Shown here piece after piece: positions 1-64,000 of a stretch of 64,000 nucleotides of DNA; within the stretch, counting starts at the first letter, position 1; every line of letters begins with the position of its first letter. A model generated the notes under the pieces. That model made no database searches and had not been told where the DNA came from. It saw only the letters and a list, made by a program, of their open reading frames with translations. The position numbers and the translations under genes were made by a program. Source of the stretch: Candidatus Omnitrophota bacterium (lineage in GTDB: Bacteria > Omnitrophota > Gorgyraeia > Zapsychrales > Zapsychraceae); NCBI GenBank assembly GCA_035292445.1, contig DATDQB010000017.1:55051-119050 (forward strand), in the 5' to 3' direction.

Positions 1-28
1 CGGGATTAAAATCCCTGACGATGAGGCG

Positions 29-3000
29 ATGGGGACCGACCCCGCCATGCTGGGGGAAGAGCAGGCGCCAGACACCAGACGCCAAACGCAAGACGATCGC
101 GACGAAGCGATGGCAACCGAAGATGAGGAAGGGCTAAAAAGTTTGATCCGTCAATTGGCGAGCGGTAATAACGTGGATCCAATCGGCGTCCGCAGGCCGG
201 CACCTGCGGGGCCCGTCATAGACATAGCTTCCGCAATGAAATACGACTTTGCTTCTGATGGCGCGGATAACAAGCTGAATAGATGGAATTTGCGGTTTGA
301 AAATTATGAAATCAAAAGCATCAACCTGACAGATGGCGTTTATTATGCGGAATTTCGTTCTTTAGGAAATGCTTTGGGCGCACCGCACATCAGGCATGGT
401 TTAATCAACTCTCGGCAGCTTGATCAGATCATAAGGACGTTAAACAAGATAAGCCCACTCAATTTTATTGAGTTTGAAGGTCTGTTCAGGTATTACAGCG
501 GCTTTCTTGCCCCGCTAGAGGTAAATGAGAGCGAAGACGCCGTATCTTTTAGCTTGAGATGGAGCGGCCGCTCGTTGGATGGATATAAAATTGATGCATC
601 TGAACTTAAGGAGCATCGAGAGGTCGGGTTGACGCTAACAACGCCCAGCGGTGAAAAATCGGTGTTTATGAAAACCTCTGATTTTCTTAATTGGGTTATC
701 GCTCTCCAGCATTTATCGGCAGAAGGCAGGGTGGAGGAATTCAAGGGGCTTTTTGACCGCGAAGATAACGGCGGAATGATGGGCTTTGATTATGACTATA
801 AACTCCTTGATTTTGTAAAGCGACCCCCGCCGGCTTCAACGCCCATTAAGCAACCAAGAACCCTAGAGCAATTATATGATATCATTGCGGGCGCTGAAGC
901 CGGTGCAGCGCTATCCTCCTATACGTTACGCACCTATGACCCTCATAAAAGCATAACCATTACGGTCCTTGCTTACTTTTCCGATGATATTTTTGTTATT
1001 GAGTATTCCAGACCGGAAGAGAGTGGCCACCCCGCCATCAAAAGGCGCGGGTTGCTTAGAAAATATGATCTTGATCAGATGATTTTCGATAAGTATGATT
1101 CCATCAAAACATATATGGACTCCTATGATGCGGAAAGGCTCCCGAGAGAAATGTTTTATGTAGAAAAAACGGCTGAAAAGCTGGAGAAAAATGCATCAAG
1201 CCAATATGAGATCACCCTGGGCAGCTTCCATTATTACCACAATACCAATAAAATCGAGGCCAGTTTTGATCCGGCCATCCCGGATGATGTATCTGTTGAA
1301 ATTTATGATTTAGAAAAAGGGGTTCGGGTCAAAAAATCCGGTACGATGGGCTTTTTTGATTTTTTTGAGATAATAAAAACGGTGTATTTCGGAAGCTATG
1401 GTAATTCGTTCTTAATGGGTGCTCTGTCTGACATGCTCTTACTGAATGATTCTGCGAGCATGATCGCTGATAAGGATTATGGCGCGCGCAAAACCCTCGT
1501 GGCCATACGTTACATCAGGTCATGGCTTAATTCTGATGTGTTTAAGGCGAGCGTCTATAAACCTAAAATGCTGCCGAGCGCGGTCGATCTAACCGTGCAG
1601 AATATAATTCGATTTGACCGATCATTGGATGATGAAATTCAAGAAATTGTTGCCGCTTTATTCGGGGAAATGGGCGCCGCCCTGGGATTAAAAATAGAGA
1701 TATCAAAACGGGAGAACGGCACCTATATACACATCCGCCGAAAGCACGTATTAGGAAAAATTAAAGCTAACGTAACCGAATCAATAGACGACTTTACAAA
1801 AGGAATCCGCCAAAGCATGGGAACATGGTTAAAAGATTTTGAATCTCAGCTGTGGATTGTCCACGCACGGGAAGACGGTTTTGAGGTCATGGACCGACAA
1901 TCCGGCCGCAAGCCAGACCCCGCCATGCTTGGGGAAGAAGAGACGCCAGACGCCAGACGCCAGACACCACATGAACGCGATGAGGCGATGTTAAATATAA
2001 CCTTGAGAGAAGAAATGACTGCGGGAGAACTTGCCGAAAGACTGGGCATTAATATTGAAAGCATAGTTCTTATCTATGGAGAAAATGAAGAGCTGCCTCT
2101 TTTTATTCACCCGACACAAAACCATCCCAATCTGCCTTTAGAAACACAACGCACATATTACATAGACACAAAGAATTTGGATTCTGGAGTTCTGGCCCGA
2201 CTTTTTAATGCGGATTTCATCGGTGGCGTTGGTATTTCAGACATTAAAGAACTGCCTGAAGAAGAAGAGCTTGAAATGCGTTTCAAGATGGCATCGCAAC
2301 AAGTTACGCAAGCTCAAAAAGATTTAGAAGAAGCTCAGCGATCCGCTGATCGCACTGGAAATTATTCGCTAGTTCGTTCTAAAGATAGACTGTTAGAGCT
2401 TGAATTAGCCAACATGGATCGTACGTTAAAAGAACTGCAAAAATTTCGTACGCGAAAGGAAGGTGGCCAAAAGAAAGCTGATGAGGCGATGATGGGGAAG
2501 GAAGAACCGCACATCGTAGATCGCACTTCGTACATCGAAAAAGATAAGGCAATGACAGCTGTTAAACTTAGAGGTTTTACACATTTGGAGCCAACTAGTG
2601 GACGCAGATTTAATGAGGCTGTCTTTGATCTGGAGGGGGTTAACGAACCTGAAACGAACAATACCCACAGAAGATACAGAGAAAATATCGAACAATTGTT
2701 ATCAGATCATGAAGAAATACTCAAAGAACAGGAAAAATTACTTGCCGAAATAGAATCCGCTCTTGACCAAGGAAAAACAGTGGCTATCGGTGTCGAAGAA
2801 GATAGTCAAGGAGTTCAAGAAATCCAACTTGATGCGAGTTTCATTTTAGATCAGATCGTTGAACTCATGCGCATGAGAGGTTTTACTGCCCCCGAAGAGA
2901 AAGCCAGACAGGTATATTTATTAGGAAACGGTGTGGCAAGTTATCTCGTAGCGCTTAAGAAAAATATCCATCTGTTTCCGCTTGAAAACCAAGAATTACG

Positions 3001-3673
3001 TCAACAATCGGGTTCGCTTGCTAGGGAATATGCTGAAATATCGGAAAAATTGAAACCTATATTAATGGGAATTGCTGAATCTGAATTCATTTTATTCGAT
3101 GACACGCTGTATGAAGTAATACTGTCAATCAATGACCCGGATGAGATCTATACAACAATCAACAAATCTGCCGATGCGCTACTAGCAAAATTCCTTGGCA
3201 CTGAACATGAAGCCGATATACGCAGAATGATCGCAATCGCCTCAAAATTCATTCAAAATGCGAGGGAAAGAGAGAAGCCGATGGCAGCTGCAATCAAGGA
3301 ACATGTTCGATCCTATCCGGATTATATTACATTTATTCTTGTTGGCTCCAGCCATGTGGCTGGCTTAAACAGACTTCTAAACAAAAAAGATCAAGAAGTT
3401 GGTGGTATCGATCTTAACCCGCAACTCTTGGACCTTCAGATCAAACGCGATGAAAAGGGAGTACCGCTTCCCGTCAACATGCAGCCCATTCATAATATTC
3501 ATATCGAAGGATTCCTGCCGATCATTATCAACATAACACCGATCAATGTGTCGTTGCCGGTGTATTTGGGATTGGAGGGAGATGGGGAGGATGACACACA
3601 ATTTGGGTTTCAGGATGAATATAAGGCGAGGGAACCGGAGAAAATAAGTTTATTGGATAATAATCTCCAATAA
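29..3673 (+). CDS. large hypothetical protein (1214 aa); the reading frame is open back to window position 2, so it may be 5'-partial
   Basis: Long ORF without Walker or HExxH motifs. An acidic linker motif DEAM../DPAMLGEE.. recurs three times (aa ~1-35, ~630-660, ~815-825). There is a coiled-coil-like segment around aa 760-810. The C-terminal ..FILVGSSHVAGL.. segment weakly resembles the GxxH motif of the Tiki/TraB/GumN superfamily. Confidence 0.5.
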   Translation: MGTDPAMLGEEQAPDTRRQTQDDRDEAMATEDEEGLKSLIRQLASGNNVDPIGVRRPAPAGPVIDIASAMKYDFASDGADNKLNRWNLRFENYEIKSINLTDGVYYAEFRSLGNALGAPHIRHGLINSRQLDQIIRTLNKISPLNFIEFEGLFRYYSGFLAPLEVNESEDAVSFSLRWSGRSLDGYKIDASELKEHREVGLTLTTPSGEKSVFMKTSDFLNWVIALQHLSAEGRVEEFKGLFDREDNGGMMGFDYDYKLLDFVKRPPPASTPIKQPRTLEQLYDIIAGAEAGAALSSYTLRTYDPHKSITITVLAYFSDDIFVIEYSRPEESGHPAIKRRGLLRKYDLDQMIFDKYDSIKTYMDSYDAERLPREMFYVEKTAEKLEKNASSQYEITLGSFHYYHNTNKIEASFDPAIPDDVSVEIYDLEKGVRVKKSGTMGFFDFFEIIKTVYFGSYGNSFLMGALSDMLLLNDSASMIADKDYGARKTLVAIRYIRSWLNSDVFKASVYKPKMLPSAVDLTVQNIIRFDRSLDDEIQEIVAALFGEMGAALGLKIEISKRENGTYIHIRRKHVLGKIKANVTESIDDFTKGIRQSMGTWLKDFESQLWIVHAREDGFEVMDRQSGRKPDPAMLGEEETPDARRQTPHERDEAMLNITLREEMTAGELAERLGINIESIVLIYGENEELPLFIHPTQNHPNLPLETQRTYYIDTKNLDSGVLARLFNADFIGGVGISDIKELPEEEELEMRFKMASQQVTQAQKDLEEAQRSADRTGNYSLVRSKDRLLELELANMDRTLKELQKFRTRKEGGQKKADEAMMGKEEPHIVDRTSYIEKDKAMTAVKLRGFTHLEPTSGRRFNEAVFDLEGVNEPETNNTHRRYRENIEQLLSDHEEILKEQEKLLAEIESALDQGKTVAIGVEEDSQGVQEIQLDASFILDQIVELMRMRGFTAPEEKARQVYLLGNGVASYLVALKKNIHLFPLENQELRQQSGSLAREYAEISEKLKPILMGIAESEFILFDDTLYEVILSINDPDEIYTTINKSADALLAKFLGTEHEADIRRMIAIASKFIQNAREREKPMAAAIKEHVRSYPDYITFILVGSSHVAGLNRLLNKKDQEVGGIDLNPQLLDLQIKRDEKGVPLPVNMQPIHNIHIEGFLPIIINITPINVSLPVYLGLEGDGEDDTQFGFQDEYKAREPEKISLLDNNLQ
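68..95 (+). repeat. heptanucleotide tandem repeat (CCAGACA/CCAGACG/CCAAACG/CAAGACG) inside the CDS
   Basis: Direct reading: four imperfect 7-nt units in tandem. Confidence 0.8.
1946..1966 (+). repeat. heptanucleotide tandem repeat (CCAGACG x2 + CCAGACA) inside the CDS; part of a ~50-nt intragenic direct repeat also seen at 36-110
   Basis: Direct reading. The unit is not a multiple of 3, so changing copy number by one unit frameshifts. Confidence 0.85.
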
Positions 3674-3674
3674 A

Positions 3675-3788
3675 CAAATCCCAAATACCAAACAATATAC
3701 AAACAACAATGACCAAAACTAAAAAATTGGTTATTGGGATTTGAATATTGTGATTTGTTTGGAATTTGGGCTTTGGAATTTGGAAATT
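3675..3788. repeat. heptad-periodic palindromic element between convergent genes
   Basis: Left arm caaatcc caaatac caaacaa tatacaa acaacaa; right arm ttgg ttattgg gatttg.. tttggaa repeats complementary to it. Lies between two stop codons. Confidence 0.7.
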
Positions 3789-3797
3789 AACTTTCCA

Positions 3798-4754
3798 TCA
3801 CCAAATAATTGATTTCACGCTTTTGGGCATTCCATGAATTTTCCCCACAAACCGCACTTCACGAATAAGGTCAAGATTAAACTTTTCCTTAGCCAGCGCC
3901 GCCATCATTTTGTGCAGCTCGAACACGTCTTTCGCCGTGCCGTTCTTTCTTTTGATGATAATATTGGCATGTTTGGGGAAGATATAAGCCCCGCCGGATT
4001 TTAAAGATTTGCCGCCGGCCTGCTCAAGAAACCACCCTGTGGCCTGGCGTTTTCCAGCCTTGGAGGTGGGTTCAATGTTGCGAAAGAATGATCCGGCACA
4101 AGGTTCTTGGGCAAGGTCAGGATGTTTCTCGTGACGCGTTTTTAAAATACCTTCACGCTCTTTAAGCAGTTCTGCCGGATCACCCTCTTTGAAGCTCAAC
4201 GTAACATCAACAACGATATCACCCGTCTCCTTGAGCTTTGAATGGCGGTAGGAGAAACCGCATTCCTTAGCCTGCGCCGTTCTAAGCGTCCCGGAGGAAG
4301 AGAGCAGGCTGACGCTTTTAACCATATCGCCGATCTGCTTGCCGAAAGCCCCCGCATTACCAACGACCGCGCCGCCCACTGTCCCCGGAATGCCGCTGCA
4401 GGTATTAATTCCTTCATAACCCAATTCGGCGGCAAAGACAGCCAGATCATCAAGGATCGTGCTGCCGGAAACTGTTAAGCTGTTATCGCCTTCTTCAATA
4501 TAGGGTGTCTTGCTGAAATAGCGGATCACGTGGCAATCCAGGCCCTCATCGGCAACGACCAGGTTTGACCCGCCGCCGATCAGGATGAATTTTTCTTTCT
4601 TTGCATAAAGCTCTTTGACCGCATCTATTAACTGCCGGGGCGTTTCACAATTGATAAGCCCCTTGCACGCTCCGCCCAAGCGGAAGGTTGTGTAATCGGA
4701 TAATCTGGCATTTTTAATAATTTCATGGGAGAGAGGAAAAATGATTGATTCCAT
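3798..4754 (-). CDS. murB: UDP-N-acetylenolpyruvoylglucosamine reductase
   Basis: 318 aa with an FAD-binding PCMH domain and a MurB C-terminal domain (..GSNLVVADEG.., ..AGSFFRN..). Confidence 0.9.
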   Translation of the reverse strand: MESIIFPLSHEIIKNARLSDYTTFRLGGACKGLINCETPRQLIDAVKELYAKKEKFILIGGGSNLVVADEGLDCHVIRYFSKTPYIEEGDNSLTVSGSTILDDLAVFAAELGYEGINTCSGIPGTVGGAVVGNAGAFGKQIGDMVKSVSLLSSSGTLRTAQAKECGFSYRHSKLKETGDIVVDVTLSFKEGDPAELLKEREGILKTRHEKHPDLAQEPCAGSFFRNIEPTSKAGKRQATGWFLEQAGGKSLKSGGAYIFPKHANIIIKRKNGTAKDVFELHKMMAALAKEKFNLDLIREVRFVGKIHGMPKSVKSIIW

Positions 4755-4759
4755 TTAAT

Positions 4760-4817
4760 TGTAGGGGCGGACTTTACGTCCGCCCGATTAAGGGCAGGTG
4801 CAAGACCTGCCCCTACA
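4760..4817. other. structured intergenic element: outer stem tgtaggggc/gcccctaca enclosing two hairpins (ggcggac-ttta-gtccgcc and gggcaggt-gcaag-acctgccc)
   Basis: Perfect complementary segments read directly. It exactly fills the 64-nt gap between the moeB-fusion stop and the murB start and has no U-tract. A three-way junction is plausible. Confidence 0.5.
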
Positions 4818-4818
4818 T

Positions 4819-6390
4819 TTATTTGACCGTTTCTTTAAATCGATGACGTAGCGCCTCGATGCCGTCTTTGATGGCAAAAATATTCTCGTAACCTTCTTCG
4901 CGCAGCATCTGCGCCAATTGGGAGCTGCGTACGCCCATGCTGCAAAACAGAAGGTATTTCTTATTTTTGGCAAAAGGGGAGGTGTCGCCCGTGACCCGGC
5001 TTAAAGGAACATGTTCACTTTTGATTTCCATGAGTGGACTATCCGCCCGCTCTTCGGCTTCCCTGACATCGACCAACGTAAAACTTTTCAGCAAATCGGC
5101 ATTTAAGGCGTGGCAATCAATAAGAAATTCCGCCAACGGCTCATAATGCTCTTTACTGATCTGTGTGATGACGGCGTCTTTGCCGCACAGAGGGCAACGG
5201 CTTTCCGGTTTGATCTTCAAACGCCTGATATGGAAATCGGCGACGTTAAGAATCAACAATTCGTTCTCGAACACTTTCTGCATGTTTAGAATGATCCGGA
5301 TCGCTTCCATGGCCTGCAGATGGCCGAAAATGTTGGGGATGACGCCCAGGACGCCTCCGTCGACACATGTTCCCACGCAACCAGGTGTTGGAACGGAAGG
5401 CCACAAACAGCGCAGGCACCCTTTTTGAGAAGGGAGCATGACCCGCAACTGGCCTTCCCATTGAAAAATGCCTGCCTGGATGAGCGTCTTGCGGTTAAGA
5501 AAGCAGGCGTCGTTCAAAAGATATTTTGTTTTAATGTCATCGGTGCAATCAAGGACGATGTCATAGTTCTCGATAAGCCGTTGCGCGTTCTCAAGGTTCA
5601 GGTGTTCCTGGTGCGCGTTGATGGTAACGGAAGGGTTGAGCGAATTGATCTTTTCCTTGGCCACCTGGACCTTGGGCCGGCCGATGTCATCGAACCCGTA
5701 AAGGAACTGGCGGTGGAGGTTGCTGAGCTCAACTTTATCGTGTTCGCAAATGCCTATCGTGCCGACACCCGCCCCTGATAAGCTCATGAGCGCCGGGCAG
5801 CCCAAACCGCCGACGCCCACGATCAAAACCTTGGCCTCTTTCAATTTCTTTTGGCCTTCGGCGCCGACCTCGGGAAGATTGATCTGACGGGCGTAGTAAT
5901 CACTTTCTTCGGGTAACCGGTAACCGGTAACCGGTAACGGCGTGGAGTTACCTGTTACCTGTTTCCCGTACTCCGTTGATTTACAACCCACCCATCCCGA
6001 ATCGCCGCCCGCGTAATATTCCTTTTTCCAAATTGGCAACCGCTTTTTTATCTCATCTATGATATATCGGCAGGCTTTAAAAGCCTCATCGCGATGGGCG
6101 GCCAAGCATCCGACCCACACGGCCATTTGACCGACCTCAATGATCCCCAAGCGATGATAACAGCGAAGTTCGATCGTTGAGAATTTTTCCTTCGCCTCCC
6201 GAAAAATCTCCTCGGCCTCCTTCGTGCACAAGGTTTCTTCGGCTTCGTATTCCAGCCGCAGCACTTTCTTGCCATCGCTATGATCGCGCACACGGCCCTC
6301 AAATGTGGCGAAGGCTCCGGCGCTATCGGCGGTGAAGCCCTCTTTAATGTTGATGCGTTCTAAGGGGAGTGAGGTTAGTTTAAACATCAT
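4819..6390 (-). CDS. MoaE (molybdopterin synthase large subunit) - MoeB/ThiF E1-like adenylyltransferase - rhodanese triple-fusion protein
   Basis: N-terminus matches MoaE (..FEGRVRDHSDG..IWKKEYY). The middle has the ThiF/MoeB Rossmann motif (LIVGVGGLGCPA), RQ motif and CxxC..CxxC zinc site. The C-terminus is a rhodanese with catalytic Cys (FCSMGVRS). The first 15 codons of the track ORF (MLVVREQRTTNNEQR) are encoded by the repeat element at 6387-6450, so the start is set at MMFKL. Confidence 0.8.
   Translation of the reverse strand: MMFKLTSLPLERINIKEGFTADSAGAFATFEGRVRDHSDGKKVLRLEYEAEETLCTKEAEEIFREAKEKFSTIELRCYHRLGIIEVGQMAVWVGCLAAHRDEAFKACRYIIDEIKKRLPIWKKEYYAGGDSGWVGCKSTEYGKQVTGNSTPLPVTGYRLPEESDYYARQINLPEVGAEGQKKLKEAKVLIVGVGGLGCPALMSLSGAGVGTIGICEHDKVELSNLHRQFLYGFDDIGRPKVQVAKEKINSLNPSVTINAHQEHLNLENAQRLIENYDIVLDCTDDIKTKYLLNDACFLNRKTLIQAGIFQWEGQLRVMLPSQKGCLRCLWPSVPTPGCVGTCVDGGVLGVIPNIFGHLQAMEAIRIILNMQKVFENELLILNVADFHIRRLKIKPESRCPLCGKDAVITQISKEHYEPLAEFLIDCHALNADLLKSFTLVDVREAEERADSPLMEIKSEHVPLSRVTGDTSPFAKNKKYLLFCSMGVRSSQLAQMLREEGYENIFAIKDGIEALRHRFKETVK
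5912..5961. repeat. heptad-periodic palindromic element embedded in-frame in the MoaE-MoeB linker
   Basis: (ggtaacc)x3 ggtaac - ggcgtggag - (gttacct)x2; same architecture as the intergenic elements. It translates without a stop as ..QVTGNSTPLPVTGYRLPEE.. Confidence 0.75.
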
Positions 6391-6450
6391 TCGTTGTTCG
6401 TTGTTCGTTGTTCGTTGCTCGCGAACAACGAGCAACTAGCAACGAGCAAC
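6387..6450. repeat. heptad-periodic palindromic element between the ferredoxin 3' end and the moaE-fusion 5' end
   Basis: (ttgttcg)x3 ttgctcg | cgaacaa cgagcaa ctagcaa cgagcaa c - arms of complementary 7-mers. Confidence 0.8.
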
Positions 6451-6459
6451 AAAACTCTA

Positions 6460-6714
6460 TTAATATGTAATTTTCACTGTGCCTTTCAGGATGCTACATT
6501 GGCAACTCAAACGGTTATTGCGGTCCATCCCAAGCTCTTTTTCCTCATCGTTCAGATCGCCCAAATTATCCGCGCCTTCCTGCACTTCGATCTGGCACGT
6601 GCCGCACACGCCGGAATTGCAGCTGAAGGGGATCCCGGATTTCTCACAGACCTCATCGATCCTTGCGCCATCGGGAATATCGTGTTCTTCACCGTCTATG
6701 ATCAACTTTGCCAT
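6460..6714 (-). CDS. small 2Fe-2S ferredoxin (plant-type C-x4-C-x2-C..C motif)
   Basis: 84 aa with ..CNSGVCGTCQ.. and a downstream ..CQC.. Confidence 0.75.
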   Translation of the reverse strand: MAKLIIDGEEHDIPDGARIDEVCEKSGIPFSCNSGVCGTCQIEVQEGADNLGDLNDEEKELGMDRNNRLSCQCSILKGTVKITY

Positions 6715-6721
6715 AAGGAAT

Positions 6722-6832
6722 TAAGTTAATAGTAAATAGTTAATGGCAAATAGTGTTATCGTTCTAAATGGGGCTTCGTCGCCTTTTTGTCATTTCCCCT
6801 ATTAACTATTAACTATTTACCATTAACACTTT
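6722..6832. repeat. heptad-periodic palindromic element with a 47-nt spacer, overlapping the ispH stop
   Basis: Left arm taagtta atagtaa atagtta atggcaa; right arm tattaac tattaac tatttac cattaac. Confidence 0.75.
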
Positions 6833-7767
6833 CATTTTAATGCGTTTTCTATCTCCGGTAAAGCAAAGACAATATTCTTTTCCGGGTTCTCAAAGGCATG
6901 AACTTTGGAGTTGGGGAAATGCTCGTTAATGCGTCCGATCAGCTCATCCACAATGACGCGCGGCACGGAAGCGCCGGAGGAGATGCCGACCTTTCGCTTG
7001 CCCTTAAGCACATTGAAATCCAGCTCATCCGCATTGTCGATGATGTAGCTTTCGCAGCCGCCCTTTTCCCCGGTCTCGCGAAGGCGGTTGCTGTTGGAGC
7101 TGTTAGGGGAGCCGCAAATGATGATGCAATCGCAAAAGGAAGCGAGTTCCTTGACGGCATCCTGGCGGTTTTGGGTGGCGTAGCACAGATCCGAACGGGG
7201 CGGGGCCTGCATCTGCGGGTATTTCTCTTTTAACTTGCGGATCATCTGGGTGGTTTCATCCACGGAAAGGGTCGTTTGGGTGACAACGGCAACGGTTGCC
7301 TGCGGGGCGATATCCAAATTCTCAATGTCACTTTCGTCCTCTACAATATGAAGATATTCAGGGTCGACATACCCGGCCGTGCCTTTCAGCTCCTGGTGGC
7401 CGCGGTGGCCGATCAAAACGGTTTCATAATGTTTCTGGGAAAATTTACTGGCTTCGTTATGGACCTTGGTCACCAAAGGACAGGTGGCATCGACAAAACG
7501 CAGCTTTCTTTTCCTGGCATCCTGCACAACAGCAGGGGGAACGCCGTGGGCGCTGAAGATAATCCTTGAGCCTTCCGGCACTTCATTGACGTCCTCCACA
7601 AAGATCGCGCCTTTTTGACGAAACTCGTTGACTACGTAAGTGTTGTGGACGATTTCGTGGTAAACGTAAAGAGGGGGGCCGTATTGCTCAAGCGCCCTAT
7701 CGACTATGTCGATGGCGAATGACACGCCCGCGCAGAAACCTTGGGTTTTAGCAAGATAAATGTCCAT
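6832..7767 (-). CDS. ispH: 4-hydroxy-3-methylbut-2-enyl diphosphate reductase
   Basis: 311 aa LytB family (..TQGFCAGV.., ..DATCPLV.., conserved Cys triad). Confidence 0.9.
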   Translation of the reverse strand: MDIYLAKTQGFCAGVSFAIDIVDRALEQYGPPLYVYHEIVHNTYVVNEFRQKGAIFVEDVNEVPEGSRIIFSAHGVPPAVVQDARKRKLRFVDATCPLVTKVHNEASKFSQKHYETVLIGHRGHQELKGTAGYVDPEYLHIVEDESDIENLDIAPQATVAVVTQTTLSVDETTQMIRKLKEKYPQMQAPPRSDLCYATQNRQDAVKELASFCDCIIICGSPNSSNSNRLRETGEKGGCESYIIDNADELDFNVLKGKRKVGISSGASVPRVIVDELIGRINEHFPNSKVHAFENPEKNIVFALPEIENALK

Positions 7768-7860
7768 GTAAGCTATTTATTGAATTATTATTAGTATTAC
7801 TTTATAATTGGTGATAATTATAACACTAAATTTTGTAAAGTAAACTCTGATTTCGACCCT

Positions 7861-9078
7861 ATGCAACTAGCCCAAAGACGAAAAACATCAGCCGTTAAAA
7901 TCGGCCCTGTTTCTATCGGGAGCGCCTATCCGGTCGTGATCCAATCCATGACCGACACGCCAACGGCTGACATCGAAAAGACGCTTGCCCAAACGATCGA
8001 ACTCGTTGAGGCCGGAAGCGAGCTGGTGCGCTGGACCGTTAACGATGATGAGGCGGCCCAAGCCGTGCCGGAGATCATCAAGCGCTTAAATGACAAAGGC
8101 TACCAAACGCCGATCATCGGCGATTTTCATTTTAACGGCCACACGCTGTTACGCAAACATCCTGGCTGCGCCAAGGCGCTTTCCAAATACCGGATCAATC
8201 CCGGCAACGTGGGCAAGGGCCAACGGCATGATGACAATTTTACGCAGATCGTTAAAGTCGCCATTGATAACGACAAGCCGGTGCGCATCGGCGTCAACTG
8301 GGGTTCGCTGGACCAGGAACTTCTAACGCTCTTGATGGATGAAAACGCCAAACGGGATGAACCCAGCGATTTTAAAGAAGTCACCTACGATGCCATGGTC
8401 TTAAGCGCTTTGACCAGTGCGAAACTGGCGGAGAAGACCGGATTGCCGCACGATAAGATCATTTTAAGCGTGAAGATGTCGATCCTGCAGGATATGGTGA
8501 CCGTGTACGCGCGCCTCGCCAAACTGTGCAAGTATCCGCTTCATTTGGGATTGACGGAGGCCGGTTCCGAAGTACAGGGGATATCATCGAGTGCCGCCGC
8601 GCTTTCGATTTTACTGCAACAGGGGATCGGGGACACGATCCGCGTGTCGCTCACGCCGCAACCGAATGTCCCGCGCTCCAAAGAAGTCGACGTGTGCAAA
8701 AATATTCTACAATCGTTAGGCTTGCGATATTTCAAGCCGAGTGTCACCAGCTGTCCGGGCTGCGGGCGTACCTCCAGCAATTATTTCCAGATCCTCGCGC
8801 AGGAGATCAATGACCATATCGTACACAAAATGCCGGTGTGGAAAAAGAAACACCCCGGCGTTGAAAGATTGAAGATCGCGGTCATGGGTTGTGTGGTGAA
8901 CGGTCCCGGAGAGAGCCGCCATGCCGACATCGGCATCAGTTTACCCGGCGCTAGCGAGAAACCCATCGCGCCAGTTTATGTGGACGGCAAAGAAAAAATC
9001 ACCCTCAAAGGCGAGCGGATCAAGGAAGAGTTTATTGATATTTTAGAAAATTACATCAAAGAAAAGTGCGCAAAATGA
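7861..9078 (+). CDS. ispG: 4-hydroxy-3-methylbut-2-en-1-yl diphosphate synthase
   Basis: 405 aa GcpE family (..VIQSMTDT.., C-terminal ..[10 protein letters not shown]..). Divergent from ispH across an AT-rich region. Confidence 0.9.
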
Positions 9079-9221
9079 AAAACATAATTTTGCTGATTAT
9101 CCTATCAATCTTTCTTGCTGGCTGTGAAACCGTGAAGGGGCTCGGGAAGGATTTAACCAACACGGGAGAGAACCTGGAGGAAGTGGGGGAAAAGATCAGG
9201 GCCTCGGAAGCTGAAAAATAA
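9075..9221 (+). CDS. entericidin-like micro-lipoprotein (48 aa), missed by the ORF track
   Basis: [48 protein letters not shown] has a lipobox LAGC. The ATG overlaps the ispG TGA (ATGA). Confidence 0.55.
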
Positions 9222-9223
9222 AG

Positions 9224-9278
9224 GGTATCAGGACATCGGGTTTCCCTGATATCCTGATCCTCCGATCCCCTGATAACC
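9224..9278. terminator. hairpin / direct-repeat element between convergent genes
   Basis: tatcagg..cctgata stem, followed by three cctgat direct repeats. Confidence 0.4.
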
Positions 9279-9770
9279 TTAATTTAATTCTTTTAACACG
9301 GTTAAGACTTCCGCCGTGTGGTCTTGAGGCTTGACCTTCTCAAAAATCTTCGCGATCTTGCCCGTTTTATCAATAATGAACGTCGTGCGCGCAACCCCCA
9401 TATAATCCCGCCCGTACATACTTTTCTTCGCCCACACGCCGTAATCCCGGCAAAGTTTTTTCTCCTCATCGGCTAAAAGCAGGAAAGGAAGCTTGAATTT
9501 TTCGATGAACTTCTCATGGCTTTTGACGCCGTCGGGGCTTACCCCTAAGACAACCGCGTTTTTACCTTCCATGGATTTGATCTCATCCCTGAACCCGCAG
9601 GCTTCCACCGTGCAGCCGGGGGTGTCGTCTTTCGGATAAAAATACAAAACAATGTTGCGGCCGCTGAAGTCATTTAAGGAAACGGTCTTGCCGTTTGAGG
9701 CGAGCAGGTTGATGGCGGGGGCCTTGTCGCCGACTTTAAGTAAGGGCGGGGTCACCCCGCCTCTACTCAT
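9279..9770 (-). CDS. bcp: peroxiredoxin (thiol peroxidase, Bcp/PrxQ family)
   Basis: ..FYPKDDTPGCT.. peroxidatic Cys motif. The start is taken at the second Met (MSRGG). Confidence 0.85.
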   Translation of the reverse strand: MSRGGVTPPLLKVGDKAPAINLLASNGKTVSLNDFSGRNIVLYFYPKDDTPGCTVEACGFRDEIKSMEGKNAVVLGVSPDGVKSHEKFIEKFKLPFLLLADEEKKLCRDYGVWAKKSMYGRDYMGVARTTFIIDKTGKIAKIFEKVKPQDHTAEVLTVLKELN

Positions 9771-10230
9771 AGGGGCTCCATATTTTTGTTTTCGGATCAT
9801 AGATTTCTTTTTTAATCTTTTCTTTGGGCAAGCCGTCTTCCAGCGGCCACGCCGTTACTTCGACCTTATTGCCGTCAATGTCAAAAAAATAGAGCGACCA
9901 GGACTTGGAGCGTTTTTTAGCGAAACCGATCTTCGTATTATTGTCTTCCAAACGCTTGATCATCGGGTCAAAATCCTTGGCGTGGACCTGAAAAGAGAAG
10001 TGATTGGCGCCTAGGCCTTCGTCCTTGAAAAGATGGACGTCATTGGTGTTATCCGCCTGGATGATGCCGATCAAAGCGCGCGGACCGCAATCAAGGAAAA
10101 CCTCGATGCCCGGTTTCGATGGCTCGCGCTCGGTGATCTTTAAGCCGACAACTTTCGTATAAAACTCGACCGACTTATTGATGTCGCGCACGTTGATGGC
10201 AACGTGGTCAATTCCTTTAATTTCAATCAT
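9763..10230 (-). CDS. glyoxalase / bleomycin-resistance (VOC) family protein
   Basis: 155 aa with ..IDHVAINVRD.. and paired beta-alpha-beta-beta-beta modules. Confidence 0.7.
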   Translation of the reverse strand: MIEIKGIDHVAINVRDINKSVEFYTKVVGLKITEREPSKPGIEVFLDCGPRALIGIIQADNTNDVHLFKDEGLGANHFSFQVHAKDFDPMIKRLEDNNTKIGFAKKRSKSWSLYFFDIDGNKVEVTAWPLEDGLPKEKIKKEIYDPKTKIWSPYE

Positions 10231-10253
10231 GTAAATACCCCTTTAAATGACAT

Positions 10254-10349
10254 CTTAGTCATAAGTTATAAGTCGTAAGGAGTAAGTATTCTGCCCGTCA
10301 TAACGCTGTTTTATCCTTACCGCTTACAACTTACTACTTATAACTTAAC
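10254..10349. repeat. heptad-periodic palindromic element overlapping the 3' end of the PHP phosphatase gene
   Basis: Left arm gtcataa gttataa gtcgtaa ggagtaa; 28-nt spacer; right arm ccttacc gcttaca acttact acttata acttaac. Confidence 0.75.
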
Positions 10350-11141
10350 AGTTCGTTCTATTTTCCTATTCTTAAATAATACATACTCTGCGTACCCGGC
10401 TTCCTTGGCCAGCGCGACGGCCGCTTCAAAATCCGCGCCGACATGCTCCGGCTGGTGGGCATCAGATCCAAAGGTAAGAGGGACGCCGGCTTTTCGATAA
10501 ATTTTAAGGAAGTTGAGCGCCGGATACATTTCTTTGCAGGTTTTGCGCAGCCCCGAGGTATTGATCTCGACCGCCACCCCGCATTCTTTGAACGTCTGGG
10601 CGGTTTTCTTGACCTCATCGCTCATGTCTTGGCTGGCCCGGTGGCCGAATTTCTTGACCAGGTCCACGTGGCCCATGATGTCGAACATTTTCGAGCGGGC
10701 GCTCTGGCGCAGCAGGTCAAAATAGTCGCGGTACACCTGGTTCACGTCTTGTTCATCCCACGCCTTGCGCTGCGCCGGGTCATCGAAGCCCCAATCCTTG
10801 ATAAAGTGCACGGAACCGATGACGTAATCATAGGGGTAGTCATCCAGGATCTTTTTCGTTTTATCTTCGTAACCGGGGATAAAATCCGCTTCGATGGCGA
10901 CTTTGATGCGCAATTCATTTTTATACAACGTGCAGACTTCTTCGATCATGCGGTAATACGAAGGCAGCTGCTCCATGCCCATCGTGATCCCAGGATCACG
11001 CATGTGAACAAAAGGGGCATGGTCGGAAAAACCGATCTCCTGCAATCCAACTTTAATGGCCTGCTTGGCGTACTCTTTGGGCTCGCCGGTGGCGTGGCCG
11101 CAAAGGGGCGTGTGCATGTGATAATCACAAATGGGTTTCAT
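10338..11141 (-). CDS. histidinol-phosphatase, HisJ family (PHP domain)
   Basis: 267 aa with ..DYHMHTPLCGHA.. and PHP metal-binding His/Asp motifs. Confidence 0.8.
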   Translation of the reverse strand: MKPICDYHMHTPLCGHATGEPKEYAKQAIKVGLQEIGFSDHAPFVHMRDPGITMGMEQLPSYYRMIEEVCTLYKNELRIKVAIEADFIPGYEDKTKKILDDYPYDYVIGSVHFIKDWGFDDPAQRKAWDEQDVNQVYRDYFDLLRQSARSKMFDIMGHVDLVKKFGHRASQDMSDEVKKTAQTFKECGVAVEINTSGLRKTCKEMYPALNFLKIYRKAGVPLTFGSDAHQPEHVGADFEAAVALAKEAGYAEYVLFKNRKIERTVKL

Positions 11142-12823
11142 CGAAGTTGCTCGTTGATGATTTCGTTTATCTTATCTTGTGCAGATTGATTCCGCGGCTC
11201 CAAGCTCAACACCTTCTTGAAATCTTCCAGCGCTTTGGGATAATTTTTCATCGCGTAATAGCACATCCCGCGGTTGACGTAGGCGTTGGCATACGAATCG
11301 TTTGATTCCAGCGCTTTGGTGTAATCTTTAAGCGCCAGATCATACATCCCGGACATCAAGTACTGATTGGCGCGGTTATTATACGCCTCAAAATGCTGGG
11401 GGTTGTGTTCGATCGCTTTGGAATAATACCTGATGGAGCCGGTTCTGTCAAATTTTAGTGCCAGAATATTGGCCAACTTAAAATAGCCATCGGCCAAATC
11501 CGGCTGCACCTCGATCATCTTCATGAAATAAACCATGGCCTCATCGAAGCGATGCTGCTCTTCCAGATAAACCCCCATGTTATTATAGGCCAGGTAGGCG
11601 TTCGGGAAAAACCGGATCACGTTGCTCCATAAACAACCACTATTTTGCCAAATCCTGGTCTGCTGGTGACTGAGCCTGACAAGCGCCCCCAGCCAAATGA
11701 TAAAGATAAAAATAATGAGGCCCTTTAACCAGTAAATATTTTTTTGCATTCCCCGCTGAAGCGCGTAGGCGATCAGGATAAAGAACCCCAGCGACGGCAA
11801 ATACATGAACCTTTCATAAATGATGGAATCGTTCATCTGAAACAGATGCAGCACCGGCCAAATGGTAAAGGCATAAAAGAGAAAACAAAACTTCACCAAA
11901 GCCGAGCGGCGGAACGTGACCGCAATCAAAACCGCCCCCAAAACGATCAATAAAACGGATAAAATCACGATCGTCCAGGTGATTGTCGGCGCGTAATAGC
12001 AGGTGAGAGGATACGGAATGACAACCTTAATGATGTACATAACAAACGCCAGGGCGGAATACAAAACCCGTTCCCAAAACGGATACATGGCCGTATTGGG
12101 AAACGCCTCGACTTGGCCGATGATCCTTAACGTAAAGATCCCGTGAAGAAAAGCAATCAGGAAAAACGGCCATTTTTCGATGACGGAACTTCTGCGGAAG
12201 CCTTTTTCCCTATAATAATCAATGGCGATCAACACGAGCCCAAAGGTAACAGCCGTGGCTTTGGACAATAAAGAAAGAATGAAGCATACATAAGTCAACG
12301 GTTTGGCATATCTGGCGGCTGGCGTCTTGGAAAGAGATTGGAGATAGCTCATCAACCCTAAAAGGTAAAAAAACATAAAAAGCACGTCTTTGCGGGAGCT
12401 GATCCACGCCACAGGCTCGACCTGCAACGGATGGACCCCGAATAACAAAGCCGCCATCAAGGCAATTTCTGCGTTGGCCAGCAAGATCCGGACAAAAACA
12501 AAGACCAAAAGGGTGTTAAGAATATGCAGCGCCATGTTCGTCGCATGGTACGCCTTGGGGTTGAGCCCGAAGAACCGATATTCCAGCGCATAACTTAGCA
12601 TCGTTAACGGATGATATTTACCGGTCAAATTTGTCGTAAATATTTTTTTTACATGCTGCGGCGACAGGCTGCGGATGGCTTCATTCTCGAGGACATATTC
12701 GTTATCGTCCCAATTGACAAAATCGTTATTGAGGGCGGGATAAAAGCAAAAAAACGTCGCTATCAGGATAATCAGCAACAGAAAAAGTTCACGGGTTCTT
12801 GAGGAATACGGGAGAGCCGGCAT
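11138..12823 (-). CDS. TMTC/PMT-like GT-C membrane glycosyltransferase (DUF1736-like) with C-terminal TPR repeats
   Basis: Polytopic N-terminal domain with a first-loop acidic motif (NWDDNEY), and three or more C-terminal TPR units. Paralog of 55218-57020. Confidence 0.6.
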   Translation of the reverse strand: MPALPYSSRTRELFLLLIILIATFFCFYPALNNDFVNWDDNEYVLENEAIRSLSPQHVKKIFTTNLTGKYHPLTMLSYALEYRFFGLNPKAYHATNMALHILNTLLVFVFVRILLANAEIALMAALLFGVHPLQVEPVAWISSRKDVLFMFFYLLGLMSYLQSLSKTPAARYAKPLTYVCFILSLLSKATAVTFGLVLIAIDYYREKGFRRSSVIEKWPFFLIAFLHGIFTLRIIGQVEAFPNTAMYPFWERVLYSALAFVMYIIKVVIPYPLTCYYAPTITWTIVILSVLLIVLGAVLIAVTFRRSALVKFCFLFYAFTIWPVLHLFQMNDSIIYERFMYLPSLGFFILIAYALQRGMQKNIYWLKGLIIFIFIIWLGALVRLSHQQTRIWQNSGCLWSNVIRFFPNAYLAYNNMGVYLEEQHRFDEAMVYFMKMIEVQPDLADGYFKLANILALKFDRTGSIRYYSKAIEHNPQHFEAYNNRANQYLMSGMYDLALKDYTKALESNDSYANAYVNRGMCYYAMKNYPKALEDFKKVLSLEPRNQSAQDKINEIINEQLR

Positions 12824-12887
12824 TGCCCATGATTATAACATATCACCATTTCAATAAATATAACCATTTCATCCCTTTTTAGGACAA

Positions 12888-12916
12888 TTGACACCTCCGG
12901 GCGGCTATGTTATCAT
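12888..12916 (+). promoter_or_regulatory. sigma70-type promoter TTGACA-N17-TATCAT
   Basis: Direct reading; lies upstream of the reductase start at 12949. Confidence 0.5.
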
Positions 12917-12948
12917 GCCGCTTACTCGAAACAACCGACACCCTCAAA

Positions 12949-13674
12949 ATGACTCAACCATCAAAACCAACGGTACTGATAACAGGCGGCGCCAAGCGCA
13001 TCGGCAAGGCGATCTGCCTGGCCTTGGCCAAGGCGGGCTATAAAATCGCCCTTCACTACCAGCATTCCCACCAGGAAGCCTTGGGAGTACTGAAACAAAT
13101 CAAGAAAAACAAAGGCCAATGCGAGCTGTTTGCCTGTGATCTGTCCAAGGACCGGGCAACGGGACAGCTCATCAAAATGGTCAAAAAAACCTGCCCGGAC
13201 CTAAGCATCCTCGTTAACAACGCGTCCATCTTTGAAAAATCAAATATAAGATCGGCATCATTAGCCTCGCTGAACAAACATTTCGATATCAATTTCAAAG
13301 CGCCGTTTATCTTAACGCAGGAATTCACGAAGGCCTGCCGGAATGGATTGATCATCAACATCCTGGACACCAACATTGTCAGAAACACCGGCCATCATGC
13401 AACGTATCTTTTATCAAAAAAAGCGTTGGCCGAGTTGACCAAAATGAGCGCCGTTGAGTTAGCCCCGTCCATCCGCGTGAATGCGGTTGCGCCGGGATTG
13501 ATCCTCCCGCCTGAAGGCGAAACAGCGGCTTATTTAGACCGAAGGGTCAAAGCCATCCCTTTAAAAAGAAAAGGCGATGCAGCGCAAATCGCCCAAACGG
13601 TCTTGTTTCTCATCGAAAACCCTTACGTAACCGGGCAGATTATTTTCAATGATGGGGGGGAGCACTTGATTTAG
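12949..13674 (+). CDS. pteridine reductase-like SDR (FolM/PTR1-type)
   Basis: TGGAKRIG glycine motif (TGx3RxG, typical of FolM/PTR1) and a YxxxK SDR core. Sits next to folB-folK. Confidence 0.65.
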   Translation: MTQPSKPTVLITGGAKRIGKAICLALAKAGYKIALHYQHSHQEALGVLKQIKKNKGQCELFACDLSKDRATGQLIKMVKKTCPDLSILVNNASIFEKSNIRSASLASLNKHFDINFKAPFILTQEFTKACRNGLIINILDTNIVRNTGHHATYLLSKKALAELTKMSAVELAPSIRVNAVAPGLILPPEGETAAYLDRRVKAIPLKRKGDAAQIAQTVLFLIENPYVTGQIIFNDGGEHLI

Positions 13675-13735
13675 TTCTAAGCCATAAGCCTTAAGCTGTA
13701 AGCTTACGGCTTACAACTTACGACTTACAACTAAC
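13675..13735. repeat. heptad-periodic palindromic element
   Basis: ttctaag ccataag ccttaag ctgtaag | cttacgg cttacaa cttacga cttacaa. Confidence 0.8.
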
Positions 13736-13747
13736 AATTCAATTAAC

Positions 13748-14101
13748 ATGGCTATTATAAGAATTACTAATCTGAAATTACGCTCGATCATCGGCATCAA
13801 CGATTGGGAACGCAAGAAGAAACAGCGGGTGGTCATCAACATCGCCATCCGTTTCAATGCCGCCAAGTCCAGCCAAAGCGACGGGATCGGCGATACCATT
13901 GACTATAAATCCATTACCAAGAGGATTATTAAAAAAGTCACTGGCTCCCGTTATTACTTATTAGAGAAACTTTGCCAAAAGGTCCTGGATATCATCATGG
14001 AGCATAAAATGGTCAAAGAAGCCCTTGTCCGCATTGACAAGCCGGGGGCGCTTCGCTTCGCCGATTCCGTTTCGGTCGAGCTGAGCGCGAAAAGACGATG
14101 A
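13748..14101 (+). CDS. folB: dihydroneopterin aldolase
   Basis: 117 aa FolB fold (..LRSIIGINDWER..). Confidence 0.8.
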   Translation: MAIIRITNLKLRSIIGINDWERKKKQRVVINIAIRFNAAKSSQSDGIGDTIDYKSITKRIIKKVTGSRYYLLEKLCQKVLDIIMEHKMVKEALVRIDKPGALRFADSVSVELSAKRR

Positions 14102-14481
14102 ACACAGCGGTTATCGGGATCGGCTCCAACATCAGCCCCCAAAAAAACGTCAAGAAAGCAAAGAATCTCCTGGCACAGACATTCCATGTCCTCAAAGAAT
14201 CCGCCTTCATCCAGACCAAACCCGTCGGTTACACGGATCAGGGCGATTTTATCAACGGGTCGGTGTATATTGAAACGGCCCTGCCCATAGAAAAACTGAG
14301 CCAGAAAATGAAAAAACTGGAAAAACAGTTAGGCCGCAGCGCCTCTCCCATCAAATACGGCCCGCGCACGATCGATCTGGATATTGTCGTTTTTAACGGG
14401 GAAGTGGTGGACCATGATTTCTACGAAAGGGATTTCCTTAAAAACGCCGTTTTGGAGTTGATTCCCGACCTTCGATATTAA
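14098..14481 (+). CDS. short HPPK paralog (2-amino-4-hydroxy-6-hydroxymethyldihydropteridine pyrophosphokinase-like)
   Basis: ..IGIGSNI.., ..RTIDLDIVVF... Shorter (127 aa) than the canonical folK at 33735. Confidence 0.65.
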   Translation: MNTAVIGIGSNISPQKNVKKAKNLLAQTFHVLKESAFIQTKPVGYTDQGDFINGSVYIETALPIEKLSQKMKKLEKQLGRSASPIKYGPRTIDLDIVVFNGEVVDHDFYERDFLKNAVLELIPDLRY

Positions 14482-14509
14482 AATCTCTCTCAACGGGCCG
14501 AATTTTTAC

Positions 14510-14538
14510 TTGCAAAACCTTAAACCCTTGCTATTATA
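14510..14538 (+). promoter_or_regulatory. sigma70-type promoter TTGCAA-N17-TATTAT; the predicted TSS falls at or near the fabG ATG (leaderless)
   Basis: Direct reading. Only 5 nt separate the -10 from the ATG and there is no SD. Confidence 0.5.
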
Positions 14539-14543
14539 TCCAC

Positions 14544-15284
14544 ATGAAATTTAAAGACAAAATCGCCCTCGTCACCGGCTCCACTCGCGGCATCGGTAAA
14601 GAGATCGCTTCCGCCTTCGCGCAAGAAGGGGCTACCACCATTATTATGGGCCGCAATGCCGATACCGCTCAATCAACCCATAAAGAACTCGTCAAAAAGG
14701 GGCTGAAAGCCGATAGCTTTGCCTGTGATGTTACAAACCCGCAAAATGTGCAGGAAATCGTTCAAAAAATTATTGACAAATATAAGAGGGTTGATATATT
14801 AGTAAACAACGCCGGCATTACCAAAGACAATTTACTCTTTCGGATGAGCGATGCAGACTGGGATGAAGTCATGAGCGTGAACCTGAAAGGGGTTTTTAAT
14901 TGCACCAAAGCTGTATTAAAGGTAATGCTTAAAGCCAAAACGGGCAGGATCATTAACATATCTTCGATCATTGGAATTATCGGGAATGTCGGTCAGGCCA
15001 ATTATGCGGCCAGTAAAGCAGGGATCATCGGCTTTACCAAATCGATTGCGCTGGAGATGGCCTCGCGGGGCATCACGGTCAATGCCATCGCACCAGGCTA
15101 CATCGAAACCGATATGACCGCCCAACTTAAAGACACGACCCGTGAAGCGTTACTGAAAGGTATCCCGCTGGGACGTTTTGGGAGTGCCCGCGATATCGCC
15201 GGGGCGTGCTTATTCTTAGCTTCAGACGAAGCAAACTATATAACAGGACAGACAATCGTCGTTGATGGTGGGATGGCGGTTTAA
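14544..15284 (+). CDS. fabG: 3-oxoacyl-ACP reductase
   Basis: 246 aa SDR (TGSTRGIGK, YxxxK); upstream of acpP-fabF. Confidence 0.9.
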   Translation: MKFKDKIALVTGSTRGIGKEIASAFAQEGATTIIMGRNADTAQSTHKELVKKGLKADSFACDVTNPQNVQEIVQKIIDKYKRVDILVNNAGITKDNLLFRMSDADWDEVMSVNLKGVFNCTKAVLKVMLKAKTGRIINISSIIGIIGNVGQANYAASKAGIIGFTKSIALEMASRGITVNAIAPGYIETDMTAQLKDTTREALLKGIPLGRFGSARDIAGACLFLASDEANYITGQTIVVDGGMAV

Positions 15285-15308
15285 AGCTCTTCTTACAAAG
15301 GAGGAACA

Positions 15309-15548
15309 ATGGCAGTCGAAGAAAAAATTAAGTCAATCATCGCGGAGCAATTAGGGGTTAAGCCGGAAGAAGTCGTTCCGGATGCTTCATTTATCGATGA
15401 TTTAGGAGCTGACTCTCTCGATACGGTGGAACTCATTATGGCGTTAGAAGAAGAATTCGGCATTGAAATTCCCGATGAAGACGCGGAAAAAATGACTACC
15501 GTCGGTGATGCCGTCAAGTATATCGAAGAGAAAACAGCGAATAAGTAA
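15309..15548 (+). CDS. acpP: acyl carrier protein
   Basis: 79 aa with the DSL phosphopantetheine site (..[11 protein letters not shown]..). Preceded by SD aaaggagg. Confidence 0.95.
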
Positions 15549-15580
15549 ATACCATTGATCGTTAAACACCGACATTTTAA

Positions 15581-15615
15581 AATGCCTCGGCTTACTTGCC
15601 GAGGCATTCTATTAT
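15581..15615 (+). terminator. intrinsic terminator / attenuator between acpP and fabF
   Basis: aatgcctcggc-ttactt-gccgaggcatt, followed by ctattat. Confidence 0.6.
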
Positions 15616-15621
15616 AGAGAT

Positions 15622-16866
15622 ATGGAAAAAAAACGCATTGTTATAACTGGCATGGGTGTTGTTTCTCCCGTTGGGACCGGTGTGCCCAAATACTGGAAAA
15701 GTTTGTGCGAAGGCAAAAGCGGTGTCCGGCGGATCACCACTTTTGATCCCAGCGCCTTTGATTCCCAAATTGCGGGAGAAGCCAGCGATTTCGATTCCCT
15801 GGACCACTTCAACAGCAAAGAGGCCCGCATTCTGGCCAAGTTTGTCCAATTTGCGATCGTGGCCTCCGATGAAGCCGTTAAACAAGCCCGGTTGGATCTT
15901 CAGAAGCTCGATTTGGACCGCATTGGCGTGCTCATCGGCTCTGGGATCGGCAGCATTGAAACTATTGAAGAAGAGCATACTAAATATCTGGAGAAGGGGC
16001 CCAGCCGCATTACCCCGCATTTCATCCCGAAGATCATTATTAATGAAGCCGCCGGCCATGTTTCTATCCGTACCGGCGCCCGCGGGCCGGCCACATGTGT
16101 CGCCACCGCCTGTTCAACGGCCACGAACGCGATAGGCGATGCCATGCGCTTTATCCAATATGGCGATGCGGACGTGATGATCGCCGGAGGGACGGAAAGC
16201 GCCACAACACCTTTGGGTGTTGGCGGGTTCTGCGCTTTAAAAGCATTATCCAAACGAAATGACGCGCCGGAAAAAGCTTCCCGCCCGTTTGAGCTTCATC
16301 GTGATGGTTTTGTGATGGGGGAAGGCGCCGGGGTTGTGATTGTGGAAGAACTCAATCATGCCAAAAGACGCGGCGCAAAAATCCTGGCTGAATTGGTCGG
16401 CTATGGCCGCACTTCCGATGCGTTTCATATCACGGCGCCCGAATCAAGCGGCGCGGGAGCGACCAAAGCCATGGAGCTGGCCCTTCGCGATGCCAAACTT
16501 CAACCCAAAGATATCACGTACATTAATGCGCACGGCACCTCAACCTACCTCAATGACAAAGTGGAAACCATGGCCATCAAAAAAGTGTTTGGCGAATACG
16601 CGAAAAAAGTTCCCGTTAGTTCGACCAAATCCATGACCGGCCATCTTTTAGGAGCGGCCGGAGGCGTTGAACTCATCGCCTGCATTGGCGCGATCCTCGA
16701 TCAGATTGTTCCTCCAACCATCAATTATGAAACCCCGGACCCCGAATGCGATCTGGATTACGTGCCCAATACGGCGCGAAAAGTTCATGTCGATGCTTGC
16801 ATGTCCAATTCGCTGGGATTCGGCGGGCATAATGCCACGGTGGTCGTCAAGAAATTCAAAGAATAA
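15622..16866 (+). CDS. fabF: 3-oxoacyl-ACP synthase II
   Basis: 414 aa KAS II with the Cys-His-His triad context. Confidence 0.9.
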   Translation: MEKKRIVITGMGVVSPVGTGVPKYWKSLCEGKSGVRRITTFDPSAFDSQIAGEASDFDSLDHFNSKEARILAKFVQFAIVASDEAVKQARLDLQKLDLDRIGVLIGSGIGSIETIEEEHTKYLEKGPSRITPHFIPKIIINEAAGHVSIRTGARGPATCVATACSTATNAIGDAMRFIQYGDADVMIAGGTESATTPLGVGGFCALKALSKRNDAPEKASRPFELHRDGFVMGEGAGVVIVEELNHAKRRGAKILAELVGYGRTSDAFHITAPESSGAGATKAMELALRDAKLQPKDITYINAHGTSTYLNDKVETMAIKKVFGEYAKKVPVSSTKSMTGHLLGAAGGVELIACIGAILDQIVPPTINYETPDPECDLDYVPNTARKVHVDACMSNSLGFGGHNATVVVKKFKE

Positions 16867-16890
16867 TCGAGAATGCCATTAAGAAAATAC

Positions 16891-16918
16891 TTGGGAAACG
16901 CGCAAGCTATGGTATAAT
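16891..16918 (+). promoter_or_regulatory. sigma70-type promoter TTGGGA-N16-TATAAT
   Basis: Direct reading; 30 nt upstream of the ATG. Confidence 0.5.
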
Positions 16919-16947
16919 TTCCCTAATTCTTTTACACGAGGAAAATT

Positions 16948-18000
16948 ATGAAAACTTATAAATTAGCTGTTATCCCCGGAGACGGAACAGGCCCGGAAGT
17001 TATCAACGAAGGGCTTAAAGCCCTTTCAGCCATTGCGCAAAAATGCGGTTTCAAATACGCGTTAACCTCCTTTGATTTCGGCGGTGAAAGATACCTGCGC
17101 ACCAAAGAGGCCTTGCCCAAATCGGCGATCAAGGACCTTCAAAAATTCGACGCCATTTATTTGGGCGCAATCGGACACCCGGATGTCAAGCCGGGGATAT
17201 TAGAGAAGGGGATCCTTTTGACGATCCGTTTTGAGTTGGACCAATACATCAATTTACGCCCCGTGCAACTTTTTGACGAACGTTTCTGCCCGCTTAAGAA
17301 CAAAAAACCCGAAGATATTGATTTTATCGTTGTCCGGGAAAATTCGGAAGGCTTATATAAAGGTATCGGGGAATTCAAGGATAAGGGCACCAAAAATGAG
17401 ATCGCCCTGCAGGTTTCCCACAACACCCACAAAGGTGTCGAACGTTGTTTGCGTTATGCTTTTGAGGTCGCCCAAAAACGAAAAAGAAAACAACTGACAC
17501 TGTGCGGAAAAACCAACGTCTTAACGTATGCGTTCGATCTCTGGGAAAGAACGTTCCACGAAGTGGCCAAAGATTACCCAAGCGTCAAAACGGATTACGC
17601 CCATGTTGATGCAACCACCATGTGGTTCGTCAAAAACCCTGAATGGTTCGATGTGATCGTTACCGACAACATGTTCGGTGACATCATCACGGATCTGGGG
17701 GCCATGATCCAGGGAGGAATGGGGATCGCTGCCGGGGGAAACATCAACCCCAAAGGCGTTTCCATGTTCGAGCCCATCGGCGGTTCGGCCCCGAAATACA
17801 CGGGCAAAAACGTCATCAATCCGTTGGCCGCGATCTGCGCTTTAGCCATGCTCCTTGACCAGCTGGGAGAAAGCAAAGCTGCCAAATTAATTGAAGATTC
17901 CGTCAAAACAGTCGTTCGCACCAAACTGAAGGATCTGGCTGCCGGTAAAATGGGGTATTCAACAACTGAAGTCGGCGACTTAGTAGTAAAAAACTTGTAG
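16948..18000 (+). CDS. isopropylmalate/isocitrate/tartrate dehydrogenase family (LeuB-like)
   Basis: 350 aa with ..[11 protein letters not shown].., NLRP and the GDI.SD motif. Confidence 0.65.
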
Positions 18001-18066
18001 TAGCCCTAAGCCGTAAGTCTTAAGCCGTATATTTTAAAGCTTACAACTTAAGGCTTACGACTTAAA
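18001..18066. repeat. heptad-periodic palindromic element
   Basis: tagccct aagccgt aagtctt aagccgt | atattttaaa | gcttaca acttaag gcttacg acttaaa. Confidence 0.8.
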
Positions 18067-18078
18067 TGAGGTATTCCA

Positions 18079-19086
18079 ATGAAGAAATACAACGTGTGCA
18101 TCTTAGGCATCCGCGGGGCCGTTGGGCAGGAGTTTTATAAGATCCTTAAACAACGTAAATTCCCTGTCAAAGAACTGCGCTTGATATCCTCCAGCATTGA
18201 AGAAGAGGGCGCGGAAAAATTGGATGGCATACCGTTCACTAAAGTTTCTGTCGAAGCTTTTAAGGGCATGGACATCGGGCTTTTTTCGCCCGGAGCGAGC
18301 GTCAGCAAGATCTGGGCACCGATCGCGGCTAAGGCCGGGTGTGTCGTCATCGACAATACCAGCCAGTTCCGCATGGATCCTGATGTGCCTTTGGTCGTGC
18401 CTGAGGTCAATCCGGAAGATGTGGCCAAGCATAAAGGCATTATCGCCAATCCCAATTGCTCGACCATTCAGATGGTTGTCGCCCTGAAACCTTTGCATGA
18501 TTACGGTAAGATCAAAAGGATCGTCGTTTCGACGTACCAGTCTGTCTCGGGCGCGGGCTCGGCCTGCATCAGCGAACTCTCCGAACAGGAACAGGCCCAT
18601 GTGAAACATAAACCGATCAAGGTCAAAAATTTCAGCCACCAGATCTTTCATAACCTTATCCCGCAGATCGATGTGCCCATGGATAATCTCTACACCAAAG
18701 AAGAGATGAAGATGGTCAATGAGACCAAAAAGATCATGCATGATGATTCGATCCGCGTGAGCGCGACCTGCGTGCGCGTTCCCGTTGTGCGGGCACACAG
18801 CGAATCGGTCAACATCGAAACGCAAAAGAAGATCACGCGCGAAAAAGCTATTGAACTCTTGCGTAAAGCCCCTGGCGTGCAGATCATCGATGACATCACA
18901 AAAGGCAAATACCCACAGCCGCTTGATGCTGAAGGCAAGGATGATACTTTCATCGGGCGCATCCGCGAAGACGTCTCCATCGAAAACGGCCTTAACATGT
19001 GGATCGTATCCGACAACCTCCGCAAAGGCGCCGCTTTAAATGCCATCCAGATAGCGGAAGAATTGATAAAAAGAAAATTAGTTTAG
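18079..19086 (+). CDS. asd: aspartate-semialdehyde dehydrogenase
   Basis: 335 aa with ..NPNCSTIQ.. catalytic Cys. Confidence 0.9.
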   Translation: MKKYNVCILGIRGAVGQEFYKILKQRKFPVKELRLISSSIEEEGAEKLDGIPFTKVSVEAFKGMDIGLFSPGASVSKIWAPIAAKAGCVVIDNTSQFRMDPDVPLVVPEVNPEDVAKHKGIIANPNCSTIQMVVALKPLHDYGKIKRIVVSTYQSVSGAGSACISELSEQEQAHVKHKPIKVKNFSHQIFHNLIPQIDVPMDNLYTKEEMKMVNETKKIMHDDSIRVSATCVRVPVVRAHSESVNIETQKKITREKAIELLRKAPGVQIIDDITKGKYPQPLDAEGKDDTFIGRIREDVSIENGLNMWIVSDNLRKGAALNAIQIAEELIKRKLV

Positions 19087-19158
19087 CTTATTGGTTTCCT
19101 GTTTCCTGTTACCAGTTACCTGTAATTATCTGGTAACGGGTAACGGGTAACAGGTAAC
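19087..19158. repeat. heptad-periodic palindromic element
   Basis: cttattg gtttcct gtttcct gttacca gttacct g | taattatc | tggtaac gggtaac gggtaac aggtaac. Confidence 0.8.
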
Positions 19159-19162
19159 TTTT

Positions 19163-19906
19163 ATGCAGAATTACAAATTAACGATTGAATACGACGGCAC
19201 TGACTTTAGCGGTTGGCAGATCCAAACCCCGAGTCAGCGGACCGTACAAGGCGAGATCCAAGCCGCGCTTTACAAGATATTCAAACAAAAAATTACACCT
19301 CTTGGCTCCGGCCGCACCGATAGCGGTGTGCATGCGTTAGGGCAAGTGGCTAACTTCAAAATTAATACTTCTCTCAAAGTTAAGATCATTCAAAAAGCCC
19401 TTAATGCCCATTTGCCCAAAGACATCGCTATCTTGAAAGTACAGAAGGTGGATGAAGCGTTCCACGCCCAATACAGCGCCAAATCAAAAACATATCGCTA
19501 CACCATTTTTAATGGCCCTATTCGACCGGCTCTTTATCGCAATCATTGTTTCCACTATCCCTTTAAACTCAATGTAGCGCTCATGAAGAAAGAGGCGAAA
19601 GCCCTTGTAGGCCGGCATGATTTCAAATCTTTTCAAGCCAGTGATACATCCCGAAAAGAAAAGACCACCGTGCGTACGGTGAAAGGCATTTCTATTAAAA
19701 AAAGTAAGAATTTTATTACTATTAATATTGAAGCCGATGGTTTTCTGTACAAAATGGTCCGAAACATCGTAGGAACGCTTCTTAAACTGGGAAGCGGGCA
19801 AGCAGAAGAGGGATCTCTCAAGAAAATTCTGGCGCAAAAGAACCGTACCGCTGCCTTTGAAACCGCTCCCGCGCAAGGATTAACCCTTGTTAAAGTTATC
19901 TATTAA
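19163..19906 (+). CDS. truA: tRNA pseudouridine(38-40) synthase
   Basis: 247 aa with ..GRTDSGVHALGQV.. Confidence 0.9.
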   Translation: MQNYKLTIEYDGTDFSGWQIQTPSQRTVQGEIQAALYKIFKQKITPLGSGRTDSGVHALGQVANFKINTSLKVKIIQKALNAHLPKDIAILKVQKVDEAFHAQYSAKSKTYRYTIFNGPIRPALYRNHCFHYPFKLNVALMKKEAKALVGRHDFKSFQASDTSRKEKTTVRTVKGISIKKSKNFITINIEADGFLYKMVRNIVGTLLKLGSGQAEEGSLKKILAQKNRTAAFETAPAQGLTLVKVIY

Positions 19907-19936
19907 CTTAAGCCCTCCCTACTCAAAAATTTTTGT

Positions 19937-19964
19937 TTGACATTCATTGGTAAAATGCTATACT
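19937..19964 (+). promoter_or_regulatory. sigma70-type promoter TTGACA-N16-TATACT for rplM-rpsI
   Basis: Direct reading. Confidence 0.5.
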
Positions 19965-20011
19965 TCTAACTCAAAATAAACGCAGTCAACGAGTTAGCAC
20001 GGTTAACCAAA

Positions 20012-20446
20012 ATGAAACAAAAAACATATCTCGCTAAGGAAAAAGACGTTGTGCGGACGTGGTATCTGATCGATGCCAAGGATAAGATCCTGGGCCGCAT
20101 CGCCACCAAAGCAGCAACGCTTTTGCGCGGTAAGCATAAGCCGAGTTTTACTCCCCATGTGGACACGGGGGACATGGTTATTATCATTAACGCGGAAAAG
20201 GTGCGGGTCACGGGTAATAAGCTGAAAGATAAAATTTACTCGAGGTATACGGGATATCCATCAGGGCGAAGGCAAATGACATTAGAGCAATTCTTAAAGA
20301 AAGCACCGACAAGAGTCATTGAATTGGCCGTCAAACGCATGATCCCCACGGGGCCATTAGGTTACCGAACGAGGATGAAATTAAAGGTATACGCGGGAGA
20401 AACTCATCCGCACCAGACGCATAAACCGATTCCGATTGAAATATAA
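20012..20446 (+). CDS. rplM: 50S ribosomal protein L13
   Basis: 144 aa with ..TWYLIDA.. Confidence 0.95.
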   Translation: MKQKTYLAKEKDVVRTWYLIDAKDKILGRIATKAATLLRGKHKPSFTPHVDTGDMVIIINAEKVRVTGNKLKDKIYSRYTGYPSGRRQMTLEQFLKKAPTRVIELAVKRMIPTGPLGYRTRMKLKVYAGETHPHQTHKPIPIEI

Positions 20447-20450
20447 AAAA

Positions 20451-20519
20451 GTCACCAGTTACCCGTTACCTGTTACCAGATAAAACAGGCAACTGGTAAC
20501 CGGAAACAGGTAACTCGAG
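20451..20519. repeat. heptad-periodic palindromic element between rplM and rpsI
   Basis: gtcacca gttaccc gttacct gttacc | agataaaacaggcaa | ctggtaa ccggaaa caggtaa c. Confidence 0.8.
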
Positions 20520-20534
20520 GGAGTTTTAATAGAA

Positions 20535-20930
20535 ATGGTTGAAGTCATTAAATATGCTGCAACAGGCCGACGCAAGAACGCGATCGCCCACGTGATCATC
20601 ACGCCGGGCAGCGGAACGATCTCCGTCAACAAGCGCCCCTTTGAGAATTATTTCTCCCGTGAGACCGACCGTATCTTGATTCTTGAGCCTCTTAATTTGA
20701 CCAATACGCTTGGCAAATTCGATATCGCCGTCAAAGTGATAGGCGGCGGTTCGACCGGACAGGCCGGCGCCTTTCGTTTAGGCTTATCCCGGGCTTTGTC
20801 CTTGTGCGACATTGAACATAAGAATGTTTTAAGGAAAGTTCACCTGCTCAGACGCGATCCCAGAATGAAGGAAAGAAAGAAACCTGGACAAAAGGGAGCG
20901 CGTAAGAAATTCCAGTGGGTTAAGCGGTAA
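20535..20930 (+). CDS. rpsI: 30S ribosomal protein S9
   Basis: 131 aa with the C-terminal ..KKFQWVKR motif. Confidence 0.95.
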   Translation: MVEVIKYAATGRRKNAIAHVIITPGSGTISVNKRPFENYFSRETDRILILEPLNLTNTLGKFDIAVKVIGGGSTGQAGAFRLGLSRALSLCDIEHKNVLRKVHLLRRDPRMKERKKPGQKGARKKFQWVKR

Positions 20931-20966
20931 TCAGCAGTTAGAAATAAACAATAGTAGTAGCCAGCG

Positions 20967-21017
20967 AAACCTATCTCACGCTCCAAAAAGGGTTTGACGA
21001 GATAGGTTTTTTATTTT
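20967..21017 (+). terminator. intrinsic terminator after rpsI
   Basis: aacctatctc ... gagataggtt followed by ttttatttt. Confidence 0.55.
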
Positions 21018-21089
21018 AGTATAGAACATTGTTTCAAATGACCCTAACCTCTGTTTTTCTAAGAGGTTACGAATAAAAAGGACCTAAAA

Positions 21090-22109
21090 ATGGTTAAAAT
21101 AGGTATTGTGGGTATCAGCGGTTATTCCGGTGGTAAATTATTGGAGCGGCTGCTTAAGCACCCGCAAGTTAAGGTCACGTACATAAGCGCCAATAATACG
21201 GAAGGGCCGGTGGCACAGATCTGGCCGCATTTAAACGGCCTCTCTGAGCTGGTCTGCAAAAAATACGATCCGGTGCAGGCAGCCACCAAGGCCGATATCA
21301 TGTTCCTGGCCGTGCCGCATACCGTATCCATGACCATCACCCCCGAACTGTTAAAGCTGGGTAAAAAGGTCATTGATCTAAGCGGCGATTACCGCCTGCC
21401 TTCGGGGGAAGATTATAAAACGTGGTACAAGACAGACCATCAGGATAAAGCCAATTTGAAAAAAGCTGTCTACGGCCTGCCTGAGCTGTACCGGGAAGAT
21501 ATCAAAAAAGCCCAGCTGGTTTCTAATCCCGGCTGCTACCCGACGGCTGCACTCCTGGGGTTGCTGCCCATAATAACGGCGCAGACCAAAGACATCGAAT
21601 CGATCGCTATCGATGCCAAATCAGGCGTAAGCGGCGCCGGGCGCAAAGCAACGCTCGCATTAAGTTTCGGCGAAGTAAATGAAAATTTCAAAGCGTACAA
21701 GGTCTTGAACCATCAGCACACCCCGGAGATCGACCTTCATTTATCGAAGGTCGCGCAAAAACCCATTGAAGTCGATTTCGTGCCGCATTTGTTGCCGGTC
21801 CAAGATGGTATCTTAGAAACAATTTACGTACGCTTATCCGGCAAGGTAACGCTGGAAAAAATCCATCAGCTCTACCAACGTTTCTATAAAACAGAGAACT
21901 TTGTCCGCGTATTGGATGCGGGGCAGCAGGTCGAGCTTAACTATGTGGTGGGGACAAACTTTTGCGATATCAGCCTCGCCGTCAGCCGAAGCGGGAAACT
22001 TTTGGTCGTGACCTGCGCGATCGATAATCTTTTGAAAGGCGCCTCGGGCCAGGCGATCCAGAACATGAACATCATGTGCGGCTTCAAAGAAACGGAAGGA
22101 CTGCTGTGA
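21090..22109 (+). CDS. argC: N-acetyl-gamma-glutamyl-phosphate reductase
   Basis: 339 aa with ..SNPGCYPT.. Confidence 0.9.
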   Translation: MVKIGIVGISGYSGGKLLERLLKHPQVKVTYISANNTEGPVAQIWPHLNGLSELVCKKYDPVQAATKADIMFLAVPHTVSMTITPELLKLGKKVIDLSGDYRLPSGEDYKTWYKTDHQDKANLKKAVYGLPELYREDIKKAQLVSNPGCYPTAALLGLLPIITAQTKDIESIAIDAKSGVSGAGRKATLALSFGEVNENFKAYKVLNHQHTPEIDLHLSKVAQKPIEVDFVPHLLPVQDGILETIYVRLSGKVTLEKIHQLYQRFYKTENFVRVLDAGQQVELNYVVGTNFCDISLAVSRSGKLLVVTCAIDNLLKGASGQAIQNMNIMCGFKETEGLL

Positions 22110-23248
22110 AGATCGTAAAGGGTAGCGTCACCAAACCTTTGGGATTCAAGGCCAACGGCCTTTATTGCGGGATCAAACGTTCCGGCAAACCGGATCTGGC
22201 GTTGATCGCAAGCGACAACTTGGCTCAAGCCGCCTGTGTGTTCACGAAGAATTCGATCAAGGCAGCACCGCTGATCGTTTGCCAACAACACATTCGCAAT
22301 AATAAAGCGCAAGCCATTATTGCCAACAGCGGCAACGCCAACTGCTTCACCGGGCGTTTCGGGAAAATTTACGCGCAACGCACGACCGAGATCATAGGAA
22401 AACTGCTTAAGATACGAAGCAGCGATTGCCTGGTCGCTTCAACGGGAATCATCGGCAAGACGCTTCCGTTCAAAAGAATCGAGGCTTCGGCGGAAAAATT
22501 GGTCAAAGGATTAAGCCGCAACGGCGCTTCGAAAGCGGCAAAGGCGATCCTGACAACCGACCTGACCCTCAAAGAGATCGCCGTTGAGCTGACCATCGCG
22601 GGGAAAAAAGTGACCATCGCCGGCATGGCCAAAGGAAGCGGCATGATCGCCCCTAACATGGCGACCATGCTGGCGTTCATCACAACGGACGCGGCGATTT
22701 CAGGGAACATGCTCAAAAAAGCGCTCAAATTCGCTAATGATAAATCCTTTAACCGCATCACGGTCGATGGCTGCATGAGCACCAATGATATGGTCGCTGT
22801 TCTGGCAAATGGCAAGGCAAAAAATAATACCGTGAACAAAAACGGAAAAGATTTCAATAAATTTTGTGAGGCATTGACGTTCGTTTGCCTTGACCTAGCC
22901 AAAAAGATCGTCCTGGATGGAGAAGGCGCGACAAAGTTTATCGAGGTTCAAGTGAAGGGAGCGCAAAGCGAAAAACAGGCCCATCAGGCCGGCTTGGCGG
23001 TCGCCAATTCGAATTTAGTTAAAACGGCCGCCTACGGCAGCAACCCCAACTGGGGGCGCGTGGCCGCGGCCATAGGTTCCTTGGGCATCGCCCAGGTAAC
23101 GGAGGAAAATTTAAAGATCAACTTCAGCCCGTTCGACAAAAAACATATAAAGATCATCGTTGATCTCAACATCGGCAAACATAGCGCGAGCGTATTCACA
23201 TCGGATCTGTCCTATGAATACGTGAAGATCAACGTGGCGTACACTTAA
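22106..23248 (+). CDS. argJ: bifunctional ornithine acetyltransferase / N-acetylglutamate synthase
   Basis: ..ATMLAFITTDA.. autoprocessing site. The GTG start overlaps the argC stop (GTGA); the track ORF began at 22076. Confidence 0.85.
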   Translation: MKIVKGSVTKPLGFKANGLYCGIKRSGKPDLALIASDNLAQAACVFTKNSIKAAPLIVCQQHIRNNKAQAIIANSGNANCFTGRFGKIYAQRTTEIIGKLLKIRSSDCLVASTGIIGKTLPFKRIEASAEKLVKGLSRNGASKAAKAILTTDLTLKEIAVELTIAGKKVTIAGMAKGSGMIAPNMATMLAFITTDAAISGNMLKKALKFANDKSFNRITVDGCMSTNDMVAVLANGKAKNNTVNKNGKDFNKFCEALTFVCLDLAKKIVLDGEGATKFIEVQVKGAQSEKQAHQAGLAVANSNLVKTAAYGSNPNWGRVAAAIGSLGIAQVTEENLKINFSPFDKKHIKIIVDLNIGKHSASVFTSDLSYEYVKINVAYT

Positions 23249-23249
23249 T

Positions 23250-24101
23250 ATGGAAGAAGTCATTAAAAAAGCTAACATCCTGATCGAGGCGATCCCTTAC
23301 ATCCATGCGTTCCGCCGGAAACTGTTCGTGATCAAATTCGGTGGCAGCATCCTGGATAATGACGCGATCCGCCAGAATGTCCTGGAAGACATTGTTTTCT
23401 TAAGCTATGTCGGCATCCGCACGATCCTGGTCCACGGCGGCGGCCCGCACATCACGGCGCGCATGAAAGAAGCCGGTTTGAAAAGCGAATTTCACGAAGG
23501 TATCCGGGTAACGGATAAAAAGACGTTGGAGATCGTGACGGAGGAGCTGACCAAGCTCAATGAAAAGATCGTCAAGGAGACCAAAGATCTTAAAGGCGAT
23601 GTCACCGGGCTCAAGGGGCACGAGAACATCATCCACGTGCAGAAACGAAAGGCCTCGCGCGATCTGGGCTTTGTCGGGACGATCACCAACATCGATAAAA
23701 AAGCCTTGTCGGCCCACTTAAAGAAGGGGCACATCACCGTCATTTCCCCCATGGGATTATCGGTAGAGAAGATCCCCCATAATATCAACGCGGATGAAGT
23801 CGCCGCGGCGATCGCGAATTCCCTGGAGGCCGAAAAACTGGTCCTGTTAACGAACGTGCAAGGGGTCATGCGAAATCCGCAAGACGCCGAATCGCTGATA
23901 TCAACGCTTAAGGTGAACGAAATTGACAATTTAATTAAGAGTAATGTGATCCAAGGCGGCATGATACCGAAAGTGCAATCCTGCATCGAGGCGATCAACG
24001 CGGGCGTTAAAAAGACCCACATTGTCGATGCGCGGATCCAGCACGCGCTCTTGCTGGAGTTCTTTACCGACAAAGGTATCGGCACGCAAATTATACCCTG
24101 A
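23250..24101 (+). CDS. argB: acetylglutamate kinase
   Basis: 283 aa AAK family (..VIKFGGS.., ..VHGGGP..). Confidence 0.9.
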   Translation: MEEVIKKANILIEAIPYIHAFRRKLFVIKFGGSILDNDAIRQNVLEDIVFLSYVGIRTILVHGGGPHITARMKEAGLKSEFHEGIRVTDKKTLEIVTEELTKLNEKIVKETKDLKGDVTGLKGHENIIHVQKRKASRDLGFVGTITNIDKKALSAHLKKGHITVISPMGLSVEKIPHNINADEVAAAIANSLEAEKLVLLTNVQGVMRNPQDAESLISTLKVNEIDNLIKSNVIQGGMIPKVQSCIEAINAGVKKTHIVDARIQHALLLEFFTDKGIGTQIIP

Positions 24102-25282
24102 TGAAAAAATCTGACATATTAACAACCTATAAAGAATATATCCTAAATACCTACTCACGAACGGAAGGCATTTTCGTGAAAGGCAAGGGGATGACGCTCA
24201 TTGATATTGACGGAAAAAAATATCTGGATTTTTTTCCGGGCTGGGGCGTCAATAATCTCGGGCACTGCCATCCGAAGGTGATGGCCGCGGTGCGGGACCA
24301 AATTTCGAAGCTGATCCATATCCCGAACAATTTTTATCACCCGAACCAGGCCAAATTGGCCAAAGAAATTATCCGCAACACATTTCCCGGGAAAGTGTTC
24401 TTTTGCAACAGCGGCGCCGAGGGCTGCGAGGCCGCCATCAAATTCGCCCGGGCTCATGGCAAAAAAAATAATCCTGAAATTATTACAATGCAAAATTCTT
24501 TTCACGGACGAACGTTAGGAGCGTTGGCTGCTACGGGACAACAAAAGTATCGAAAGGGATTTGACCCGTTACCGGGCTTCAAAATTATTCCTTTTAACGA
24601 TATCAAAGCCGTCAAGGAGGCGGTTACGGATGAAACGATTGCGATCATGCTGGAGCTCATCCAAGGTGAAGGCGGTATCAATATCGCGAGCCAAGAATAT
24701 GTCCAAGAACTTCGTGCGCTATGCGATGAAAAAAAGCTGTTATTGATTTTCGATGAAGTGCAAACAGGCATGGGACGCACCGGAGAGATCTTTGCCTTTA
24801 AACATTACGGGGTGACACCGGATCTGATGGTTCTGGCTAAAGCCTTGGGCGGCGGACTTCCCATCGGCGCATTAGTTGTAAAAAAGGACATCTCCTATAT
24901 TTTTACGCCTGGCATGCATGCCTCGACATTTGGAGGAAGCCCGCTGATTACAAAAGCATCGCTGGCTGCATTCAAGGCTATTCATGCGGAAAAAATGCTC
25001 CCCAATGCCAAGGCCATGGGAAAATATTTAATGACCGGGCTTACTCGATTGAAAGAAAAATTTTCGTGCATCAAAGACATTCGCGGCGTGGGGCTGATGG
25101 TCGGGGTTGAACTAACTTTTGAGGGCAAAAAAGTGTTTGAAAAGTGTTTCGAGAACGGGCTCATCATCAATTGCACCCAGGAAAAGGTATTGCGCCTGAT
25201 GCCGGCTTTAAACGTCACCAAAAAGCAGGTGGACCGCGCGCTTTATATTTTGGAAAAATCTCTTAAAACGGTTACGGGGTAA
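24101..25282 (+). CDS. argD: acetylornithine aminotransferase
   Basis: 393 aa class-III aminotransferase. Confidence 0.85.
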   Translation: MKKSDILTTYKEYILNTYSRTEGIFVKGKGMTLIDIDGKKYLDFFPGWGVNNLGHCHPKVMAAVRDQISKLIHIPNNFYHPNQAKLAKEIIRNTFPGKVFFCNSGAEGCEAAIKFARAHGKKNNPEIITMQNSFHGRTLGALAATGQQKYRKGFDPLPGFKIIPFNDIKAVKEAVTDETIAIMLELIQGEGGINIASQEYVQELRALCDEKKLLLIFDEVQTGMGRTGEIFAFKHYGVTPDLMVLAKALGGGLPIGALVVKKDISYIFTPGMHASTFGGSPLITKASLAAFKAIHAEKMLPNAKAMGKYLMTGLTRLKEKFSCIKDIRGVGLMVGVELTFEGKKVFEKCFENGLIINCTQEKVLRLMPALNVTKKQVDRALYILEKSLKTVTG

Positions 25283-25284
25283 AC

Positions 25285-26199
25285 ATGGCTCGACATTTAT
25301 TGAATTTAGAGGACCTGGCATCCGAGGAGATCCTTCGGATCATGGACATGACCGAGAAGGCCAAGAAGAACAAGACGTGGCACCACGACCTTCTCAAGGG
25401 CCGCACGATCGGGCTGGTCTTTCAAAAGCCGTCCAACCGCACCCGCGTTTCTTTCGAGGTGGGCATCACCCAGCTGGGCGGACATTGCCTTTATTTGGGG
25501 CCGGATGAGATCAATCTAGGCGTGCGTGAATCGACTTCCGATGTGGCCAAAACCCTGTCACGCTTTTTGGACGGGATCGTGGCCCGCACCTTTTCCCATG
25601 AGGATATCATTGAGTTGGCCAAGCAGGCCGACGTTCCGATCATCAACGGCTTATCTGATCTGTACCATCCCTGTCAGGCCTTGACGGATATTTTCTCGAT
25701 CAAAGAAAAGTTCGGGACGTTTAAAGATATCACGCTCGCTTATATCGGCGATGGCAACAATGTCTGCCATTCACTGCTTTTGGCCTGCAGCAAAGTCGGG
25801 ATAAACATGAATATAGCGACCCCTCAAGGGTATGAACCGAATTTTACGATCGTCAATATGGCCAGAAAGCATTGCGAAGTTTCTAAAGCGCATATCTCCA
25901 TCAGCAATTCACCCCAAGAGGCGGCGCGGCAAGCGAATGTGCTGTATGCCGACACGTGGGTCAGTATGGGGCAGGAGGCCGAAGCAGCTAAGAAGCTTCT
26001 GGACTTTGACCAATTCCAGATCAACAAAGAATTGGTGAAATTGGCCAATAAAAATTACATTTTTATGCACTGCCTGCCGGCGCACCGCGGCCAGGAAGTG
26101 ACCGAAGATATTATCGATGGGCCGCATTCAATCATTTTTGACCAGGCGGAAAACCGTTTGCACACGCAAAAAGCGATCTTGATTTTCTTATATTCATAA
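25285..26199 (+). CDS. argF: ornithine carbamoyltransferase
   Basis: ..STRTR.. and HCLP motifs. Confidence 0.9.
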   Translation: MARHLLNLEDLASEEILRIMDMTEKAKKNKTWHHDLLKGRTIGLVFQKPSNRTRVSFEVGITQLGGHCLYLGPDEINLGVRESTSDVAKTLSRFLDGIVARTFSHEDIIELAKQADVPIINGLSDLYHPCQALTDIFSIKEKFGTFKDITLAYIGDGNNVCHSLLLACSKVGINMNIATPQGYEPNFTIVNMARKHCEVSKAHISISNSPQEAARQANVLYADTWVSMGQEAEAAKKLLDFDQFQINKELVKLANKNYIFMHCLPAHRGQEVTEDIIDGPHSIIFDQAENRLHTQKAILIFLYS

Positions 26200-26203
26200 A
26201 GGA

Positions 26204-27376
26204 GTGAAGATGAAAAAAGTTGTCTTAGCATATTCGGGCGGGTTGGACACCTCCTGTGCGATCAAATGGCTTCAAGAACGCGGCTATGAAACGATCGCCT
26301 TTATCGCCGATGTCGGACAAAAGGAAAATTTTGCCGAGATCAAAAAACGCGCGTTGAACACAGGCGCGAAAAAAGTCCATGTCGTTGACCTGAAAAAAGA
26401 ATTCGTTCAAGATTACGTTTTCCCGGCCATTAAAGCCAGCGCCGTCTATGAAAAGAAATATTTCCTGGCAACGGCCCTTTCGCGGCCGTTGATCGCCAAG
26501 CACCAAGTATATATCGCGCAAAAAGAAAAAGCGCAGGCGATCGCCCACGGCTGCACGGGAAAAGGCAATGACCAGGTGCGTTTTGAAGTGACGGCACGCT
26601 TGCTGGATCCGACATTGGAAATTATCGCACCGGTGCGCATATGGGAATTTAAAACGCGCGATGAAGAGATCGATTACGCCAAAGCCAAGAACATCAAGAT
26701 CGATGTCACCAAGAAAAGCCCTTACAGCGTTGATCTGAACCTCTACGGGCGCAGCATCGAATGCGGCGTGCTGGAAGACCCCTGGCGCGAGCCGCCGGAA
26801 GAAATTTATTTCCTGACGCAAAATCCGCTTAAAGCGCCGAACAAACCGACGTACATTACGGTGGATTTTGCCAAAGGTGTACCGGTCAAGATCAACGGCA
26901 AAAGCTATGCACCGGTTGAACTGATCCACCAGTTGAACGCGATCGGCGGGAAGAACAGTGTTGGCCGTGTCGATATGGTGGAAAACCGGTTAGTTGGCAT
27001 CAAATCCCGGGAGATCTATGAAAACCCAGGGGCCACCATCATCCATACCGCCAAGCACGAATTGGAGACTCTGGTTCTGGATCGGGAGACCATGCATTAT
27101 AAAGAATCCATCTCGCAAAAATATGGCGAGATGATCTATTACGGATTGTGGGAAACACCGCTTAAGAAACAACTGGATGCATATTTCAATTCCATCTCGC
27201 AGCGCGTGAGTGGAACTGTGCGGTTAAAATTGTATAAAGGTAATTGCACGGTGGTGGGACGAAAATCCAAGCACTCCCGTTATCAGGAAAAGCTCGCCAC
27301 TTACGGAAAAAAAGATGTTTTTGATCAAAAATTAGCGGATGGATTCATTAAACTGTGGGGCATGCCATATTCGTAA
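26204..27376 (+). CDS. argG: argininosuccinate synthase
   Basis: ..AYSGGLDTS.. PP-loop. Confidence 0.9.
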   Translation: MKMKKVVLAYSGGLDTSCAIKWLQERGYETIAFIADVGQKENFAEIKKRALNTGAKKVHVVDLKKEFVQDYVFPAIKASAVYEKKYFLATALSRPLIAKHQVYIAQKEKAQAIAHGCTGKGNDQVRFEVTARLLDPTLEIIAPVRIWEFKTRDEEIDYAKAKNIKIDVTKKSPYSVDLNLYGRSIECGVLEDPWREPPEEIYFLTQNPLKAPNKPTYITVDFAKGVPVKINGKSYAPVELIHQLNAIGGKNSVGRVDMVENRLVGIKSREIYENPGATIIHTAKHELETLVLDRETMHYKESISQKYGEMIYYGLWETPLKKQLDAYFNSISQRVSGTVRLKLYKGNCTVVGRKSKHSRYQEKLATYGKKDVFDQKLADGFIKLWGMPYS

Positions 27377-27464
27377 ATAGTTAATAGTAAATAGTGGATA
27401 GTGGATTTTAATGCCCCCGGACATTTTAATTTGTCCTATTAACTATGAACCATTTACTATTCAC
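27377..27464. repeat. heptad-periodic palindromic element between argG and argH
   Basis: atagtta atagtaa atagtgg atagtgg | 27-nt spacer | tcctatt aactatg aaccatt tactatt cac. Confidence 0.75.
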
Positions 27465-27483
27465 AAAACACTGAGGTTTTATC

Positions 27484-28860
27484 ATGACTAAACTATGGGG
27501 AAGCCGGTTCGAGAAAAAAAGCGATCCACTGGCGGATCAATTCAGCTTTAGTATTTCTTACGATTATCGCCTAGCCAAATACGACTGCCTAGTGGGGATC
27601 GCCCACGCGAAAATGCTGGCACAACATAAGATCATCCCGGCCAAAGATGCCCAGGACATCGTCAGCGGCCTTAAAAAGATCCTCAAGCAGATCGAAGAGG
27701 GAGTCTTTGTCATTGACCAGAGCGCCGAAGATATCCATACCCAGATCCAAGCTGTTTTAAAAGAAGAAGTGGGGGATGCGGCAGATAAACTGCACACGGC
27801 GCGTTCACGAAATGACCTGGTCGTTACGGACATGAAATTATATTGCTTGGAAAGCTATGAGGAACTCTGCGGCTTGCTGACAAAATTGCAAAAGACGCTT
27901 ATCGCTGCCGCAAAAAACCATACGGATACCGTTATCCCGGCGTACACGCATCTTCAGGCGGCGCAGGTCGTGTCGTTGGCCCATCATCTGTTGGCGTACG
28001 TGGAAATGCTGGATCGCGATAAATCTCGCCTTAAAGACGCGATCGATCGCGCCCATACCATGCCGTTGGGAAGCGCGGCGCTTTCTGGAACGTCCTTGCC
28101 CATCACGCGCAACGAAGTGGCCAAGGAACTGGGGTTCAAAGACATTGCCGCCAACTCTATCGATGCCGTCAGTGACCGCGACTTTATCATGGAAGGGCTC
28201 TCGGCCCTGGCGATCATGGCTGTCCATTTCTCGCGCATTGCCGAGGATCTGATCATCTGGTCGACCAACGAGTTTAAATTCATTGATATCGACTGGAGCT
28301 TATGCACCGGAAGCAGCATCATGCCCCATAAAAAGAATCCGGACATTCTGGAATTGATCCGGGGGGAAGCGGCAACGATCATCAGCAATCTTAATCAGCT
28401 GCTGGTTCTGGTCAAAGGGCTTCCTTTAACCTATAATCGAGACCTCCAGTTGGATAAGCCGCCTTTATTTGAATCGGTAGAAAAGATCGGCGTCATGTTG
28501 AAGCTGCTGGATAAAACATTTGCGACCCTTAAGATCAACCAGGCTGTCTTGGAAAAACGAACGCAGGATGAGTCTTTTTTTACGGTCGATATCATGGAAT
28601 ATCTGATCAAAAAAGGCGTTTCGTATCGAGAAGCTCATGATATCGTTGGAAAAATGGTGAAGGAATGCTTGGATCGTGGCGTTAAGATCTCTTCCTTGAG
28701 CAAAAATGAGTTGCAAAAGTACTCGGATCAATTCGAACTCGATGTGAAGAAGCTTTTAAACCCGAAAACGTCCGTTAAGATCAAAAAATCGTTTGGCTCG
28801 ACCAGCCCGTCATCGGTTGCGTACCAATTAAGAAAATGGGACAAAGAACTCCATGCATGA
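27484..28860 (+). CDS. argH: argininosuccinate lyase
   Basis: 458 aa fumarate-lyase family (..GSSIMPHKKNPD..). Confidence 0.9.
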   Translation: MTKLWGSRFEKKSDPLADQFSFSISYDYRLAKYDCLVGIAHAKMLAQHKIIPAKDAQDIVSGLKKILKQIEEGVFVIDQSAEDIHTQIQAVLKEEVGDAADKLHTARSRNDLVVTDMKLYCLESYEELCGLLTKLQKTLIAAAKNHTDTVIPAYTHLQAAQVVSLAHHLLAYVEMLDRDKSRLKDAIDRAHTMPLGSAALSGTSLPITRNEVAKELGFKDIAANSIDAVSDRDFIMEGLSALAIMAVHFSRIAEDLIIWSTNEFKFIDIDWSLCTGSSIMPHKKNPDILELIRGEAATIISNLNQLLVLVKGLPLTYNRDLQLDKPPLFESVEKIGVMLKLLDKTFATLKINQAVLEKRTQDESFFTVDIMEYLIKKGVSYREAHDIVGKMVKECLDRGVKISSLSKNELQKYSDQFELDVKKLLNPKTSVKIKKSFGSTSPSSVAYQLRKWDKELHA

Positions 28861-30109
28861 TTTTAGATATAAAAATAAAGAGTTGCACTGCGAAGACGTT
28901 GCCGTAAGCCGCATCGCGCAAGAGGTGGGCACGCCGTTTTATCTCTACAGCCACCACACGCTCGTGGACCATTTCACCAAGATCCAACGCGCTTTTGCGC
29001 AGGTCAAGCCGCTCATCTGCTTTGCCATGAAATCGAACGACAACTTGGCCGTCATTAAAACGTTGGTCGGCCTGGGGGCGGGGCTCGATATCGTCTCCGT
29101 TGGGGAGCTCAAGAAAGCGCAAATGGTGAACGCGGATGCGAGAAAGATCGTCTTTGCCTCCGTAGGCAAAACGGCAGAAGAGATCTCCTATGCCATCGAA
29201 TCCGATATTTTATTTTTCAACGTGGAATCGCTGCCGGAGTTGGAGGAGATCAACCGTATCGCGACGAATTTGAAAAAAAGGACCCAGGCGGCACTGCGCA
29301 TTAACCCTGATGTGGCGGCACCGACGCATGCCAAGATCATCACAGGAACTTTAAAAAATAAGTTCGGCATCGATCTTAAAACAGCGCGGACCATGCTGCT
29401 CAACCAAAAAAAATATCCGTCTGTGCGCATCAGCGGCCTGCATGTGCATATCGGCTCGCAGATCACGACCAAGCAGCCCTTTATCAGCGCCATGAAAAAA
29501 GTGGTCGCTTTTATCGATGAACTGAAAAAAGACGGCGTCCGGTTGGAATACTTGGATATCGGTGGAGGCCTGGCCGCGATCTATAAGGACGAGAAGGTGC
29601 AAACGGCCCAGGATTTTGCCGATGCCATTCTGCCGTATTTGGAAAAGACGGGCCTTAAGATCATTATGGAGCCGGGGCGGTTTATCGTTTGCAACGCCGG
29701 TATTTTCGTGAGCAAAGTACTGTATCTTAAAGACAACGGATTGAAAAAATTCCTTATCGTTGACGGCGGGATGAACGACCTGATCCGCCCGTCGTTGTAC
29801 GACGCCTATCATGACATCTGGCCGGTCAGAAAAACGAACGCAAAGCCGATGAAGGTCGACGTGGTCGGCCCCATTTGCGAAAGCGGCGATTTTTTCGCTA
29901 AGGACCGCTATCTGCCGCCGATCAGGCCGGGAGAGCTCTTGGCCGTCATGGGCGCCGGCGCTTATGGGTATGTGATGGCCAGCAATTACAACGTTCGCGG
30001 ACGAGTACCCGAAGTGATGGTCAAAGGCGACCACTACGAAATCACGAAGCCCAGAGAAACGTTTGAAGATTTGGTCCGAGGCGAAAGGATCCCCTCATTC
30101 CTAAAATGA
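28853..30109 (+). CDS. lysA: diaminopimelate decarboxylase
   Basis: 418 aa with ..FAMKSN.. PLP-Lys and the C-terminal ..CESGD.. motif. Confidence 0.9.
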   Translation: MHDFRYKNKELHCEDVAVSRIAQEVGTPFYLYSHHTLVDHFTKIQRAFAQVKPLICFAMKSNDNLAVIKTLVGLGAGLDIVSVGELKKAQMVNADARKIVFASVGKTAEEISYAIESDILFFNVESLPELEEINRIATNLKKRTQAALRINPDVAAPTHAKIITGTLKNKFGIDLKTARTMLLNQKKYPSVRISGLHVHIGSQITTKQPFISAMKKVVAFIDELKKDGVRLEYLDIGGGLAAIYKDEKVQTAQDFADAILPYLEKTGLKIIMEPGRFIVCNAGIFVSKVLYLKDNGLKKFLIVDGGMNDLIRPSLYDAYHDIWPVRKTNAKPMKVDVVGPICESGDFFAKDRYLPPIRPGELLAVMGAGAYGYVMASNYNVRGRVPEVMVKGDHYEITKPRETFEDLVRGERIPSFLK

Positions 30110-30930
30110 AAAAAATAAACTTTACAAAAATGGCCGGAGCGGGAAATGACTTTTTAGTTATAGCATCTGTCCCTAAAGGCGTGAATCTGAAAAAATTGGC
30201 CAGCAAAGCCTGCGACCGTACCAACGGCGTGGGCGCGGATGGGCTGTTGCTTCTTCAAAGATCCAAAAAGGCCGATTACAAAATGCGCATCATTAACGCC
30301 GACGGTTCCGAGGCGGAGATGTGCGGCAACGGCGCCCGCTGCATGGCGGCTTACATTGTCGCCGATAGAAAGCCAAAAAAGAAGATCTTTGCGATGGAAA
30401 CGCTCGCCGGGATCATCCAGGCCCAGGCTCAAGACGAGATGGCCACCGTAACGCTGAGCGACCCCAAAGATTACCGGGCCAACATCACGTTGGACCTGAA
30501 TGGAAAAAAGCTAAGCGTCAGTTATATCGACACCGGCGTTCCCCACGCCGTCGTCTATGTGCATGATCTGGAAAAAATCGACGTTACCAACATCGGCCCG
30601 TCCATTCGTCACCATAACCATTTTCAGCCACGGGGAACAAATGTTGACTTTGTACAGATAATCCGTCATAATTTGGTCGATTGCCGGACATATGAAAGAG
30701 GCGTAGAGGATGAAACCAAAGCCTGCGGGACAGGAAGTGTCGCCGCGGCGCTTATATCCTATTTACGCGCCAATCCGTCGGTCCATAACGTCAAAAAAGC
30801 CGAAATGAGCGTCAAAACAAAAAGCGGGGAAATCCTGAAAGTGACCTTCGACATCACCAAAGGACGTTTGCATAACGTTCAATTAAAGGGAAGCGCCAAA
30901 TTCATAGCGAGGGGGGAATACTATGTTTAG
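30106..30930 (+). CDS. dapF: diaminopimelate epimerase
   Basis: ..MCGNGARC.. catalytic Cys motifs. Confidence 0.9.
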   Translation: MKKINFTKMAGAGNDFLVIASVPKGVNLKKLASKACDRTNGVGADGLLLLQRSKKADYKMRIINADGSEAEMCGNGARCMAAYIVADRKPKKKIFAMETLAGIIQAQAQDEMATVTLSDPKDYRANITLDLNGKKLSVSYIDTGVPHAVVYVHDLEKIDVTNIGPSIRHHNHFQPRGTNVDFVQIIRHNLVDCRTYERGVEDETKACGTGSVAAALISYLRANPSVHNVKKAEMSVKTKSGEILKVTFDITKGRLHNVQLKGSAKFIARGEYYV

Positions 30931-31813
30931 TGGATCCATCGTAGCGCTAGTCACACCATTTAAAAATGACCGTGTTGATGAAAAAAAACTGAAAGAGTTG
31001 GTTGAATTTCATGTCAAGAACGGAACCAACGGTATCGTCCCTTGCGGAACGACGGGCGAATCCCCGACGCTTTCCCATGAAGAACACGACCGGGTCGTAG
31101 AGATCACTATCCAAGCGGCCGCCGGACGCATTCCCGTCATTGCCGGGACCGGATCCAATTCGACGGCGGAAGCGATCACCTTGACCAAACACGCAGCTAA
31201 AGCCGGCGCCAACGGGGCGTTGGTTGTGACCCCTTACTACAATAAACCGATGCAGCGCGGATTATATCTTCACTTTAAGGCCGTTGCCGACTCGGTGAAG
31301 ATCCCGATCGTTCTCTACAACATCGAAGGCCGCACGGCCAGGAATATCGAAACGGAAACGATCGTCAAACTACATAAAGACTGCAAAAATATTATCGGCG
31401 TCAAAGAAGCTTCAGGTTCTCTCAAGCAGGCGCGGGAAGTGAAAGAGGCCTGTGGCAAAAACTTCGTTTTACTCTCCGGTGACGATGCGCTCACGCTGGA
31501 TATGATGGAATTCGGCGGGGCCGGCGTCATTTCCGTTGTCGCTAACATCGTTCCTCAAGATGTGGCCGCCATGGTCAAAGCCTTTAAAGGCGGCGATAAA
31601 GCAAAGGCGCGTCAGATCAACGAAAGATTAAAGCCGCTCGTGGCTGCCATGTTTATCGAGACCAATCCCGTTCCCGTCAAAAAGGCGGTGGAACTATTAG
31701 GTATGTGCAGCGGCGAGCTTCGCCTGCCTTTGTGCGAGATGGAAGAGCGCAACGTTGAACGCCTCAAATCAGCCCTCGAACAATACGGACTCCTGACAAC
31801 CGCGAAAGGATAA
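30923..31813 (+). CDS. dapA: 4-hydroxy-tetrahydrodipicolinate synthase
   Basis: ..VPCGTTGES.., Lys in ..GVKEASG.. Confidence 0.9.
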   Translation: MFSGSIVALVTPFKNDRVDEKKLKELVEFHVKNGTNGIVPCGTTGESPTLSHEEHDRVVEITIQAAAGRIPVIAGTGSNSTAEAITLTKHAAKAGANGALVVTPYYNKPMQRGLYLHFKAVADSVKIPIVLYNIEGRTARNIETETIVKLHKDCKNIIGVKEASGSLKQAREVKEACGKNFVLLSGDDALTLDMMEFGGAGVISVVANIVPQDVAAMVKAFKGGDKAKARQINERLKPLVAAMFIETNPVPVKKAVELLGMCSGELRLPLCEMEERNVERLKSALEQYGLLTTAKG

Positions 31814-31815
31814 TC

Positions 31816-32544
31816 ATGGTGAAATTAGCCATCAGCGGCGCCCAAGGCCGCATGGGCCAGACCATTGCTAACCTGGCTGCCAAAGACAAAACAAACTTTC
31901 AGCTGGCAGCCCTTCTTGAACACAAAAACCATCCTAAAGCCAACGAAAAGGTCGTGGGGATCTCCGTCAGCACGGATAATAACGCTATCAAAGGCTGCGA
32001 TTGTTTGATCGAATTCACTTTGCCCGAGGCGACCATCGCCAATCTCGAAGCTTGCCTGCGGCACAGGGTCAAGATGGTGATCGGGACAACCGGGCTCAAC
32101 GAGCAACAAGAAAAAATAATCGGGGACGCTTCCCGGAAGATCCCTATTGTGTACGCCTCCAACATGTCGATCGGCGTGAACACATTATTTAAGCTCATCG
32201 AGATCTCTGGCAAAAGCCTTCAAGGGTTGACGGATATTTATATCGGTGAGACGCACCATATCCACAAAAAGGACAAACCTTCCGGCACGGCCAAGACGAT
32301 GAAAAAGATCGCCGAAGCCACCTCGCGACGCGAAGTCCGTTTTGATGAAAAAAACGTCAAACGCGAGGGAGAGGTCGTCGGCTATCACGAAATCACTTTT
32401 GAAACGGAATTCGATACGCTCAAGATAACCCACAACGCCAAAGACCGCAGCATGTTCGCCCTCGGAGCGCTTCAGGCCGCCAAATTCCTCAAGGATAAAA
32501 AAAGCGGCTTGTTCAACATGCAAGACGTCTTGGGATTGAAATAA
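31816..32544 (+). CDS. dapB: 4-hydroxy-tetrahydrodipicolinate reductase
   Basis: 242 aa with ..ISGAQGRMG.. and E(T)HHxxKxDxPSGTA. Confidence 0.85.
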   Translation: MVKLAISGAQGRMGQTIANLAAKDKTNFQLAALLEHKNHPKANEKVVGISVSTDNNAIKGCDCLIEFTLPEATIANLEACLRHRVKMVIGTTGLNEQQEKIIGDASRKIPIVYASNMSIGVNTLFKLIEISGKSLQGLTDIYIGETHHIHKKDKPSGTAKTMKKIAEATSRREVRFDEKNVKREGEVVGYHEITFETEFDTLKITHNAKDRSMFALGALQAAKFLKDKKSGLFNMQDVLGLK

Positions 32545-32566
32545 CTTCAACGAGAAAGGAACATCC

Positions 32567-33733
32567 ATGTCGGTGCCGATAGAATTTTCCGAACGGTTAA
32601 AGGCCTTGCCGCCTTATTTATTCCTGGAGATCGACCGGGCCAAGCGCGCCGCGATCGCCGAAGGCCGTGACGTGATCAACTTAGGCGTCGGGGACCCGGA
32701 TCTGCCCACGCCGGCCCATATCATTGACGCCATGAAAAAAGCGCTGGAAGACGGCAACAACCATCATTATGCTTTTGATTCCGGCTTACCGGCGTTAAAA
32801 CAAGAAATCGCCAAATGGTTCCAAGGCCGGTTCAACGTAAGTATAGACCCTAATTCAGAGATCTATCCTCTCATCGGCTCCAAAGAGGGACTGGCGCATT
32901 TGCCGTTGGGTATCATCAATCCCAAAGATAAGGTCCTTTTGACTGATCCGGCTTATCCGGCATATCGGCCCACGATCCAGTTTGCCGGCGGTAGAATAAT
33001 CGATCTACCGATGAAAGAACGAAACGGCTGGCTTCCGGAGTTAAAAAAGCTTGAAGAATCCAAAGACATTAAAATGATCGTCATCAACTATCCGAATAAC
33101 CCGACTGCCGGGGTGGCCACCAAAGAATTTTATGAAACCCTTGTGCGCCTCTGCCGGGAGAAAGGGATCATCATCGTCTCCGACATGGCCTATTCGGAGG
33201 TCTATTTTGACGGGCAGAAACCCATCAGCATCCTGGAGATCGAAGGCGCGAAGGAAGTCGCCATTGAATTCCATTCCTTCTCTAAAACATACTACATGAC
33301 CGGCTGGCGCATCGGCTGGGCCTGCGGCAACCCGACGTTAGTCGCGGCTTTAGGGAAAGTCAAATCTAACTACGATTCCGGTGTTTTCCAAGCTGTTCAA
33401 GTGGCCGCGATTAAAGCCCTTCATAGCGACCCGTCCGTCACCAACAACATGCGTGCGCTCTTTCAGGAACGCCGCGACTATATGATCAACGGCTTGCGCA
33501 GTTTGGGCTGGAAGATCCCTCCCCCCAAAGCCTCCTTTTACGTTTGGGCCAAGATCCCTAAAGGGTTCAGCTCATCGATGGAAACGGCCCAAGCATTCCT
33601 TGATAAAGCCGATATCGTTATTACACCGGGCAATGGTTTTGGAAAAGGGGGAGAGGGCTATGTCCGCATGACCCTGACCGTGCCGAAAGAAAGAATCAAC
33701 GAAGCTGTCGAACGTTTAAGAAAGGTTTTGTAA
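32567..33733 (+). CDS. dapL: LL-diaminopimelate aminotransferase
   Basis: ..LPPYLFLEIDR..INLGVGDPD.. signature. Sits in the dap context. Confidence 0.8.
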   Translation: MSVPIEFSERLKALPPYLFLEIDRAKRAAIAEGRDVINLGVGDPDLPTPAHIIDAMKKALEDGNNHHYAFDSGLPALKQEIAKWFQGRFNVSIDPNSEIYPLIGSKEGLAHLPLGIINPKDKVLLTDPAYPAYRPTIQFAGGRIIDLPMKERNGWLPELKKLEESKDIKMIVINYPNNPTAGVATKEFYETLVRLCREKGIIIVSDMAYSEVYFDGQKPISILEIEGAKEVAIEFHSFSKTYYMTGWRIGWACGNPTLVAALGKVKSNYDSGVFQAVQVAAIKALHSDPSVTNNMRALFQERRDYMINGLRSLGWKIPPPKASFYVWAKIPKGFSSSMETAQAFLDKADIVITPGNGFGKGGEGYVRMTLTVPKERINEAVERLRKVL

Positions 33734-33734
33734 C

Positions 33735-34163
33735 GTGGGCGTTTATCTTGGATTAGGCTCCAATCTGGGAAACCGTCAGGAAAACCTCACCAAAGCCATT
33801 GCGTTGCTGAAAGAAAAAGGCATAACGGTGCTGGCGCATTCCTCTGTTATTGAAACCGACCCCGTTGGCGGGCCGCCGCAGGGGAAGTATCTGAACGCCG
33901 TTATCCAGATCTCAACGCATCTTTCTGCCAACGAACTTTTATCCGTTTGCCAATCCGTTGAAAAACAAATGGGGCGCGTCAAAACGGTGCCCAACGGCCC
34001 CCGCACTATCGACATTGATATTTTGCTCTACGACAACGTTGTCCTGACGAGCGCATCGTTGACCATTCCGCACCCCCGCATGTTCGAACGCGCATTCGTG
34101 ATGATGCCTTTAAAAGAGATCGCGCCTCACATCAGCAAAGAACATTTTTATGCGAATCATTAA
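33735..34163 (+). CDS. folK: HPPK (2-amino-4-hydroxy-6-hydroxymethyldihydropteridine pyrophosphokinase), canonical copy; GTG start
   Basis: ..YLGLGSNLG.., ..RTIDIDILLY.., ..PHPRMFERAFV.. Confidence 0.85.
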   Translation: MGVYLGLGSNLGNRQENLTKAIALLKEKGITVLAHSSVIETDPVGGPPQGKYLNAVIQISTHLSANELLSVCQSVEKQMGRVKTVPNGPRTIDIDILLYDNVVLTSASLTIPHPRMFERAFVMMPLKEIAPHISKEHFYANH

Positions 34164-34998
34164 ATCCTCCCAACGCCTGCAGCGGATCGTCCGTCAGCTT
34201 AGAAAAAAAAATAAAACGATCGGATTTGTCCCTACGATGGGCGCGCTTCACGAAGGGCACCTATCGCTCATCCGCAAGGCCAAAAAAGAAAATGATATTT
34301 GCCTCTTGAGCATCTTCGTCAACCCGCTTCAGTTCGGCCCCCGAGAAGATTTCCATCATTACCCCCGCCCGGTACGCTCAGATAATTTGTTGGCAAAAAA
34401 AGAAAAAGTTGATATAATATTTCATCCGTCGGGAAAATCGATGTACCCTTCGGGCTTTTTGACAACCGTCGAGGTGGCGCAATTAAGCGATGCGTTATGC
34501 GGCCGCAGCCGGCCCGGGCACTTTCGCGGTGTCACGACGGTCGTGGCCAAGCTGCTTAATATCGTCGGACCCAATATTATGTATTTGGGACAGAAGGATG
34601 CGCAGCAGGCCATCATTTTAAAAAGAATGGTTGCAGATTTAAATTTTCCGACTACAATAAAAATATGTCCGACGGTAAGGGAAAAGGGCGGTTTGGCGCT
34701 AAGTTCGCGCAATAAGTATCTAACGGCCCGGCACCGTCAGCAAGCTGCCATTCTTTATCGATCTTTAAAAGAAGCCAAAGGGAAAATCAAAAGCGGGGAA
34801 CGACGCGCCACAGCCATCATCCGGCACATACGTTCCCGCATCGAAAAAATGAGCGCGGGGCGCATCGATTATGTGGCCTGCGTTGATGCGCGAACGCTGG
34901 TTCCACTTCAAACGATCAGAGGCCACGTGATGCTCGCGTTAGCCGTGAAGTTCGGTGAAGCCAGACTCATTGACAACATTATCTTTAAGGTTTCATGA
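34150..34998 (+). CDS. panC: pantoate--beta-alanine ligase
   Basis: ..PTMGALHEGHLSL.. HIGH motif. Confidence 0.9.
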   Translation: MRIIKSSQRLQRIVRQLRKKNKTIGFVPTMGALHEGHLSLIRKAKKENDICLLSIFVNPLQFGPREDFHHYPRPVRSDNLLAKKEKVDIIFHPSGKSMYPSGFLTTVEVAQLSDALCGRSRPGHFRGVTTVVAKLLNIVGPNIMYLGQKDAQQAIILKRMVADLNFPTTIKICPTVREKGGLALSSRNKYLTARHRQQAAILYRSLKEAKGKIKSGERRATAIIRHIRSRIEKMSAGRIDYVACVDARTLVPLQTIRGHVMLALAVKFGEARLIDNIIFKVS

Positions 34999-35831
34999 AG
35001 TCACCAAATTACCGGGTTAAAATCGGCATCGTTGGATGTGGCGCCATCGGCTCAAGAATGGCCCGAACGATCCACCGCGACTTCAAGAAAGATTGCCGGT
35101 TGGTCGGCCTTTATGACATTAAACCGTGGAAGGTCAAAGAATTAGCCCGAACACTTTCGCTGAAAGTCGATCCCAATATTAGCTTGAAAGAACTTATAAA
35201 AAAGAGCGATTGCATGATCGAAGCCGTCAACGCCCCCACGACGCGCCCCATTATTGAAGCATCTTTAAAGGCCGGAAAAACCATTTTGGCCATGAGTGTC
35301 GGCAAGCTCCTCAAACATCCTGATCTTTTTAAGTTGGCCAGAAAAAAGAAATGCTATATTCTCTTGCCCTCCGGGGCCATTGCCGGAGTGGATGCGATCA
35401 AAGCCGCCAGCTTAGGCAAAATCAATAAGATCACCCTGACCACCCGAAAACCTCCTGCGGGGCTCATCAACAATCCTTATCTCATGAGACGAGGGATCAA
35501 CCTATCAAAAATCAAAAAAGAAACAGTTCTTTACGATGGCGGCGTGGACAAGGCCGTCAAAAATTTTCCGCAAAACATCAATGTCGCCGCTACGATCGCG
35601 CTGGCTTCCCAGATCCGAAAAAATAAAAGTAAGATCCGCATCCGAATCTTAACGTCTCCCCACTATAAAAAAAACATCCACGAGGTGACTGTCGAAGGGG
35701 ATTTCGGCCGTATCCACACACGCACGGAAAACGTTGCCTGCCCGGATAATCCTAAAACCAGTTACCTCGCAGCTCTCTCCGGGTTGCAAACACTTAAGCA
35801 ATTCTGCACCGGCATTGTTATTGGGACATGA
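34995..35831 (+). CDS. L-aspartate dehydrogenase-like (NadX family)
   Basis: ..KIGIVGCGAIGS.. NAD-binding N-terminus and a DUF108-like C-terminus. Confidence 0.55.
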   Translation: MKSPNYRVKIGIVGCGAIGSRMARTIHRDFKKDCRLVGLYDIKPWKVKELARTLSLKVDPNISLKELIKKSDCMIEAVNAPTTRPIIEASLKAGKTILAMSVGKLLKHPDLFKLARKKKCYILLPSGAIAGVDAIKAASLGKINKITLTTRKPPAGLINNPYLMRRGINLSKIKKETVLYDGGVDKAVKNFPQNINVAATIALASQIRKNKSKIRIRILTSPHYKKNIHEVTVEGDFGRIHTRTENVACPDNPKTSYLAALSGLQTLKQFCTGIVIGT

Positions 35832-35860
35832 TTTTAAAAAAATGGAAAGGAGGTGACACC

Positions 35861-36118
35861 ATGGCAGAAAAAGTCGCTAAGGTAGGTATCAAAAAGCAAA
35901 AAGGATACCTCTATTTCGTTGACAAGAAAGGCGACATTTCTTGTGCAAAGATGGCTCGAGGCAGCAAAAAGGGGGGTTCCCCCAAGAAAGTTGCCAAAGT
36001 CGGCATCAAGAAGAAAGCTGGTTTTCTTTACTTCATCGACAAACGCGGAGACATCTCCTGCGCAAAAATGGTTCGCGGCGGTAAGAAAAAAAAGAGAAAA
36101 GCCAAAAAAAGAAAATAA
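35861..36118 (+). CDS. small lysine-rich protein with two tandem ~38-aa repeats (KVAKVGIKKxKGxLYFxDKxGDISCAKMxRG) and a poly-K tail
   Basis: Start chosen at MAEKV after SD aaggagg. Both repeats are conserved at DNA and protein level; very basic. Confidence 0.6.
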   Translation: MAEKVAKVGIKKQKGYLYFVDKKGDISCAKMARGSKKGGSPKKVAKVGIKKKAGFLYFIDKRGDISCAKMVRGGKKKKRKAKKRK

Positions 36119-36142
36119 AGCTGGCTTTTGCACGATCAATAT

Positions 36143-36186
36143 AAAACGGCCCTTTTACGAACAATCGTATAAGGGCCGTTTTAATT
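36143..36186 (+). terminator. intrinsic terminator (long bulged hairpin aacggccctt..aagggccgtt followed by ttaatt)
   Basis: Direct reading. Confidence 0.6.
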
Positions 36187-36191
36187 AAATA

Positions 36192-36220
36192 TTGACGTTG
36201 CCCATCCTTTCCTCTATATT
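36192..36220 (+). promoter_or_regulatory. sigma70-type promoter TTGACG-N17-TATATT for uvrA
   Basis: Direct reading. Confidence 0.5.
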
Positions 36221-36264
36221 GAATCCCGATTCTTTTTCAACCATCCTTAAAACCGCAAACTGCC

Positions 36265-39063
36265 ATGAACAACGATTACATAACCATCAAAGGGGCGAAA
36301 GAGCATAACCTCAAGAACATAAGCCTGAAGATCCCGCGCAACCAGTTTGTCGTTGTCACCGGCTTGAGCGGCTCGGGCAAATCTTCCTTGGCCTTTGACA
36401 CCATTTACGCCGAAGGCCAGCGCCGTTACGTGGAAAGCCTTTCAGCCTACGCCCGTCAATTCCTGGAACAACTGCAAAAGCCCAATGTCGAGTCGATCGA
36501 AGGGCTCTCGCCGACGATCGCCATCGAACAAAAAACGACCAGCCGCAACCCACGCTCGACCGTTGCCACGCAGACAGAGATCTATGATTACCTTCGCCTT
36601 TTGTTCGCCCGCGTGGGCGATGCGCATTGTCCCCACTGCGGCAAAAGGATCGAAAGCCAATCGGCCGAACAGATCGTCAACCAGATACTCGGGCGTAAAG
36701 AAAGCACGCCCATCACATTATTGGCCCCTTTGATCAAAGGGAAAAAAGGCGAATACCGTCAGATCCCCCAGCAGATCGCCAAAGCCGGTTTCGTCCGTTA
36801 CCGCGCTGACGGCAAAATATATGATGTCCAACAGCCGTTAAAGCTGGATAAATATAAGATCCACAACATCGAAATCGTGGTCGACCGTTTGACCATTAAA
36901 CCCTCGATCAAGAAAAGGCTCACGGATTCGGTTGAAACCGCCCTGAAGATCGGAGGCGGCATCCTCTTGGTCAACTATGATAATGCCTCATCCGAAGAAA
37001 CCTTTAGCGAGAAGAATGTCTGTCCCAGTTGTTCCTTCAGCATCCCCGAGATCGAACCAAGGCTTTTTTCCTTTAACTCTCCTTACGGTGCCTGCCCGGG
37101 CTGCAACGGACTTGGAACACGCCAGGAGATCGACCCGGCCTTGCTCGTTCCGGATGAAACAAAAGCCTGGGTCAACGCCATAGCACCCGCCAAAAGAGGA
37201 CGAAGGGGATATCTCATGTATTACCGCGCGGTCATGCGGGAATTCGCTGATCTTTACGATACAGATCCCTACGTTCCTTATAATGAACTGAAAAAAGATT
37301 TCCGACAGAAAATCCTCTACGGCAGCAACGATGAGGTTTGGGGTAAACCTTACGAAGGGGCCATCCCCTACATGGAACGGATGTTCAAAGAAACCGACAG
37401 CGACTGGCTGAAAGACGAGATCAACCGGTACATGTCGGAGTTGCCTTGCCCGGCTTGCAATGGTGCCAGGTTAAAAAAAGAAGCCTTGTCGGTGAAAATC
37501 AATAAAACGAACATCAACGATGTCAGCCGCACCTCGATCAAAGATGCCAAAGCCTTCTTCGCCTCGCTTGAACTGACCAAGGAAAAAAAGAAGATCGCCC
37601 AGGAGATCCTGAAGGAGATCGCCCGCCGGCTGGATTTTTGCATCAACGTAGGCCTGGATTACCTGACGCTGGACCGTAAAAGCGCGACCCTTTCCGGCGG
37701 GGAGGCCGAACGGATCCGGCTGGCGACCCAGGTCGGTTCGGGTTTGGTCGGCGTCATTTATATCCTGGATGAGCCCAGCATCGGCCTTCACCAAAAAGAT
37801 AATGAAAGGCTTTTGACAACGCTGCACTCGTTGCGGGATTTGGGCAACACGCTGTTGGTCGTTGAGCATGATGAAACCACCATCCGCAAGGCCGATTACG
37901 TCATCGATCTGGGGCCCGGCGCCGGGGAACTCGGCGGGGAGGTCGTTTACGCGGGGCCTGTGGCCGGCATGCTCAAGTCTTCCAAGTCGCCGACAGGCAT
38001 GTATTTAAGCGGCAGAAAAACCATTCCCCTGCCGCCTCACAGGCGGCCCATCGATGGCGACAAACAATTAAAAATTTTCGGCGCCGAAGAAAATAACCTT
38101 AAAAAAATCGACGTGACCGTTCCCCTGGGCACTTTCACGTGCATCACCGGCGTATCCGGCTCAGGAAAATCGACGTTGGTGGATGAGGTCCTCTACAAAG
38201 GGCTGGCCCAAAAACTCTATCATTCCAAAGAAAAACCCGGTAAACATAAACGCATCGAAGGGTTGGAGCACATCGACAAAGTCATTGTGGTGGACCAGTC
38301 TCCGATCGGGCGCACGCCGCGCTCCAATCCGGCCACGTATACCGGCGTGTTCAGTTACGTCCGGGATTTATTTTGCCGGCTGCCGGAAGCGCGCATGCGC
38401 GGCTATAAACCGGGACGCTTCAGTTTTAACGTCAAAGGCGGCCGTTGTGAAACATGTAAAGGCGACGGTATCCTCAAGATCGAAATGCATTTCCTCCCGG
38501 ATGTTTACGTGGAATGCGAAACATGCCACGGTAAACGTTTTAACGAGCAAACCCTCCAGATACGCTATAAAGAAAAGAACATCGCTGAGATCCTCGATTG
38601 CTCTGTCATCGAAGCCATGGAGCTGTTTGCCAACATCCCCCGCATCAAACGTATCCTTGACACCATCAACGACGTCGGCCTGGGATACATCAAATTGGGG
38701 CAGTTCGCGACGACTCTTTCCGGGGGCGAAGCCCAACGCGTCAAATTGGCCAGCGAGTTATGCAAGACATCGACCGGAAAGACCCTGTATATCCTTGATG
38801 AACCCACCACGGGCTTGCATTTTGCCGATGTGGATAAATTATTGAGCGTCTTGCAGCGCCTCGTGGACAAAGGGAACACCGTGCTGGTGATCGAGCATAA
38901 CCTGGAAGTTATCAAGAACGCCGATTACATCATCGATCTGGGCCCCGAAGGTGGAGACAAGGGAGGGACTGTTGTCTTTGCCGGATCTCCAAAGGCTCTG
39001 ATCAGGAATAAAGCGTCCCATACCGCCCGTTATCTCAAACCTCTTTTAAAGGACGGCTCTTAA
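36265..39063 (+). CDS. uvrA: excinuclease ABC subunit A
   Basis: 932 aa with two ABC ATPase modules (GLSGSGKSS / GVSGSGKST) and zinc-finger Cys clusters. Confidence 0.95.
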
Positions 39064-39077
39064 GCTTCTGTGCGAAA

Positions 39078-39105
39078 TTGCAAAAACAATCAAACCTGTT
39101 ATAAT
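39078..39105 (+). promoter_or_regulatory. sigma70-type promoter TTGCAA-N16-TATAAT; the predicted TSS falls at the ATG of the TPR gene (leaderless)
   Basis: The -10 ends 6 nt before ATGATG and there is no SD. The track ORF starting at 39070 overlaps this promoter. Confidence 0.5.
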
Positions 39106-39111
39106 AGGCGC

Positions 39112-41595
39112 ATGATGCGGCAATTACTTATATTAGCTTTACTATTTATATCTGTTAATTGGTCTCCATTACCGGCTTTCGCTCAAGAGGGCGACCGGGA
39201 ATTATTCCTGGTAGCTTCCAAAGCTTACGAGGACGGTTTTTATGATGTGGCCATCCGTTATATCGAGCAGCTTCTGAAAGATTATCCCAACACAGACAAA
39301 AAGATCCAGGCCAAGCTCCTTTTGGGCCAATGTTACTTTTTTAAAAGCCAATATTTGAAAGCCTATGATATCTTTAACGAATTGCTGGTATACACCGAAT
39401 TTAAGGACGCAACGCTTTTTTGGCTGGGGGAGACCTATCTTAAAGGCGCCGATTACAAACAGGCCGAGCGCCAGTACCGCGAGCTGGTCAGCTTCTATCC
39501 AACTTCCCTGTACACCCCGCAGGCCTATTATTCGCTGGGCTGGATTTATTTCGAACTAAACAACTATGCCCAAGCCAAAGAAATCTTCCAGAAACTCATC
39601 AATGATTTCCCCGACCATCCGCTAGGGGAAGACACGGCCTTTAAGATCGGCGAATGCGATTTTAATTCAAAAAATTATGAAGCTGCGATCTCTTATTTTA
39701 AGAACTTCCTTGAACGCTTTCCCAACACCACCCGCCAGGCGGAAGTGCATTTTTATATCGCCGAATCGTATTACTATCAAAACAACCCTCTTGAAGCGGT
39801 CACGTATTACGCCAAGGCAGCCGACGTCGCCTACGATAACAAACTGATCTTAATGGCCAAGGTGAGCCTCGGTTGGAGTTATCTGAAACTGGAAAAATAT
39901 CAGCTCTCCGAACAGCATTTTCAAGAAGCGTATGATTTTGCCAAAAGCAAAGGCATATTGACCGATGATGTGCTCTTGGGGCAGGCGAATTTGTATACAG
40001 AAACAAAAGAATATGAAAAAGCCCTGCAGGCGCATGACCAGCTGATCCAACAATTTCCCAACAGTCAAAGGATCGCCGACGCGTACTTAGGCAAGGCCAA
40101 CCTGCATTATCTGACGGGACAATATCCGCAGGCCATTCAAACCTATCAATCGCTCATCGAAAAGCTCAAGAACGACCCTTTGAAAAAAGAATTGCTGGAG
40201 AAGGCCTATTTTGGCCTGGCCTGGTCGCATCTTAAATCCGGCGACATTGACACCTCCATCAAAACCTTCGAGACCATCAGGACCGAAGCGAGCAACAATG
40301 TGGTGAAGATCAGCGCCCTGACGCAGATAGGCGACGCCTATCAGGACATCGGCGAATTTCAAAAGGCCATCCAGGTCTATGACCGGGTCCTCGAAGAATA
40401 CCCCAACAGCCCCTACACGGACTACGTGCAATACCGCCAAGGCATTGCCTTGTTGAAAATGGACAAGATCGATGCCGCCACGTTATCTTTCCAAAGCCTC
40501 CAGGCCAATTTTCCTAACAGTAAATACTTGACCGACATCAAATATTATCTGGCCGTGGCTTACTTCAAGAAAAACGATTGGGCCATGGCCAGCACCTATA
40601 TCAATGAATTTATTTTAAATTTGCCCAAAGATAACGAGTTTCTGGCGGAGGCCCATTATATCCTGGCTTTATCATTCTACAACCTGGAAGAATATAAAAA
40701 GGCCGAACAGGTCTTTGAAAAGATCATCAAAAATTTCCCTCAACAAAGAAACATGATCCAAAGCGCCGACATCTTTATCGCCAAATGCCAGTATAAAACA
40801 GGAGACGTCAAAGAGGCCCTGAAAAAATTCAAATTACTTATCCATACTTACCCGCAAACGGAAGTCGCCCAGGATGCCCTCCTTTGGCTGGGTGACCATT
40901 ATTTGGAAGCGGGAGAATATGATGCGGCGATCAGCCATTACCATGAATTCATCAAAGAATTCCCCGGCAGCGATAAGCTGGAGCTGGTTTATTATGAGCT
41001 GGGCCAAGCCTATCAGGCCCGTGGAGAATACGACAAGGCCATCAACATCCTCAAACAGATTCAACCCTTCAAAGACCGTGTGCTCTATGCCAAAGCGAGT
41101 TTGGCCATTGCCGATATTTTCTCTAAGGAACTGGATCCCCAATCCGCCATCGAGACGTATCAAAATATTATTGAAGGCTCTCCCGAATTCAAGCGCGACG
41201 CTTACGTGAAAATTGCCGATGTCCATAAGTCGACCAAACAGTTCTCCCAGGCCATCGAAGCCTACAGGGAAGCTTTAAAGGCCGAAAAAAAACACAGCAA
41301 GTTAAAAGACGTGGAATTGCAGTTTCAAATAGGCGATACATATGAACTGGCCAATCAGTCGGAAACAGCTATTCAGGAGTACCTAAAAATACCTTATCTC
41401 TACGTCAATGAAACGGTGTGGATCATCAAAGCGTACCTGCGCATCGCGCGGATTTTCGAAGACCATGAAAAATGGGAAGAAGCTGTACTGACGTACAAGA
41501 AAGTATTACAATACGAAACAGAAGAGCGCATCTTCGCTCAAGAGCGGTTGGATTGGATTAAAGAAAATACTTCCGCCGATATAACCAAGAATTAA
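39112..41595 (+). CDS. large secreted TPR-repeat protein (CpoB/YbgF-like repeats)
   Basis: Signal peptide MMRQLLILALLFISVNWSPLPAFAQEG, then more than 15 TPR-like units. Confidence 0.7.
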   Translation: MMRQLLILALLFISVNWSPLPAFAQEGDRELFLVASKAYEDGFYDVAIRYIEQLLKDYPNTDKKIQAKLLLGQCYFFKSQYLKAYDIFNELLVYTEFKDATLFWLGETYLKGADYKQAERQYRELVSFYPTSLYTPQAYYSLGWIYFELNNYAQAKEIFQKLINDFPDHPLGEDTAFKIGECDFNSKNYEAAISYFKNFLERFPNTTRQAEVHFYIAESYYYQNNPLEAVTYYAKAADVAYDNKLILMAKVSLGWSYLKLEKYQLSEQHFQEAYDFAKSKGILTDDVLLGQANLYTETKEYEKALQAHDQLIQQFPNSQRIADAYLGKANLHYLTGQYPQAIQTYQSLIEKLKNDPLKKELLEKAYFGLAWSHLKSGDIDTSIKTFETIRTEASNNVVKISALTQIGDAYQDIGEFQKAIQVYDRVLEEYPNSPYTDYVQYRQGIALLKMDKIDAATLSFQSLQANFPNSKYLTDIKYYLAVAYFKKNDWAMASTYINEFILNLPKDNEFLAEAHYILALSFYNLEEYKKAEQVFEKIIKNFPQQRNMIQSADIFIAKCQYKTGDVKEALKKFKLLIHTYPQTEVAQDALLWLGDHYLEAGEYDAAISHYHEFIKEFPGSDKLELVYYELGQAYQARGEYDKAINILKQIQPFKDRVLYAKASLAIADIFSKELDPQSAIETYQNIIEGSPEFKRDAYVKIADVHKSTKQFSQAIEAYREALKAEKKHSKLKDVELQFQIGDTYELANQSETAIQEYLKIPYLYVNETVWIIKAYLRIARIFEDHEKWEEAVLTYKKVLQYETEERIFAQERLDWIKENTSADITKN

Positions 41596-41623
41596 TCCGT
41601 AGAAAATATAAGGAGGAAGCCTC

Positions 41624-42277
41624 ATGGGTGGTATCTGGGAGATGAACGCATGGCATCTGATCAAAATTGGCGGCCCCATCATGGCCCCCATTCTGCTATG
41701 CTCGCTGTTTGCGTTGGGGATCGTCATCGAAAAACTGATTTATTTCGCTTCCATCAAAACAAACGTCCCTCAGCTCAAACAACAAGTCTTTGAGCTGGTG
41801 AAGAACAACAATATCAAAGAAGCGGTCCAGTTATGCGACCAGCATCACTCGCCCGTGGCCAAAATCCTTCGGGCCGGCCTGATTAAATACGGCTCTGCCC
41901 GGGAGGACATCAAAGAAAACATAGAAGATGTGAGCCTCTTTGAGGTTCCAAAACTGGAAAGCCGATTGAGCGCCCTGGCTACGATCGCGCATATTTCCCC
42001 GCTATTAGGTTTATTGGGAACTGTCACCGGCATGACCGCCAGTTTTCATACCATTCAAGTGCGGGCCGCCTCATTAAATCCGGTGACCCCGGGGGATTTG
42101 GCGGGAGGTATTGGAGAGGCCTTGATAACGACGGTGGCGGGTTTGATGGTTGCTATTCCGACCTTTGTCGCCTATAACTATTTTGTCAACCGCATCAATC
42201 ATTACGTCTTGGAAATGGAACGGGCCGCCACGGAACTGGTCAATTTTATGTGCCAAATTAGCGAAACGGGCAACTAA
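41624..42277 (+). CDS. MotA/TolQ/ExbB proton-channel family protein
   Basis: 217 aa with three TM segments and conserved ..LLGLLGTVTGM.. Confidence 0.85.
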   Translation: MGGIWEMNAWHLIKIGGPIMAPILLCSLFALGIVIEKLIYFASIKTNVPQLKQQVFELVKNNNIKEAVQLCDQHHSPVAKILRAGLIKYGSAREDIKENIEDVSLFEVPKLESRLSALATIAHISPLLGLLGTVTGMTASFHTIQVRAASLNPVTPGDLAGGIGEALITTVAGLMVAIPTFVAYNYFVNRINHYVLEMERAATELVNFMCQISETGN

Positions 42278-42287
42278 GAGGCCGCTG

Positions 42288-42692
42288 GTGAGATTCAAAA
42301 GACGCACAAAATTAGAATACGGGCTGGAGCAAATCGACATCGCCCCTATGATCGATGTCATTTTCCTGCTGCTTATTTTCTTTATGCTCTCATCGTCATT
42401 TACCTTTGAATCGGGCATCAATGTCAAACTGCCTAAAGCCGTCACCAGCGATGTGATCAAAGAAGAAAATTTTATCATTACGATCACGGGGGAAGATGTG
42501 ATCTATCTCAATGATAAGATCACGACGATTAAAGACTTAAAGAAAATCCTAGAAGGCGCTAAGGACAAAACACGCCCCATCCTGATCAAGGCCGACCGAA
42601 GGGCATCCGTTGGCCGGATCGTCGATGTTTGGGACCTCTGCAGGAATTTAGGCATTGAAAAGGTCAATATTGCCACCAACCAAGAAAATTAA
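42288..42692 (+). CDS. ExbD/TolR biopolymer transport protein
   Basis: GTG start; ..IDIAPMIDVIFLLLIFFM.. TM helix plus a periplasmic domain. Confidence 0.8.
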   Translation: MRFKRRTKLEYGLEQIDIAPMIDVIFLLLIFFMLSSSFTFESGINVKLPKAVTSDVIKEENFIITITGEDVIYLNDKITTIKDLKKILEGAKDKTRPILIKADRRASVGRIVDVWDLCRNLGIEKVNIATNQEN

Positions 42693-43132
42693 TGAATGTC
42701 CCGCTATTCAATATTAAAAATTTACCCAGCAAGTCTTTTCTTTTATCCACCCTCATTCATGCTTGCGTTTTCAACACCTTTATCATTGTCTGGCCGCTCC
42801 TTCCCGAAGCTCACAAGCCCAATATCATTTTTTTAGGTTCAATTTTACAGGCATCGGACATATTGATGCAAACCCTTCCACCCAGTCAGCAAAACGGCAA
42901 ACCACCAAGCGGCATTTTTTTTTCCGCGCCGCAAAAAAATTTATTTGAATCTGGATTAGAAAAGCCCGTTGCCAAAAAAGATTATACGCCCCAGCAGAAA
43001 AAAACCCTTAAATCCACCTACGAAGACACTGAGCAAGAAGAGCAAGGAAAGCAAGAAATACCGCTCAAAGACATCACCATTAACACGCATCTTGAACCGT
43101 ATAAACCGCTACGGTTAAAAACGCATGATTAA
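42692..43132 (+). CDS. TonB/TolA-like N-domain-only protein (TM helix with S-x3-H motif plus a Pro/Lys/Glu-rich spacer; no C-terminal TonB domain)
   Basis: ..LLSTLIHACVF.. then PPSQQNGKPPSG and a charged tail; 146 aa. Confidence 0.5.
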   Translation: MNVPLFNIKNLPSKSFLLSTLIHACVFNTFIIVWPLLPEAHKPNIIFLGSILQASDILMQTLPPSQQNGKPPSGIFFSAPQKNLFESGLEKPVAKKDYTPQQKKTLKSTYEDTEQEEQGKQEIPLKDITINTHLEPYKPLRLKTHD

Positions 43133-43391
43133 AATTGATTTGATTTTAGCGGTGGCCATTTATTGCTCCCTAAGCATCCTTCTTGTATTCGTGTTATGGG
43201 TATTCTATAATTATAATAAAGAAAAGCTCATCGGTAACGATTCGCTTCATTTGGAACAGTGCAATTTTTGTACCCATATTTTTTTTAATTACTTGGATAA
43301 AGAAATCGTCATATGCCCGTTATGTAAAAGTTATGTCCACACCGAAGGAGCCGCCGCAAAGAAGAATCACACGAAAGAGGGAAGAGGTTAA
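43125..43391 (+). CDS. small membrane-anchored zinc-ribbon protein
   Basis: N-terminal TM helix, then CNFC-x17-CPLC. Confidence 0.5.
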   Translation: MIKIDLILAVAIYCSLSILLVFVLWVFYNYNKEKLIGNDSLHLEQCNFCTHIFFNYLDKEIVICPLCKSYVHTEGAAAKKNHTKEGRG

Positions 43392-43393
43392 TC

Positions 43394-43729
43394 ATGCTGA
43401 AAACCTTGCAGCGTAATGAGAATGGTATTGTCTTCGTGGCCGTTTTGATGATAATCGTTGTAATGATGGCCGTAACCGTCGGCATTATTGGCTTAAACGT
43501 GAGCCAAGTCACTTTCGCTGAGCAAGAAATCAAAAGAATTAAGGCCGAGCTTCTGGCTGTAGGCGCTTTGGCCTATACCTTTGCCAACCAAACCACCACC
43601 TCCGCCGCCAGTTCCATCACGCTCTCCGAGACCTTAGATGGCATTAGTTATCAGATAGACGCCGACATCACTAGCCCCGGCACAGGCCCCAACGGCTCCA
43701 GCCCTCTGACCATCGTTGTAGACTATTAA
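43394..43729 (+). CDS. PilX-like type IV pilus minor protein (PilX_N domain)
   Basis: ..LQRNENGIVFVAVLMIIVVMMAV.. matches the PilX N-terminal consensus. Confidence 0.55.
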   Translation: MLKTLQRNENGIVFVAVLMIIVVMMAVTVGIIGLNVSQVTFAEQEIKRIKAELLAVGALAYTFANQTTTSAASSITLSETLDGISYQIDADITSPGTGPNGSSPLTIVVDY

Positions 43730-43788
43730 AAAGACGGCTTAGAGCTACATCAATTCTGGACCCTTTCAGCAAATAATCTCTTAAGCGA

Positions 43789-43817
43789 TTGACAAGGTAA
43801 GTTCATTATAGTTTAAT
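43789..43817 (+). promoter_or_regulatory. candidate promoter TTGACA-N17-TTTAAT, followed by an AGATAA-N8-TTATCT inverted repeat (43825-43844)
   Basis: Direct reading; AT-rich 160-nt intergenic region. Confidence 0.35.
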
Positions 43818-43889
43818 GAAGTTTAGATAAAAATATTATTATCTTAAATATTTGATTGGTTTTTGTAACTGAAAAAGGGGCAAGGGGAT

Positions 43890-44072
43890 ATGAAAAATCT
43901 GCTTGATGTGGACGATCTCGCCAGTTACTTAAAACTAAGAAAACAAACCATTTACAACTGGTTAAATCAACGAAAGATTTCGGGAATGAAAATCGGTGGT
44001 GTCTGGCGTTTCGACAAATCCGAAATCGATAAGTGGCTCAGGTCAAAAGCGCGAAAAGTGAGCAATCAATAA
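43890..44072 (+). CDS. excisionase/MerR-like helix-turn-helix DNA-binding protein
   Basis: 60 aa with ..LKLRKQTIYNWLNQRKISGMKIGGVWRF.. Confidence 0.65.
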   Translation: MKNLLDVDDLASYLKLRKQTIYNWLNQRKISGMKIGGVWRFDKSEIDKWLRSKARKVSNQ

Positions 44073-44075
44073 GCC

Positions 44076-45644
44076 ATGGCCGATGTCAAGAAAAAACAAT
44101 TAGGCATCTTCTGGGATTATCAAGGTTTATATTTTGTGGAAACCGAACAAGCCCAGGCAAAAAAAATCATTTCCATTCCTATAGCGGCTGAAATTCTCAA
44201 GAAGGCCGAAAACAACCCCTTGTCGCCTGATGGATCAAAAGTCATTACCACCATCCAGGATATATTAAGAAAAAATAAAATGACCAACAACGTGGTCCAT
44301 TTGTCTTTACCTTCGCGTGATATCATTTTTCGTTCCTTCCTCATCCCCTGGATGCAATCCAAAGAAATCAAAAGCGTAGTCGAGTTTGAAGCGACCAAAT
44401 ATATCCCTTTTACGCTCAAAGAATTAGCCTATTCATATCACGCCATGAATTTGATGGAAGGGAGCGCCCGGCGGTTACGGGTTGTTTTTGTTGCTATTAA
44501 GAAAGACACCCTGAGCCGCTATACCAAGCTCCTGGACGAAGCCGCCTTAAATGTCCAATTGGCCGAGCCGGCCCCTTTAAGTTTGATCCGCAGCCTAGTC
44601 CACAAAGAACGCCTTCAAACCAATCAAACCACCGCCATCATCGATAAAAGGGAAAAGATCGGAAAAATTGTCATCGTACAGGGAAATACGCCTCTGTTTG
44701 TCCGCGAATTCCCTTTGATGATTTCTTCCAATCCGGCTCTTGACGCCAGTGTCGAGGCGGCGGAACTTCTGCGGCTAACCAATGAAGTGCGCATTTCTTT
44801 GGACTATTTTAACCGTCAGGAAAAAAGCGTTAAAGTGGAAAAAATCATCTTCTTAAGCCCTAATGAACAAAATGAATTTGCCAAAGCATTGGAAGAAGAT
44901 TTGGAGATGTCTATGGAGATTATCAGCTGTTCCTCCATCTTGAATAATGACGAAATCAAAGACACGCATTTTATTAACGCCTATGGGGCCGGTCTGAAAA
45001 ATGACGTGAACCTGGAGATTAACTTCGATCTGTCTAAGGATAAACCTCAAACAGTCAGCATTTCACGCCAAACGTTCCAAAAGAACTTCAACATTAAAGA
45101 AGTCCTCCCAACAGCATTCACTTGTTTGCTGATTTCTTTCCTGGCTATCGGTTCATCGAAATTCTTTATAAACAAACAAAAAAATGAGTTAACAAACTTA
45201 TATCAGAGACTTGGGCCCTCAAAAGATATTTCTATCGATATGTTGAATTCTGGTAATGATGGCCTCCAAAAAAAACTTAATGCTTATAAAAGCATTCGTT
45301 TGAAAAGTGACATCACTTTCTTCCTAGCCGCGATCGCTCAACTACTCCCCGAGGGGGCTTGGGTCAACGGCGTCAACTTTTCCATTCAAGATATTCCGCA
45401 ACCACCAAGCACCGACCCACAAACCGCTGCGCCAAAACCGGCGTTCAAAACGACCATGGAACTTACGGGCTTGGCCTATTCGCCACAAAAGAAAGATCAA
45501 TTTCAACAAATCAACAGCCTTCTTCAAGCAATAAAGGACAACGAAAGATTTAATGAATATTTCCCAGATATTAAACTTGAAGATGTTCGTTCACAATTTG
45601 TCGAAGGATATGAAGTCACGGCATTTATAATAAGGTTTCAATAA
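44076..45644 (+). CDS. type IV pilus assembly PilM-PilN fusion protein
   Basis: N-terminal ~330 aa is an actin-like PilM. The C-terminal ~190 aa has a TM helix plus a PilN-like periplasmic domain. Confidence 0.65.
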   Translation: MADVKKKQLGIFWDYQGLYFVETEQAQAKKIISIPIAAEILKKAENNPLSPDGSKVITTIQDILRKNKMTNNVVHLSLPSRDIIFRSFLIPWMQSKEIKSVVEFEATKYIPFTLKELAYSYHAMNLMEGSARRLRVVFVAIKKDTLSRYTKLLDEAALNVQLAEPAPLSLIRSLVHKERLQTNQTTAIIDKREKIGKIVIVQGNTPLFVREFPLMISSNPALDASVEAAELLRLTNEVRISLDYFNRQEKSVKVEKIIFLSPNEQNEFAKALEEDLEMSMEIISCSSILNNDEIKDTHFINAYGAGLKNDVNLEINFDLSKDKPQTVSISRQTFQKNFNIKEVLPTAFTCLLISFLAIGSSKFFINKQKNELTNLYQRLGPSKDISIDMLNSGNDGLQKKLNAYKSIRLKSDITFFLAAIAQLLPEGAWVNGVNFSIQDIPQPPSTDPQTAAPKPAFKTTMELTGLAYSPQKKDQFQQINSLLQAIKDNERFNEYFPDIKLEDVRSQFVEGYEVTAFIIRFQ

Positions 45645-45648
45645 AGCC

Positions 45649-46290
45649 ATGGACATCCGAAAAGCCATAGAAAAACTCAACAGCATCGATGCCAAAGATT
45701 TCAAGAACATCGATTTCTCAAAATTAAAAGAATTCGACTTGGCGCGCATCAAAGAAGAGCTGGTTACAAAACCCAAATTGCTCATCAATACCATTTTTAT
45801 CTTTACGGCCATCGCCACCGCCATTCATAGCCTTTCAGGTTATCAACTAGAGGGGCGTACAACCAAAACGGAAGTAACTGAAATGAAGCAGCGGCTCAAC
45901 ATCCTTGAGCAGAACAGCGCCTTACAGGCGGAATATAACCAATTTTTGGCTGATTTTCCCGAATCCATCCCCAACAATCAAATGATCGGGAAGATTTCGG
46001 AATTTGCCGAGGCCTCCCATGTCAATATCATTTCGTTTTCGCCAACACAACCGTCACAACCACAAGAAACCGAATATACTTTAGAGTATGTTATCAGCTT
46101 AAACGTGAGCGTCCAATCTTATCAAGACCTGGTGGATTTTGTCCATGCTCTTGAAACATCAAATTACGTTTTGCGCATCGATAAATGGAACATCCACCCA
46201 CAAAGGACAATTGAATCAAAAAAAGGAAAAGGGGAGGTTCCTTTAGACGTGCACATGGAAATCATTTCCATCCATTTAAAAGATGTCTAA
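45649..46290 (+). CDS. type IV pilus assembly protein PilO-like
   Basis: 213 aa with one TM helix, a coiled coil and a periplasmic domain; sits in pilM-Q order. Confidence 0.6.
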   Translation: MDIRKAIEKLNSIDAKDFKNIDFSKLKEFDLARIKEELVTKPKLLINTIFIFTAIATAIHSLSGYQLEGRTTKTEVTEMKQRLNILEQNSALQAEYNQFLADFPESIPNNQMIGKISEFAEASHVNIISFSPTQPSQPQETEYTLEYVISLNVSVQSYQDLVDFVHALETSNYVLRIDKWNIHPQRTIESKKGKGEVPLDVHMEIISIHLKDV

Positions 46291-46816
46291 ACATTATCGT
46301 TCATGGCTTATTATTGGCTTAAGTTGCGTGCTGGTGCCTTGGGTTTTGGCCCAAGAAGAACCGCTGACTAAAATTTCACCAAAGAAAGAAGAAAATGCCC
46401 CTCAGATAAAACGCAATCCATTTACCTCTCAAATACCTGTCAAAGAAGAGATTACAGTGACGGAAGGAATAAAAAATGAAGATATCGAAATTGTCGAGGA
46501 AATACCGAAACCCATTACCGATATCATCCCCAACATGCCCGTGCAACCTATTGAGGTAAAGGTGAGTACTCCCAAACTAAACATTACCGGCCTTATCTGG
46601 AACTCAGACAGGCCTCAAGCCATCGTCAACGGCAACATTGTCGGGGTGGGGGATCGCCTTTTCGGCGTCCCATCGGATTCAGGGGAAGTGATCCCTGAAA
46701 TAACAATCGAAGACATTACCAATGAAGGCTTATTGGTGTCTTTCGCCAGTAAAACCATTGTCCTTAGACCTGTAATCGAAGAAACGCCTCAAGCAAAAAA
46801 GGAGAAAAAAAGATGA
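46283..46816 (+). CDS. type IV pilus assembly lipoprotein PilP-like
   Basis: Signal peptide plus a C-terminal beta domain; overlaps its neighbours. Confidence 0.55.
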   Translation: MSKHYRSWLIIGLSCVLVPWVLAQEEPLTKISPKKEENAPQIKRNPFTSQIPVKEEITVTEGIKNEDIEIVEEIPKPITDIIPNMPVQPIEVKVSTPKLNITGLIWNSDRPQAIVNGNIVGVGDRLFGVPSDSGEVIPEITIEDITNEGLLVSFASKTIVLRPVIEETPQAKKEKKR

Positions 46817-48309
46817 TAAGAAGATTAGTGACCATATTGAACGGGCTTGTGTTTCTAAGTTTTTGTCTAACAAGCTGCCCCTTGCACGCCGCCGATCTGA
46901 CCTTCGTGGACGAATACTTGTCCCCAGAGCTCTCCAAAAAGGTTTCCATGGATTTTCAAAACGCACAGCTGAATAACGTTTTAAAAATCCTGTCGCAGCA
47001 ATCGGGGATGAATTTCGTCGCCTCCGACACAATCGCCAATAAAGAAATCAACCTTTATTTGGACAATGTGCCCGTTTGGGAAGCGCTGGAGAGGATTCTC
47101 GAGGCCAACAGCCTCACCTACGAAGTGCGGCCCGGAAGCAACATTTTCATGGTGAAGGAGCTGAAGAAGGCAACCAAAGATTTGATCTCCCGCATCTACC
47201 AGTTGAACCACGCCACCGTTCCTTCTCATCTTCTCAATTCAACACTAACTTTTGATGAATCCCTCGGGTCCGATTCGTCCAGCTCATCCAGCGATTCTTC
47301 ATCGACGTCAGAAGATGCAGAGGGGATTGTGGCAGCCGTCAAAATGGTCTTATCAGAAGACGGCTCCGTTGTTGAAGACAGAAGAACCAATAGCCTCATT
47401 GTCACGGACTATCCGAGCCAATTTTCCCTGATTGAACAAACCATCGCCCGGCTGGATGTTCGCATCCCGCAAATACTGATCGAAGCTGAAATGCTGGACA
47501 TCACCAAAAACACAGCTGATTTATTGGGGGCCAAATTCAGCGGAGAGTTCTTCAAGCTGACCCAGGGCTCTTCAAAACAGGTCATATTTCCTTTCGATGA
47601 CAAAGATAACTCGCTCCCAGGGGGCCTCAACACATATCCGGACCTCAGTCTGGCCTCTTTTAAAGGTTTCAACGTTCTCATCCAATTCTTACGGACACAA
47701 ACAGACACCAAAAACCTTGCCAGGCCGCGTATCCTGACTCTTAATAACCAAACAGCCACCATTGCTATTAAAACAGATGAAGCCGTCGGAATTGAACAGA
47801 ATTCATCAGGAATTGGAGGATCGGAGTCTCAAACGATTGAGGCCGAACGGACAGAAACCGGCGTATTCCTAAAAGTGACCCCTTACGCAAATATCTACTC
47901 GCGTGAGATTACGATGGCCGTGGAACCGAAAGTCATTCAAGCCAGAACGGGAGCCACGTTTTCTGGCCAAAGCTTCAAAGACCCGGAAGAAAGAGGCTCA
48001 AAGAGTATCTTGCGTATCATGGATGGAGATACTATCATTATAGGAGGACTTTTGAGAACAGATATTACCGACATACGAACGAGCGTTCCGGTTATCAGCA
48101 AAATCCCTATTGTAGGCGCTGCTTTTCGCCACAAAGATAAAAAGGAAGATCAACGAGAGCTCATCGTCTTTTTAACGCCGCACATCGTGAAAGAGCATTT
48201 GGTTTCCAACGATCGGGACAAAGAGAGAAGCTTTGCCAGAGAACAAGACGCTCCGTCAGGATCCCGCTGGCAAACGATCAACGACAACCTTTCATTAATG
48301 GGCCGATAA
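46813..48309 (+). CDS. pilQ: type IV pilus secretin
   Basis: Secretin C-terminal domain (..IIIGGLL.., ..LIVFLTPHIV..). Confidence 0.85.
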   Translation: MIRRLVTILNGLVFLSFCLTSCPLHAADLTFVDEYLSPELSKKVSMDFQNAQLNNVLKILSQQSGMNFVASDTIANKEINLYLDNVPVWEALERILEANSLTYEVRPGSNIFMVKELKKATKDLISRIYQLNHATVPSHLLNSTLTFDESLGSDSSSSSSDSSSTSEDAEGIVAAVKMVLSEDGSVVEDRRTNSLIVTDYPSQFSLIEQTIARLDVRIPQILIEAEMLDITKNTADLLGAKFSGEFFKLTQGSSKQVIFPFDDKDNSLPGGLNTYPDLSLASFKGFNVLIQFLRTQTDTKNLARPRILTLNNQTATIAIKTDEAVGIEQNSSGIGGSESQTIEAERTETGVFLKVTPYANIYSREITMAVEPKVIQARTGATFSGQSFKDPEERGSKSILRIMDGDTIIIGGLLRTDITDIRTSVPVISKIPIVGAAFRHKDKKEDQRELIVFLTPHIVKEHLVSNDRDKERSFAREQDAPSGSRWQTINDNLSLMGR

Positions 48310-48313
48310 CGGT

Positions 48314-50083
48314 ATGCCTCGCTTAAAACTTGGTGAAATCTTAATCAAGCATGGCCTCATCAGCGAAGCCCAGCTCAAACAGGCCATGGAAACGCAGCAA
48401 AAAGAAAAAGGCCGCATTGGCGAGATCCTGATTAAAATGGGGGCCGTCAGCGAAGAAGACATGACCGCGACCCTGGGAGAGCAGCTGGGCCTTCCGTACT
48501 ATTCCTACACGGCCACGGAAAAAGCCGAACTCCTTAAACCCGCCTCCAATCAAAATCTTGAAAAAATAGTACCGGTTGACTTTGCGAAAAAAAACAATGT
48601 TTTGCCCCTGTCAAAAAATATAAACAATCTGATATGCGCCGTTGCGGATCCTTTAGATCTACTGCTGCAAGATAATTTGCGCCGCATCGTGGGCTGTGAC
48701 ATCCAATTGGTCATCGCCACCGAAACGAACATTCAAAAAGCCATTACCGATTTCTATTTTTCTGACAAACACCGCGACGACGGAAAAAAATCGTCCATGC
48801 TCAACCAGGCCGTTGAAAGCACTTACGCCCCCCAAAAATTTGAAGCTTCAGACACCGCAGCCGCCCCTAGAGAATCCGAAAATGTCAGCGATAAATCCGA
48901 TCTGAGCTTAGATAAACTCATCGAAAAAGCGGGCGAAGCCCCTGTCATCAAATTGGTCGACCTTATTATCCGTCAGGCGATTGATGAACGTGCCAGTGAT
49001 ATTCATATCGAACCCTTCGATAATAAAATCATCCTTCGTTACCGTATTGACGGCAACCTTTACACCATTCCTCCGCCGGCGCCCCATCTGCACTTGGCCA
49101 TCGTTTCCCGTATCAAAATTTTGGCCAAACTGGACATTGCGGAAAAACGTCTTCCGCAAGACGGGGCCATTTCGGTAAAACTGGAAGACCGCGTGGTTGA
49201 CATCCGTATTTCTACCGTGCCGACCGTCTGGGGAGAAAAAGTCGTCATGCGCCTTCTTGATAAAGGCGCCGTGAAATTGGAACTTTTTGGGTTGGGATTC
49301 GATCAAACACAAATCGATTGCCTGAAAAAAGCCCTTGCAAGACCTTATGGGCTCTTTTTCGTCACCGGCCCTACCGGCAGCGGTAAATCAACAACCCTTT
49401 ATTCCTGCTTAAATGAGACCATTGACCCCCGCGTCAACGTTGTCACGGTTGAAGACCCGGTCGAATATAAAATCGAAGGGATCAATCAAGTCGCCGTCAA
49501 GCCGGAAATTGGCCTGACATTTGCAACCGCCTTAAAGGCCTTCTTGCGCCAGGACCCTGACATCATTATGGTCGGCGAGGTGCGTGATTTGGAAACCGCT
49601 TCCATCTGCGTACGGGCTGCTTTAACAGGCCACTTTGTCTTAAGCACCCTGCACACCAATGACGCGGCCTCGGCCATCACGCGGCTTATTGATATCGGCA
49701 TTCCCAGCTATCTGTTGACCCCATCGCTGGTGCTCATCCTGGCCCAACGGCTCGCCCGGCGCCTTTGCCCGAAATGCAAAGAAGCCTACGAGCCAGACCC
49801 GGCCCAGCATGGCGGCATCAAATTCAAAAGTGATCTCATCTACCGGGCCAAGGGCTGCGAAGCTTGCAACAATTCGGGGTATAAAGGGCGCATCGTGGTG
49901 GCGGAAACATTGCTTGTTGATGATGAGATGAAAAAAATAATCAGCAAAGGGGCCACGGATCAAGAGATTAAAACTGCGGCCCGTAAAAATGGTATGACGA
50001 CCATATTTGATTCAGGCATCCGCCTCGTTGAACAGGGGTTTACCAGTTTTGAAGAAGTCGCAAGAGTCAGTGTAGACCAATAA
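48314..50083 (+). CDS. pilB: type IV pilus assembly ATPase (GspE family)
   Basis: Duplicated N-terminal T2SSE_N domain, Walker A GPTGSGKST, Asp and His boxes and a tetracysteine motif. Confidence 0.9.
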   Translation: MPRLKLGEILIKHGLISEAQLKQAMETQQKEKGRIGEILIKMGAVSEEDMTATLGEQLGLPYYSYTATEKAELLKPASNQNLEKIVPVDFAKKNNVLPLSKNINNLICAVADPLDLLLQDNLRRIVGCDIQLVIATETNIQKAITDFYFSDKHRDDGKKSSMLNQAVESTYAPQKFEASDTAAAPRESENVSDKSDLSLDKLIEKAGEAPVIKLVDLIIRQAIDERASDIHIEPFDNKIILRYRIDGNLYTIPPPAPHLHLAIVSRIKILAKLDIAEKRLPQDGAISVKLEDRVVDIRISTVPTVWGEKVVMRLLDKGAVKLELFGLGFDQTQIDCLKKALARPYGLFFVTGPTGSGKSTTLYSCLNETIDPRVNVVTVEDPVEYKIEGINQVAVKPEIGLTFATALKAFLRQDPDIIMVGEVRDLETASICVRAALTGHFVLSTLHTNDAASAITRLIDIGIPSYLLTPSLVLILAQRLARRLCPKCKEAYEPDPAQHGGIKFKSDLIYRAKGCEACNNSGYKGRIVVAETLLVDDEMKKIISKGATDQEIKTAARKNGMTTIFDSGIRLVEQGFTSFEEVARVSVDQ

Positions 50084-50105
50084 TTATTGTTAGAAGGAGT
50101 ACGAA

Positions 50106-51347
50106 TTGCCCAAATTTTCCTATACAGCAAAAGACGCGTCCGGTAAAACCATCAAAGACGTCATGGATGCCCCTAGTCAAAACACAGTGGTGGAGCGCCT
50201 GCAAAAAAAAGAGCTCTTTGTTATCAATATTAATGAGCTGTCTTTCTCTTCTCCGGCGGCCAAAAGAGCCCTTGCCAAAAAGAAAAAAACAAAACGCTTC
50301 ACTCATAAAAAGGTCAAACTCGGCGACTTGCTCACCTTTGCGCGCCAATTGGCCACCATGCTGGAAGCCGGTGTTTCCATGATCCGAAGCCTGGATGTTA
50401 TCTGTTCCCAAATTCAAAGCGAACAATTCCATAAGGTCGCAAGAAAAATACGTGATGATGTGGAACAAGGGGGCGCTTTAAGTAACGCCTTGTCCAATCA
50501 TCCCAAGGTTTTTAACCAATTCTGGACTAGTTTGATCGAGGTTGGAGAGGCCTCAGGAACGATTCCCGTAGTTTTAAATAAGCTGACTTTCTATCTGGAA
50601 CAACAAGCAAAATTCAGATCAACCATCATTTCGGGGTTGATCTATCCGGCCATTCTCTTTACTGTTTCCATGGGAGCGGTCGCCTTTTTTGCCTTATTCG
50701 TAGGGCCGCGGTTTGAAAGTATTTTTGAATCCATGGACGTGGACTTGCCTGTAATCACCGTTATTTTACTGGCGGTCTTCAAATTCATTAAAAGCAACAT
50801 TTTGTTCTTAATTGCCGGCGTTGCTTTATCTATTTTTCTATTTCGTAAATACATAAAAACATACCATGGCCGACTGCAATGGGAGAAATTCATGTTTGCT
50901 TTGCCCCAAGCCGGGGAAGTGTACCGTTTGATTATCGTTGAACGCTTCGCATCACAAATGGCCATTTTGATTGACTCCGGAGTTCCCATTCTTTATGCTT
51001 TGGACATTACAGAGCGGCTCGTTGACAACAACACCTGTGCACTGATTGTTAATGATATCAAGGAAGCGGTCAGGGAAGGGGTTCTTTTGGCCGATCCTAT
51101 GGAAAAAAGCGACTTCTTTCCGGCCATGGCTGTTCAAATGGTGCAGGTGGGGGAGGAAACAGGAGAGCTCAGTAAGATGTTAAAGCATGTTTCCGCTTTT
51201 TACCAGGATCACATCGAAACATTCATGTCCCGTTTTGCAACGATTGTCGAACCTTTTATGCTGGTTTTTATGGGGGCGATCATCGGCACCATCGTCTTGG
51301 CTATGTTCCTTCCCATGTTTAACATTGCTCAGCTGGGAGGGGGATAA
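50106..51347 (+). CDS. pilC: type IV pilus inner-membrane platform protein (GspF family)
   Basis: Two T2SSF domains, 413 aa. Confidence 0.9.
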   Translation: MPKFSYTAKDASGKTIKDVMDAPSQNTVVERLQKKELFVININELSFSSPAAKRALAKKKKTKRFTHKKVKLGDLLTFARQLATMLEAGVSMIRSLDVICSQIQSEQFHKVARKIRDDVEQGGALSNALSNHPKVFNQFWTSLIEVGEASGTIPVVLNKLTFYLEQQAKFRSTIISGLIYPAILFTVSMGAVAFFALFVGPRFESIFESMDVDLPVITVILLAVFKFIKSNILFLIAGVALSIFLFRKYIKTYHGRLQWEKFMFALPQAGEVYRLIIVERFASQMAILIDSGVPILYALDITERLVDNNTCALIVNDIKEAVREGVLLADPMEKSDFFPAMAVQMVQVGEETGELSKMLKHVSAFYQDHIETFMSRFATIVEPFMLVFMGAIIGTIVLAMFLPMFNIAQLGGG

Positions 51348-51452
51348 GGCTAAAAACTCCCTCTAGCGAAAATACTTCAAAAAATACTATTCAAACCACT
51401 CGATTTTCGCTAAATTTATTATATAATAAAGGCGTAGATAGAGCTTGGCTGT

Positions 51453-51483
51453 TTGACATGGGGCACCCTAATATGCTATACAT
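51453..51483 (+). promoter_or_regulatory. sigma70-type promoter TTGACA-N18-TATACA driving the riboswitch-pilin transcript
   Basis: Direct reading. Confidence 0.45.
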
Positions 51484-51494
51484 TATGTAGGATA

Positions 51495-51600
51495 GGTTAT
51501 TGTCCAAGGGTAAACCATTCGAAAGAGTGGGGCACAAAGCTAAAGGGCCCGGGAGTCCAAGTCAGATATTGGATGGGGGGGCAGCCAGCTACCAATAATC
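51495..51600 (+). ncRNA. cyclic-di-GMP-I (GEMM) riboswitch aptamer
   Basis: AGGGUAAACCAUUCGAAAGAGUGGGGCACAAAGCU matches the Vc2 GEMM-I core AGGGCAAACCAUUCGAAAGAGUGGGACGCAAAGCC at 31 of 35 positions. It has a GNRA (GAAA) loop in P2, and a P1 stem ggttattg / caataatc closes the domain. Confidence 0.8.
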
Positions 51601-51611
51601 GAACCAAAATG

Positions 51612-51643
51612 CCTATTCTACGAATGTGGAATAGGTTTTTTAT
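51612..51643 (+). terminator. intrinsic terminator (expression platform of the riboswitch): cctattc-N10-gaatagg + TTTTTT
   Basis: Direct reading; lies 45 nt upstream of the pilin SD. Confidence 0.55.
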
Positions 51644-51689
51644 TAGGGTGAATTTAGTGTAAAACTTTAAATAAAAGGAGTTAGCAAAC

Positions 51690-52106
51690 ATGAAACTCAA
51701 TCGCAGAAGTGGCTTTACCTTACTTGAAATTATCATTGTTATCATTATTGTAGGTGTTCTTGCTTCTTTGGCTTTACCTCGATTCTTCAGTACAGTCGAA
51801 TTCTCCAGATCAACAGAAGCACTTACATCCATGTCCACCGTTCGTCAATCCATTGAACGATGCTACATAGCATCAAACAATAACTATTCCTCATGCATCA
51901 TTGGTGCTATTGACGTTGAAAACCCAGGAATCTCACCAGGGGCTCACTTTACCTACGTGGTCACCGTAGCGCCTACTACTTTCCGAATTGTGGCCCAAAG
52001 AAACGCTGTTAATGCTGGGGACGGCACATCAACAATTAGCCTTGGAGGCAGTTCGGGTGCTGGTGTTGCTAGAAGCGGTAGTGGTGTATTCGTTGGTATC
52101 AAATAA
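51690..52106 (+). CDS. type IVa major pilin (prepilin N-methylation site G|FTLLE)
   Basis: MKLNRRSGFTLLEIIIVIIIVGVLASLALP..; strong SD aaaaggag. Confidence 0.85.
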   Translation: MKLNRRSGFTLLEIIIVIIIVGVLASLALPRFFSTVEFSRSTEALTSMSTVRQSIERCYIASNNNYSSCIIGAIDVENPGISPGAHFTYVVTVAPTTFRIVAQRNAVNAGDGTSTISLGGSSGAGVARSGSGVFVGIK

Positions 52107-52133
52107 CCCGTTCTTTACAACGGCTTAAGTTTA

Positions 52134-52176
52134 CAGAAACATCGAAGCTTTGACTTTCAAGGCTTCGATGTTTCTG
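52134..52176 (+). terminator. perfect 15-bp hairpin (cagaaacatcgaagc / gcttcgatgtttctg) after the first pilin gene; no U-tract
   Basis: Direct reading. Confidence 0.5.
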
Positions 52177-52208
52177 TGTAAGGCTACGAAAGAAGGGGTT
52201 GATGAACC

Positions 52209-52640
52209 GTGATTTTTTCCCATTTTAAAAAGAAATTCGCTCCCCAAGGCTTTACCTTAATAGAAGTAGCCGTCACCATCATACTTATAGGGGTGGTCGT
52301 GTCACTGGCCTTACCGCAATTCTCCATCACGACCAAACGCTCCCGCTCTTCCGAAGGCGTCCAAATCCTCTCTGCCATATGGAGAGCCCAGAACTTATAC
52401 ACTTTTGAAAATGGTTCGGCAGCTGGCAACTTAACCGATCTCGACATCGAAATTCCATCGCCTCTGACTAATTTCAACACACCTGTTTTATATACAACCG
52501 ATGGACAAACCGCTTATATTGTCGACAATAATAGCGATTATCGCTTGTACATCGATACTACCGGTACCATTACCTGTGATGACACCCCGGGCTTGGCCGG
52601 CATATGTGCGAAGATGGCTTTTGCCGCCTACCCGTACTAG
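52209..52640 (+). CDS. type IV pilin-like protein 2
   Basis: ..QGFTLIEVAVTIILIGVVVSLALP.. Confidence 0.75.
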   Translation: MIFSHFKKKFAPQGFTLIEVAVTIILIGVVVSLALPQFSITTKRSRSSEGVQILSAIWRAQNLYTFENGSAAGNLTDLDIEIPSPLTNFNTPVLYTTDGQTAYIVDNNSDYRLYIDTTGTITCDDTPGLAGICAKMAFAAYPY

Positions 52641-52656
52641 GCAAGAAAAGGCACAA

Positions 52657-53043
52657 ATGAATTGGATAGTTCGTAAAAAAGGGTTTAGCTTGATAGAAGT
52701 GATAACGGCCCTTCTCGTTGTTGCCGCTATTACCGGTATTGCCCTTCCTAGATTTACGCTGCAGCTGGAACGAACAAAAAGCGCGGAAGCCGTTCATATC
52801 CTGGAATCCATTTACAACGCCCAACGGGCCTACTTTTATGAATATCAGGCCTATGCGAGCGCGCTCTCCGCCTTGGATGTCACCGTGCCGGCGCCGGAGG
52901 GTTTCAACGCCCCAACAGCCGCTTCGAGCGATCCCATTGCCAGCATCGCGAGCAAAAGCGGAAATTATACGTTAAGAATAGATAGCGCCGGGGCCTTGAG
53001 CTGTGTCGGTACCGGTACCATCTGCACCCAATTGGGATATTAA
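52657..53043 (+). CDS. type IV pilin-like protein 3
   Basis: ..KGFSLIEVITALLVVAAITGIALP... Start is at MNWIV; the upstream part of the track ORF overlaps pilin 2. Confidence 0.75.
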   Translation: MNWIVRKKGFSLIEVITALLVVAAITGIALPRFTLQLERTKSAEAVHILESIYNAQRAYFYEYQAYASALSALDVTVPAPEGFNAPTAASSDPIASIASKSGNYTLRIDSAGALSCVGTGTICTQLGY

Positions 53044-53058
53044 AATGAAGGAGAAACG

Positions 53059-53469
53059 ATGAGATCAAGAACCGGTTTTACTTTAGTAGAATTAATGGTC
53101 GTGGTCGTCATTATCGGTATCCTGGCCAGCTTTGCGCTGCCCCAATATCAAAAGGCGGTGCGGAAAGCTCATGAACGCGACGCGGTTATCCAACTCACCT
53201 CGTTGCATGCCGCCAATATCATGTATGAAGCAAAACAAGACGCCTATTTGGCAGGGAACCCTTTAAACTTAGCTCAAATCAATAGCGGCCTTAACCTGAA
53301 TATCATAGCCAATGATATGACGTACTCCTATACCAGCACGGTCGCAACAGCCTACACGGCAACGGCCGCATGGACTGATTTTACTGTTCGAGTTAATCAG
53401 ACGCCTATTGCTGCTGGCACCAACCCTTGCTGTTCAGCCGGTACTTGTCCGACTTTACCGGCCTGTTAA
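53059..53469 (+). CDS. type IV pilin-like protein 4
   Basis: MRSRTGFTLVELMVVVVIIGILASFALP.. Confidence 0.75.
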   Translation: MRSRTGFTLVELMVVVVIIGILASFALPQYQKAVRKAHERDAVIQLTSLHAANIMYEAKQDAYLAGNPLNLAQINSGLNLNIIANDMTYSYTSTVATAYTATAAWTDFTVRVNQTPIAAGTNPCCSAGTCPTLPAC

Positions 53470-53478
53470 AGACGCGAT

Positions 53479-53823
53479 ATGCTAAAAATTCTTAAAAAAG
53501 AGGGGTTCGCATCTATCGTGGAAGTGATCGTGGCTTCCATTATCTTTCTGGTGACAGCCTTCGGGATATTTGCCGCTATCTCCATGCTACGGCCCCAAGG
53601 AACGACGTCCATCAAACGGCTCGAAGCCGTTTTGGCCGGGAAACGCGTCATCGATGAAATAAGGGCGGATGTCTACGGCAACCTTTGGGCCAGCGGTAGC
53701 CCTTTAGACACTGGGACGCTTTACACTCAAACCATCGGCTCTGTTACGGTCAATTATTATACCGCGGATGTCCCGAACCTTCCTTTAAGGAAATTGTATA
53801 TGAATGTTTCCTATCCCGATTAA
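53479..53823 (+). CDS. minor pseudopilin (PilV/GspI-like)
   Basis: ..EGFASIVEVIVASIIFLV.. Confidence 0.6.
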   Translation: MLKILKKEGFASIVEVIVASIIFLVTAFGIFAAISMLRPQGTTSIKRLEAVLAGKRVIDEIRADVYGNLWASGSPLDTGTLYTQTIGSVTVNYYTADVPNLPLRKLYMNVSYPD

Positions 53824-53828
53824 GGGTT

Positions 53829-54488
53829 ATGGCAAATATGATCAAGATGACAACACAAAAAGGGTTAACGTTGACGGAACTGCTGGTGGCGTCTTTTTTA
53901 ATGGGCATCGTGATGGTCGGGATTGCCGGCTTTAGCGTAACGATCAAACGCATGCAGGATACAACGGATAAGCAGGCGATTTTGGCCATTCAAACGATAG
54001 CCGCCATGACCCATATGGAAAGGAATATTTCAAGGACCATCGGGGGTCAAAGCGATCAGGGTTATGCCTCCGGTAATGCGGGCACGCCAAACCGTGCTTA
54101 TTGGTCTTTCCGGCAGGACCCTTCGAACACGCCATACAATACTTCCGATGATACCTGGCGGATCTATTTCCGCAGAACGACCGGAGGCGCCCCAACATTC
54201 GAATTAAGAACCTGTGTCCAGCCGGCAGGGGCCGGAGCCGCTCAAGGGCCCATCCCAAGTTTCCTAGGAAGTGACCCGTGCGGCCAGCCAAACATCCAAA
54301 GAGTTATCAATAAAATTCAAAGTTTTTCCATTGTCCAAACAGTCAATAATTCGCCTTCGACTCTGGACTTTTATTATACAGCAACCATCACCGCCCGCTT
54401 CAACCCTTCGGCAGCGGCTGAGCCTATTGATAATCCTGATTATACCTTAAGCACCCGCGTTCACGCGCCGGGCCACAGCTGGAATTAA
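53829..54488 (+). CDS. minor pilin PilW-like
   Basis: ..KGLTLTELLVASFLMGIVMVGIAG.. Confidence 0.6.
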   Translation: MANMIKMTTQKGLTLTELLVASFLMGIVMVGIAGFSVTIKRMQDTTDKQAILAIQTIAAMTHMERNISRTIGGQSDQGYASGNAGTPNRAYWSFRQDPSNTPYNTSDDTWRIYFRRTTGGAPTFELRTCVQPAGAGAAQGPIPSFLGSDPCGQPNIQRVINKIQSFSIVQTVNNSPSTLDFYYTATITARFNPSAAAEPIDNPDYTLSTRVHAPGHSWN

Positions 54489-55231
54489 TGCACCGATTCT
54501 ATTGCCCCAACGCTGATTTCTCTTCAAAAGAGATCACCCTTACCGACAAGGAAGAAATACACCATTTACGTGACGTTTTGCGCTTAAAACCGCCTGGTTT
54601 GATCCAATTATTCGATGGCAAGGGGAAAGAGGCCACAGCAACCATCTGTTCGATCTCTCCCCAGAAAGTTGTCGTAGCCGTTGAAAAGCTTACCCATGCA
54701 CCTGTGCAAACGTTAACGCTGACCCTCGCCTGCGCGATCCCCAAAAAAAGCAAATTCGAGACCATTATTGAAAAGGCGACGGAGTTGGGGGTTGATGAGA
54801 TCATTCCGCTTAAAACAAAAAGGACCGAAGTTGATCTAAAGGGAGAGAGGCTTCATAAAAAACTGGCGCGTTTTCAAACGGTCGCCGTCAACGCGGCCAA
54901 ACAATGCCAGAGGGAGAGGCTTCCTATCATTCACCCAACGATGGAATTTCAATCGGCCGTTGATAAATTGACAGCCGATTCGTTTATCGTTATCCCCGCC
55001 CTCATCAAAAAGCGTAAAAAATTATTCGAGGCCCTGCCGGCCGTGAAAGACAACCTGAAAATAGCCATCTTGATCGGCCCCGAGGGGGATTTTACCCCGG
55101 AGGAATATTCTTATGCCCTTGAAAAGGGGGCGCATCCCGTGTCTTTAGGGAAAACAGTTCTGAAAGTCGAAACAGCGGCTCTGTCCGCTTTGGCCGGCAT
55201 CCAGCTTTTCTATCAGCATGAACCTTCTTAA
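54488..55231 (+). CDS. rsmE: 16S rRNA (uracil1498-N3)-methyltransferase
   Basis: 247 aa with a PUA-like N-terminus and a SPOUT C-terminus. Confidence 0.85.
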   Translation: MHRFYCPNADFSSKEITLTDKEEIHHLRDVLRLKPPGLIQLFDGKGKEATATICSISPQKVVVAVEKLTHAPVQTLTLTLACAIPKKSKFETIIEKATELGVDEIIPLKTKRTEVDLKGERLHKKLARFQTVAVNAAKQCQRERLPIIHPTMEFQSAVDKLTADSFIVIPALIKKRKKLFEALPAVKDNLKIAILIGPEGDFTPEEYSYALEKGAHPVSLGKTVLKVETAALSALAGIQLFYQHEPS

Positions 55232-57020
55232 CCGAAAGCACCACCTCTGGGACGCGGCGGTTATTTTTTTCATCGCCTTTGGGCTGCGCCTGGCGTTTGA
55301 GTTGTACCTGCGGCAGCATTATCCGTTTTATGATTATCCAAGCGATGACGTCGGTTATTATCGGCAATGGGCGCAAGACATTTCCCGCCGTTCATTCATA
55401 GGCAACGAGACCTTTTGGGGTCTGCCGCTTTACCCGTATTTTCTCGCCCTGTTAGACCGTTGGTTCTTTGGCAACGCTTTCCTGATTCGCGTCTTTCATC
55501 TATTCCTGGGCTCGCTCAACTGCGTTTTCATATACGCCATCACCAACGCTGTTTTCTCGCGCAGCGTGGCCCTGACCGCCGGGATCCTGACGGCCGTCTC
55601 TTTTACCTGTGTTTATTATGACTGGCTCATGATGCCACCGCTGCTTTTGATCTTCCTTGCCGGTATTATTGTGCTAACGCTTCTTCATAAGGATCAGCTT
55701 AAAACAAAACGCCAGTGGGTGTATTTGGGGCTTCTTTTAGGCATCGCCATGCTGGGCGACGGAAAATTCCTGTTTCTTTTCGTATTTATCTGCCTTTATG
55801 AACTGAAAACTCATCAAAAAGAATGTAAGGCCATAACAACAAACGTTCTCCTGCCTTTATTGATCGGCATGATAACGATCCTCTTCTTATCAGGGCTACG
55901 GAACAAGCTGGTGGGAGGGGACTGGGTCTGGATCAGCGCCCAAAGCGGGTTGACGCTCTACAGCGGCAACAATCCCCAGGCGAAAGGGTATTACGAGCAC
56001 ATGGAAGACTTTCGGCCAACCCATTTTCATCAGGACATTGACCAAATTCTGGTTGCCGAAAAAGAGCTGGGAAGGCCGTTGACGCCCGCCCAAGTTTCCC
56101 AATTTTACAGAAATAAAGCCGTCCAATTCATCGTCCAGCAACCCGCTGCTTTCACAAAACTGCTGCTGCGTAAGCTGCATCTTTTTCTCATCGAATCCGA
56201 AAACACCTTTGACATGGACTTGATCTTTCTGCGCGATCTAAGAAACCGCCTGGACATAAACCCCTTTGCCTTAATCGGCCCCCTGGCGATCTTAGGCATG
56301 CTGGTGACCCGAAAGGCCGGCCATGGCAAGGTCTATTTATACCTTCTCATTGCCAGCCAGCTCGCGCTTGTGCTGGTGTTTTATATGTTAGACCGTTATC
56401 GGGCGAGCATCCTGCCGTTTTTGATAATCTTTGAGGCTGCCGCCCTCCTTTGGCTGGCGGAACAAATAAAACAAAAACAAATCCTTAAACTCATCTTCGC
56501 CGTATTATTCGTCTTGGGGTTCACTGTCTTTTTTCAAAGAAAGCCGCTTGATGCGGCAAGTGTCGAATTCCTGAAACAATCAAAACTCGGTTATGCCTAC
56601 GAAAAAGAAGGGAAGCTCCCCCAAGCTCAAAAGGCCTATTTAACGGCTTTGTCCATCCGGCCCAACGACACCAATGCCTTTTTTAATTTAGGAAATACTT
56701 ATGTCGCGCAAAATAATCTGGCCATGGCCAAAAAATGTTACGAGCGCGTCTTGCACCACATGCCCCATCATGTGGACGCCATCTTTAACTTGGCTCATGT
56801 AGAGGAAAATTTGGGAAATCCCGCCGCGGCCAAGCAAAAATACGCCCAAGTGCTTGAGCTGACGCCACAAAGTATTGATGCCCTCTACCTCTTGGGTACG
56901 CTTTACTTGAAAGAACAGCGTTGCGAGCAGGCCTTGAGCTATTTTCATCAGATCATCCAGCTTAATCCGGCCTACGCGCAGGAAATCAAATCCTTGATGG
57001 AGTCTTGCCTTTCCCCTTAA
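55218..57020 (+). CDS. TMTC/PMT-like GT-C membrane glycosyltransferase with C-terminal TPR repeats (paralog 2)
   Basis: Polytopic membrane domain with a first-loop DD motif (YPSDDVGYY) and C-terminal TPRs. Confidence 0.6.
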   Translation: MNLLNRKHHLWDAAVIFFIAFGLRLAFELYLRQHYPFYDYPSDDVGYYRQWAQDISRRSFIGNETFWGLPLYPYFLALLDRWFFGNAFLIRVFHLFLGSLNCVFIYAITNAVFSRSVALTAGILTAVSFTCVYYDWLMMPPLLLIFLAGIIVLTLLHKDQLKTKRQWVYLGLLLGIAMLGDGKFLFLFVFICLYELKTHQKECKAITTNVLLPLLIGMITILFLSGLRNKLVGGDWVWISAQSGLTLYSGNNPQAKGYYEHMEDFRPTHFHQDIDQILVAEKELGRPLTPAQVSQFYRNKAVQFIVQQPAAFTKLLLRKLHLFLIESENTFDMDLIFLRDLRNRLDINPFALIGPLAILGMLVTRKAGHGKVYLYLLIASQLALVLVFYMLDRYRASILPFLIIFEAAALLWLAEQIKQKQILKLIFAVLFVLGFTVFFQRKPLDAASVEFLKQSKLGYAYEKEGKLPQAQKAYLTALSIRPNDTNAFFNLGNTYVAQNNLAMAKKCYERVLHHMPHHVDAIFNLAHVEENLGNPAAAKQKYAQVLELTPQSIDALYLLGTLYLKEQRCEQALSYFHQIIQLNPAYAQEIKSLMESCLSP

Positions 57021-57142
57021 TATTTCTATTTAAATAATTTATAAATAAGAAAAAACACCATGTTGGCTCCAACAACGATTTATCTTTTTCAATAGCAATG
57101 AGTTAGGGTAATTTGCCGCCTGAACATTTATTGACACATTCA

Positions 57143-57174
57143 GCGACCCTTGACATCTTAATGTCAAGGGTCGC
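57143..57174. other. perfect 14-bp inverted repeat gcgacccttgacat-ctta-atgtcaagggtcgc, nested in a larger imperfect palindrome
   Basis: Direct reading. Lies between the glycosyltransferase stop and the recA promoter. Could be a terminator or a protein-binding site. Confidence 0.6.
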
Positions 57175-57276
57175 TTTCAGTGTCAACCCTGAGGATATAT
57201 TGAGATAAATTCTAATACTTATTTACCATATAATTTGGAATCAACTGACGAGCTTTTCATTGGGTATCCGAATGGG

Positions 57277-57305
57277 TTGACAACCCAAAACCGCTCATGT
57301 ATAAT
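57277..57305 (+). promoter_or_regulatory. sigma70 promoter TTGACA-N17-TATAAT for recA; the -35 is embedded in the palindrome GGGTTGACAACCC
   Basis: Perfect consensus hexamers read directly. Confidence 0.6.
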
Positions 57306-57350
57306 TCCACAAGCTCGATTTCATAACCGTATTTTAATAGGGAGGCATTT

Positions 57351-58379
57351 ATGGCTGAAGAAAAGAAAACTGTTGAACTGGACAACCGCAAGAAAGCGTT
57401 GGAATTGGCGTTAAGCCAAATCGAGAAGCAATTCGGAAAGGGCTCCATCATGAAGCTTGATGGGACGGTCAAAACCGACATCGAAACCATTCCCACAGGA
57501 TCTTTATCATTGGATCTAGCCCTTGGCGTCGGCGGTATCCCTAAGGGGCGTGTGATTGAAATCTACGGGCCGGAATCTTCCGGTAAGACCACCTTAACCT
57601 TAAGCGTTATTAAGCAAATTCAGCAGGCAGGCGGAACGGCCGCATTTATCGATGCCGAACATGCTTTTGATTCTGCCTACGCAAAGACAGTCGGCCTTAA
57701 GCTCGATGATCTATTAATTTCCCAGCCTGACACGGGTGAGCAAGCTCTTGAGATCGCTGAAACATTGGTGCGAAGCAATGCCGTTGATCTGGTCGTCATC
57801 GATTCGGTCGCCGCCTTAACTCCCCGCGCTGAAATTGAGGGTGAGATGGGCGATGCGCATATGGGTTTACAAGCCCGGCTCATGTCGCAGGCGCTAAGAA
57901 AATTGACGGCGGCTATCAGTAAGTCCAAAACCTGTGTGATCTTTATCAATCAGATCCGTATGAAGATCGGCGTCATGTTCGGTAACCCTGAAACAACGAC
58001 CGGCGGCCGGGCGCTTAAATTCTACGCCTCGGTGCGCATCGATTTAAGGCGCATCGAGTCCATCAAACAGGGGGAAGAGATCATCGGCAACCGCGTGCGC
58101 GCGAAAGTCGTCAAAAATAAAGTCGCCGCGCCGTTTCGCGAAGCCGAATTTGAGATCTATTTTAATGAAGGTATTTCCCGCGATTCGGATGTTATCGATC
58201 TGGCCGTCAAATACAATGTCATCGAGAAATCCGGCGCCTGGTTCGCGTATGAAGGGCAAAAGATCGGCCAGGGACGGGAGAACGCGCGGCTTTACTTGAA
58301 AGAAAATCCCAAGATCACCAATAAGATCGAAAAGCAAGTTCGTCAGGCCGCGACCGAAGAAAAAGCCAGCAAGAAATAA
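57351..58379 (+). CDS. recA: recombinase A
   Basis: 342 aa with Walker [10 protein letters not shown]. Confidence 0.95.
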
Positions 58380-58384
58380 TCTGT

Positions 58385-58852
58385 ATGACCAAAGACGATT
58401 CTGCCCAGCGTGCGCAGGCCAGAAACATGGTTTTTCGTCTTTTGAAATTTAGGATTCGCAGCGAAAAAGAGATCAGAAATAAGCTAAAAGCCAAGCGCCT
58501 CGCGGATAATATTATTGATGAAACAGTTTCGTATTTCAAAGAACTGGATTTGATCGATGATCGCCGGTTCGCTAAAGAATGGATCTCCTCACGCCTGCTA
58601 AAGCCTTTCGGCATCAAACGCATTCGACACGAGCTAGAAGCTAAAGGCATTGAGTGCGATACCCTGGAAGAAGAGTTGAAAAAAGCCTTCCAGGACAATC
58701 GCGAAGAGGATATTGTTTTCCAATTGGCCAAAAACCAAGCCGGAAAATATAAAGGCATCGAACCCTTAAAGGCCAAACAGCGGATCTTTGGTTATTTGTC
58801 CCGGCGGGGATTCAACACAGACGCCATTTACAAAGCGATCAAGCAGTTATGA
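58385..58852 (+). CDS. recX: recombination regulator RecX
   Basis: 155 aa triple-helical repeat protein directly after recA. Confidence 0.85.
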   Translation: MTKDDSAQRAQARNMVFRLLKFRIRSEKEIRNKLKAKRLADNIIDETVSYFKELDLIDDRRFAKEWISSRLLKPFGIKRIRHELEAKGIECDTLEEELKKAFQDNREEDIVFQLAKNQAGKYKGIEPLKAKQRIFGYLSRRGFNTDAIYKAIKQL

Positions 58853-61464
58853 TGACAACAGATGAGATAAGAAAAAAGTTCCTGGATTTCTTCGCCTCCA
58901 AGAAGCACACCATCATCGAAAGCGATTCGCTGGTCCCCAAAAATGACCCGACCGTTTTGTTCACGACCGCTGGTATGCAGCAGTTCAAGCGCCAATTCTT
59001 GGGCTATATTGACGGTGACACGCGCGCGGCAAGTTGCCAAAAATGTTTGCGCACTGATGATTTGGATAAAATCGGCCAAACCAACTTTCATCACACGTTC
59101 TTTGAAATGCTCGGCAATTTCTCATTCGGCGACTACTTCAAGAAAGAGGCCATCGAATGGGCCTGGGAATTTTTTACAAAGGTTTGTAAACTTCCGGCCG
59201 ATAAATTATGGGCTTCTGTTTATAAAGATGATAAAGAAGCCGAAGAGATCTGGAAAAAGATCAAAGGGTTCGATCCTAAAAAACTTATCAAATTAGGCGA
59301 TCACGATAATTTCTGGCCGGCCGACGCTAAAGAAAAAGGGCCCAACGGCCCCTGCGGGCCGTGCTCGGAGATCTTTTTCGATTTCGGCGTTAATAAGGAT
59401 TGTAAGAACAAAAAATGCGACCCCAGCTGTGATTGCGGCCGCTTCGCGGAAATCTGGAATCTCGTCTTTACGCAGTTCAACCGCAAAGACGGAGGCATTT
59501 TAGAACCTTTGCCGAATAAGAATATCGACACCGGCATGGGGCTGGAACGCCTGGCAGCCGTGTTGCAAGGGAAGAAGACAAATTTTGAAAATGATGTTTT
59601 CGCGCATATTATAAAATCCGCTAAAAAGCTGATCCCTAATATTTCTGAAACAGATGCCCGAATTGTTGCTGATCATATCCGCGGGATCGTGTTCGGGATC
59701 AATGACGGCGTCATGCCTTCGAACGAAGGCCCTGGATATGTCATCAAAAAACTAATCAATGATATCACTGATATCGCATTAAAATCAGGCAGCAGTAAAC
59801 CTGTCATTTATAAACTGGTGGCAGCTGTTGTGGACACGATGAAACGGCCTTACCCAGAACTTGCGAAGAAACAAAAAGAGATCGAGGAGGTCGTTCAAAC
59901 AATCGAGAAAGCGTACATCAAAGTTAGACAAGAACGCTTACCGGAATTTGAAAGAAAAGCTAAAGAGGCGAAATCGGGAGATGAACTCGGGCAACTTCGT
60001 TTTCTGTATCGTGATACTTATGGCCTTGGAGAAAACACATTAAATAATGCAACGATGGATTTGCCCTACCATCAGGAAGGGGCCATCAAATCCCAGAATT
60101 TAATGAATAAACAAAAGGAAAAATCCCGTGCAGCCAGCAAAATGACGGGCGATGTGTTCGCGGACGCGCAGCTGGATCTTCAAGTTCCCAAAACGAAATT
60201 TTTGGGTTATGACCACGCACATTCGACCAGTCAAATCTTGAAATTGTTCGTTGATAACAAATGTGTTAACGATGTAAAAAAAGGAACACGGGTTACGATC
60301 ATTTTGGACAAGTCGCCCTTTTACGCCGAATCCGGCGGACAGGTGGGAGATACGGGCGTTCTTATAAAAGATAGCTCGAGAATCAAAATTTTGGACACAC
60401 AAAAGATCGAAGACATTTATCTTCATGTGGGGGAAGTGACCGAAGGAAGCTTTGAAGTGAATGACCAAGTCGACGCTGAAATTGATATCGAACGGCGCAA
60501 ATCGATCATGAGAAACCACACGGCGACACACCTTCTTCAAGCGGCATTAAGGGATGTTTTGGGGTCTCATGTCAAACAACAGGGCTCGCTCGTTGCCGAA
60601 GACCGGCTGCGGTTTGATTTCACGCATCCTAAAGCGATCACCCAGGAAGAATTGCAACGCATCGAGGCGAAAGTGAATGAAATGATTTTGAACAATGACA
60701 CGGTGATGAAAGAATATCTGGATATAGAAGAAGCGCGCAACAGTGGCGCTTTGGCGTTCTTTGCCGAGAAATACGGGAAAACCGTGCGCGTTGTTAGTGT
60801 AGGAGACCATTCGAAGGAATTTTGTGGTGGGACGCATTTGGACGCGACGGGCCAAATCGGCCTTTTAAAAATTGTCGGTGAAAGCGCTATTGCCCAGGGG
60901 ATCCGCCGCATTGAAGCGAAAACAGGTTTAGGCGCGCTTTCTTTTGTCAGCGAAGAAGAGAAACAATTGAATGAGTTGTCTAAATTGCTAAAAGCGTCGA
61001 GAAACGAGCTGATGGCGCGCGTTGAGCAACAAACGAAACGGTTGAAGCAATTGGAAAAAGATACGCTGCAATACCGCTTTGAGGCGATCAAGCAATCCCT
61101 TGATAAGATCCTTAAAGATTCCGAAAACGTTAACGGCACGGCATTGATCAGCCATACCTTCAATGACGTTGAGATGGAAGTTTTACGCCAAGTATCGGAT
61201 CTGCTGAAACAAAAAGCAAAGTCGGCGATCATCGTGCTCGGTGCCAAAGGAGCAGACGGCGCGTCGCTACTCGTCAGCGTCAGCGATGATTTGGTCAAAA
61301 AAGGGATCAAGGCCGATGAGATCATCAAGACGATCGCGCCCTTAATAAACGGAAGCGGCGGCGGACGGGCGCAAATGGCCCAAGCCGGCAGCAAAGAAAC
61401 GGCCAACATAGAAGCGGCGTTGACACAAGCCAATAAATTGATCAAAGAAAGAATGAAACAATGA
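58849..61464 (+). CDS. alaS: alanine--tRNA ligase
   Basis: 871 aa with class-II core motifs and an editing domain HxxxH..CxxxH. Confidence 0.95.
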   Translation: MMTTDEIRKKFLDFFASKKHTIIESDSLVPKNDPTVLFTTAGMQQFKRQFLGYIDGDTRAASCQKCLRTDDLDKIGQTNFHHTFFEMLGNFSFGDYFKKEAIEWAWEFFTKVCKLPADKLWASVYKDDKEAEEIWKKIKGFDPKKLIKLGDHDNFWPADAKEKGPNGPCGPCSEIFFDFGVNKDCKNKKCDPSCDCGRFAEIWNLVFTQFNRKDGGILEPLPNKNIDTGMGLERLAAVLQGKKTNFENDVFAHIIKSAKKLIPNISETDARIVADHIRGIVFGINDGVMPSNEGPGYVIKKLINDITDIALKSGSSKPVIYKLVAAVVDTMKRPYPELAKKQKEIEEVVQTIEKAYIKVRQERLPEFERKAKEAKSGDELGQLRFLYRDTYGLGENTLNNATMDLPYHQEGAIKSQNLMNKQKEKSRAASKMTGDVFADAQLDLQVPKTKFLGYDHAHSTSQILKLFVDNKCVNDVKKGTRVTIILDKSPFYAESGGQVGDTGVLIKDSSRIKILDTQKIEDIYLHVGEVTEGSFEVNDQVDAEIDIERRKSIMRNHTATHLLQAALRDVLGSHVKQQGSLVAEDRLRFDFTHPKAITQEELQRIEAKVNEMILNNDTVMKEYLDIEEARNSGALAFFAEKYGKTVRVVSVGDHSKEFCGGTHLDATGQIGLLKIVGESAIAQGIRRIEAKTGLGALSFVSEEEKQLNELSKLLKASRNELMARVEQQTKRLKQLEKDTLQYRFEAIKQSLDKILKDSENVNGTALISHTFNDVEMEVLRQVSDLLKQKAKSAIIVLGAKGADGASLLVSVSDDLVKKGIKADEIIKTIAPLINGSGGGRAQMAQAGSKETANIEAALTQANKLIKERMKQ

Positions 61465-62681
61465 AAGTCCTATCACCCAACGGCCAAGGCCTTCAAAAAT
61501 TGTATAACCGGCATATGGCGATGCAAAAACGCTCCGTCACCGAAAAAGTGCAGGGCATCCTGGAAGACGTGCGCTTGCTCGGTGATGATGCCTTGATCAA
61601 ATACACGCGCCGCTTCGATAAAGCCAAGCTCCAAGTGAAAGAGATCCGCGTCAGCGAAGCAGAGATAAGTGGCGCTTTTCAGGGGATCACGAGCGAATTC
61701 ATCTCGAATTTAAAGATCATCCAGAACAACGTTTCGTTATTTTACAAAAAACAGATCCAAAAGCCCTGCAGGGTGCGCGATACGGACGGGGTCCTCTTAA
61801 AAGAAAATATTATTCCGCTGGAGAATGTGGGTATTTATATCCCGGCCGGGACAGCGCCTTTGATCTCGACCGTTTACATGACAGTAATTCCGGCCAAAGT
61901 CGCCGGGGTCAAACGCATCGCCATTACCACCCCGCCCAATAAAGAGGGGCATGTAAACCCGTATATTTTAGCGGTGGCGAATTTATTGAAGGTGGATGAA
62001 ATTTATAAAGTCGGCGGCGCACAAGCGATCGGTGCTCTTGCCTTTGGGACGAAAACCATCCCCAAAGTCGATAAGATCATCGGCCCAGGCAACATGTACG
62101 TGACAGAGGCCAAACGCCAGATCTTCGGCTACGTGGACATCGACATGCTGGCCGGCCCGACAGAATTGGCCATCATCGCCAACCGCACCAGCAACGTCGA
62201 TTATATCGTCGCCGATCTGGAAGCCCAATTGGAGCACGTCGGCGGGCTGGCTATCTTAGTGACGACCAGCAAAGCGCTTCTTAAACAGGTGCGCAGCCGC
62301 GTTTCCAAAGGCTACATTATTTTTGCCAAGAATATCGAAGAGGCGATCGGCATCGTCAACAATATCGCCCCCGAGCACGTGCAGATCATGACCAATAACG
62401 CATCCGCCATCGCCAACAAGATCAGAAATGCCGGAGCGATCTTCCTGGGCCCTTACAGCCCGACGGCCTTGGGCGATTATGCCGCGGGCCCAAGCCACGT
62501 GCTGCCGACATTAGGGACGGCCAAATTTTTCTCAGGGTTATGTTTGTCCGACTTTTATAAAAAGAGCCATATCATCTCGTATTCCAAACGCGCGTTGGAA
62601 AAAATGAAGAAGCCCATCGAAGCCGTTGCTTCGCTGGAGCAGTTACCAAAACACTACGAATCGGTGAACCTACGATTTTAA
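61461..62681 (+). CDS. hisD: histidinol dehydrogenase
   Basis: 406 aa with conserved ..GPGNMYV.. and zinc ligands. Confidence 0.85.
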   Translation: MKVLSPNGQGLQKLYNRHMAMQKRSVTEKVQGILEDVRLLGDDALIKYTRRFDKAKLQVKEIRVSEAEISGAFQGITSEFISNLKIIQNNVSLFYKKQIQKPCRVRDTDGVLLKENIIPLENVGIYIPAGTAPLISTVYMTVIPAKVAGVKRIAITTPPNKEGHVNPYILAVANLLKVDEIYKVGGAQAIGALAFGTKTIPKVDKIIGPGNMYVTEAKRQIFGYVDIDMLAGPTELAIIANRTSNVDYIVADLEAQLEHVGGLAILVTTSKALLKQVRSRVSKGYIIFAKNIEEAIGIVNNIAPEHVQIMTNNASAIANKIRNAGAIFLGPYSPTALGDYAAGPSHVLPTLGTAKFFSGLCLSDFYKKSHIISYSKRALEKMKKPIEAVASLEQLPKHYESVNLRF

Positions 62682-62695
62682 GGAAAGGAACCTGT

Positions 62696-63307
62696 ATGGG
62701 ACGCACCGCCACATTTGAACGAAAAAGCAAAGAGACCGAAATAAAAGCCAAAGTCAACATTGACGGCAAAGGGATCGGCAACAAAATCAAGACCAACATC
62801 GGCATTCTTGATCACATGCTGGAGCTTTTTGCCTTTCACGGGCTGTTTGATATCGAGCTGGAAGTCAAGAAGGCGGATCTGCAGATAGACATTCACCACA
62901 CCAATGAAGACATTGGGATTGTCCTGGGGAAAGCGTTCAAACAGGCCCTTGGGAAGATGGCCGGCATTAAACGTTTCGGGAGCGGTTTCTCCCCGATGGA
63001 ATCCACGTTAGGCAGGACGGTCATTGACTTAAGCGGCCGGGGTTATTTGACCCTCCAGGTCACGGACCCGGCGCCGCACATCAAGGACCAGGAAGGGTAT
63101 TCCATGTCCTATTTGGAACATTTTCTTGAATCTTTTGCGCACAATCTCGGTGCCACCATTCACATTACCATTGAAAACGCCAGTGAAGACCTCCACACGA
63201 CCATCGAAACGGTCTTTAAATCCTTAGGACTAGCCCTTGATGAAGCGACACAGATCGACCCAAGGCGAAAAGGTGTGGTCCCTTCGACAAAAGGTATAAT
63301 CGATTAA
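62696..63307 (+). CDS. hisB: imidazoleglycerol-phosphate dehydratase
   Basis: ..DHMLE..FAFHG.. motifs. Confidence 0.9.
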   Translation: MGRTATFERKSKETEIKAKVNIDGKGIGNKIKTNIGILDHMLELFAFHGLFDIELEVKKADLQIDIHHTNEDIGIVLGKAFKQALGKMAGIKRFGSGFSPMESTLGRTVIDLSGRGYLTLQVTDPAPHIKDQEGYSMSYLEHFLESFAHNLGATIHITIENASEDLHTTIETVFKSLGLALDEATQIDPRRKGVVPSTKGIID

Positions 63308-63319
63308 TCCCTAACGACA

Positions 63320-63925
63320 ATGATCGCGATTATTGATTACGGCATGGGCAATTTAAGAAGTGTTCAGAAAGCTTTGGAGGCATCCGGTGCGAAAGCGGCC
63401 GTGACCCAAAGCAAAGACGATATCCTGCAAGCTTCAAAAGTGGTCCTGCCCGGCGTGGGAGCGATGAAGCCGGCCATGGAAAGGCTCACCGAACTCGGAT
63501 TGATCGATGTGATTAAAAGGACGATCGAGCAACGAAAGCCTTTTTTAGGGATCTGTCTAGGCCTGCAGCTGCTGATGGAAAAAAGCAGCGAAGGCGGCTC
63601 CACCCCTGGCCTGGGGATATTTAAAGGCGACGTGCGGCAATTTACCGGCCTTAAGGTGCCGCAGATCGGCTGGAATCAGCTGAAGATGAAAGGGAAAAAT
63701 TGCCCCTTATTCAAAGGCATCGATTCAGGCTCGAATGTTTATTTCTGCCACTCCTATTACGTGAACCCTAAAGACAAGAATGATATTGCGGCCGCGACCG
63801 ATTACGGCGTCGAATACGCATCAAGCCTATGGCGGGAGAATGTCTTCGGCGTGCAGTTCCACCCGGAAAAAAGCCAAACGATCGGATTGAAGATCCTCAA
63901 GAACTTCACGGAGCTTAAACCATGA
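63320..63925 (+). CDS. hisH: imidazole glycerol phosphate synthase, glutamine amidotransferase subunit
   Basis: Class-I GATase with ..GICLGLQ.. Confidence 0.9.
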   Translation: MIAIIDYGMGNLRSVQKALEASGAKAAVTQSKDDILQASKVVLPGVGAMKPAMERLTELGLIDVIKRTIEQRKPFLGICLGLQLLMEKSSEGGSTPGLGIFKGDVRQFTGLKVPQIGWNQLKMKGKNCPLFKGIDSGSNVYFCHSYYVNPKDKNDIAAATDYGVEYASSLWRENVFGVQFHPEKSQTIGLKILKNFTELKP

Positions 63926-64000
63926 ACGTCATCCCGGCTATCGATATCAAAGACGGCAAAGTGGTCCGCTTGGCCCAGGGAAAATTCAACAAGGTCACGA
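63922..64000 (+). CDS. hisA: 1-(5-phosphoribosyl)-5-[(5-phosphoribosylamino)methylideneamino]imidazole-4-carboxamide isomerase, 5' fragment
   Basis: MNVIPAIDIKDGKVVRL..; runs off the window end. Confidence 0.75.
   Translation, partial: MNVIPAIDIKDGKVVRLAQGKFNKVT

What the first reader, a model, noticed from the sequence alone, without database searches (positions are those of the whole stretch)
1..3673. Giant uncharacterised protein with recurring acidic DEAM/PAMLGEE linkers, possibly truncated by the window edge
The 1214-aa ORF has no recognisable catalytic motif and its frame is open to position 2, so the protein may extend upstream. An acidic linker (..DEAMGTDPAMLGEEQAPDTRRQT..DEAM..) recurs at aa ~1, ~630 and ~815, and a ~50-nt DNA direct repeat at 36-110 is found again at 1914-1995. 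These linkers split the protein into modules. There is a coiled-coil stretch around aa 760-810. The last ~200 aa show a weak GxxH-type motif (FILVGSSHVAGL), reminiscent of Tiki/TraB/GumN proteins. It is flanked by murB and housekeeping genes, so the function is entirely unknown.
Basis: partly seen in the sequence, partly recalled or inferred. Interest (0 to 1): 0.55.

Follow-up and report, generated by a model that had tools for sequence, protein, structure and literature searches.

The report
Tail of giant Omnitrophota modular protein
The ORF is the last fifth of a 6,166-residue "string of enzymes" protein of an uncultured Omnitrophota bacterium; its modules are joined by a conserved D-x-A-M motif wrapped around slippage-prone 7-base repeats, which gives concrete candidate break points for giant proteins whose processing is an open question.

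Summary
The frame is open to the window edge, and the ORF is the C-terminal 1,223 aa of a 6,166-aa protein (NCBI HLF18455.1, Candidatus Omnitrophota).

The "acidic linkers" are real junctions. The motif D-x-A-M occurs 17 times in the protein against 0.7 expected, and always between modules. Three junctions are doubles: two D-x-A-M motifs 21 aa apart that flank a heptanucleotide tandem array.

One array (window 1941-1961) has one unit fewer in an otherwise identical assembly (0 SNPs in 21 kb). That splits the gene exactly at the Met of DEAM.

The last ~90 aa form a strongly conserved, uncurated C-terminal domain. It occurs in at least 1,584 protein clusters, almost all labelled Omnitrophota, and always at the ORF end. 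54 of 63 complete long members also share a signal-peptide-bearing ~380-aa N-terminal domain. Cargo between the two ends is variable: here PGDH-like, SDR, kinase and permuted beta-PGM modules; in paralogs TIM, PGK, PGM and PPDK.

The Tiki/TraB hunch gets only sub-threshold support.

Best reading: an envelope-tethered fusion of whole genes, joined through heptamer-repeat spacers, that can be partitioned at its junctions. Proteolytic cleavage there is plausible but unproven.

The parts
2..3673 (+). C-terminal 1,223 codons plus stop of a 6,166-aa gene (P0153 = NCBI HLF18455.1); the frame runs off the left edge of the window
20..49 (+). Junction motifs DEAM (20-31) and DPAM (38-49). This is the end of the permuted beta-PGM module and the start of double junction J1.
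62..95 (+). Heptanucleotide array (CAGACGC x4.9, 77% matches) encoding ..APDTRRQTQD.., lying between the two D-x-A-M motifs of J1
101..112 (+). DEAM, the downstream motif of J1; its ATG is at 110-112
113..1915 (+). Orphan module of ~600 aa (protein aa 4981-5581). No Pfam or NCBIfam hit, and no homolog among the listed top 150 hits of the exhaustive search.
1916..1927 (+). DPAM, the upstream motif of double junction J2
1941..1969 (+). Heptanucleotide array (AGACGCC x4.1; three perfect units at 1941-1961). It is copy-number polymorphic: one unit is missing in assembly ERZ27254861 (L001), which is otherwise identical.
1979..1994 (+). DEAM with its ATG at 1988-1990, inside ATGTTAA. In the one-unit-shorter variant the upstream ORF stops at this TAA, and the called 561-aa downstream ORF starts at this ATG.
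1991..2479 (+). Module 13: orphan, with a weak HTH-like start (HTH_20 E=0.75) and a charged, heptad-like helical stretch
2252..2365 (+). Best coiled-coil-like stretch (ORF aa 742-779)
   Evidence: crude heptad scan; NCBIfam ATP synthase subunit b E=0.052 in the same area
2480..2554 (+). Double junction J3: DEAM (2480-2491), a period-14 array (2508-2537), and DKAM (2543-2554, whose ATG forms an ATGA overlap with a +1-frame stop)
2555..3400 (+). Tiki/TraB/ChaN-like module (protein aa 5795-6075), containing GSSH. It is homologous at 25-28% identity to modules in P0001, P0024 and P0035, where it is flanked by [RK]DGG motifs.
3401..3574 (+). Core of the conserved Omnitrophota C-terminal domain (GGIDLNPQLLDLQIKRD..GVPLP..QPI..I.GFLPIIINITP..LP.YLGL)
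3575..3673 (+). Variable acidic tail ending in the semi-conserved ..AREPEKISLL.. motif, plus the stop codon

Best explanation
SHOWN. The ORF is the C-terminal fifth of a 6,166-aa protein of an uncultured Omnitrophota bacterium. The protein belongs to a large paralogous family restricted to that phylum. Its layout is:
- a Sec-type signal sequence and a ~380-aa conserved N-terminal domain;
- about 13 unrelated modules;
- a ~60-90-aa conserved C-terminal domain.

The modules include a PGDH-like 2-hydroxyacid dehydrogenase, OGFr_N, a P-loop kinase, SDR domains, a circularly permuted beta-phosphoglucomutase, two orphan modules and a Tiki/TraB-like module.

Modules are separated by the motif D-x-A-M followed by a hydrophobic residue. 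The three junctions inside the window are doubles: two motifs 21 aa apart that enclose a heptanucleotide tandem array.

INFERRED, step 1 (origin). The chain arose by in-frame fusion of whole genes. The Met of the motif sits where a free-standing enzyme would start. The spacers are of the same kind as the heptamer-repeat elements that fill this genome's intergenic regions.

INFERRED, step 2 (default product). The normal product is one long chain tethered to the envelope. The N-terminal domain is exported, internal hydrophobic segments anchor the chain, and sugar- and hydroxy-acid-modifying enzymes are held together at the membrane. The C-terminal domain acts as a shared docking or sorting handle, read by some conserved partner specific to the phylum.

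INFERRED, step 3 (partition). The chain can be divided at its junctions. Genetic partition by gain or loss of one 7-nt unit has been observed once. It truncates the upstream part and leaves the downstream modules as a separate ORF that starts at the motif's ATG. Proteolytic partition at D-x-A-M is possible; I put it at about 0.3.

I am about 0.9 confident of identity and anatomy, and about 0.4 confident of the functional steps.
For: Identity
- The exact-sequence look-up gives a 6,166-aa product in independent assemblies. The tail is identical to the window.

Junction motif
- 17 observed against 0.69 expected. Other window genes are at background.
- CTD-family proteins as a whole are ~9-fold enriched.
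- The residue after Met is Leu in 39% of cases and hydrophobic in most.
- No motif falls inside any Pfam, NTD, CTD or Tiki-like envelope.
- The PGDH-like module starts at the natural enzyme N-terminus right after DSAM.
- The same Tiki-like module is bounded by DKAM here and by [RK]DGG in other lineages.

C-terminal domain (CTD)
- 1,584 hits at E<1e-3 in the 50%-clustered library, and 147 of the top 150 are to the CTD.
- In 92 ORFs from 80 GTDB loci it is always at the ORF end. 58 loci are labelled Omnitrophota; the rest are MAGs labelled 'uncultured Planctomycetales' or 'bacterium'.
- Identity by codon position is 0.68/0.85/0.42, which indicates purifying selection at the protein level.

N-terminal domain (NTD)
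- Present in 54 of 63 complete CTD proteins of at least 700 aa, at E~1e-140.

Cargo in paralogs
- TIM, PGK and PGM; PPDK and an E1-like domain.

Heptamer arrays
- 21 period-7 TRF rows in the window against 0.6 per shuffle.
- They lie exactly between the paired motifs of all three double junctions.
- In the 80 loci they are enriched 7-fold just upstream of CTD starts.
- The MoaE-ThiF fusion next door carries an in-frame heptamer hairpin in its interdomain linker.

Polymorphism
- L001 differs from L003, L002, L005 and the window by one 7-nt unit only, with 0 SNPs over 9.9 kb of gene plus 11 kb of flank.
- The resulting ORFs meet at ATGTTAA of DEAM.
Against: - There is no experimental or proteomic evidence for cleavage, restart or localisation.
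- No protease was identified. The Tiki-like module is only a sub-threshold candidate, and no neighbouring gene is conserved across 80 loci.
- Single junctions at protein aa 2974, 3327, 3802 and 4696 have no heptamer array nearby. Slippage therefore cannot explain the motif in general.
- The arrays have only 3-5 units, which is short for a classical contingency tract. The single polymorphism could be a deleterious mutant or an assembly fault.
- The signal peptide and TM segments were judged from sequence and hydropathy only.
- CTD proteins that lack the NTD have no signal peptide, so the CTD cannot be a simple post-Sec sorting signal.
- The CTD is acidic on both sides of its hydrophobic stretch, and AlphaFold gives it no confident fold (pLDDT 58).
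- D-x-A-M-hydrophobic also looks like an ordinary helix N-cap, so it need not be recognised by anything.
Confidence: 0.5

Rival explanations
1. Proteolytic polyprotein. The giant chain is a precursor. A dedicated protease cuts at or next to D-x-A-M, and at [RK]DGG or (A/S)SSP[VI] in other lineages. This releases individual enzymes and excises the 21-aa spacer peptides of the double junctions. The same enzyme may recognise the related [ND]-P-A-[LM]-L motif at the start of the CTD.
For: - The motif is strongly enriched and lies only between modules.
- Different lineages use different junction motifs around the same module.
- In this protein and in homologs, TM or Tat-like (RRDFLRK) segments follow junctions directly, as if each module were an independent pre-protein.
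- The CTD's first motif is NPALL, DPALL, NPAML or DPAML.
- The literature suspects cleavage of Omnitrophota giants but states that cleavage points are unknown (10.1101/2023.11.21.568195).
Against: - No protease domain was found in the protein by Pfam.
- No neighbouring protease gene is conserved.
- There is no proteomic evidence.
- The motif is compatible with a plain helix N-cap.
Confidence: 0.3
2. Uncleaved beads-on-a-string scaffold. The protein works only as one chain. D-x-A-M is a structural helix cap at the start of each module, and the heptamer arrays are neutral hitch-hikers. The L001 variant is a dead allele or an assembly error.
For: - Residue preferences at D-x-A-M-hydrophobic fit helix N-terminal positions (inference from general knowledge of helix capping).
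- The arrays are short.
- Only one variant was seen.
- Published topology surveys treat such proteins as single membrane-anchored chains (10.64898/2026.06.07.730766).
Against: - It does not explain why unrelated modules all begin with the same four residues, including an invariant Met.
- It does not explain why other lineages use chemically different motifs at the same boundaries.
- It does not explain why period-7 arrays specifically, and not periods 6, 8 or 9, gather in linkers.
Confidence: 0.25
3. A 'stop-less operon' read by internal initiation. The conserved ATG of each D-x-A-M is routinely used as an internal translation start, so modules are also made as separate proteins from the one mRNA.
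For: - Met is invariant and is encoded only by ATG.
- The gene caller accepts the DEAM ATG as a start in the frameshifted allele.
- In both alternative frames, stops lie -16 to +25 nt from the downstream ATG at all three double junctions, including ATGA and ATGTTAA overlaps.
Against: - The codons before the ATG vary (GAY NNN GCN) and give no usable Shine-Dalgarno spacing.
- Real gene starts in the window have AT-rich upstream regions and look nothing like this context.
- The conservation is at the amino-acid level: x varies while D and A are fixed.
- The closeness of the stops to the ATG has a chance probability of only about 0.01-0.1 by my estimate.
Confidence: 0.07
4. Secreted adhesin or effector with a C-terminal secretion signal, as in T1SS RTX adhesins or T9SS cargo. 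The CTD would drive export of the whole chain to the cell surface for prey attachment, as proposed for Archaeovorins.
For: - The domain is at the extreme C-terminus, has many paralogs per genome and is restricted to one phylum.
- Most long members have an N-terminal signal sequence.
- The literature proposes surface roles for Omnitrophota giants (PMC10066038).
Against: - The cargo is NAD(P)-, ATP- and SAM-type cytoplasmic enzymes.
- Paralogs carry TIM, PGK, PGM and PPDK, and fragments carry gyrase A, a response regulator and an acyl-CoA dehydrogenase.
- Short CTD proteins have no signal peptide.
- No adhesin, dockerin or RTX domains were found.
- The CTD shows no beta-sandwich prediction.
Confidence: 0.15
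5. A plain 1,214-aa protein of a known type (Tiki/TraB-like) that starts at the ATG at nt 29, or an assembly artefact or pseudogene.
For: An ATG exists at nt 29.
Against: - The frame is open upstream and continues for 4,943 more residues in at least four independent assemblies with identical sequence.
- The catalytic motifs of the SDR and PGDH-like modules look intact on reading the sequence.
- An 18.5-kb open frame cannot be chance.
Confidence: 0.01

Closest known systems
Omnitrophota giant or long proteins ('Archaeovorins' and the SP+TM multi-enzyme long proteins): West-Roberts et al. 2023 bioRxiv 10.1101/2023.11.21.568195; Seymour et al. 2023 PMC10066038; 2026 preprint 10.64898/2026.06.07.730766
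   Same: - Same phylum.
- A very long single ORF with an N-terminal signal sequence and scattered hydrophobic segments.
- Mostly unannotated sequence interspersed with metabolic enzyme domains. HAD_2, PPDK, TIM, PGM and others are reported in Archaeovorins.
- The same open question of whether the chain is cut.
   Different: - 6.2 kaa, not 30-147 kaa.
- No dockerin/TSP3, C39, S8 or SecA domains.
- Defined instead by a shared N-terminal domain, a shared C-terminal domain, the D-x-A-M junction motif and heptamer-array spacers. None of these is mentioned in the three papers (text searches).
Viral and eukaryotic polyproteins (for example picornavirus and potyvirus 3C/NIa sites)
   Same: One ORF carrying several unrelated functional modules, with a short lineage-specific motif at every boundary.
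   Different: No protease has been identified and no cleavage shown. The host is a bacterium, and the modules are housekeeping-type enzymes.
C-terminal protein-sorting domains (T9SS CTD/PorU, PEP-CTERM/exosortase, LPXTG/sortase, GlyGly-CTERM/rhombosortase); from general knowledge, with T9SS CTD in PMC11285876 (listed)
   Same: - Extreme C-terminal position.
- Dozens of paralogs with unrelated cargo.
- Restriction to one phylum.
- A signature motif followed by a hydrophobic stretch and a charged tail.
   Different: - The tail is acidic, not basic.
- The hydrophobic stretch carries three conserved prolines.
- Many members lack a signal peptide.
- There is no beta-sandwich prediction.
- No partner enzyme is known.
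Tiki/TraB/PrgY/GumN/ChaN superfamily (Pfam PF01963, PF18950, PF04187)
   Same: Sub-threshold hits to three families of the clan, and a C-terminal GxxH (GSSH) in the expected position.
   Different: - All scores are below the gathering cut-offs.
- The first GxxH is absent; the aligned position reads AIGVEED.
- One homolog (P0035) has lost the His.
- The fold was not tested.
Simple-sequence contingency loci (phase variation by slipped-strand mispairing in coding repeats whose unit is not a multiple of 3); general knowledge
   Same: A 7-nt tandem array inside an ORF. A one-unit length difference between otherwise identical genomes switches the frame.
   Different: - Only 3-5 units.
- The switch does not simply turn the gene off. 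It divides a fusion protein at a module boundary, next to an in-frame ATG.
Cyanobacterial STRR elements (short tandemly repeated repetitive sequences, 7-bp units, hairpin-forming, function unknown; PMC2670836)
   Same: Heptanucleotide tandem arrays that are mostly intergenic and able to form hairpins.
   Different: - A different phylum.
- Units differ from site to site, with no shared consensus.
- Arrays occur as inverted pairs that give stems with a mismatch every 7 nt.
- Some lie in frame inside coding linkers.
Junction motifs of polymorphic toxins (VENN in CdiA, PxxxxDPxGL in Rhs); general knowledge
   Same: A short conserved peptide marks the border between a constant part and swappable modules.
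   Different: There are many junctions per protein, the modules are enzymes rather than toxins, and no immunity genes are present.

Membership tests
Omnitrophota giant/long proteins (West-Roberts 2023; 2026 preprint) | Encoded in an Omnitrophota genome | tested here: met
   NCBI names the protein as Candidatus Omnitrophota. The CTD family loci are labelled Omnitrophota in 58 of 80 cases.
Omnitrophota giant/long proteins (West-Roberts 2023; 2026 preprint) | Extreme length (at least 30,000 aa for 'giant'/Archaeovorin) | tested here: not met
   6,166 aa. This fits only the looser 'long protein' notion.
Omnitrophota giant/long proteins (West-Roberts 2023; 2026 preprint) | Signal peptide and/or transmembrane segments | tested here: inconclusive
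   Hydropathy and sequence reading give an N-terminal h-region at 11-29 followed by ALAQA, plus TM-like segments at 1545-1571 and 3012-3030. No SignalP or DeepTMHMM was available.
Omnitrophota giant/long proteins (West-Roberts 2023; 2026 preprint) | Archaeovorin/dockerin-type hallmark domains (dockerin+TSP3, C39 or S8 peptidase, SecA-like) | tested here: not met
   Pfam scans of the full length found only 2-Hacid_dh, OGFr_N, adh_short/KR and HAD.
Tiki/TraB/PrgY/GumN/ChaN superfamily | Profile match above the curated threshold | tested here: not met
   Best results were TraB_PrgY_gumN E=0.008 (in a homolog), DUF5694 E=0.023 (15.5 bits against a cut-off of 27.5) and ChaN E=0.036. The PDB profile search found nothing.
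Tiki/TraB/PrgY/GumN/ChaN superfamily | Two GxxH motifs | tested here: not met
   Only the C-terminal GSSH is present. The N-terminal conserved block reads AIGVEED / AVAVELD / AIGVELE, without His.
Tiki/TraB/PrgY/GumN/ChaN superfamily | Tiki-like alpha/beta fold | not tested
C-terminal sorting signals (T9SS CTD, PEP-CTERM, LPXTG types) | Extreme C-terminal position on many unrelated cargo proteins within one lineage | tested here: met
C-terminal sorting signals (T9SS CTD, PEP-CTERM, LPXTG types) | All members carry an N-terminal Sec signal | tested here: not met
   TIM, PGK and PGM fusions and 9 of 63 long members have no signal-like N-terminus.
C-terminal sorting signals (T9SS CTD, PEP-CTERM, LPXTG types) | Motif, then TM helix, then basic tail (or an Ig-like beta-sandwich for T9SS) | tested here: not met
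   The tail is acidic and the hydrophobic stretch is rich in Pro. The AlphaFold model has almost no secondary structure, pLDDT 58.
C-terminal sorting signals (T9SS CTD, PEP-CTERM, LPXTG types) | Co-occurring dedicated sorting enzyme | not testable with these tools
   This needs whole-genome phylogenetic profiling. The local neighbourhood shows no conserved partner.
Proteolytically processed polyprotein | Conserved short motif at every module boundary | tested here: met
   17 D-x-A-M motifs at 14 junctions, none inside a recognised domain.
Proteolytically processed polyprotein | Cognate protease and demonstrated cleavage products | not testable with these tools
   No protease domain was found, and no proteomic data are accessible.
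Simple-sequence contingency locus | In-ORF tandem repeat whose unit is not a multiple of 3 | tested here: met
   Period-7 arrays at 62-95 and 1941-1969, and a period-14 array at 2508-2537.
Simple-sequence contingency locus | Repeat-number variation between closely related genomes that switches the frame | tested here: met
   One case: 2 perfect units against 3, with 0 SNPs in ~21 kb.
Simple-sequence contingency locus | Long, hypermutable tract and within-population ON/OFF heterogeneity | tested here: inconclusive
   The tract has only 3-5 units. Read-level heterogeneity could not be examined.

The most novel reading that the evidence does not exclude
Omnitrophota build their long and giant proteins as reversible 'stop-less operons'. 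Whole genes are stitched in frame through heptanucleotide-repeat spacers bounded by a D-x-A-M signal. The chain is then taken apart again at the same points in two ways. Genetically, one-unit slippage truncates the upstream part and the downstream part restarts at the motif's ATG. Post-translationally, a phylum-specific protease or sorting machine cuts there and also reads the related [ND]-P-A-[LM]-L motif of the universal C-terminal domain. That would be a bacterial polyprotein and cassette system with defined cut sites, and a mechanism by which giant genes grow.
Probability: 0.2. Interest if true: 0.85.

Novelty: new variant of a known kind. Interest (0 to 1): 0.6.

Why it matters
Giant and long ORFs are a hallmark of Omnitrophota. 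The papers that describe them state that it is unknown whether the products act as one chain or are cut, and that the lack of known cleavage points blocks analysis.

This locus offers testable anatomy for a sizeable subclass, with at least 1,584 protein clusters carrying the C-terminal domain:
- a shared N-terminal domain and a shared C-terminal domain that define the family;
- a four-residue junction motif that marks every module boundary;
- heptanucleotide arrays in the linkers, one of which differs by a single unit between otherwise identical genomes and splits the gene exactly at a junction.

If confirmed, this would explain how such genes grow, by read-through fusion across repeat-filled spacers, and how their products are partitioned. 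It would also give proteomics precise peptides to look for.

If the motif is merely structural, the result is still a useful annotation. It adds two new domain families, and it corrects the name 'SDR family oxidoreductase' for a 6,166-aa protein.

Tried and rejected
Searches that returned nothing:
- Word-indexed homology searches with the full 1,214 aa and with the Tiki-like alignment returned nothing. The one with the CTD profile returned only short contig-edge fragments.
- A JGI metagenome scan for the upstream part found nothing. The full protein came instead from an exact-sequence cluster look-up of the frameshifted 561-aa product.

Structure work:
- AlphaFold of the CTD (28-sequence alignment) gave pLDDT 58 with no fold, so no fold search was run on it.
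- The afdb50 library was unavailable.
- PDB sequence and profile searches for the CTD, NTD and Tiki-like module were empty.

Ideas tested and dropped or left open:
- Conserved neighbouring gene (protease or transporter): none. The best cluster occurs in 7 of 80 loci.
- D-x-A-M as a Shine-Dalgarno/start context: rejected on codon variability and on comparison with real starts.
- CTD as a DNA-level repeat or mobile element: rejected, because third codon positions are saturated while second positions are conserved.
- CTD as a classical tail anchor: not supported by the flanking charges.
- Stand-alone short CTD genes: these are mostly frameshifted tails of long ORFs.
- The closeness of alternative-frame stops to the junction ATGs is suggestive but within what chance could give. 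I estimate p at about 0.01-0.1.

Full report
1. CHECK OF THE OBSERVATION

The ORF 29..3673(+) exists, and its frame is open from nt 2. It has no Pfam or NCBIfam hit above threshold. The only relevant weak hit is DUF5694, E=0.11.

The reported DNA repeat is real: 75 nt at 38-112 and 1916-1990, 83% identical. The linkers share the motif D-x-A-M at translated residues 7, 13, 34, 639, 660, 827 and 848.

murB, a MoaE-ThiF-rhodanese gene, ispH and ispG follow on the right. A crude heptad scan puts the most coiled-coil-like stretch at ORF aa 742-779.

2. THE ORF IS THE TAIL OF A 6,166-AA PROTEIN

An exact look-up of the neighbouring MurB returned six contigs from ENA, Logan and JGI assemblies of groundwater metagenomes. 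In these the gene continues upstream, with called products of 6,166 aa, 5,980 aa (cut by the contig end), or 5,604 + 561 aa.

The last 1,223 residues are identical to the window. Through the 561-aa product I obtained the whole sequence: P0153 = NCBI HLF18455.1, annotated 'SDR family NAD(P)-dependent oxidoreductase [Candidatus Omnitrophota bacterium]'.

Pfam finds these domains:
- 2-Hacid_dh at 1972-2263
- OGFr_N at 2779-2943
- adh_short at 4167-4371
- HAD at 4716-4824

Comparison with the PDB adds two points. The first module is PGDH-like and begins at the natural N-terminus of such enzymes, directly after DSAM. The HAD module is a circularly permuted beta-phosphoglucomutase: residues 31-158 match 8h5s 129-259, and residues 173-250 match 8h5s 19-97.

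3. A FAMILY DEFINED BY ITS TWO ENDS

An exhaustive phmmer search of 1.84 billion cluster representatives gave 1,584 hits at E<1e-3. Of the 150 listed, 147 match only the last ~90 aa, and always at their own C-terminus. Those proteins are 63-4,763 aa long.

The core reads GGIDLNPxLLDLQIKRDGxGVPLPLxQQPIxxMxIxGFxPVIINxTPVxNLPLLLG, with about 15 invariant positions. Nucleotide identity by codon position is 0.68/0.85/0.42, which shows selection on the protein and not on the DNA.

A scan of one genome per GTDB species gave 80 loci. 58 are labelled Omnitrophota, 17 are 'uncultured Planctomycetales' MAGs and 5 are 'bacterium'. Several loci come from the same genome, and some carry the genes in tandem.

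The domain is absent from Pfam, NCBIfam and PDB sequences. AlphaFold gives it no confident fold: pLDDT 58 and almost no secondary structure.

Between the two ends the content varies. Paralogs carry TIM, PGK and PGM, and PPDK and an E1-like domain. Fragments carry gyrase A, response-regulator and acyl-CoA dehydrogenase domains. A kinase module of P0153 recurs at 60% identity just before the CTD of another protein.

Short CTD proteins without the N-terminal domain have no signal sequence.

4. THE JUNCTIONS

P0153 has 17 D-x-A-M motifs against 0.69 expected. The other genes of the window are at background, 0.12 per 1,000 aa. The CTD family as a whole is about 9-fold enriched.

The residue after Met is Leu in 39% of cases and is usually hydrophobic. 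The x position is A, E, S, P, K or Q.

None of the 14 junction sites lies inside a recognised domain. By my estimate the chance of that is about 0.02, given 25% domain coverage.

TM-like segments follow two junctions directly, at 1532 and 2974.

The last module of the window (aa 852-1133) is homologous to modules in P0001, P0024 and P0035. There the same boundaries carry [RK]DGG instead of D-x-A-M, and the module is preceded by TM or Tat-like RRDFLRK segments.

Within 30 aa upstream of 270 CTDs, 47 have D-x-A-M and 65 have (A/S)SSP[VIL]. The CTD's own first motif is [ND]-P-x-[LM]-L, and in some members it is literally DPAML.

5. HEPTANUCLEOTIDE ARRAYS

The three junctions in the window are doubles, with two motifs exactly 21 aa apart. 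In each, the space between the motifs is a period-7 or period-14 tandem array: 62-95, 1941-1969 and 2508-2537.

Such arrays are a property of this genome. There are 21 period-7 rows in 64 kb, against 0.6 per shuffled window. Most are intergenic. They come as inverted pairs that fold into long hairpins with a mismatch every 7 nt, with z-scores of -4.6 to -7.5.

One pair lies in frame in the linker between the MoaE and ThiF domains of the neighbouring fusion gene.

In the 80 related loci, period-7 arrays end within 120 nt upstream of a CTD start 7 times, against 0.94 expected. Other periods do so 0-2 times. Recurrent linker peptides (PDARRQT, TQDTRHK, SHQSPVT) are translations of such arrays (and my own reading).

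6. A NATURAL SPLIT AT A JUNCTION

Contig L001 differs from L003, L002, L005 and the window by the loss of one GCCAGAC unit in the 1941-1961 array and by nothing else. There are 0 SNPs in 9.9 kb of gene and 11 kb of flank.

The upstream ORF then ends at the TAA of ATGTTAA. The downstream 561-aa ORF starts at that ATG, which is the Met of DEAM.

At all three double junctions, the first stop in either alternative frame lies -16 to +25 nt from the downstream ATG, and J3 has an ATGA overlap. This is suggestive but not beyond chance.

The motif is not a ribosome-binding context. Four single junctions have no array nearby. The motif must therefore be selected at the protein level.

7. INTERPRETATION

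Shown: the identity, the modular anatomy, the two terminal domains, the junction motif, the arrays and one length polymorphism.

Inferred:
- The chain grew by in-frame fusion of whole genes across heptamer-repeat spacers.
- It is exported or anchored through its N-terminus and its hydrophobic segments, and it holds carbohydrate- and hydroxy-acid-modifying enzymes at the envelope.
- The CTD is a docking or sorting handle.
- The chain can be partitioned at its junctions by slippage and possibly by proteolysis.

The rivals are a pure uncleaved scaffold, a true polyprotein, internal initiation, and a secreted adhesin with a C-terminal signal. They are weighed in the structured fields.

8. COMPARISON WITH WHAT IS KNOWN

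Long and giant ORFs with signal peptides, TM segments and metabolic domains are known in Omnitrophota. The authors of that work suspect cleavage but say that cleavage points are unknown.

Text searches of the three key papers, and of the library for 'GGIDLN', 'polyprotein' and 'heptanucleotide' together with Omnitrophota, found no description of the terminal domains, the motif or the arrays.

The protein lacks the Archaeovorin hallmark domains and is 5-25 times shorter. I therefore file it as a new variant of a known kind.

The Tiki/TraB resemblance remains a lead and is not membership. The heptamer arrays resemble cyanobacterial STRR elements.

Noticed in passing
window 3758-3785, 6390-6450, 6724-6827, 10257-10347, 13678-13737, 18002-18066, 19094-19158, 20450-20479, 27373-27406: Intergenic regions are full of heptanucleotide tandem arrays: 21 period-7 TRF rows against 0.6 per shuffle. 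They usually occur as inverted pairs with site-specific units, and they fold into long hairpins with a mismatch every 7 nt (dG -18 to -35 kcal/mol, z -4.6 to -7.5). They resemble cyanobacterial STRR elements. I found no report of them for Omnitrophota.
   Followed up: partly
window 4819-6390 (-), arrays at 5912-5938 and 5947-5963: This is a MoaE-ThiF/MoeB-rhodanese fusion gene. An inverted heptamer pair ((GGTAACC)n / (GTTACCT)n) lies in frame exactly in the linker between the MoaE and ThiF domains, as if an intergenic spacer had been read through.
   Followed up: partly
window 51499-51596 (+), with genes at 50106-51347 and 51690-54488: A c-di-GMP-I riboswitch (53 bits) sits after a PilC-like gene and directly upstream of a run of five or six type IV pilin/pseudopilin-like genes, which have GFTLxE N-termini. 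This suggests c-di-GMP control of pilus subunits in this Omnitrophota genome.
   Followed up: partly
L003:4762-5511 (-), = P0153 aa 4700-4949, ending at window nt 19: The HAD module is a circularly permuted beta-phosphoglucomutase. The C-terminal two thirds of the enzyme come first, then a short connector, then the motif-I (DxDG) N-terminal third, which runs straight into the DEAM junction.
   Followed up: partly
L080:5946-5966 and the CTD at ~6001; also L083:5934-5994, L009:5747-5780, L031:5975-5999, L050:5978-5994: In other Omnitrophota genomes, heptamer arrays lie in the linker just before the CTD. In L080 a 2,004-aa ORF and its CTD are in different frames right at a (CAGTCAC)3 array.
   Followed up: partly
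L056:886-983: Fourteen perfect copies of ACACGGA lie immediately downstream of a CTD-bearing gene. This is the longest heptamer tract seen.
   Followed up: no
P0024 (2,040 aa) and P0001, the homologs of the Tiki-like module: In these proteins, junctions are [RK]DGG and are followed directly by Tat-signal-like RRDFLRK plus a hydrophobic segment, repeated inside one ORF. It looks as if several exported pre-proteins were concatenated.
   Followed up: no
L054, L035, L082, L071, L026, L049: Two or three CTD-bearing genes lie in tandem on the same strand in several genomes.
   Followed up: no
P0157, P0175; 17 loci: Some CTD-bearing fragments and MAGs are labelled Deltaproteobacteria, Bathyarchaeia or 'uncultured Planctomycetales'. 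These are probably mis-binned or mislabelled Omnitrophota contigs, but this was not verified.
   Followed up: no
P0153 aa 1532-1575 and 2974-3035 (outside the window): Two junctions are followed by similar hydrophobic units: D-x-A-M-LG, then a weak hydrophobic stretch containing VPFTA, then a strong TM-like stretch, then a basic cluster. These may be a repeated membrane-anchor module.
   Followed up: no

Follow-up and report, generated by a model that had tools for sequence, protein, structure and literature searches.

Cyanobacterial heptamers of the STRR type were reportedly described by Mazel in 1990. TAACTGA repeats form 169 direct sets and one indirect set, and S1, Csp and CsrA were proposed to bind them (MacGregor 2015, PMC4679880). 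In Xanthomonas, the GGGAATC/GGGANTN heptamers form 70-75 convergent pairs with a mode of 4 units, and about three quarters of the arrays lie in convergent inverted pairs capable of forming stem-loops (Rehm et al. 2015, PMC4692102). Intergenic positions account for 89-93% of these arrays, whose mean distance to the end of the preceding ORF is 28 nt and whose neighbours include genes of every functional class. Their length and sequence vary between close species, their units contain conserved and variable positions, and they have no known function (PMC4692102).

[quoted passage not shown] 2009, PMC2700814). Several families are present in the genome, each with 3-5 tandem units of 7-9 nt in which some positions are poorly conserved. 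The arrays form opposite-strand pairs at variable distance, one of them between proB and proA, and some heptad elements are intragenic; binding of IHF/HU was proposed (PMC2700814). Heptad hairpins are a real, little-studied kind of bacterial repeat, already known from Xanthomonas and Geobacter, and the paired heptad architecture is not new (PMC4692102, PMC2700814).

Ten elements with heptad-periodic arms

We analysed a 64,000-nt stretch of DNA (the window) and the flanking 20 kb, 84 kb in all. A preliminary description had named ten loci that share one two-armed architecture. All ten are present at their coordinates (E1-E10) and are listed below with a degenerate relative that it had missed (E11). 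Only E2 is assigned to a strand.

E1, 3661..3789: compound hairpin in the convergent gap between a giant ORF (stop 3673) and murB (stop 3798); arms at 3675-3702 (CAAATNC units) and 3757-3788 (TTTGGNN), with a second possible inner right arm at 3727-3750
E2, 5906..5969 (described earlier as 5912-5961), minus strand: arms GGTAACC x4 and GTTACCT x2-3
E3, 6382..6454: arms TTCGTTG x4.6 and CGAGCAA x4 with a 7-nt loop; junction of a 2Fe-2S ferredoxin gene, fd (stop 6460), and moaE (start codon 6390, which it abuts)
E4, 6722..6831: arms AGTTAAT x4 and CTATTAA x4 with a loop of ~45 nt; ispH/ferredoxin junction (ispH stop 6832, ferredoxin start 6714)
E5, 10254..10350: arms AGTNNTA x4 and CTTANNN x5 with a 36-nt loop; junction of a PHP-domain gene and a glyoxalase gene, the right arm covering the PHP stop and last codons (10338-10350)
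E6, 13671..13741: loopless palindrome, arms NNTAAGC x4 and CTTACNN x5; the TAG stop of an SDR gene (13672-13674) comes from its first degenerate unit, and folB starts at 13748
E7, 18001..18068: hairpin of AGCCNTA units and their complement at the leuB/asd junction (leuB stop 18000, asd start 18079)
E8, 19090..19162: hairpin, arms GTTWCCN x4 and GGTAACN x4, at the asd/truA junction (asd stop 19086, truA start 19163)
E9, 20444..20528: hairpin at the rplM/rpsI junction (rplM stop 20446, rpsI start 20535)
E10, 27368..27466: hairpin of GTNNATA units at the argG/argH junction (argH start 27484); the argG TAA stop (27374-27376) lies inside its first unit
E11, 9223..9278: degenerate relative with a period of ~8 nt and a CCTGAT core, in a convergent gap and adjoining the ahpC stop (9279)

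The proposed 7-nt periodicity of both arms is significant in every locus (20 of 20 arms against shuffles). After correction for lags 3-12, the shuffle p-value is ≤0.007 for all 20 arms and ≤5e-5 for 12, and the lag-7 identity ranges from 0.64 to 0.96. Scanned for segments with at least 16 of 21 matches, the window contains 16 at lag 7, compared to 0.0 in 20 dinucleotide shuffles, and 0-2 for each of the other periods within 3-13. The 11 segments at lag 14 represent a harmonic of 7. The commonest unit count per array is 4, and several arms display a 14-nt ABAB super-period.

The inverted-repeat arms are 20-42 nt long, 71-95% complementary and 0-47 nt apart, and they pair convergently in all ten elements. 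The predicted stems, 25-35 bp in length and of mixed or A+T-rich composition, have energies of -20 to -41 kcal/mol. RNA fold z-scores of the four elements tested are -4.4 to -7.5.

Proximity to stop codons, also noted in the preliminary description, holds for nine of the ten elements, which start 0-7 nt past a stop codon or overlap it. The label "at gene 3' ends" does not apply to E2, a translated element. An uninterrupted minus-strand ORF (4819..6390) reads through it, and in the encoded MoaE-ThiF/MoeB-rhodanese fusion protein E2 supplies the linker KQVTGNSTPLPVTGYRLPEE between domains, a 13-aa insertion compared to short-linker homologues. In two genomes an in-frame heptad hairpin occupies the same linker position, and the fusion proteins are 63% identical.

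As in Xanthomonas, the tandem 7-nt units number about four per array and form close convergent pairs, which are intergenic near the end of the upstream ORF in nine of ten cases (E2 is intragenic). The Xanthomonas units are G-rich and of a single type per genome, and a G-quadruplex reading was offered for them, whereas at least five types and no G-tracts are found here, in an uncultured PVC/Omnitrophota-like lineage. As in G. metallireducens, paired arrays of 3-5 units fall into several multi-copy classes, here within 27 kb. However, no unit matches the G. metallireducens consensuses GTTGCTYN, TCTCCGTS[Y] or MTYCTGA. Those sites were read by their authors as putative IHF/HU-type binding sites. 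The STRR and TAACTGA repeats are likewise tandem, intergenic heptanucleotides next to genes of any function, ribosomal protein operons included, with a sporadic phylogenetic distribution. Unlike the elements described here, they consist of a single unit sequence without inverted pairs. Most are direct, many are longer, and their usual place is immediately before a start codon.

Unit families and orthologous junctions

The unit consensuses (CAAATNC, GGTAACC, TTCGTTG, AGTTAAT, AGTNNTA, NNTAAGC, AGCCNTA, GTTACCN and GTNNATA) represent about five types, with at least five cores in 27 kb (GTTACC, GTAAG, ATAGT, CAAA and CGTTG). Three types are multi-copy families, homologous unit by unit, with 2-3 copies each within the 27 kb. 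A unit consists of an invariant core of 4-6 nt and 1-3 variable bases; the confinement of variation to 1-3 positions has a Fisher p of 1.6e-8, a value inflated by the shared ancestry of the units.

The preliminary description had argued that the units differ between copies, so that no single sequence was transposed. The data do not support this. E8 and the reverse complement of E9 are 88% identical over 69 nt, loop included, and both retain 4+4 units at 12% divergence. E6 is homologous to E7, and E4 to E10; the latter two have the same DNA orientation, with flanking genes on opposite strands. These homologies indicate that the elements are dispersed repeat families, like REPs. Within an element, the arms pair via the common 4-6-nt core, in any register. 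Some unit variants are found in one arm only, and variable positions are complementary at 31 of 62 sites in the best register, little more than the 73 of 201 in shifted registers.

The elements are not standard REPs, as had been stated, since the GTAG/CGTC tag is absent from E1-E10. They resemble REP, REPIN and BIME sequences in being short imperfect palindromes that form genome-specific multi-copy families (copies counted in 84 kb) and are transcribed as stem-loops. Both kinds are extragenic, located at 3' ends or between cistrons in both orientations, sometimes nested or clustered, and missing from the orthologous sites of relatives. Unlike REPs, the arms are internally periodic, pair in any register and form longer stems (25-35 bp). 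Separately from E1-E10, a GTAG-type palindrome of the classical kind is present at 4756-4821.

The preliminary description had proposed a comparison of orthologous junctions, and in relatives these sites are empty or occupied by hairpins of other units. The syntenic relative L006 has gaps of 0-25 nt at six of six junctions. L086 carries heptad hairpins of other units at leuB/asd and asd/truA and none at rplM/rpsI, while L087 has small, non-periodic hairpins at the orthologous junctions. The rplM/rpsI junction, where E9 is located, is empty in three relatives. We compared the ispH-fd-moaE/moeB-murB cluster in five Omnitrophota-like relatives, whose junctions are compact, contain GTAG-type palindromes, or contain periodic hairpins of 7 or 8 nt. 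Periodic hairpins are found at fd/moaE in three genomes and at leuB/asd and asd/truA in two. Their maintenance at fd/moaE in three genomes could reflect selection for a function.

Many unrelated genomes from metagenomes share the heptad-hairpin architecture. A survey of 2.2 Mb of unrelated loci detected periodic-arm hairpins with lag 7 (21), lag 8 (5) and lags 4, 6 and 9 (1 each). Arrays had an inverted partner in 47 of 133 cases, compared to a control value of 6 of 133. At 9 of 13 co-directional junctions the stop was nearer than the next start, and divergent junctions were not clearly avoided in this survey, which used crude gene calls. Every other genome shows yet further unit cores. L012 and L172 contain nested and composite arrays, as seen in other small palindromic repeats.

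Unit gain and loss

The suggestion of a repeat-generating process gains support from a one-unit difference between assemblies, from unit counts in Gallionella and from the 14-nt ABAB super-periods. Contig ERZ27254861 k141_362612 matches the window over 14.7 kb except for one AGACGCC unit in the following array:

1935..1974, plus strand: AGACGCC x3 + AGACACC as a direct unpaired array within the giant ORF

This array has one 7-nt unit more or fewer between assemblies, and its 3-unit version frameshifts the gene. In two Gallionella species, a GTAGC-heptad element at the same junction has 3+4 units (L048) and 4+2 units (L051), where the decayed hairpin has a z-score of -2.4. Up to five assemblies (ENA, JGI, Logan) agree exactly on E5-E10 and three on E1-E4; seven assemblies show no other difference across E1-E10, and the intergenic arrays display no visible instability.

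Assemblers can collapse or expand repeats, and one 7-nt difference between assemblies was indeed observed. That the elements are a product of chance or of short-read metagenome assembly is nevertheless extremely improbable, given the 16 arrays where 0.0 are expected, the identity of E1-E10 in several assemblies (ENA, JGI, Logan) and the presence of the architecture in unrelated genomes, published isolate genomes included.

Origin and possible roles

We see about an even chance that the elements are REP-like dispersed repeats of simple-sequence units, whose origin and spread take place at the DNA level and which the host tolerates as self-folding spacers. Each arm is a short simple-sequence array in which a unit of 7 nt, or sometimes 8 nt, is repeated 3-5 times. 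Gain and loss of units through replication slippage is shown by one array here and one orthologous pair in Gallionella. Whole elements are copied into new intergenic sites in either orientation, as the E8/E9 and E4/E10 homologies show. We infer that they survive only where the added DNA does no harm. Such sites would lie just past stop codons, between the cistrons of an operon, in convergent gaps and, exceptionally, in an in-frame protein linker. Because the arms carry the same core inverted, the transcript pairs with itself to give a long imperfect stem with several registers, which probably makes the insert tolerable within an operon. REP hairpins stabilise upstream mRNA in E. coli, and by analogy the stem may have a secondary role in protecting or marking the upstream cistron's 3' end. 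Published speculation links the preference for 7 nt to the polymerase footprint; we suggest that loops of more than 4 nt may escape mismatch repair.

Alternatively, the elements could be RNA structures under selection. As stem-loops between cistrons, they would make mRNA stability or processing differ within operons, acting as an exonuclease barrier or an RNase III-type site, or they would be terminators lacking a U-tract, and the periodicity would be a mere trace of stem growth. The predicted stems are very stable, and nine of ten elements begin at a stop and fill the spacer as far as the ribosome-binding site or start codon that follows. Promoter-like sites found in other gaps place the elements inside operons, and only E1 among E1-E10 lies in a convergent gap. 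The stabilising effect of the E. coli REP hairpins and the recurrence of periodic hairpins at fd/moaE (three genomes), leuB/asd and asd/truA (two) are consistent with such a role. We still regard it as unlikely. The sense strand has no G·U advantage: better folding is predicted for it in 4 elements and for the antisense strand in 5, with 3 versus 5 in other genomes. Homologous copies occur in either orientation, covariation unit by unit is absent, the hairpin has decayed in Gallionella L051, L006 has empty junctions while those of L174 and L175 are compact, and E2 is translated. As for termination, the earlier view that these are not intrinsic terminators is borne out by the missing U-tract and the 25-35-bp stems. 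A terminator scan called none of E1-E10, and at most 4 T follow the stem (E8 and E9 have only 4). The lineage does use canonical U-tract terminators, one of them after rpsI and conserved in L086. An Rfam search of 3600-27600 returned nothing at the gathering score, and with E-values up to 1 the sole match was Ocean-V, at 29 bits versus a threshold of 75.

In another reading, the elements would be binding-site arrays, in which protein subunits each read one 7-8-nt unit of core and spacer, on duplex DNA or single-stranded RNA, and together they would make up a network for global regulation or nucleoid organisation. Among known precedents, the omega repressor of pSM19035 recognises contiguous 7-bp heptads, direct or inverted, while ParG recognises 4-bp boxes with 4-bp spacers and MetJ 8-bp metboxes. 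On RNA, HutP binds (UAGNNNN)x3, and the cold-shock domain has a footprint of 6-7 nt. The units here similarly combine an invariant core with variable spacer positions, the arms are complementary only through the core and in any register, the arrays stop at 3-5 units with periods of 7 and then 8, and binding proteins were proposed by earlier authors. The likeness to the ribbon-helix-helix arrays of omega, ParG and MetJ extends to a handful of contiguous 7-8-bp core+spacer units in direct or inverted order. Those arrays, however, are located at promoters or partition sites beside the cognate gene, with one core per protein, whereas the elements here have many cores and follow the stops of unrelated housekeeping genes instead of lying in promoter gaps. 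At least five cores in 27 kb, and other cores in each genome, would require many specific readers. Close relatives lack elements at the same junctions, and the window's annotated genes include no ribbon-helix-helix, Csp or similar gene that could serve as a cognate partner nearby. We consider such a role improbable.

Dispersal of slippage-prone repeats, the reading given about an even chance above, has evidence against it as well. Neutral slippage does not fit the invariant core with variation at 1-3 positions, the sharp cap at 3-5 units, or the array in the fusion linker, where 7-nt slippage would cause a frameshift. The lack of visible instability between assemblies, the 4+4 units of both E8 and E9 and the periodic hairpins at fd/moaE in three genomes also speak against this reading. 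No mobilising enzyme was found in the 84 kb, which also counts against it. There is no transposase, RAYT included, among the window's annotated genes or the genes called in the flanking 20 kb. In a comparison with MITEs, the window revealed no IS element, and no target-site duplication is recognisable at the E8/E9 boundaries or between filled and empty rplM/rpsI junctions.

A further reading, which we think quite improbable, is that periodic-arm hairpins form a distinct class of self-propagating element in many phyla, with core-and-spacer units read by dedicated machinery that has a 7-8-nt footprint and caps the arrays at 3-5 units. If so, candidates for this machinery would include a single-strand DNA transposase, an OB-fold protein and a ribbon-helix-helix protein. 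It would also keep the elements at matching operon junctions, and in frame in the MoaE~MoeB linker, in Omnitrophota-like genomes whose fusion proteins are 50-63% identical.

A second direct array is present in the same giant ORF as the array at 1935-1974:

61..96, plus strand: direct unpaired array of CAGACGC type

Both coding arrays were missed in the preliminary description. The array at 61-96 encodes a copy of the protein repeat encoded at 1935-1974 (…EEQAPDTRRQTQDDRDEAM).

Periodicity and anatomy of the elements

Ten hairpin elements (E1–E10, window 3661–27466) carry arms built of tandem 7-nt units. Segments were scored as periodic when 16 or more of 21 positions matched at lag p; by this fixed rule there are 16 at lag 7, against 0–2 at each of the compared periods from 3 to 13 and 0.0 in 20 dinucleotide shuffles. 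TRF gives 24 period-7 rows within 62–27406 and, beyond this region, only one weak 15-nt row at 35504. All 20 arms are individually significant after correction for the ten lags tried (p ≤ 0.007; ≤ 5 × 10^-5 for 12 arms), and their inverted-repeat pairing spans 20–42 nt. Predicted transcript folding ranges from -20 to -41 kcal/mol, with z-scores of -4.4 to -7.5 versus shuffles in the four elements tested; the folds consist of 5–7-pair stems with a mismatch at about every seventh position. The ten periodic hairpin loci of the preliminary description are thereby confirmed.

Stacking all units of an element, from both arms, shows variation in 1–3 adjacent positions and an invariant core of 4–6 nt. 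Three or four different bases are common in a variable column, against a single one in each core column. The significance of this partition (p = 1.6 × 10^-8, per-element permutation test with Fisher's combination) is overstated, since duplicated units are not independent of one another. Complementarity between the arms runs essentially through the common core, whose pairing is 90–100% in the best register and just as high after a shift of 7 or 14 nt. The variable positions do little better in the best register (31/62 paired) than in the shifted ones (73/201), so the stems are register-degenerate; the same comparison revealed no unit-by-unit covariation between arms. The arrays are short, with a mode of 4 units in the window and 3–4 elsewhere, and six or more units are rare.

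It had been proposed that the elements do not derive from one transposed sequence, since their units differ. This holds in that alignment separates at least five families; it does not hold for E8/E9, E6/E7 and E4/E10, which are homologous pairs. E8 (asd|truA) and the reverse complement of E9 (rplM|rpsI) are 88% identical over 69 nt, each unit and the loop included. E6 (SDR|folB) and E7 (leuB|asd) can be aligned from a leading TAG through to the end. E4 (near ispH) and E10 (argG|argH) match in both arms and in DNA orientation, yet their flanking genes lie on opposite strands. More distant kinship links E2 to E8/E9 and E5 to E6/E7. Three of the families thus have 2–3 copies within 27 kb, and these face either way with respect to transcription. 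A BLAST search of plasmids with E8 gave no match, and no target-site duplications were recognisable at the E8/E9 boundaries or between filled and empty rplM|rpsI junctions. No Rfam family matches the elements. A sub-threshold Ocean-V RNA match overlapping E7 (18016–18097, minus strand; 29 bits vs a gathering threshold of 75, E-value 0.018) is most likely due to chance.

Gene junctions in the window and in its relatives

Eight elements lie at co-directional junctions, E1 in a convergent gap beside murB and E2 within an ORF. The reported location at gene 3' ends applies to nine of the ten, which start 0–7 nt past a stop codon or include it, and fails for E2. The first degenerate unit of E6 is the TAG stop of the SDR gene, the argG TAA falls within the first unit of E10, and the right arm of E5 holds the stop and last codons of the PHP gene. 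A 7-nt unit with TAA or TAG places stops in all three frames, and such units may account for some of these overlaps; as a general role, an all-frame stop signal was rejected, as the sense 5' arm contains units with a stop in only about 5/9 elements. The elements occupy the spacer nearly up to the next start codon, with 0–20 nt left. Neither of the two divergent gaps in window 1–28 kb carries an element. Avoidance of divergent junctions was not borne out in a survey of 2.2 Mb of loci chosen solely for encoding Asd: with crude ORF calls, elements occur at 13/656 co-directional, 5/141 convergent and 3/164 divergent junctions, with no clear depletion.

A terminator scan calls none of the elements, in line with the earlier claim that they are not intrinsic terminators. 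Downstream of rpsI is a classical hairpin plus T-run (20950–21030) that, unlike the heptad elements, is kept in position and largely in sequence in a relative (L086, 3660–3720); this indicates that ordinary terminators are in use in this lineage. The fabF|leuB and truA|rplM gaps contain promoter-like sites with an extended -10, and therefore E7, E8 and E9 are probably located inside operons.

The window is gene-dense, and the neighbours of the elements are housekeeping genes (murB, moaE~moeB, ispH, ispG, folBK, fabG-acpP-fabF, leuB, asd, truA, rplM-rpsI and the arg operon). No elements are found from 27.5 to 64 kb, where genes overlap or abut; this is weak evidence of a regional bias, because only about six gaps of at least 60 nt exist there. 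The flanks beyond the window contain no more arrays (6.2 kb of giant-gene coding upstream, 9.9 kb of tight operons downstream).

Identical sequence is present in ENA, JGI and Logan assemblies (contig up to 132 kb). The closest named homologues of one window protein belong to Candidatus Omnitrophota (47–50% identity), and the gene order ispG / ispH-fd-moaE~moeB-murB (fd, ferredoxin) is common to the window and Omnitrophota MAGs. With the giant gene described below, this marks the uncultured source organism as probably PVC/Omnitrophota-like. Closer relatives were sought to trace single elements over time, the best being only 68–73% identical in Asd. The nearest species-representative genome is a MAG labelled Planctomycetales (L006, only 71% in Asd); L086 (73%) and L087 (68%) are nearest in the metagenome set.

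The presence and absence of elements at orthologous junctions, compared among these relatives, is not conserved. L006 keeps the gene order of window 6.8–29 kb with gaps of 0–25 nt at 6/6 junctions of E5–E10. In L086, leuB|asd and asd|truA carry heptad hairpins of very different units (TATCAGN, AAGTGTC), and the rplM|rpsI gap is only 15 nt; L087 has ordinary small hairpins at the orthologous sites. As rplM|rpsI and other junctions are empty or different in relatives, E9 is a lineage-specific copy of the E8 family. The ispH-fd-moaE~moeB-murB cluster is similarly variable. Nested heptad hairpins occupy the fd|moaE junction of L172, and 7- or 8-nt periodic hairpins three junctions of L173 (fusion proteins 63% and 50% identical to that of the window, respectively). 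L174 and L175 are compact and without elements at these junctions; L176 has GTAG-type palindromes instead. The window holds a single copy of the latter type:

Window 4756–4821, between moeB and murB: compound GTAG-type palindrome, TGTAGGGGCGGAC-TTTAC-GTCCGCCC ... GGGCAGGT-GCAAG-ACCTGCCCCTACA

Its 26-nt left part is identical in L176 (6655–6750; Omnitrophota-like, 38% G+C, about 50% protein identity), which suggests a widespread REP-like element.

E2 lies in the uninterrupted minus-strand ORF 4819..6390, which encodes MoaE, ThiF and rhodanese domains, a fusion architecture found in hundreds of homologues. Compared with short-linker homologues, E2 constitutes a 13-residue insertion in the interdomain linker. 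At that linker position L172 (560–2176) carries a heptad hairpin in frame, built of different units, and L173 (1551–3194) has three hairpins in the linker, which is thus a hotspot for in-frame palindromic inserts in these three sequences. The L172 gene call has 13 extra N-terminal codons (MSLASCTLFLIKF), which reach the upstream hairpin's right arm.

Unit number and occurrence in other bacteria

Direct, unpaired 7-nt arrays are present inside a coding sequence of unusual length:

Window 1–3673: giant ORF, continuing for 6.2 kb or more upstream; gene calls of 5980 to 6166+ codons (>6000), running off the contigs (L169, L170, L171)

Omnitrophota have been reported to possess giant genes (bioRxiv 10.1101/2023.11.21.568195; PMC10066038). 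Pfam matches on record for this ORF include 2-Hacid_dh_C, adh_short and Hydrolase; its last 1214 codons have no Pfam match. Protein repeats of the type MLGEE..PD.RRQT..RDEAM are encoded by the heptad arrays.

Arrays change by whole units. Over 14.7 kb, the sole difference between the window and contig ERZ27254861 k141_362612 is one AGACGCC unit at 1935–1974. With four units the giant ORF is open; with three, the gene caller splits it into 5604+ and 561 codons. The difference would reflect either population variation or an assembly slip, and amounts to exactly one unit in both cases. At one junction upstream of asd, two Gallionella species share a GTAGC-heptad element whose unit numbers differ (3+4 vs 4+2), and the hairpin is good in one species and poor in the other. 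No unit-number variation is visible across E1–E10 between assemblies of this population, which are 100% identical.

The 2.2-Mb survey yielded 132 hairpins whose arms reach 20 nt or more. Strongly periodic arms were found in 21 hairpins at lag 7, in 5 at lag 8 and in one each at lags 4, 6 and 9; the sources are MAGs labelled Deltaproteobacteria, Nitrospirota, Saganbacteria and Gallionella as well as unlabelled metagenome contigs. An inverted partner within 250 nt is present for 47/133 period-7 segments, vs 6 in a complement-only control. The density in the window is about 10 times this background.

Nested or composite arrays occur in L172 and in L012, a MAG labelled Deltaproteobacteria (UBA6106). 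In L012 (5140–5400, 13796–13858, 19993–20060), heptad hairpins are nested three deep (outside in: GCTCATN, AAATCCN, AAATGTTC), and two composite arrays (GCTCATN)3(TCGATNA)4 lie inverted 6 kb apart. Like heptamers recur in unrelated genomes (L012, L073, L121, L122, L173 and E1 of the window): GGATTT-, GGGATT- and GGAATT-like, a set that also takes in the published Xanthomonas GGGAATC and Nostoc GGGGATT, as well as GTAAGG-like and CTGA/TCAG-like units. This recurrence could reflect convergence or a common constraint.

Small dispersed repeats in cyanobacterial heptamer arrays were reportedly described by Elhai and colleagues in 2008. Xanthomonas genomes contain about 185 GGGAATC/GGGANTN arrays each, mostly of four units, with 70–75 convergent pairs per genome (Rehm et al. 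2015, PMC4692102). These arrays are 89–93% intergenic, on average 28 nt from the upstream ORF, under-represented at divergent gene pairs, transcribed and species-variable, and no function was found for them (PMC4692102). In G. metallireducens, Aklujkar et al. (2009, PMC2700814) listed 24 pairs of four octanucleotides, 21 pairs of three 8-9-mers, eight pairs of five heptanucleotides (one between proB and proA) and 49 GGACCGG x4 elements, intra- and intergenic, and guessed at IHF/HU binding. TAACTGA direct repeats have also been described (MacGregor 2015, PMC4679880). Two Omnitrophota genome papers searched on this point make no mention of such repeats. The architecture is thus already known, but unnamed and unexplained; new here are another lineage and non-G-rich units of several families. 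The Xanthomonas repeats are G-rich and the window elements are not, yet both share the inverted pairs, the four units and the position after stop codons. As the layout is not peculiar to G-rich repeats, a G-quadruplex rationale cannot be general.

Origin and possible roles

Reports since 2007 rank heptanucleotides as the most frequent of the long simple-sequence repeats in many bacteria, perhaps via the polymerase footprint according to Mrazek et al. 2007 as summarised in PMC4679880. They have no accepted function or mechanism. Here, several unrelated cores adopt one common geometry within a single genome. The arms are complementary through the repeated core only, which lets the stems pair in any register. 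An element can ride in frame within the linker of an enzyme, and a one-unit change in a coding array is enough to frameshift a giant gene.

Whole elements are copied to new junctions in either orientation. The earlier interpretation is supported in part: a repeat-generating process and the distinction from terminators stand; the step from differing units to a non-transposed sequence holds only partly. We give about an even chance to the view that the elements are REP-like repeats, formed and spread at the DNA level and persisting at sites where an insert does no harm. Their self-complementarity would make an untranslated insert tolerable within an operon. Any stabilisation of the upstream message would be secondary.

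The invariant core, the cap at 3–5 units, the preference for 7 and the retention of a periodic in-frame linker hairpin in two diverged genomes are unexplained by spread as DNA, and therefore keep two alternatives alive. The first, a protein that reads the 7–8-nt period, has precedents in omega, ParG, MetJ, HutP and cold-shock domains; we consider it unlikely. The second is a selected intercistronic RNA structure, which we also judge improbable and for which the expected strand asymmetry is absent. Among E1–E10, the sense strand folds better in 4 and the antisense in 5, with one tie or convergent case; elsewhere, periodic hairpins favour sense in 3 and antisense in 5, and non-periodic ones in 15 and 10. 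This G·U strand comparison is underpowered and shows no bias of the kind left by selected RNA stems. If the elements are selected, they would represent a new kind of intercistronic signal; if they spread as DNA and are not selected, they offer a clean natural setting in which to study how compact genomes are shaped by slippage and palindromes. In either case they are a source of annotation errors, namely false N-terminal extensions and split giant genes.

Outside the element-bearing region, a c-di-GMP-I riboswitch (51499–51596, plus strand; 53 bits vs a gathering threshold of 35) precedes a pilin-like gene (51690–52106) that carries an N-terminal methylation motif. This locus sits where a type IV pilus / type II secretion cluster ends (44076–51347; PilM, secretin, ATPase, platform protein).

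Follow-up and report, generated by a model that had tools for sequence, protein, structure and literature searches.

Rickettsia palindromic elements (RPEs) are otherwise intergenic palindromes that are also translated in-frame, at positions compatible with the protein fold (PMC10969869). TAACTGA arrays of Beggiatoaceae, cyanobacteria and Bacteroidetes, which consist of 7-nt tandem units, are mostly intergenic and often abut start codons; in one orientation their units carry stops in all frames, and they are occasionally translated at the periphery of proteins (PMC4679880). Heptanucleotide repeats also include the 'LSSR' class of Mrazek 2007. Borg tandem repeats are fast-evolving nucleotide repeats translated into intrinsically disordered segments (PMC9879509). 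Our literature searches yielded only these analogues, namely, TAACTGA arrays, RPEs and Borg repeats; neither inverted heptad hairpins nor the repeats of the lineage studied here were described in what they returned.

We analysed a stretch of 64,000 nucleotides, referred to as the window, which encodes a fusion of MoaE, ThiF/MoeB and rhodanese domains with a heptad palindromic element in its first interdomain linker (Table 1). Like RPEs and MITE-like repeats, this element is palindromic, of a mostly intergenic type and translated in frame; however, RPEs form families of ~150 bp with conserved sequence and peptide, whereas the linker element spans ~55 nt and its units differ between loci and orthologues. 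Repeats such as TAACTGA and LSSR are direct arrays of one conserved heptamer, in contrast with the inverted hairpin pairs of many different units seen in the window. The latter share with REP/BIME-type palindromes the condition of hairpin repeats in intercistronic spacers of housekeeping operons, but have no common consensus, are heptad-periodic inside, and are accompanied by no RAYT gene in the annotated parts of the window. The repeats within Borg genes are direct and have units that are multiples of three, whereas the linker element has a 7-nt unit and inverted arrays, and therefore only particular copy numbers keep its frame. Borg repeats do resemble the linker element in producing disordered protein segments from nucleotide repeats.

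At the protein level, other MoaE-MoeB(ThiF)-rhodanese fusions agree with the window protein in domains, domain order and invariant residues, at 41-63% identity; their linkers, however, are unrelated or His-rich, and are heptad-palindromic only in the window protein and its two nearest relatives. The ThiF-rhodanese part also matches the structure of Uba4 (6yub, 1e-44), but MOCS3/Uba4, the eukaryotic MoeB-rhodanese protein, lacks the N-terminal MoaE.

Results

The window gene encodes a complete three-domain fusion

An uninterrupted minus-strand frame spans 4819..6435. Translation from its ATG at 6390 or at 6387 gives products of 523 and 522 aa, respectively, and a protein identical to the latter (P0001, 522 aa) is encoded in two other assemblies. 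Pfam assigned three domains to this product. First, MoaE (PF02391) was found at aa 15-117 (2.5e-31; 108.6 bits, cut-off 23.4). Second, ThiF (PF00899) covers aa 166-400 (4e-78; 262 bits). Third, rhodanese (PF00581) was found at aa 438-514 (1.4e-6; 29.1 bits, cut-off 22.2). The homologue alignment showed that the MoaE PIWKKE lysines are present, with K122, K123 and E124 as invariant columns, as are the ThiF/MoeB nucleotide loop GxGGxG (G192, G194, G195, G197), the two CxxC zinc motifs of the same domain (C325, C328, C399, C402) and the active-site loop of the rhodanese (C483, G486, R488, S489); in total, the window protein keeps 68 of the 68 invariant columns. With three domains in one ORF, in the order seen in its orthologues, it belongs to a widespread family of MoaE-MoeB-rhodanese fusions. 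We consider it likely, jointly with the whole explanation of the linker repeat given below, that the gene yields one protein of ~58 kDa.

Table 1. Position of the fusion gene, its linker element and related heptad hairpins in the window.
Feature	Position	Strand	Evidence or fold
Single ORF, MoaE-ThiF/MoeB-rhodanese fusion	4819..6390	(-)	ORF list, Pfam
C-terminal rhodanese domain	4849..5079	(-)	PF00581
ThiF/MoeB adenylyltransferase domain	5191..5895	(-)	PF00899, PDB matches
Element 3' arm, coding strand (GTTACCG)x3 GTTACC	5912..5938	(-)	Tandem Repeats Finder
Predicted disordered interdomain linker, aa 137-157 (523-aa numbering)	5920..5982	(-)	AlphaFold2
Hairpin loop, coding strand TCCACGCC	5939..5946	(-)	
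Element 5' arm, coding strand GGGAAAC AGGTAAC AGGTAAC	5947..5967	(-)	three-frame translation
MoaE domain, large subunit of molybdopterin synthase (aa ~3-140)	5968..6381	(-)	PF02391, phmmer, AlphaFold2
Intergenic heptad hairpin, GTTGCTC.. / ACAACGA x4	6391..6453	(-)	dG -29.2, z -3.5
Intergenic heptad hairpin, GTTAATA/TATTAAC units, ispH stop to ferredoxin start	6724..6828	(-)	z -4.8
Intergenic GGTAAC/GTTACC member, 4+4 units, asd / truA spacer	19094..19158	(+)	dG -35, z -6.5
Intergenic GGTAAC/GTTACC member, rplM / rpsI spacer	20450..20514	(+)	z -4.6

A heptad palindrome is translated as the interdomain tether

Solved MoaE chains match aa 3-140, the match ending at query aa 133-140 (phmmer), and the ThiF and MoeB structures 1zfn (~1e-53) and 1jw9 (~1e-42) match from query aa 160-164. 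Homology to PDB entries stops at ~140 and restarts at ~160, and aa ~141-159 match no solved MoaE or MoeB structure. The AlphaFold2 model (mean pLDDT 87.7) is confident over the MoaE domain and has pLDDT <50 and no secondary structure at 137-157, the sole such segment of 3+ residues. The element codes for aa ~143-159, that is, ~17 residues of a Pro/Gly/Thr-rich linker, and coincides with the MoaE-MoeB tether. An earlier note on this DNA had claimed that a heptad palindromic element is translated in-frame at this very linker, and the repeat arrays, the frame and the domain limits all confirm it.

Tandem Repeats Finder reported (GGTAACC) at 5912-5938 (period 7, 3.9 copies, 100% match) and GTTACCT at 5947-5963 (2.4 copies, 100% match). 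On the plus strand, the inverted array at 5947-5967 reads GTTACCT GTTACCT GTTTCCC, and it is because of this degenerate third unit of the TAA-bearing arm (GTTTCCC, 5961-5967) that we place the end of the element at about 5967. The arms 5910-5931 and 5947-5968, of 22 nt each, are 86% complementary, and the hairpin has a dG of -29.5 kcal/mol and a z of -3.0. Translation across the element gives ..GKQVTGNSTPLPVTGYRLPEE.., in agreement with the earlier note. The 3' arm has no stops in any frame and yields the 7-aa periodic peptide PVTGYRL; in the 5' arm, the 2 intact units place TAA in the two unused frames, and the third unit has AAA (Lys) where an in-frame TAA would stand. Allowing at most one mismatch, GGTAACNGGTAAC has 16 matches at three loci versus 0.03 expected, and the heptad repeat is beyond chance. 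With at least three tandem copies, above chance, the element is an LSSR/STRR-like heptanucleotide tandem repeat, the cyanobacterial STRR heptamers being another heptanucleotide simple-sequence repeat. We also considered a programmed -1 ribosomal frameshift signal, which calls for a slippery heptamer (X XXY YYZ) placed 5-9 nt before the hairpin, and rejected it, as none lies upstream of the hairpin in the zero frame, the codons there being TAC GGG AAA CAG.

Heptad hairpins fill intergenic spacers of the window

Ten period-7 arrays were found in the window, versus none for each of periods 5, 6 and 8-11. Heptad hairpins occupy about 11 intergenic spacers of the first 27 kb, with z from -3.3 to -6.5, and folding shows 6-bp helices with a 1x1 mismatch at each seventh base. 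They fill many co-directional spacers up to the adjoining stop and start codons, and their units vary from locus to locus. For instance, the hairpin at 6391..6453 fills the narrow gap that leads from the ferredoxin stop (6460) to the moaE start, and ACAA-type heptad hairpins syntenic with it occur in relatives L003, L112, L138 and L164. Heptad hairpins keep their synteny from one relative to another, but their units change, and do so in concert on the two arms.

The linker copy has no intergenic (stop-to-next-start) position, as it sits inside a continuous ORF. It nevertheless bears the marks of this genome's hairpin class, namely, inverted heptad arrays, ~6-bp helices and a unit common to intergenic copies. 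The view of the earlier note that it is of the same type as the elements between genes was well founded, since the GGTAAC/GTTACC family is present at three loci, namely, the linker (5912-5967), 19094-19158 and 20450-20514. These three copies have units in common, yet they do not share defined ends, a loop or flanking sequence, and terminal repeats, target duplications or a transposase were not evident for the linker element. ORF 29-3673 is a second possible in-frame case, and a homologue search with it gave no matches.

None of the heptad elements matched an Rfam family, the sole match in the window at gathering score being a c-di-GMP-I riboswitch (51499-51596). REP/RAYT elements form a family of conserved palindromes of ~20-40 nt with one consensus and an associated RAYT transposase; this identity was discarded, given that units differ between loci and that no RAYT-type gene is seen among the annotated neighbours, which reach to 31.8 kb of the window. 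In folds of 16 transcribed elements, excluding one between convergent genes, we counted 26 G-U pairs for the sense and 48 for the antisense strand, and neither strand was consistently stabler. Selection on the hairpins at the mRNA level finds no support in these folds, as there is no sense-strand excess in G-U pairs or stability. In ~160 other loci (~0.9 Mb), strict period-7 arrays were rare and inverted heptad pairs nearly absent, the pairs being counted with an automated detector that is too strict, as it missed L003, L112, L164 and L159, whose pairs stand out by eye and when folded. From this comparison, heptad hairpins appear to be restricted to this lineage.

The fusion is old and widespread, and the element is confined to a small clade

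The order MoaE-ThiF-rhodanese was found in essentially all of the 120 best homologues (41-63% identity), with more than 100 full-length three-domain proteins from many phyla. Among the matches listed, the fusion occurs in Nitrospiraceae, Ignavibacteria, Hydrogenedentota, Verrucomicrobiota relatives and Steroidobacteraceae, as well as in cultured Dyella and Rhodanobacter genomes; a scan of genome contigs returned, among the matches listed, distant fusion homologues of at most 47% identity and no close relatives. Some of these fusions are named 'molybdopterin/thiamine biosynthesis adenylyltransferase/molybdopterin synthase catalytic subunit' by JGI, and the NCBI name is 'ThiF family adenylyltransferase'. 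Domain boundaries in the family are fluid, some relatives having ThiF deleted or MoaE standalone.

Reading the alignment together with the list of linkers, we found homologue linkers to be non-alignable and ~8 to >40 residues long, those of Gammaproteobacteria carrying His-Asp/His-Ala simple repeats. The linker would seem to be generally permissive. A heptad signal is confined to the nearest relatives of the window protein, and the nearest outgroups (L105, L115, L085-L087) have the fusion with non-repeat linkers. Because fusions of many phyla have non-repeat linkers, and the element is limited to a small clade (the window, L003 and L112), the fusion predates the element. The earlier note had named an ancient, non-repeat linker in orthologues as evidence against its reading, and this holds by half: the fusion is indeed old and remote homologues have linkers free of repeats, but the linker sequence itself has not been conserved.

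Within the clade, L003 (63% identity) and L112 (67%) have heptad palindromes at the same linker site, with units GGACCAA.. and GGGCCAA.., and the same continuous ORF runs through the linker of the orthologues. Two of the three closest orthologues hence carry heptad palindromes, the position being kept and the unit changed; the third, L164, is nested in the clade and has a 17-aa non-repeat linker, although the topology that implies a loss there has 56-68% bootstrap from 185 columns. Linker hairpins have z of -2.3 in L112 and -1.8 in L003, versus -1.4 to +1.1 for non-repeat linkers, and the outer helices, GGACC:GGTCC in L003 and GGGCC:GGCCC in L112, differ by one apparent compensatory change. 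The DNA alignment of the linkers suggests, short of proof, that the window's GGTAAC unit may be homologous with the GGNCCAA units that L003 and L112 carry. As a counterpoint to the account proposed below, arrays that remain near-perfect at one site in three lineages with proteins only 64-73% identical could mean selection for structure.

Discussion

Our preferred explanation, which we hold to be probable, is that 5912-5967 is a lineage-specific heptad palindromic repeat that arrived late in the disordered tether of an old fusion. The fusion came first, and the repeat arose or expanded in its linker later, in or near the ancestor of the small clade; this order is shown by the distribution of the two. 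The process would operate on DNA: units of 7 nt would slip, strands would switch or convert with the palindrome as template, and units and arms would thereby be kept homogeneous. The copy would be tolerated at the one permissive coding site, the disordered and hypervariable MoaE-MoeB/ThiF tether, and selection for an open frame would have shaped it, such that the stop-free arm has four units and the TAA-bearing arm two intact ones, both out of frame, its in-frame unit being AAA under that selection. However, the GTTTCC (AAA) variant need not reflect ORF selection, because an intergenic copy has it too, at 19094-19107. The mRNA hairpin of the linker element is probably incidental, and it is the lack of mRNA-strand bias in hairpin stability that inclines us towards a repeat process acting on DNA, with ORF selection as its filter.

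We see a minor chance, and a small one, that the heptad hairpins constitute an undescribed, actively homogenised class of structured spacer elements, in an uncultured lineage that has Omnitrophota as its closest named relatives, with a linker copy that is truly dual-coding. Taken by itself, the proposal that selection acts on the domain-boundary hairpin as such, in RNA or DNA, strikes us as somewhat less probable still. Its role might be to pause ribosomes once MoaE has emerged, so that the protein is helped to fold or assemble during translation, or to signal processing or stability in the manner of the intercistronic copies. The proposal draws on the linker heptad palindromes that three of the four clade members have at the same position although their units have turned over, on the order of the z-scores (window, L112 and L003, ahead of non-repeat linkers) and on the apparent compensatory change in the outer helix. 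If true, maintenance of the linker copy as a dual-coding element would explain its persistence at one site through unit turnover in three lineages. Yet neither G-U pairs nor stability show a sense-strand bias, the z-scores of L003 and L112 are modest, L164 has lost the element and all other fusion homologues are without it, and the same repeats occupy any free spacer, which fits a non-adaptive process.

More doubtful is a contingency switch in which slippage would add or remove one 7-nt unit and so decide whether the full fusion or MoaE by itself is made. In simulation, shifts of +/-7 or +/-14 nt do give products of 148-186 aa with the entire MoaE, and +/-21 nt stays in frame; there are relatives whose MoaE stands alone (136-159 aa) in the same gene context; and the gene call of P0014 begins right behind the linker, at 150 nt of its contig, a hint that the ORF upstream may be broken. 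Moreover, heptanucleotide repeats are a known slippage-prone class (PMC4679880, citing Mrazek 2007). However, about four units are short for high-rate slippage, copy number is identical in three assemblies, and a frameshift would abolish MoeB-rhodanese, for which there is no restart codon.

The earlier note had gone further and suggested that the element created the fusion, through an intergenic copy that lost the stop and start between separate moaE and moeB genes. The intergenic type of the element, the unit that reads AAA where it would put TAA in frame, and the evolutionarily fluid domain boundaries of the family could be cited in its favour. Against it, many phyla and also the nearest outgroups have the same domain order with non-repeat linkers, the fusion being far older than the element, and no relative turned up in which separate moaE and moeB genes flank an element. 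As judged from its phyletic distribution, this origin seems largely refuted, and we regard it as very improbable. Least credible of all, to the point of being negligible, is the suspicion of an assembly or frameshift artefact that conceals two genes, since, hard as palindromic tandem repeats are for assemblers, the gene is identical in an ENA MEGAHIT contig (9827 nt, 99.99% identical overall) and in a JGI contig (1937 nt, 100% identical), no in-frame stop is present, the continuous ORF keeps all invariant residues on both sides and recurs in orthologues, and a separate MoeB would have no start codon, the first start-type codon after the element (TTG) lying downstream of invariant N-terminal MoeB residues.

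Should the linker copy be dual-coding after all, it would serve the protein as a tether and, as a hairpin or slippage tract in the nucleic acid, mark the MoaE-MoeB boundary, where it would make translation pause or switch the product from fused to MoaE-only and back. Under the late arrival of the repeat in an old fusion, which we favour, the locus is a clean natural case in which repeat dynamics at the nucleotide level write the sequence of a protein: a palindrome of 7-nt units, normally found between genes, is tolerated in a disordered linker and becomes a 7-residue periodic peptide, with visible frame constraints that set which arm of the element can expand. It also shows that an intergenic-type element at a domain junction is no proof that the element made the fusion, and the heptad-hairpin class may merit a genome-wide census in this lineage.

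A heptad palindrome translated between MoaE and ThiF domains

The inverted array of 7-nt units inside the minus-strand fusion gene is probably a lineage-specific hairpin repeat of heptad units that is tolerated where it lies, in the disordered linker of an ancient fusion, and is translated as this linker. Its description in the earlier note, as a palindrome read in frame between the MoaE and ThiF domains, was confirmed at the level of repeat, ORF, Pfam and enrichment. First, the arms (22 nt each) are 86% complementary, and the peptide read across them is GKQVTGNSTPLPVTGYRLPEE. Second, the enclosing ORF has MoaE (aa 15-117), ThiF (166-400) and Rhodanese (438-514) domains, every one above its Pfam gathering score. 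Third, the window holds 10 tandem arrays of period 7 and none of periods 5, 6 or 8-11, and GGTAACNGGTAAC, allowing at most one mismatch, has 16 occurrences at three loci (0.03 expected).

Matches to solved MoaE chains stop at query residues 133-140, and those to solved ThiF, MoeB and Uba4 chains begin at 160-164; the element encodes residues ~143-159. In an AlphaFold2 model of the fusion (mean pLDDT 87.7), residues 137-157 (523-aa numbering) are the only extended low-confidence segment listed by the tool, and have no secondary structure. Since the structural matches flank the element and this segment coincides with it, the element is predicted to be a disordered tether and nothing else.

Table. 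Repeat elements and other features of the window, with linker units of two related loci.
Feature	Position	Details
Fusion ORF	4819..6390	minus strand; single ORF enclosing the element
First array of the element	5912-5938	+ strand; GGTAACC GGTAACC GGTAACC GGTAAC; 3.9 copies, period 7, 100% match
Second arm of the element	5947-5967	+ strand; GTTACCT GTTACCT GTTTCCC; 8-nt loop separates it from the first array
Heptad-filled spacers (among others)	3674-3797, 6391-6459, 6715-6831, 10231-10337, 13675-13747, 18001-18078, 19087-19162, 20447-20534, 27377-27483	intergenic
Intergenic GGTAAC-family copies	19094-19158, 20450-20514	GTTTCC variant at 19094-19107
L003 linker units		GGACCAA GTACCTA GTACCAA AGACCAA .. 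GGTCCTT GCTCCTT GGCCCTA GGTCCTA
L112 linker units		GGGCCAA GAGACAG GTGCCAA GAGACAG .. CTGGGCC CTTGGCC CTAGGCC
Spacer, fusion stop to murB start	4756-4821	non-heptad hairpins
Inverted repeats	36142-36183, 52133-52177	19-21 nt, near-perfect (95% complementary)
1214-aa ORF	29-3673	+ strand; internal repeat at 40-110 and 1915-1990
c-di-GMP-I riboswitch aptamer	51499-51596	+ strand; Rfam RF01051, 53 bits, E 1.4e-7

Heptad hairpins between genes of the window

Over its first 27.5 kb, the window has some 11 intergenic spacers (60-125 nt each) that are filled by inverted heptad arrays. These spacers are co-directional and lie between housekeeping genes (ispH|fdx|moaE, SDR|folB, leuB-like|asd|truA, rplM|rpsI, argG|argH), and in several the arrays abut, or nearly abut, the neighbouring stop or start codon. 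All spacer arrays fold as long hairpins, with helices of ~6 bp and a 1x1 mismatch at each seventh base (z -3.3 to -6.5), a pattern also adopted by the linker copy (dG -29.5 kcal/mol, z -3.0). The units vary by locus (GGTAACN, GTAAGNN/CTTACNN, TAAATAG/TTAATAG, ACAACGA, CAAATNC) and form small families, of which the GGTAAC family comprises the linker copy and two intergenic ones. This common family and hairpin pattern bear out the earlier view that the linker element is of the intergenic type. No heptad elements are found at 27.5-64 kb, where genes mostly overlap or abut; across ~160 loci (0.9 Mb) of more distant organisms, few strict period-7 arrays occur, and almost no inverted heptad pairs.

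Other features of the window were also recorded. Between the fusion gene and murB, two GC-rich hairpins, GGGGCGGAC..GTCCGCCC and GGGCAGGTG..ACCTGCCC, are nested in an outer stem, a structure different in kind from the adjoining heptad elements. The two inverted repeats between convergent or divergent genes are not heptad-periodic and look like ordinary terminators. The 1214-aa ORF, for which neither a Pfam domain nor a homologue was detected, has an internal repeat of ~75 nt (81% identical) containing in-frame direct heptads, (CAGACGC)x4. The two copies share the ending GA(C/T)GA(A/G)GCGATG, a motif that also provides the first ATG of this ORF, which may represent two genes joined via the repeat, or a repeated linker. 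The riboswitch aptamer lies within a 342-nt gap upstream of ORF 51690-52106.

Turnover of heptad units among relatives

N-terminal sequence groups the window with the homologous loci L003 (protein P0002), L112 and L164 (P0128), with pairwise identities of 64-77% in this group once the linker is excluded. The neighbour-joining tree is (WIN,(L003,(L112,L164))), WIN being the window's own sequence, with bootstrap values of 56-68%. The linker DNA of L003 and L112 also consists of heptad palindromes, with units unlike the window's, and the 3' halves of both linkers are homologous as protein, GP..LALGPN[VI]SEQDYY. The L164 linker is 17 aa long and non-repeat, which, if the tree is right, implies loss of the heptad linker in L164.

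A hairpin between the ferredoxin gene (fdx) and moaE is syntenic in the window (ACAACGA), L003 and L112 (ACAAGAA), L138 (CACAAGA) and L164 (ACAAATN), with a different unit in L159; it is absent from L130, L134 and L105, in which the stop codon adjoins the start. Thus, the hairpins keep their position and form, while their units change in concert on both arms.

Two further observations concern these relatives. The fusion gene of L164, the closest relative of L112, is broken after aa 225 (2290-2340) and continues in the next ORF; since the contig has 2x coverage, this is probably a sequencing error, not a real split. In the fused relative L115 (2800-2970), the upstream gene ends ..IPPVSGG and a stop, a MoaD-type C-terminus; the window's clade has an 84-aa Fer2-type ferredoxin at that position, and no moaD was seen close by.

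Origin of the heptad elements

Selection for an mRNA hairpin should show as more G-U pairs and a higher stability on the sense strand. In 16 transcribed elements we counted 26 G-U pairs in sense versus 48 in antisense, and the more stable strand differs by element, which favours an origin at the DNA level. Slippage of 7-nt units would act together with palindrome-templated strand switching or conversion, the latter keeping the arms complementary; 7 nt is a known slippage-prone unit length (Mrazek 2007, as summarised in PMC4679880). A dual-coding hairpin selected in the linker is an unlikely residual possibility.

The 3' arm, (GTTACCG)x4 on the coding strand, is stop-free in all frames. The 5' arm has one TAA per unit, which both intact units put in the two unused frames; the next unit, whose TAA would have fallen in frame, is GGGAAAC and has AAA (Lys) instead. 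The TAA placement and the AAA variant fit selection for an open frame; since GTTTCC is also present in an intergenic copy, this is only suggestive. In simulations, length changes of +/-7 or +/-14 nt lead to MoaE-only products of 148-186 aa, whereas +/-21 nt keeps the frame; the element lacks a canonical -1 frameshift site. A slippage switch at the linker is another residual possibility and seems to us improbable, and we keep to a tolerated repeat translated as linker.

An ancient fusion with a repeat-prone linker

The full MoaE-ThiF(-rhodanese) architecture is found in nearly all of the best 120 homologues (41-63% identity), whose source names are Omnitrophota, Hydrogenedentes, Steroidobacteraceae or Rhodospirillales, some being already labelled 'adenylyltransferase/molybdopterin synthase catalytic subunit' by JGI. 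Among the matches listed in a scan of species-representative genomes, the fusion occurs in Nitrospiraceae, Ignavibacteria, Hydrogenedentota, Obscuribacterales, Opitutaceae, Kiritimatiellales and many Gammaproteobacteria, including the cultured Rhodanobacter sp. C01, Dyella silvae and Dyella ginsengisoli. In the nearest outgroups (L105, L115, L085-L087) the linkers are non-repeat, and their RNA folding is no better than that of shuffles (z -0.7 to +1.1). With the fusion so widespread and these linkers non-repeat, the proposal that capture of an intergenic element made the fusion is unsupported, and we reject it; judged from these sequences, the fusion is older than the element.

The other possibility raised, an artefact hiding two genes, is also rejected: two further contigs, one ENA MEGAHIT (9827 nt; 99.99% identity to the window) and one JGI (1937 nt; 100% identity), code for the identical 522-aa protein, gene DNA is identical in 3/3 sequences, and the ORF has no in-frame stop. 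The first in-frame start-type codon past the element, TTG, lies beyond invariant residues of the MoeB N-terminus (Y166, Q169, L172, G179, Q180), so a separate MoeB could not start there. The window protein retains 68/68 invariant columns of a 32-sequence alignment, including the MoaE lysines, ThiF glycine loop, both CxxC pairs and rhodanese Cys.

Fission and loss do occur in the fusion family. Among relatives with fdx-moaE-murB synteny, L130, L134, L138, L147 and L155 have a standalone MoaE (136-159 aa), with murB directly after it. In others of this synteny, L151 (3001-3739), L153, L156 and L159, only ThiF is lost, as a whole domain, leaving MoaE, a stop and a rhodanese ORF in another frame. 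In none of these standalone-MoaE or ThiF-less relatives does the junction involve a heptad element. The homologous protein P0014 (JGI sample 3300043331, 1365-nt contig, gene 150-1214), 75% identical over ThiF-rhodanese, has a gene call beginning 'MNLPEVG' right after the linker position, with 149 nt of contig upstream; this hints at a broken ORF upstream of the called start, perhaps a split at the linker, whether natural or artefactual.

Rickettsia RPEs are likewise palindromic repeats in frame within genes (PMC10969869), whereas those of the window are inverted heptads whose units differ by locus and orthologue. TAACTGA repeats form heptamer arrays next to start codons, now and then translated at protein peripheries (PMC4679880), and Borg repeats encode disordered protein regions (PMC9879509); the window's elements differ from both in being inverted arrays with varying units. 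No published description of inverted heptad hairpins with varying units was found in the literature searched, which is no proof of absence.

The linker is the only unalignable region of the fusion alignment, and its length varies widely, from ~8 to >40 residues as read by eye. In many gammaproteobacterial homologues it consists of His-Asp/His-Ala simple repeats; long His-Asp/His-Ala/His-Gly repeats were seen in L021, L027, L034, L095, L101, L109 and others (e.g. HDHDHDHDHDHDHDH). Such His-rich tracts of the gammaproteobacterial homologues might bind metal. The linker of this fusion is a general hotspot of repeat expansion.
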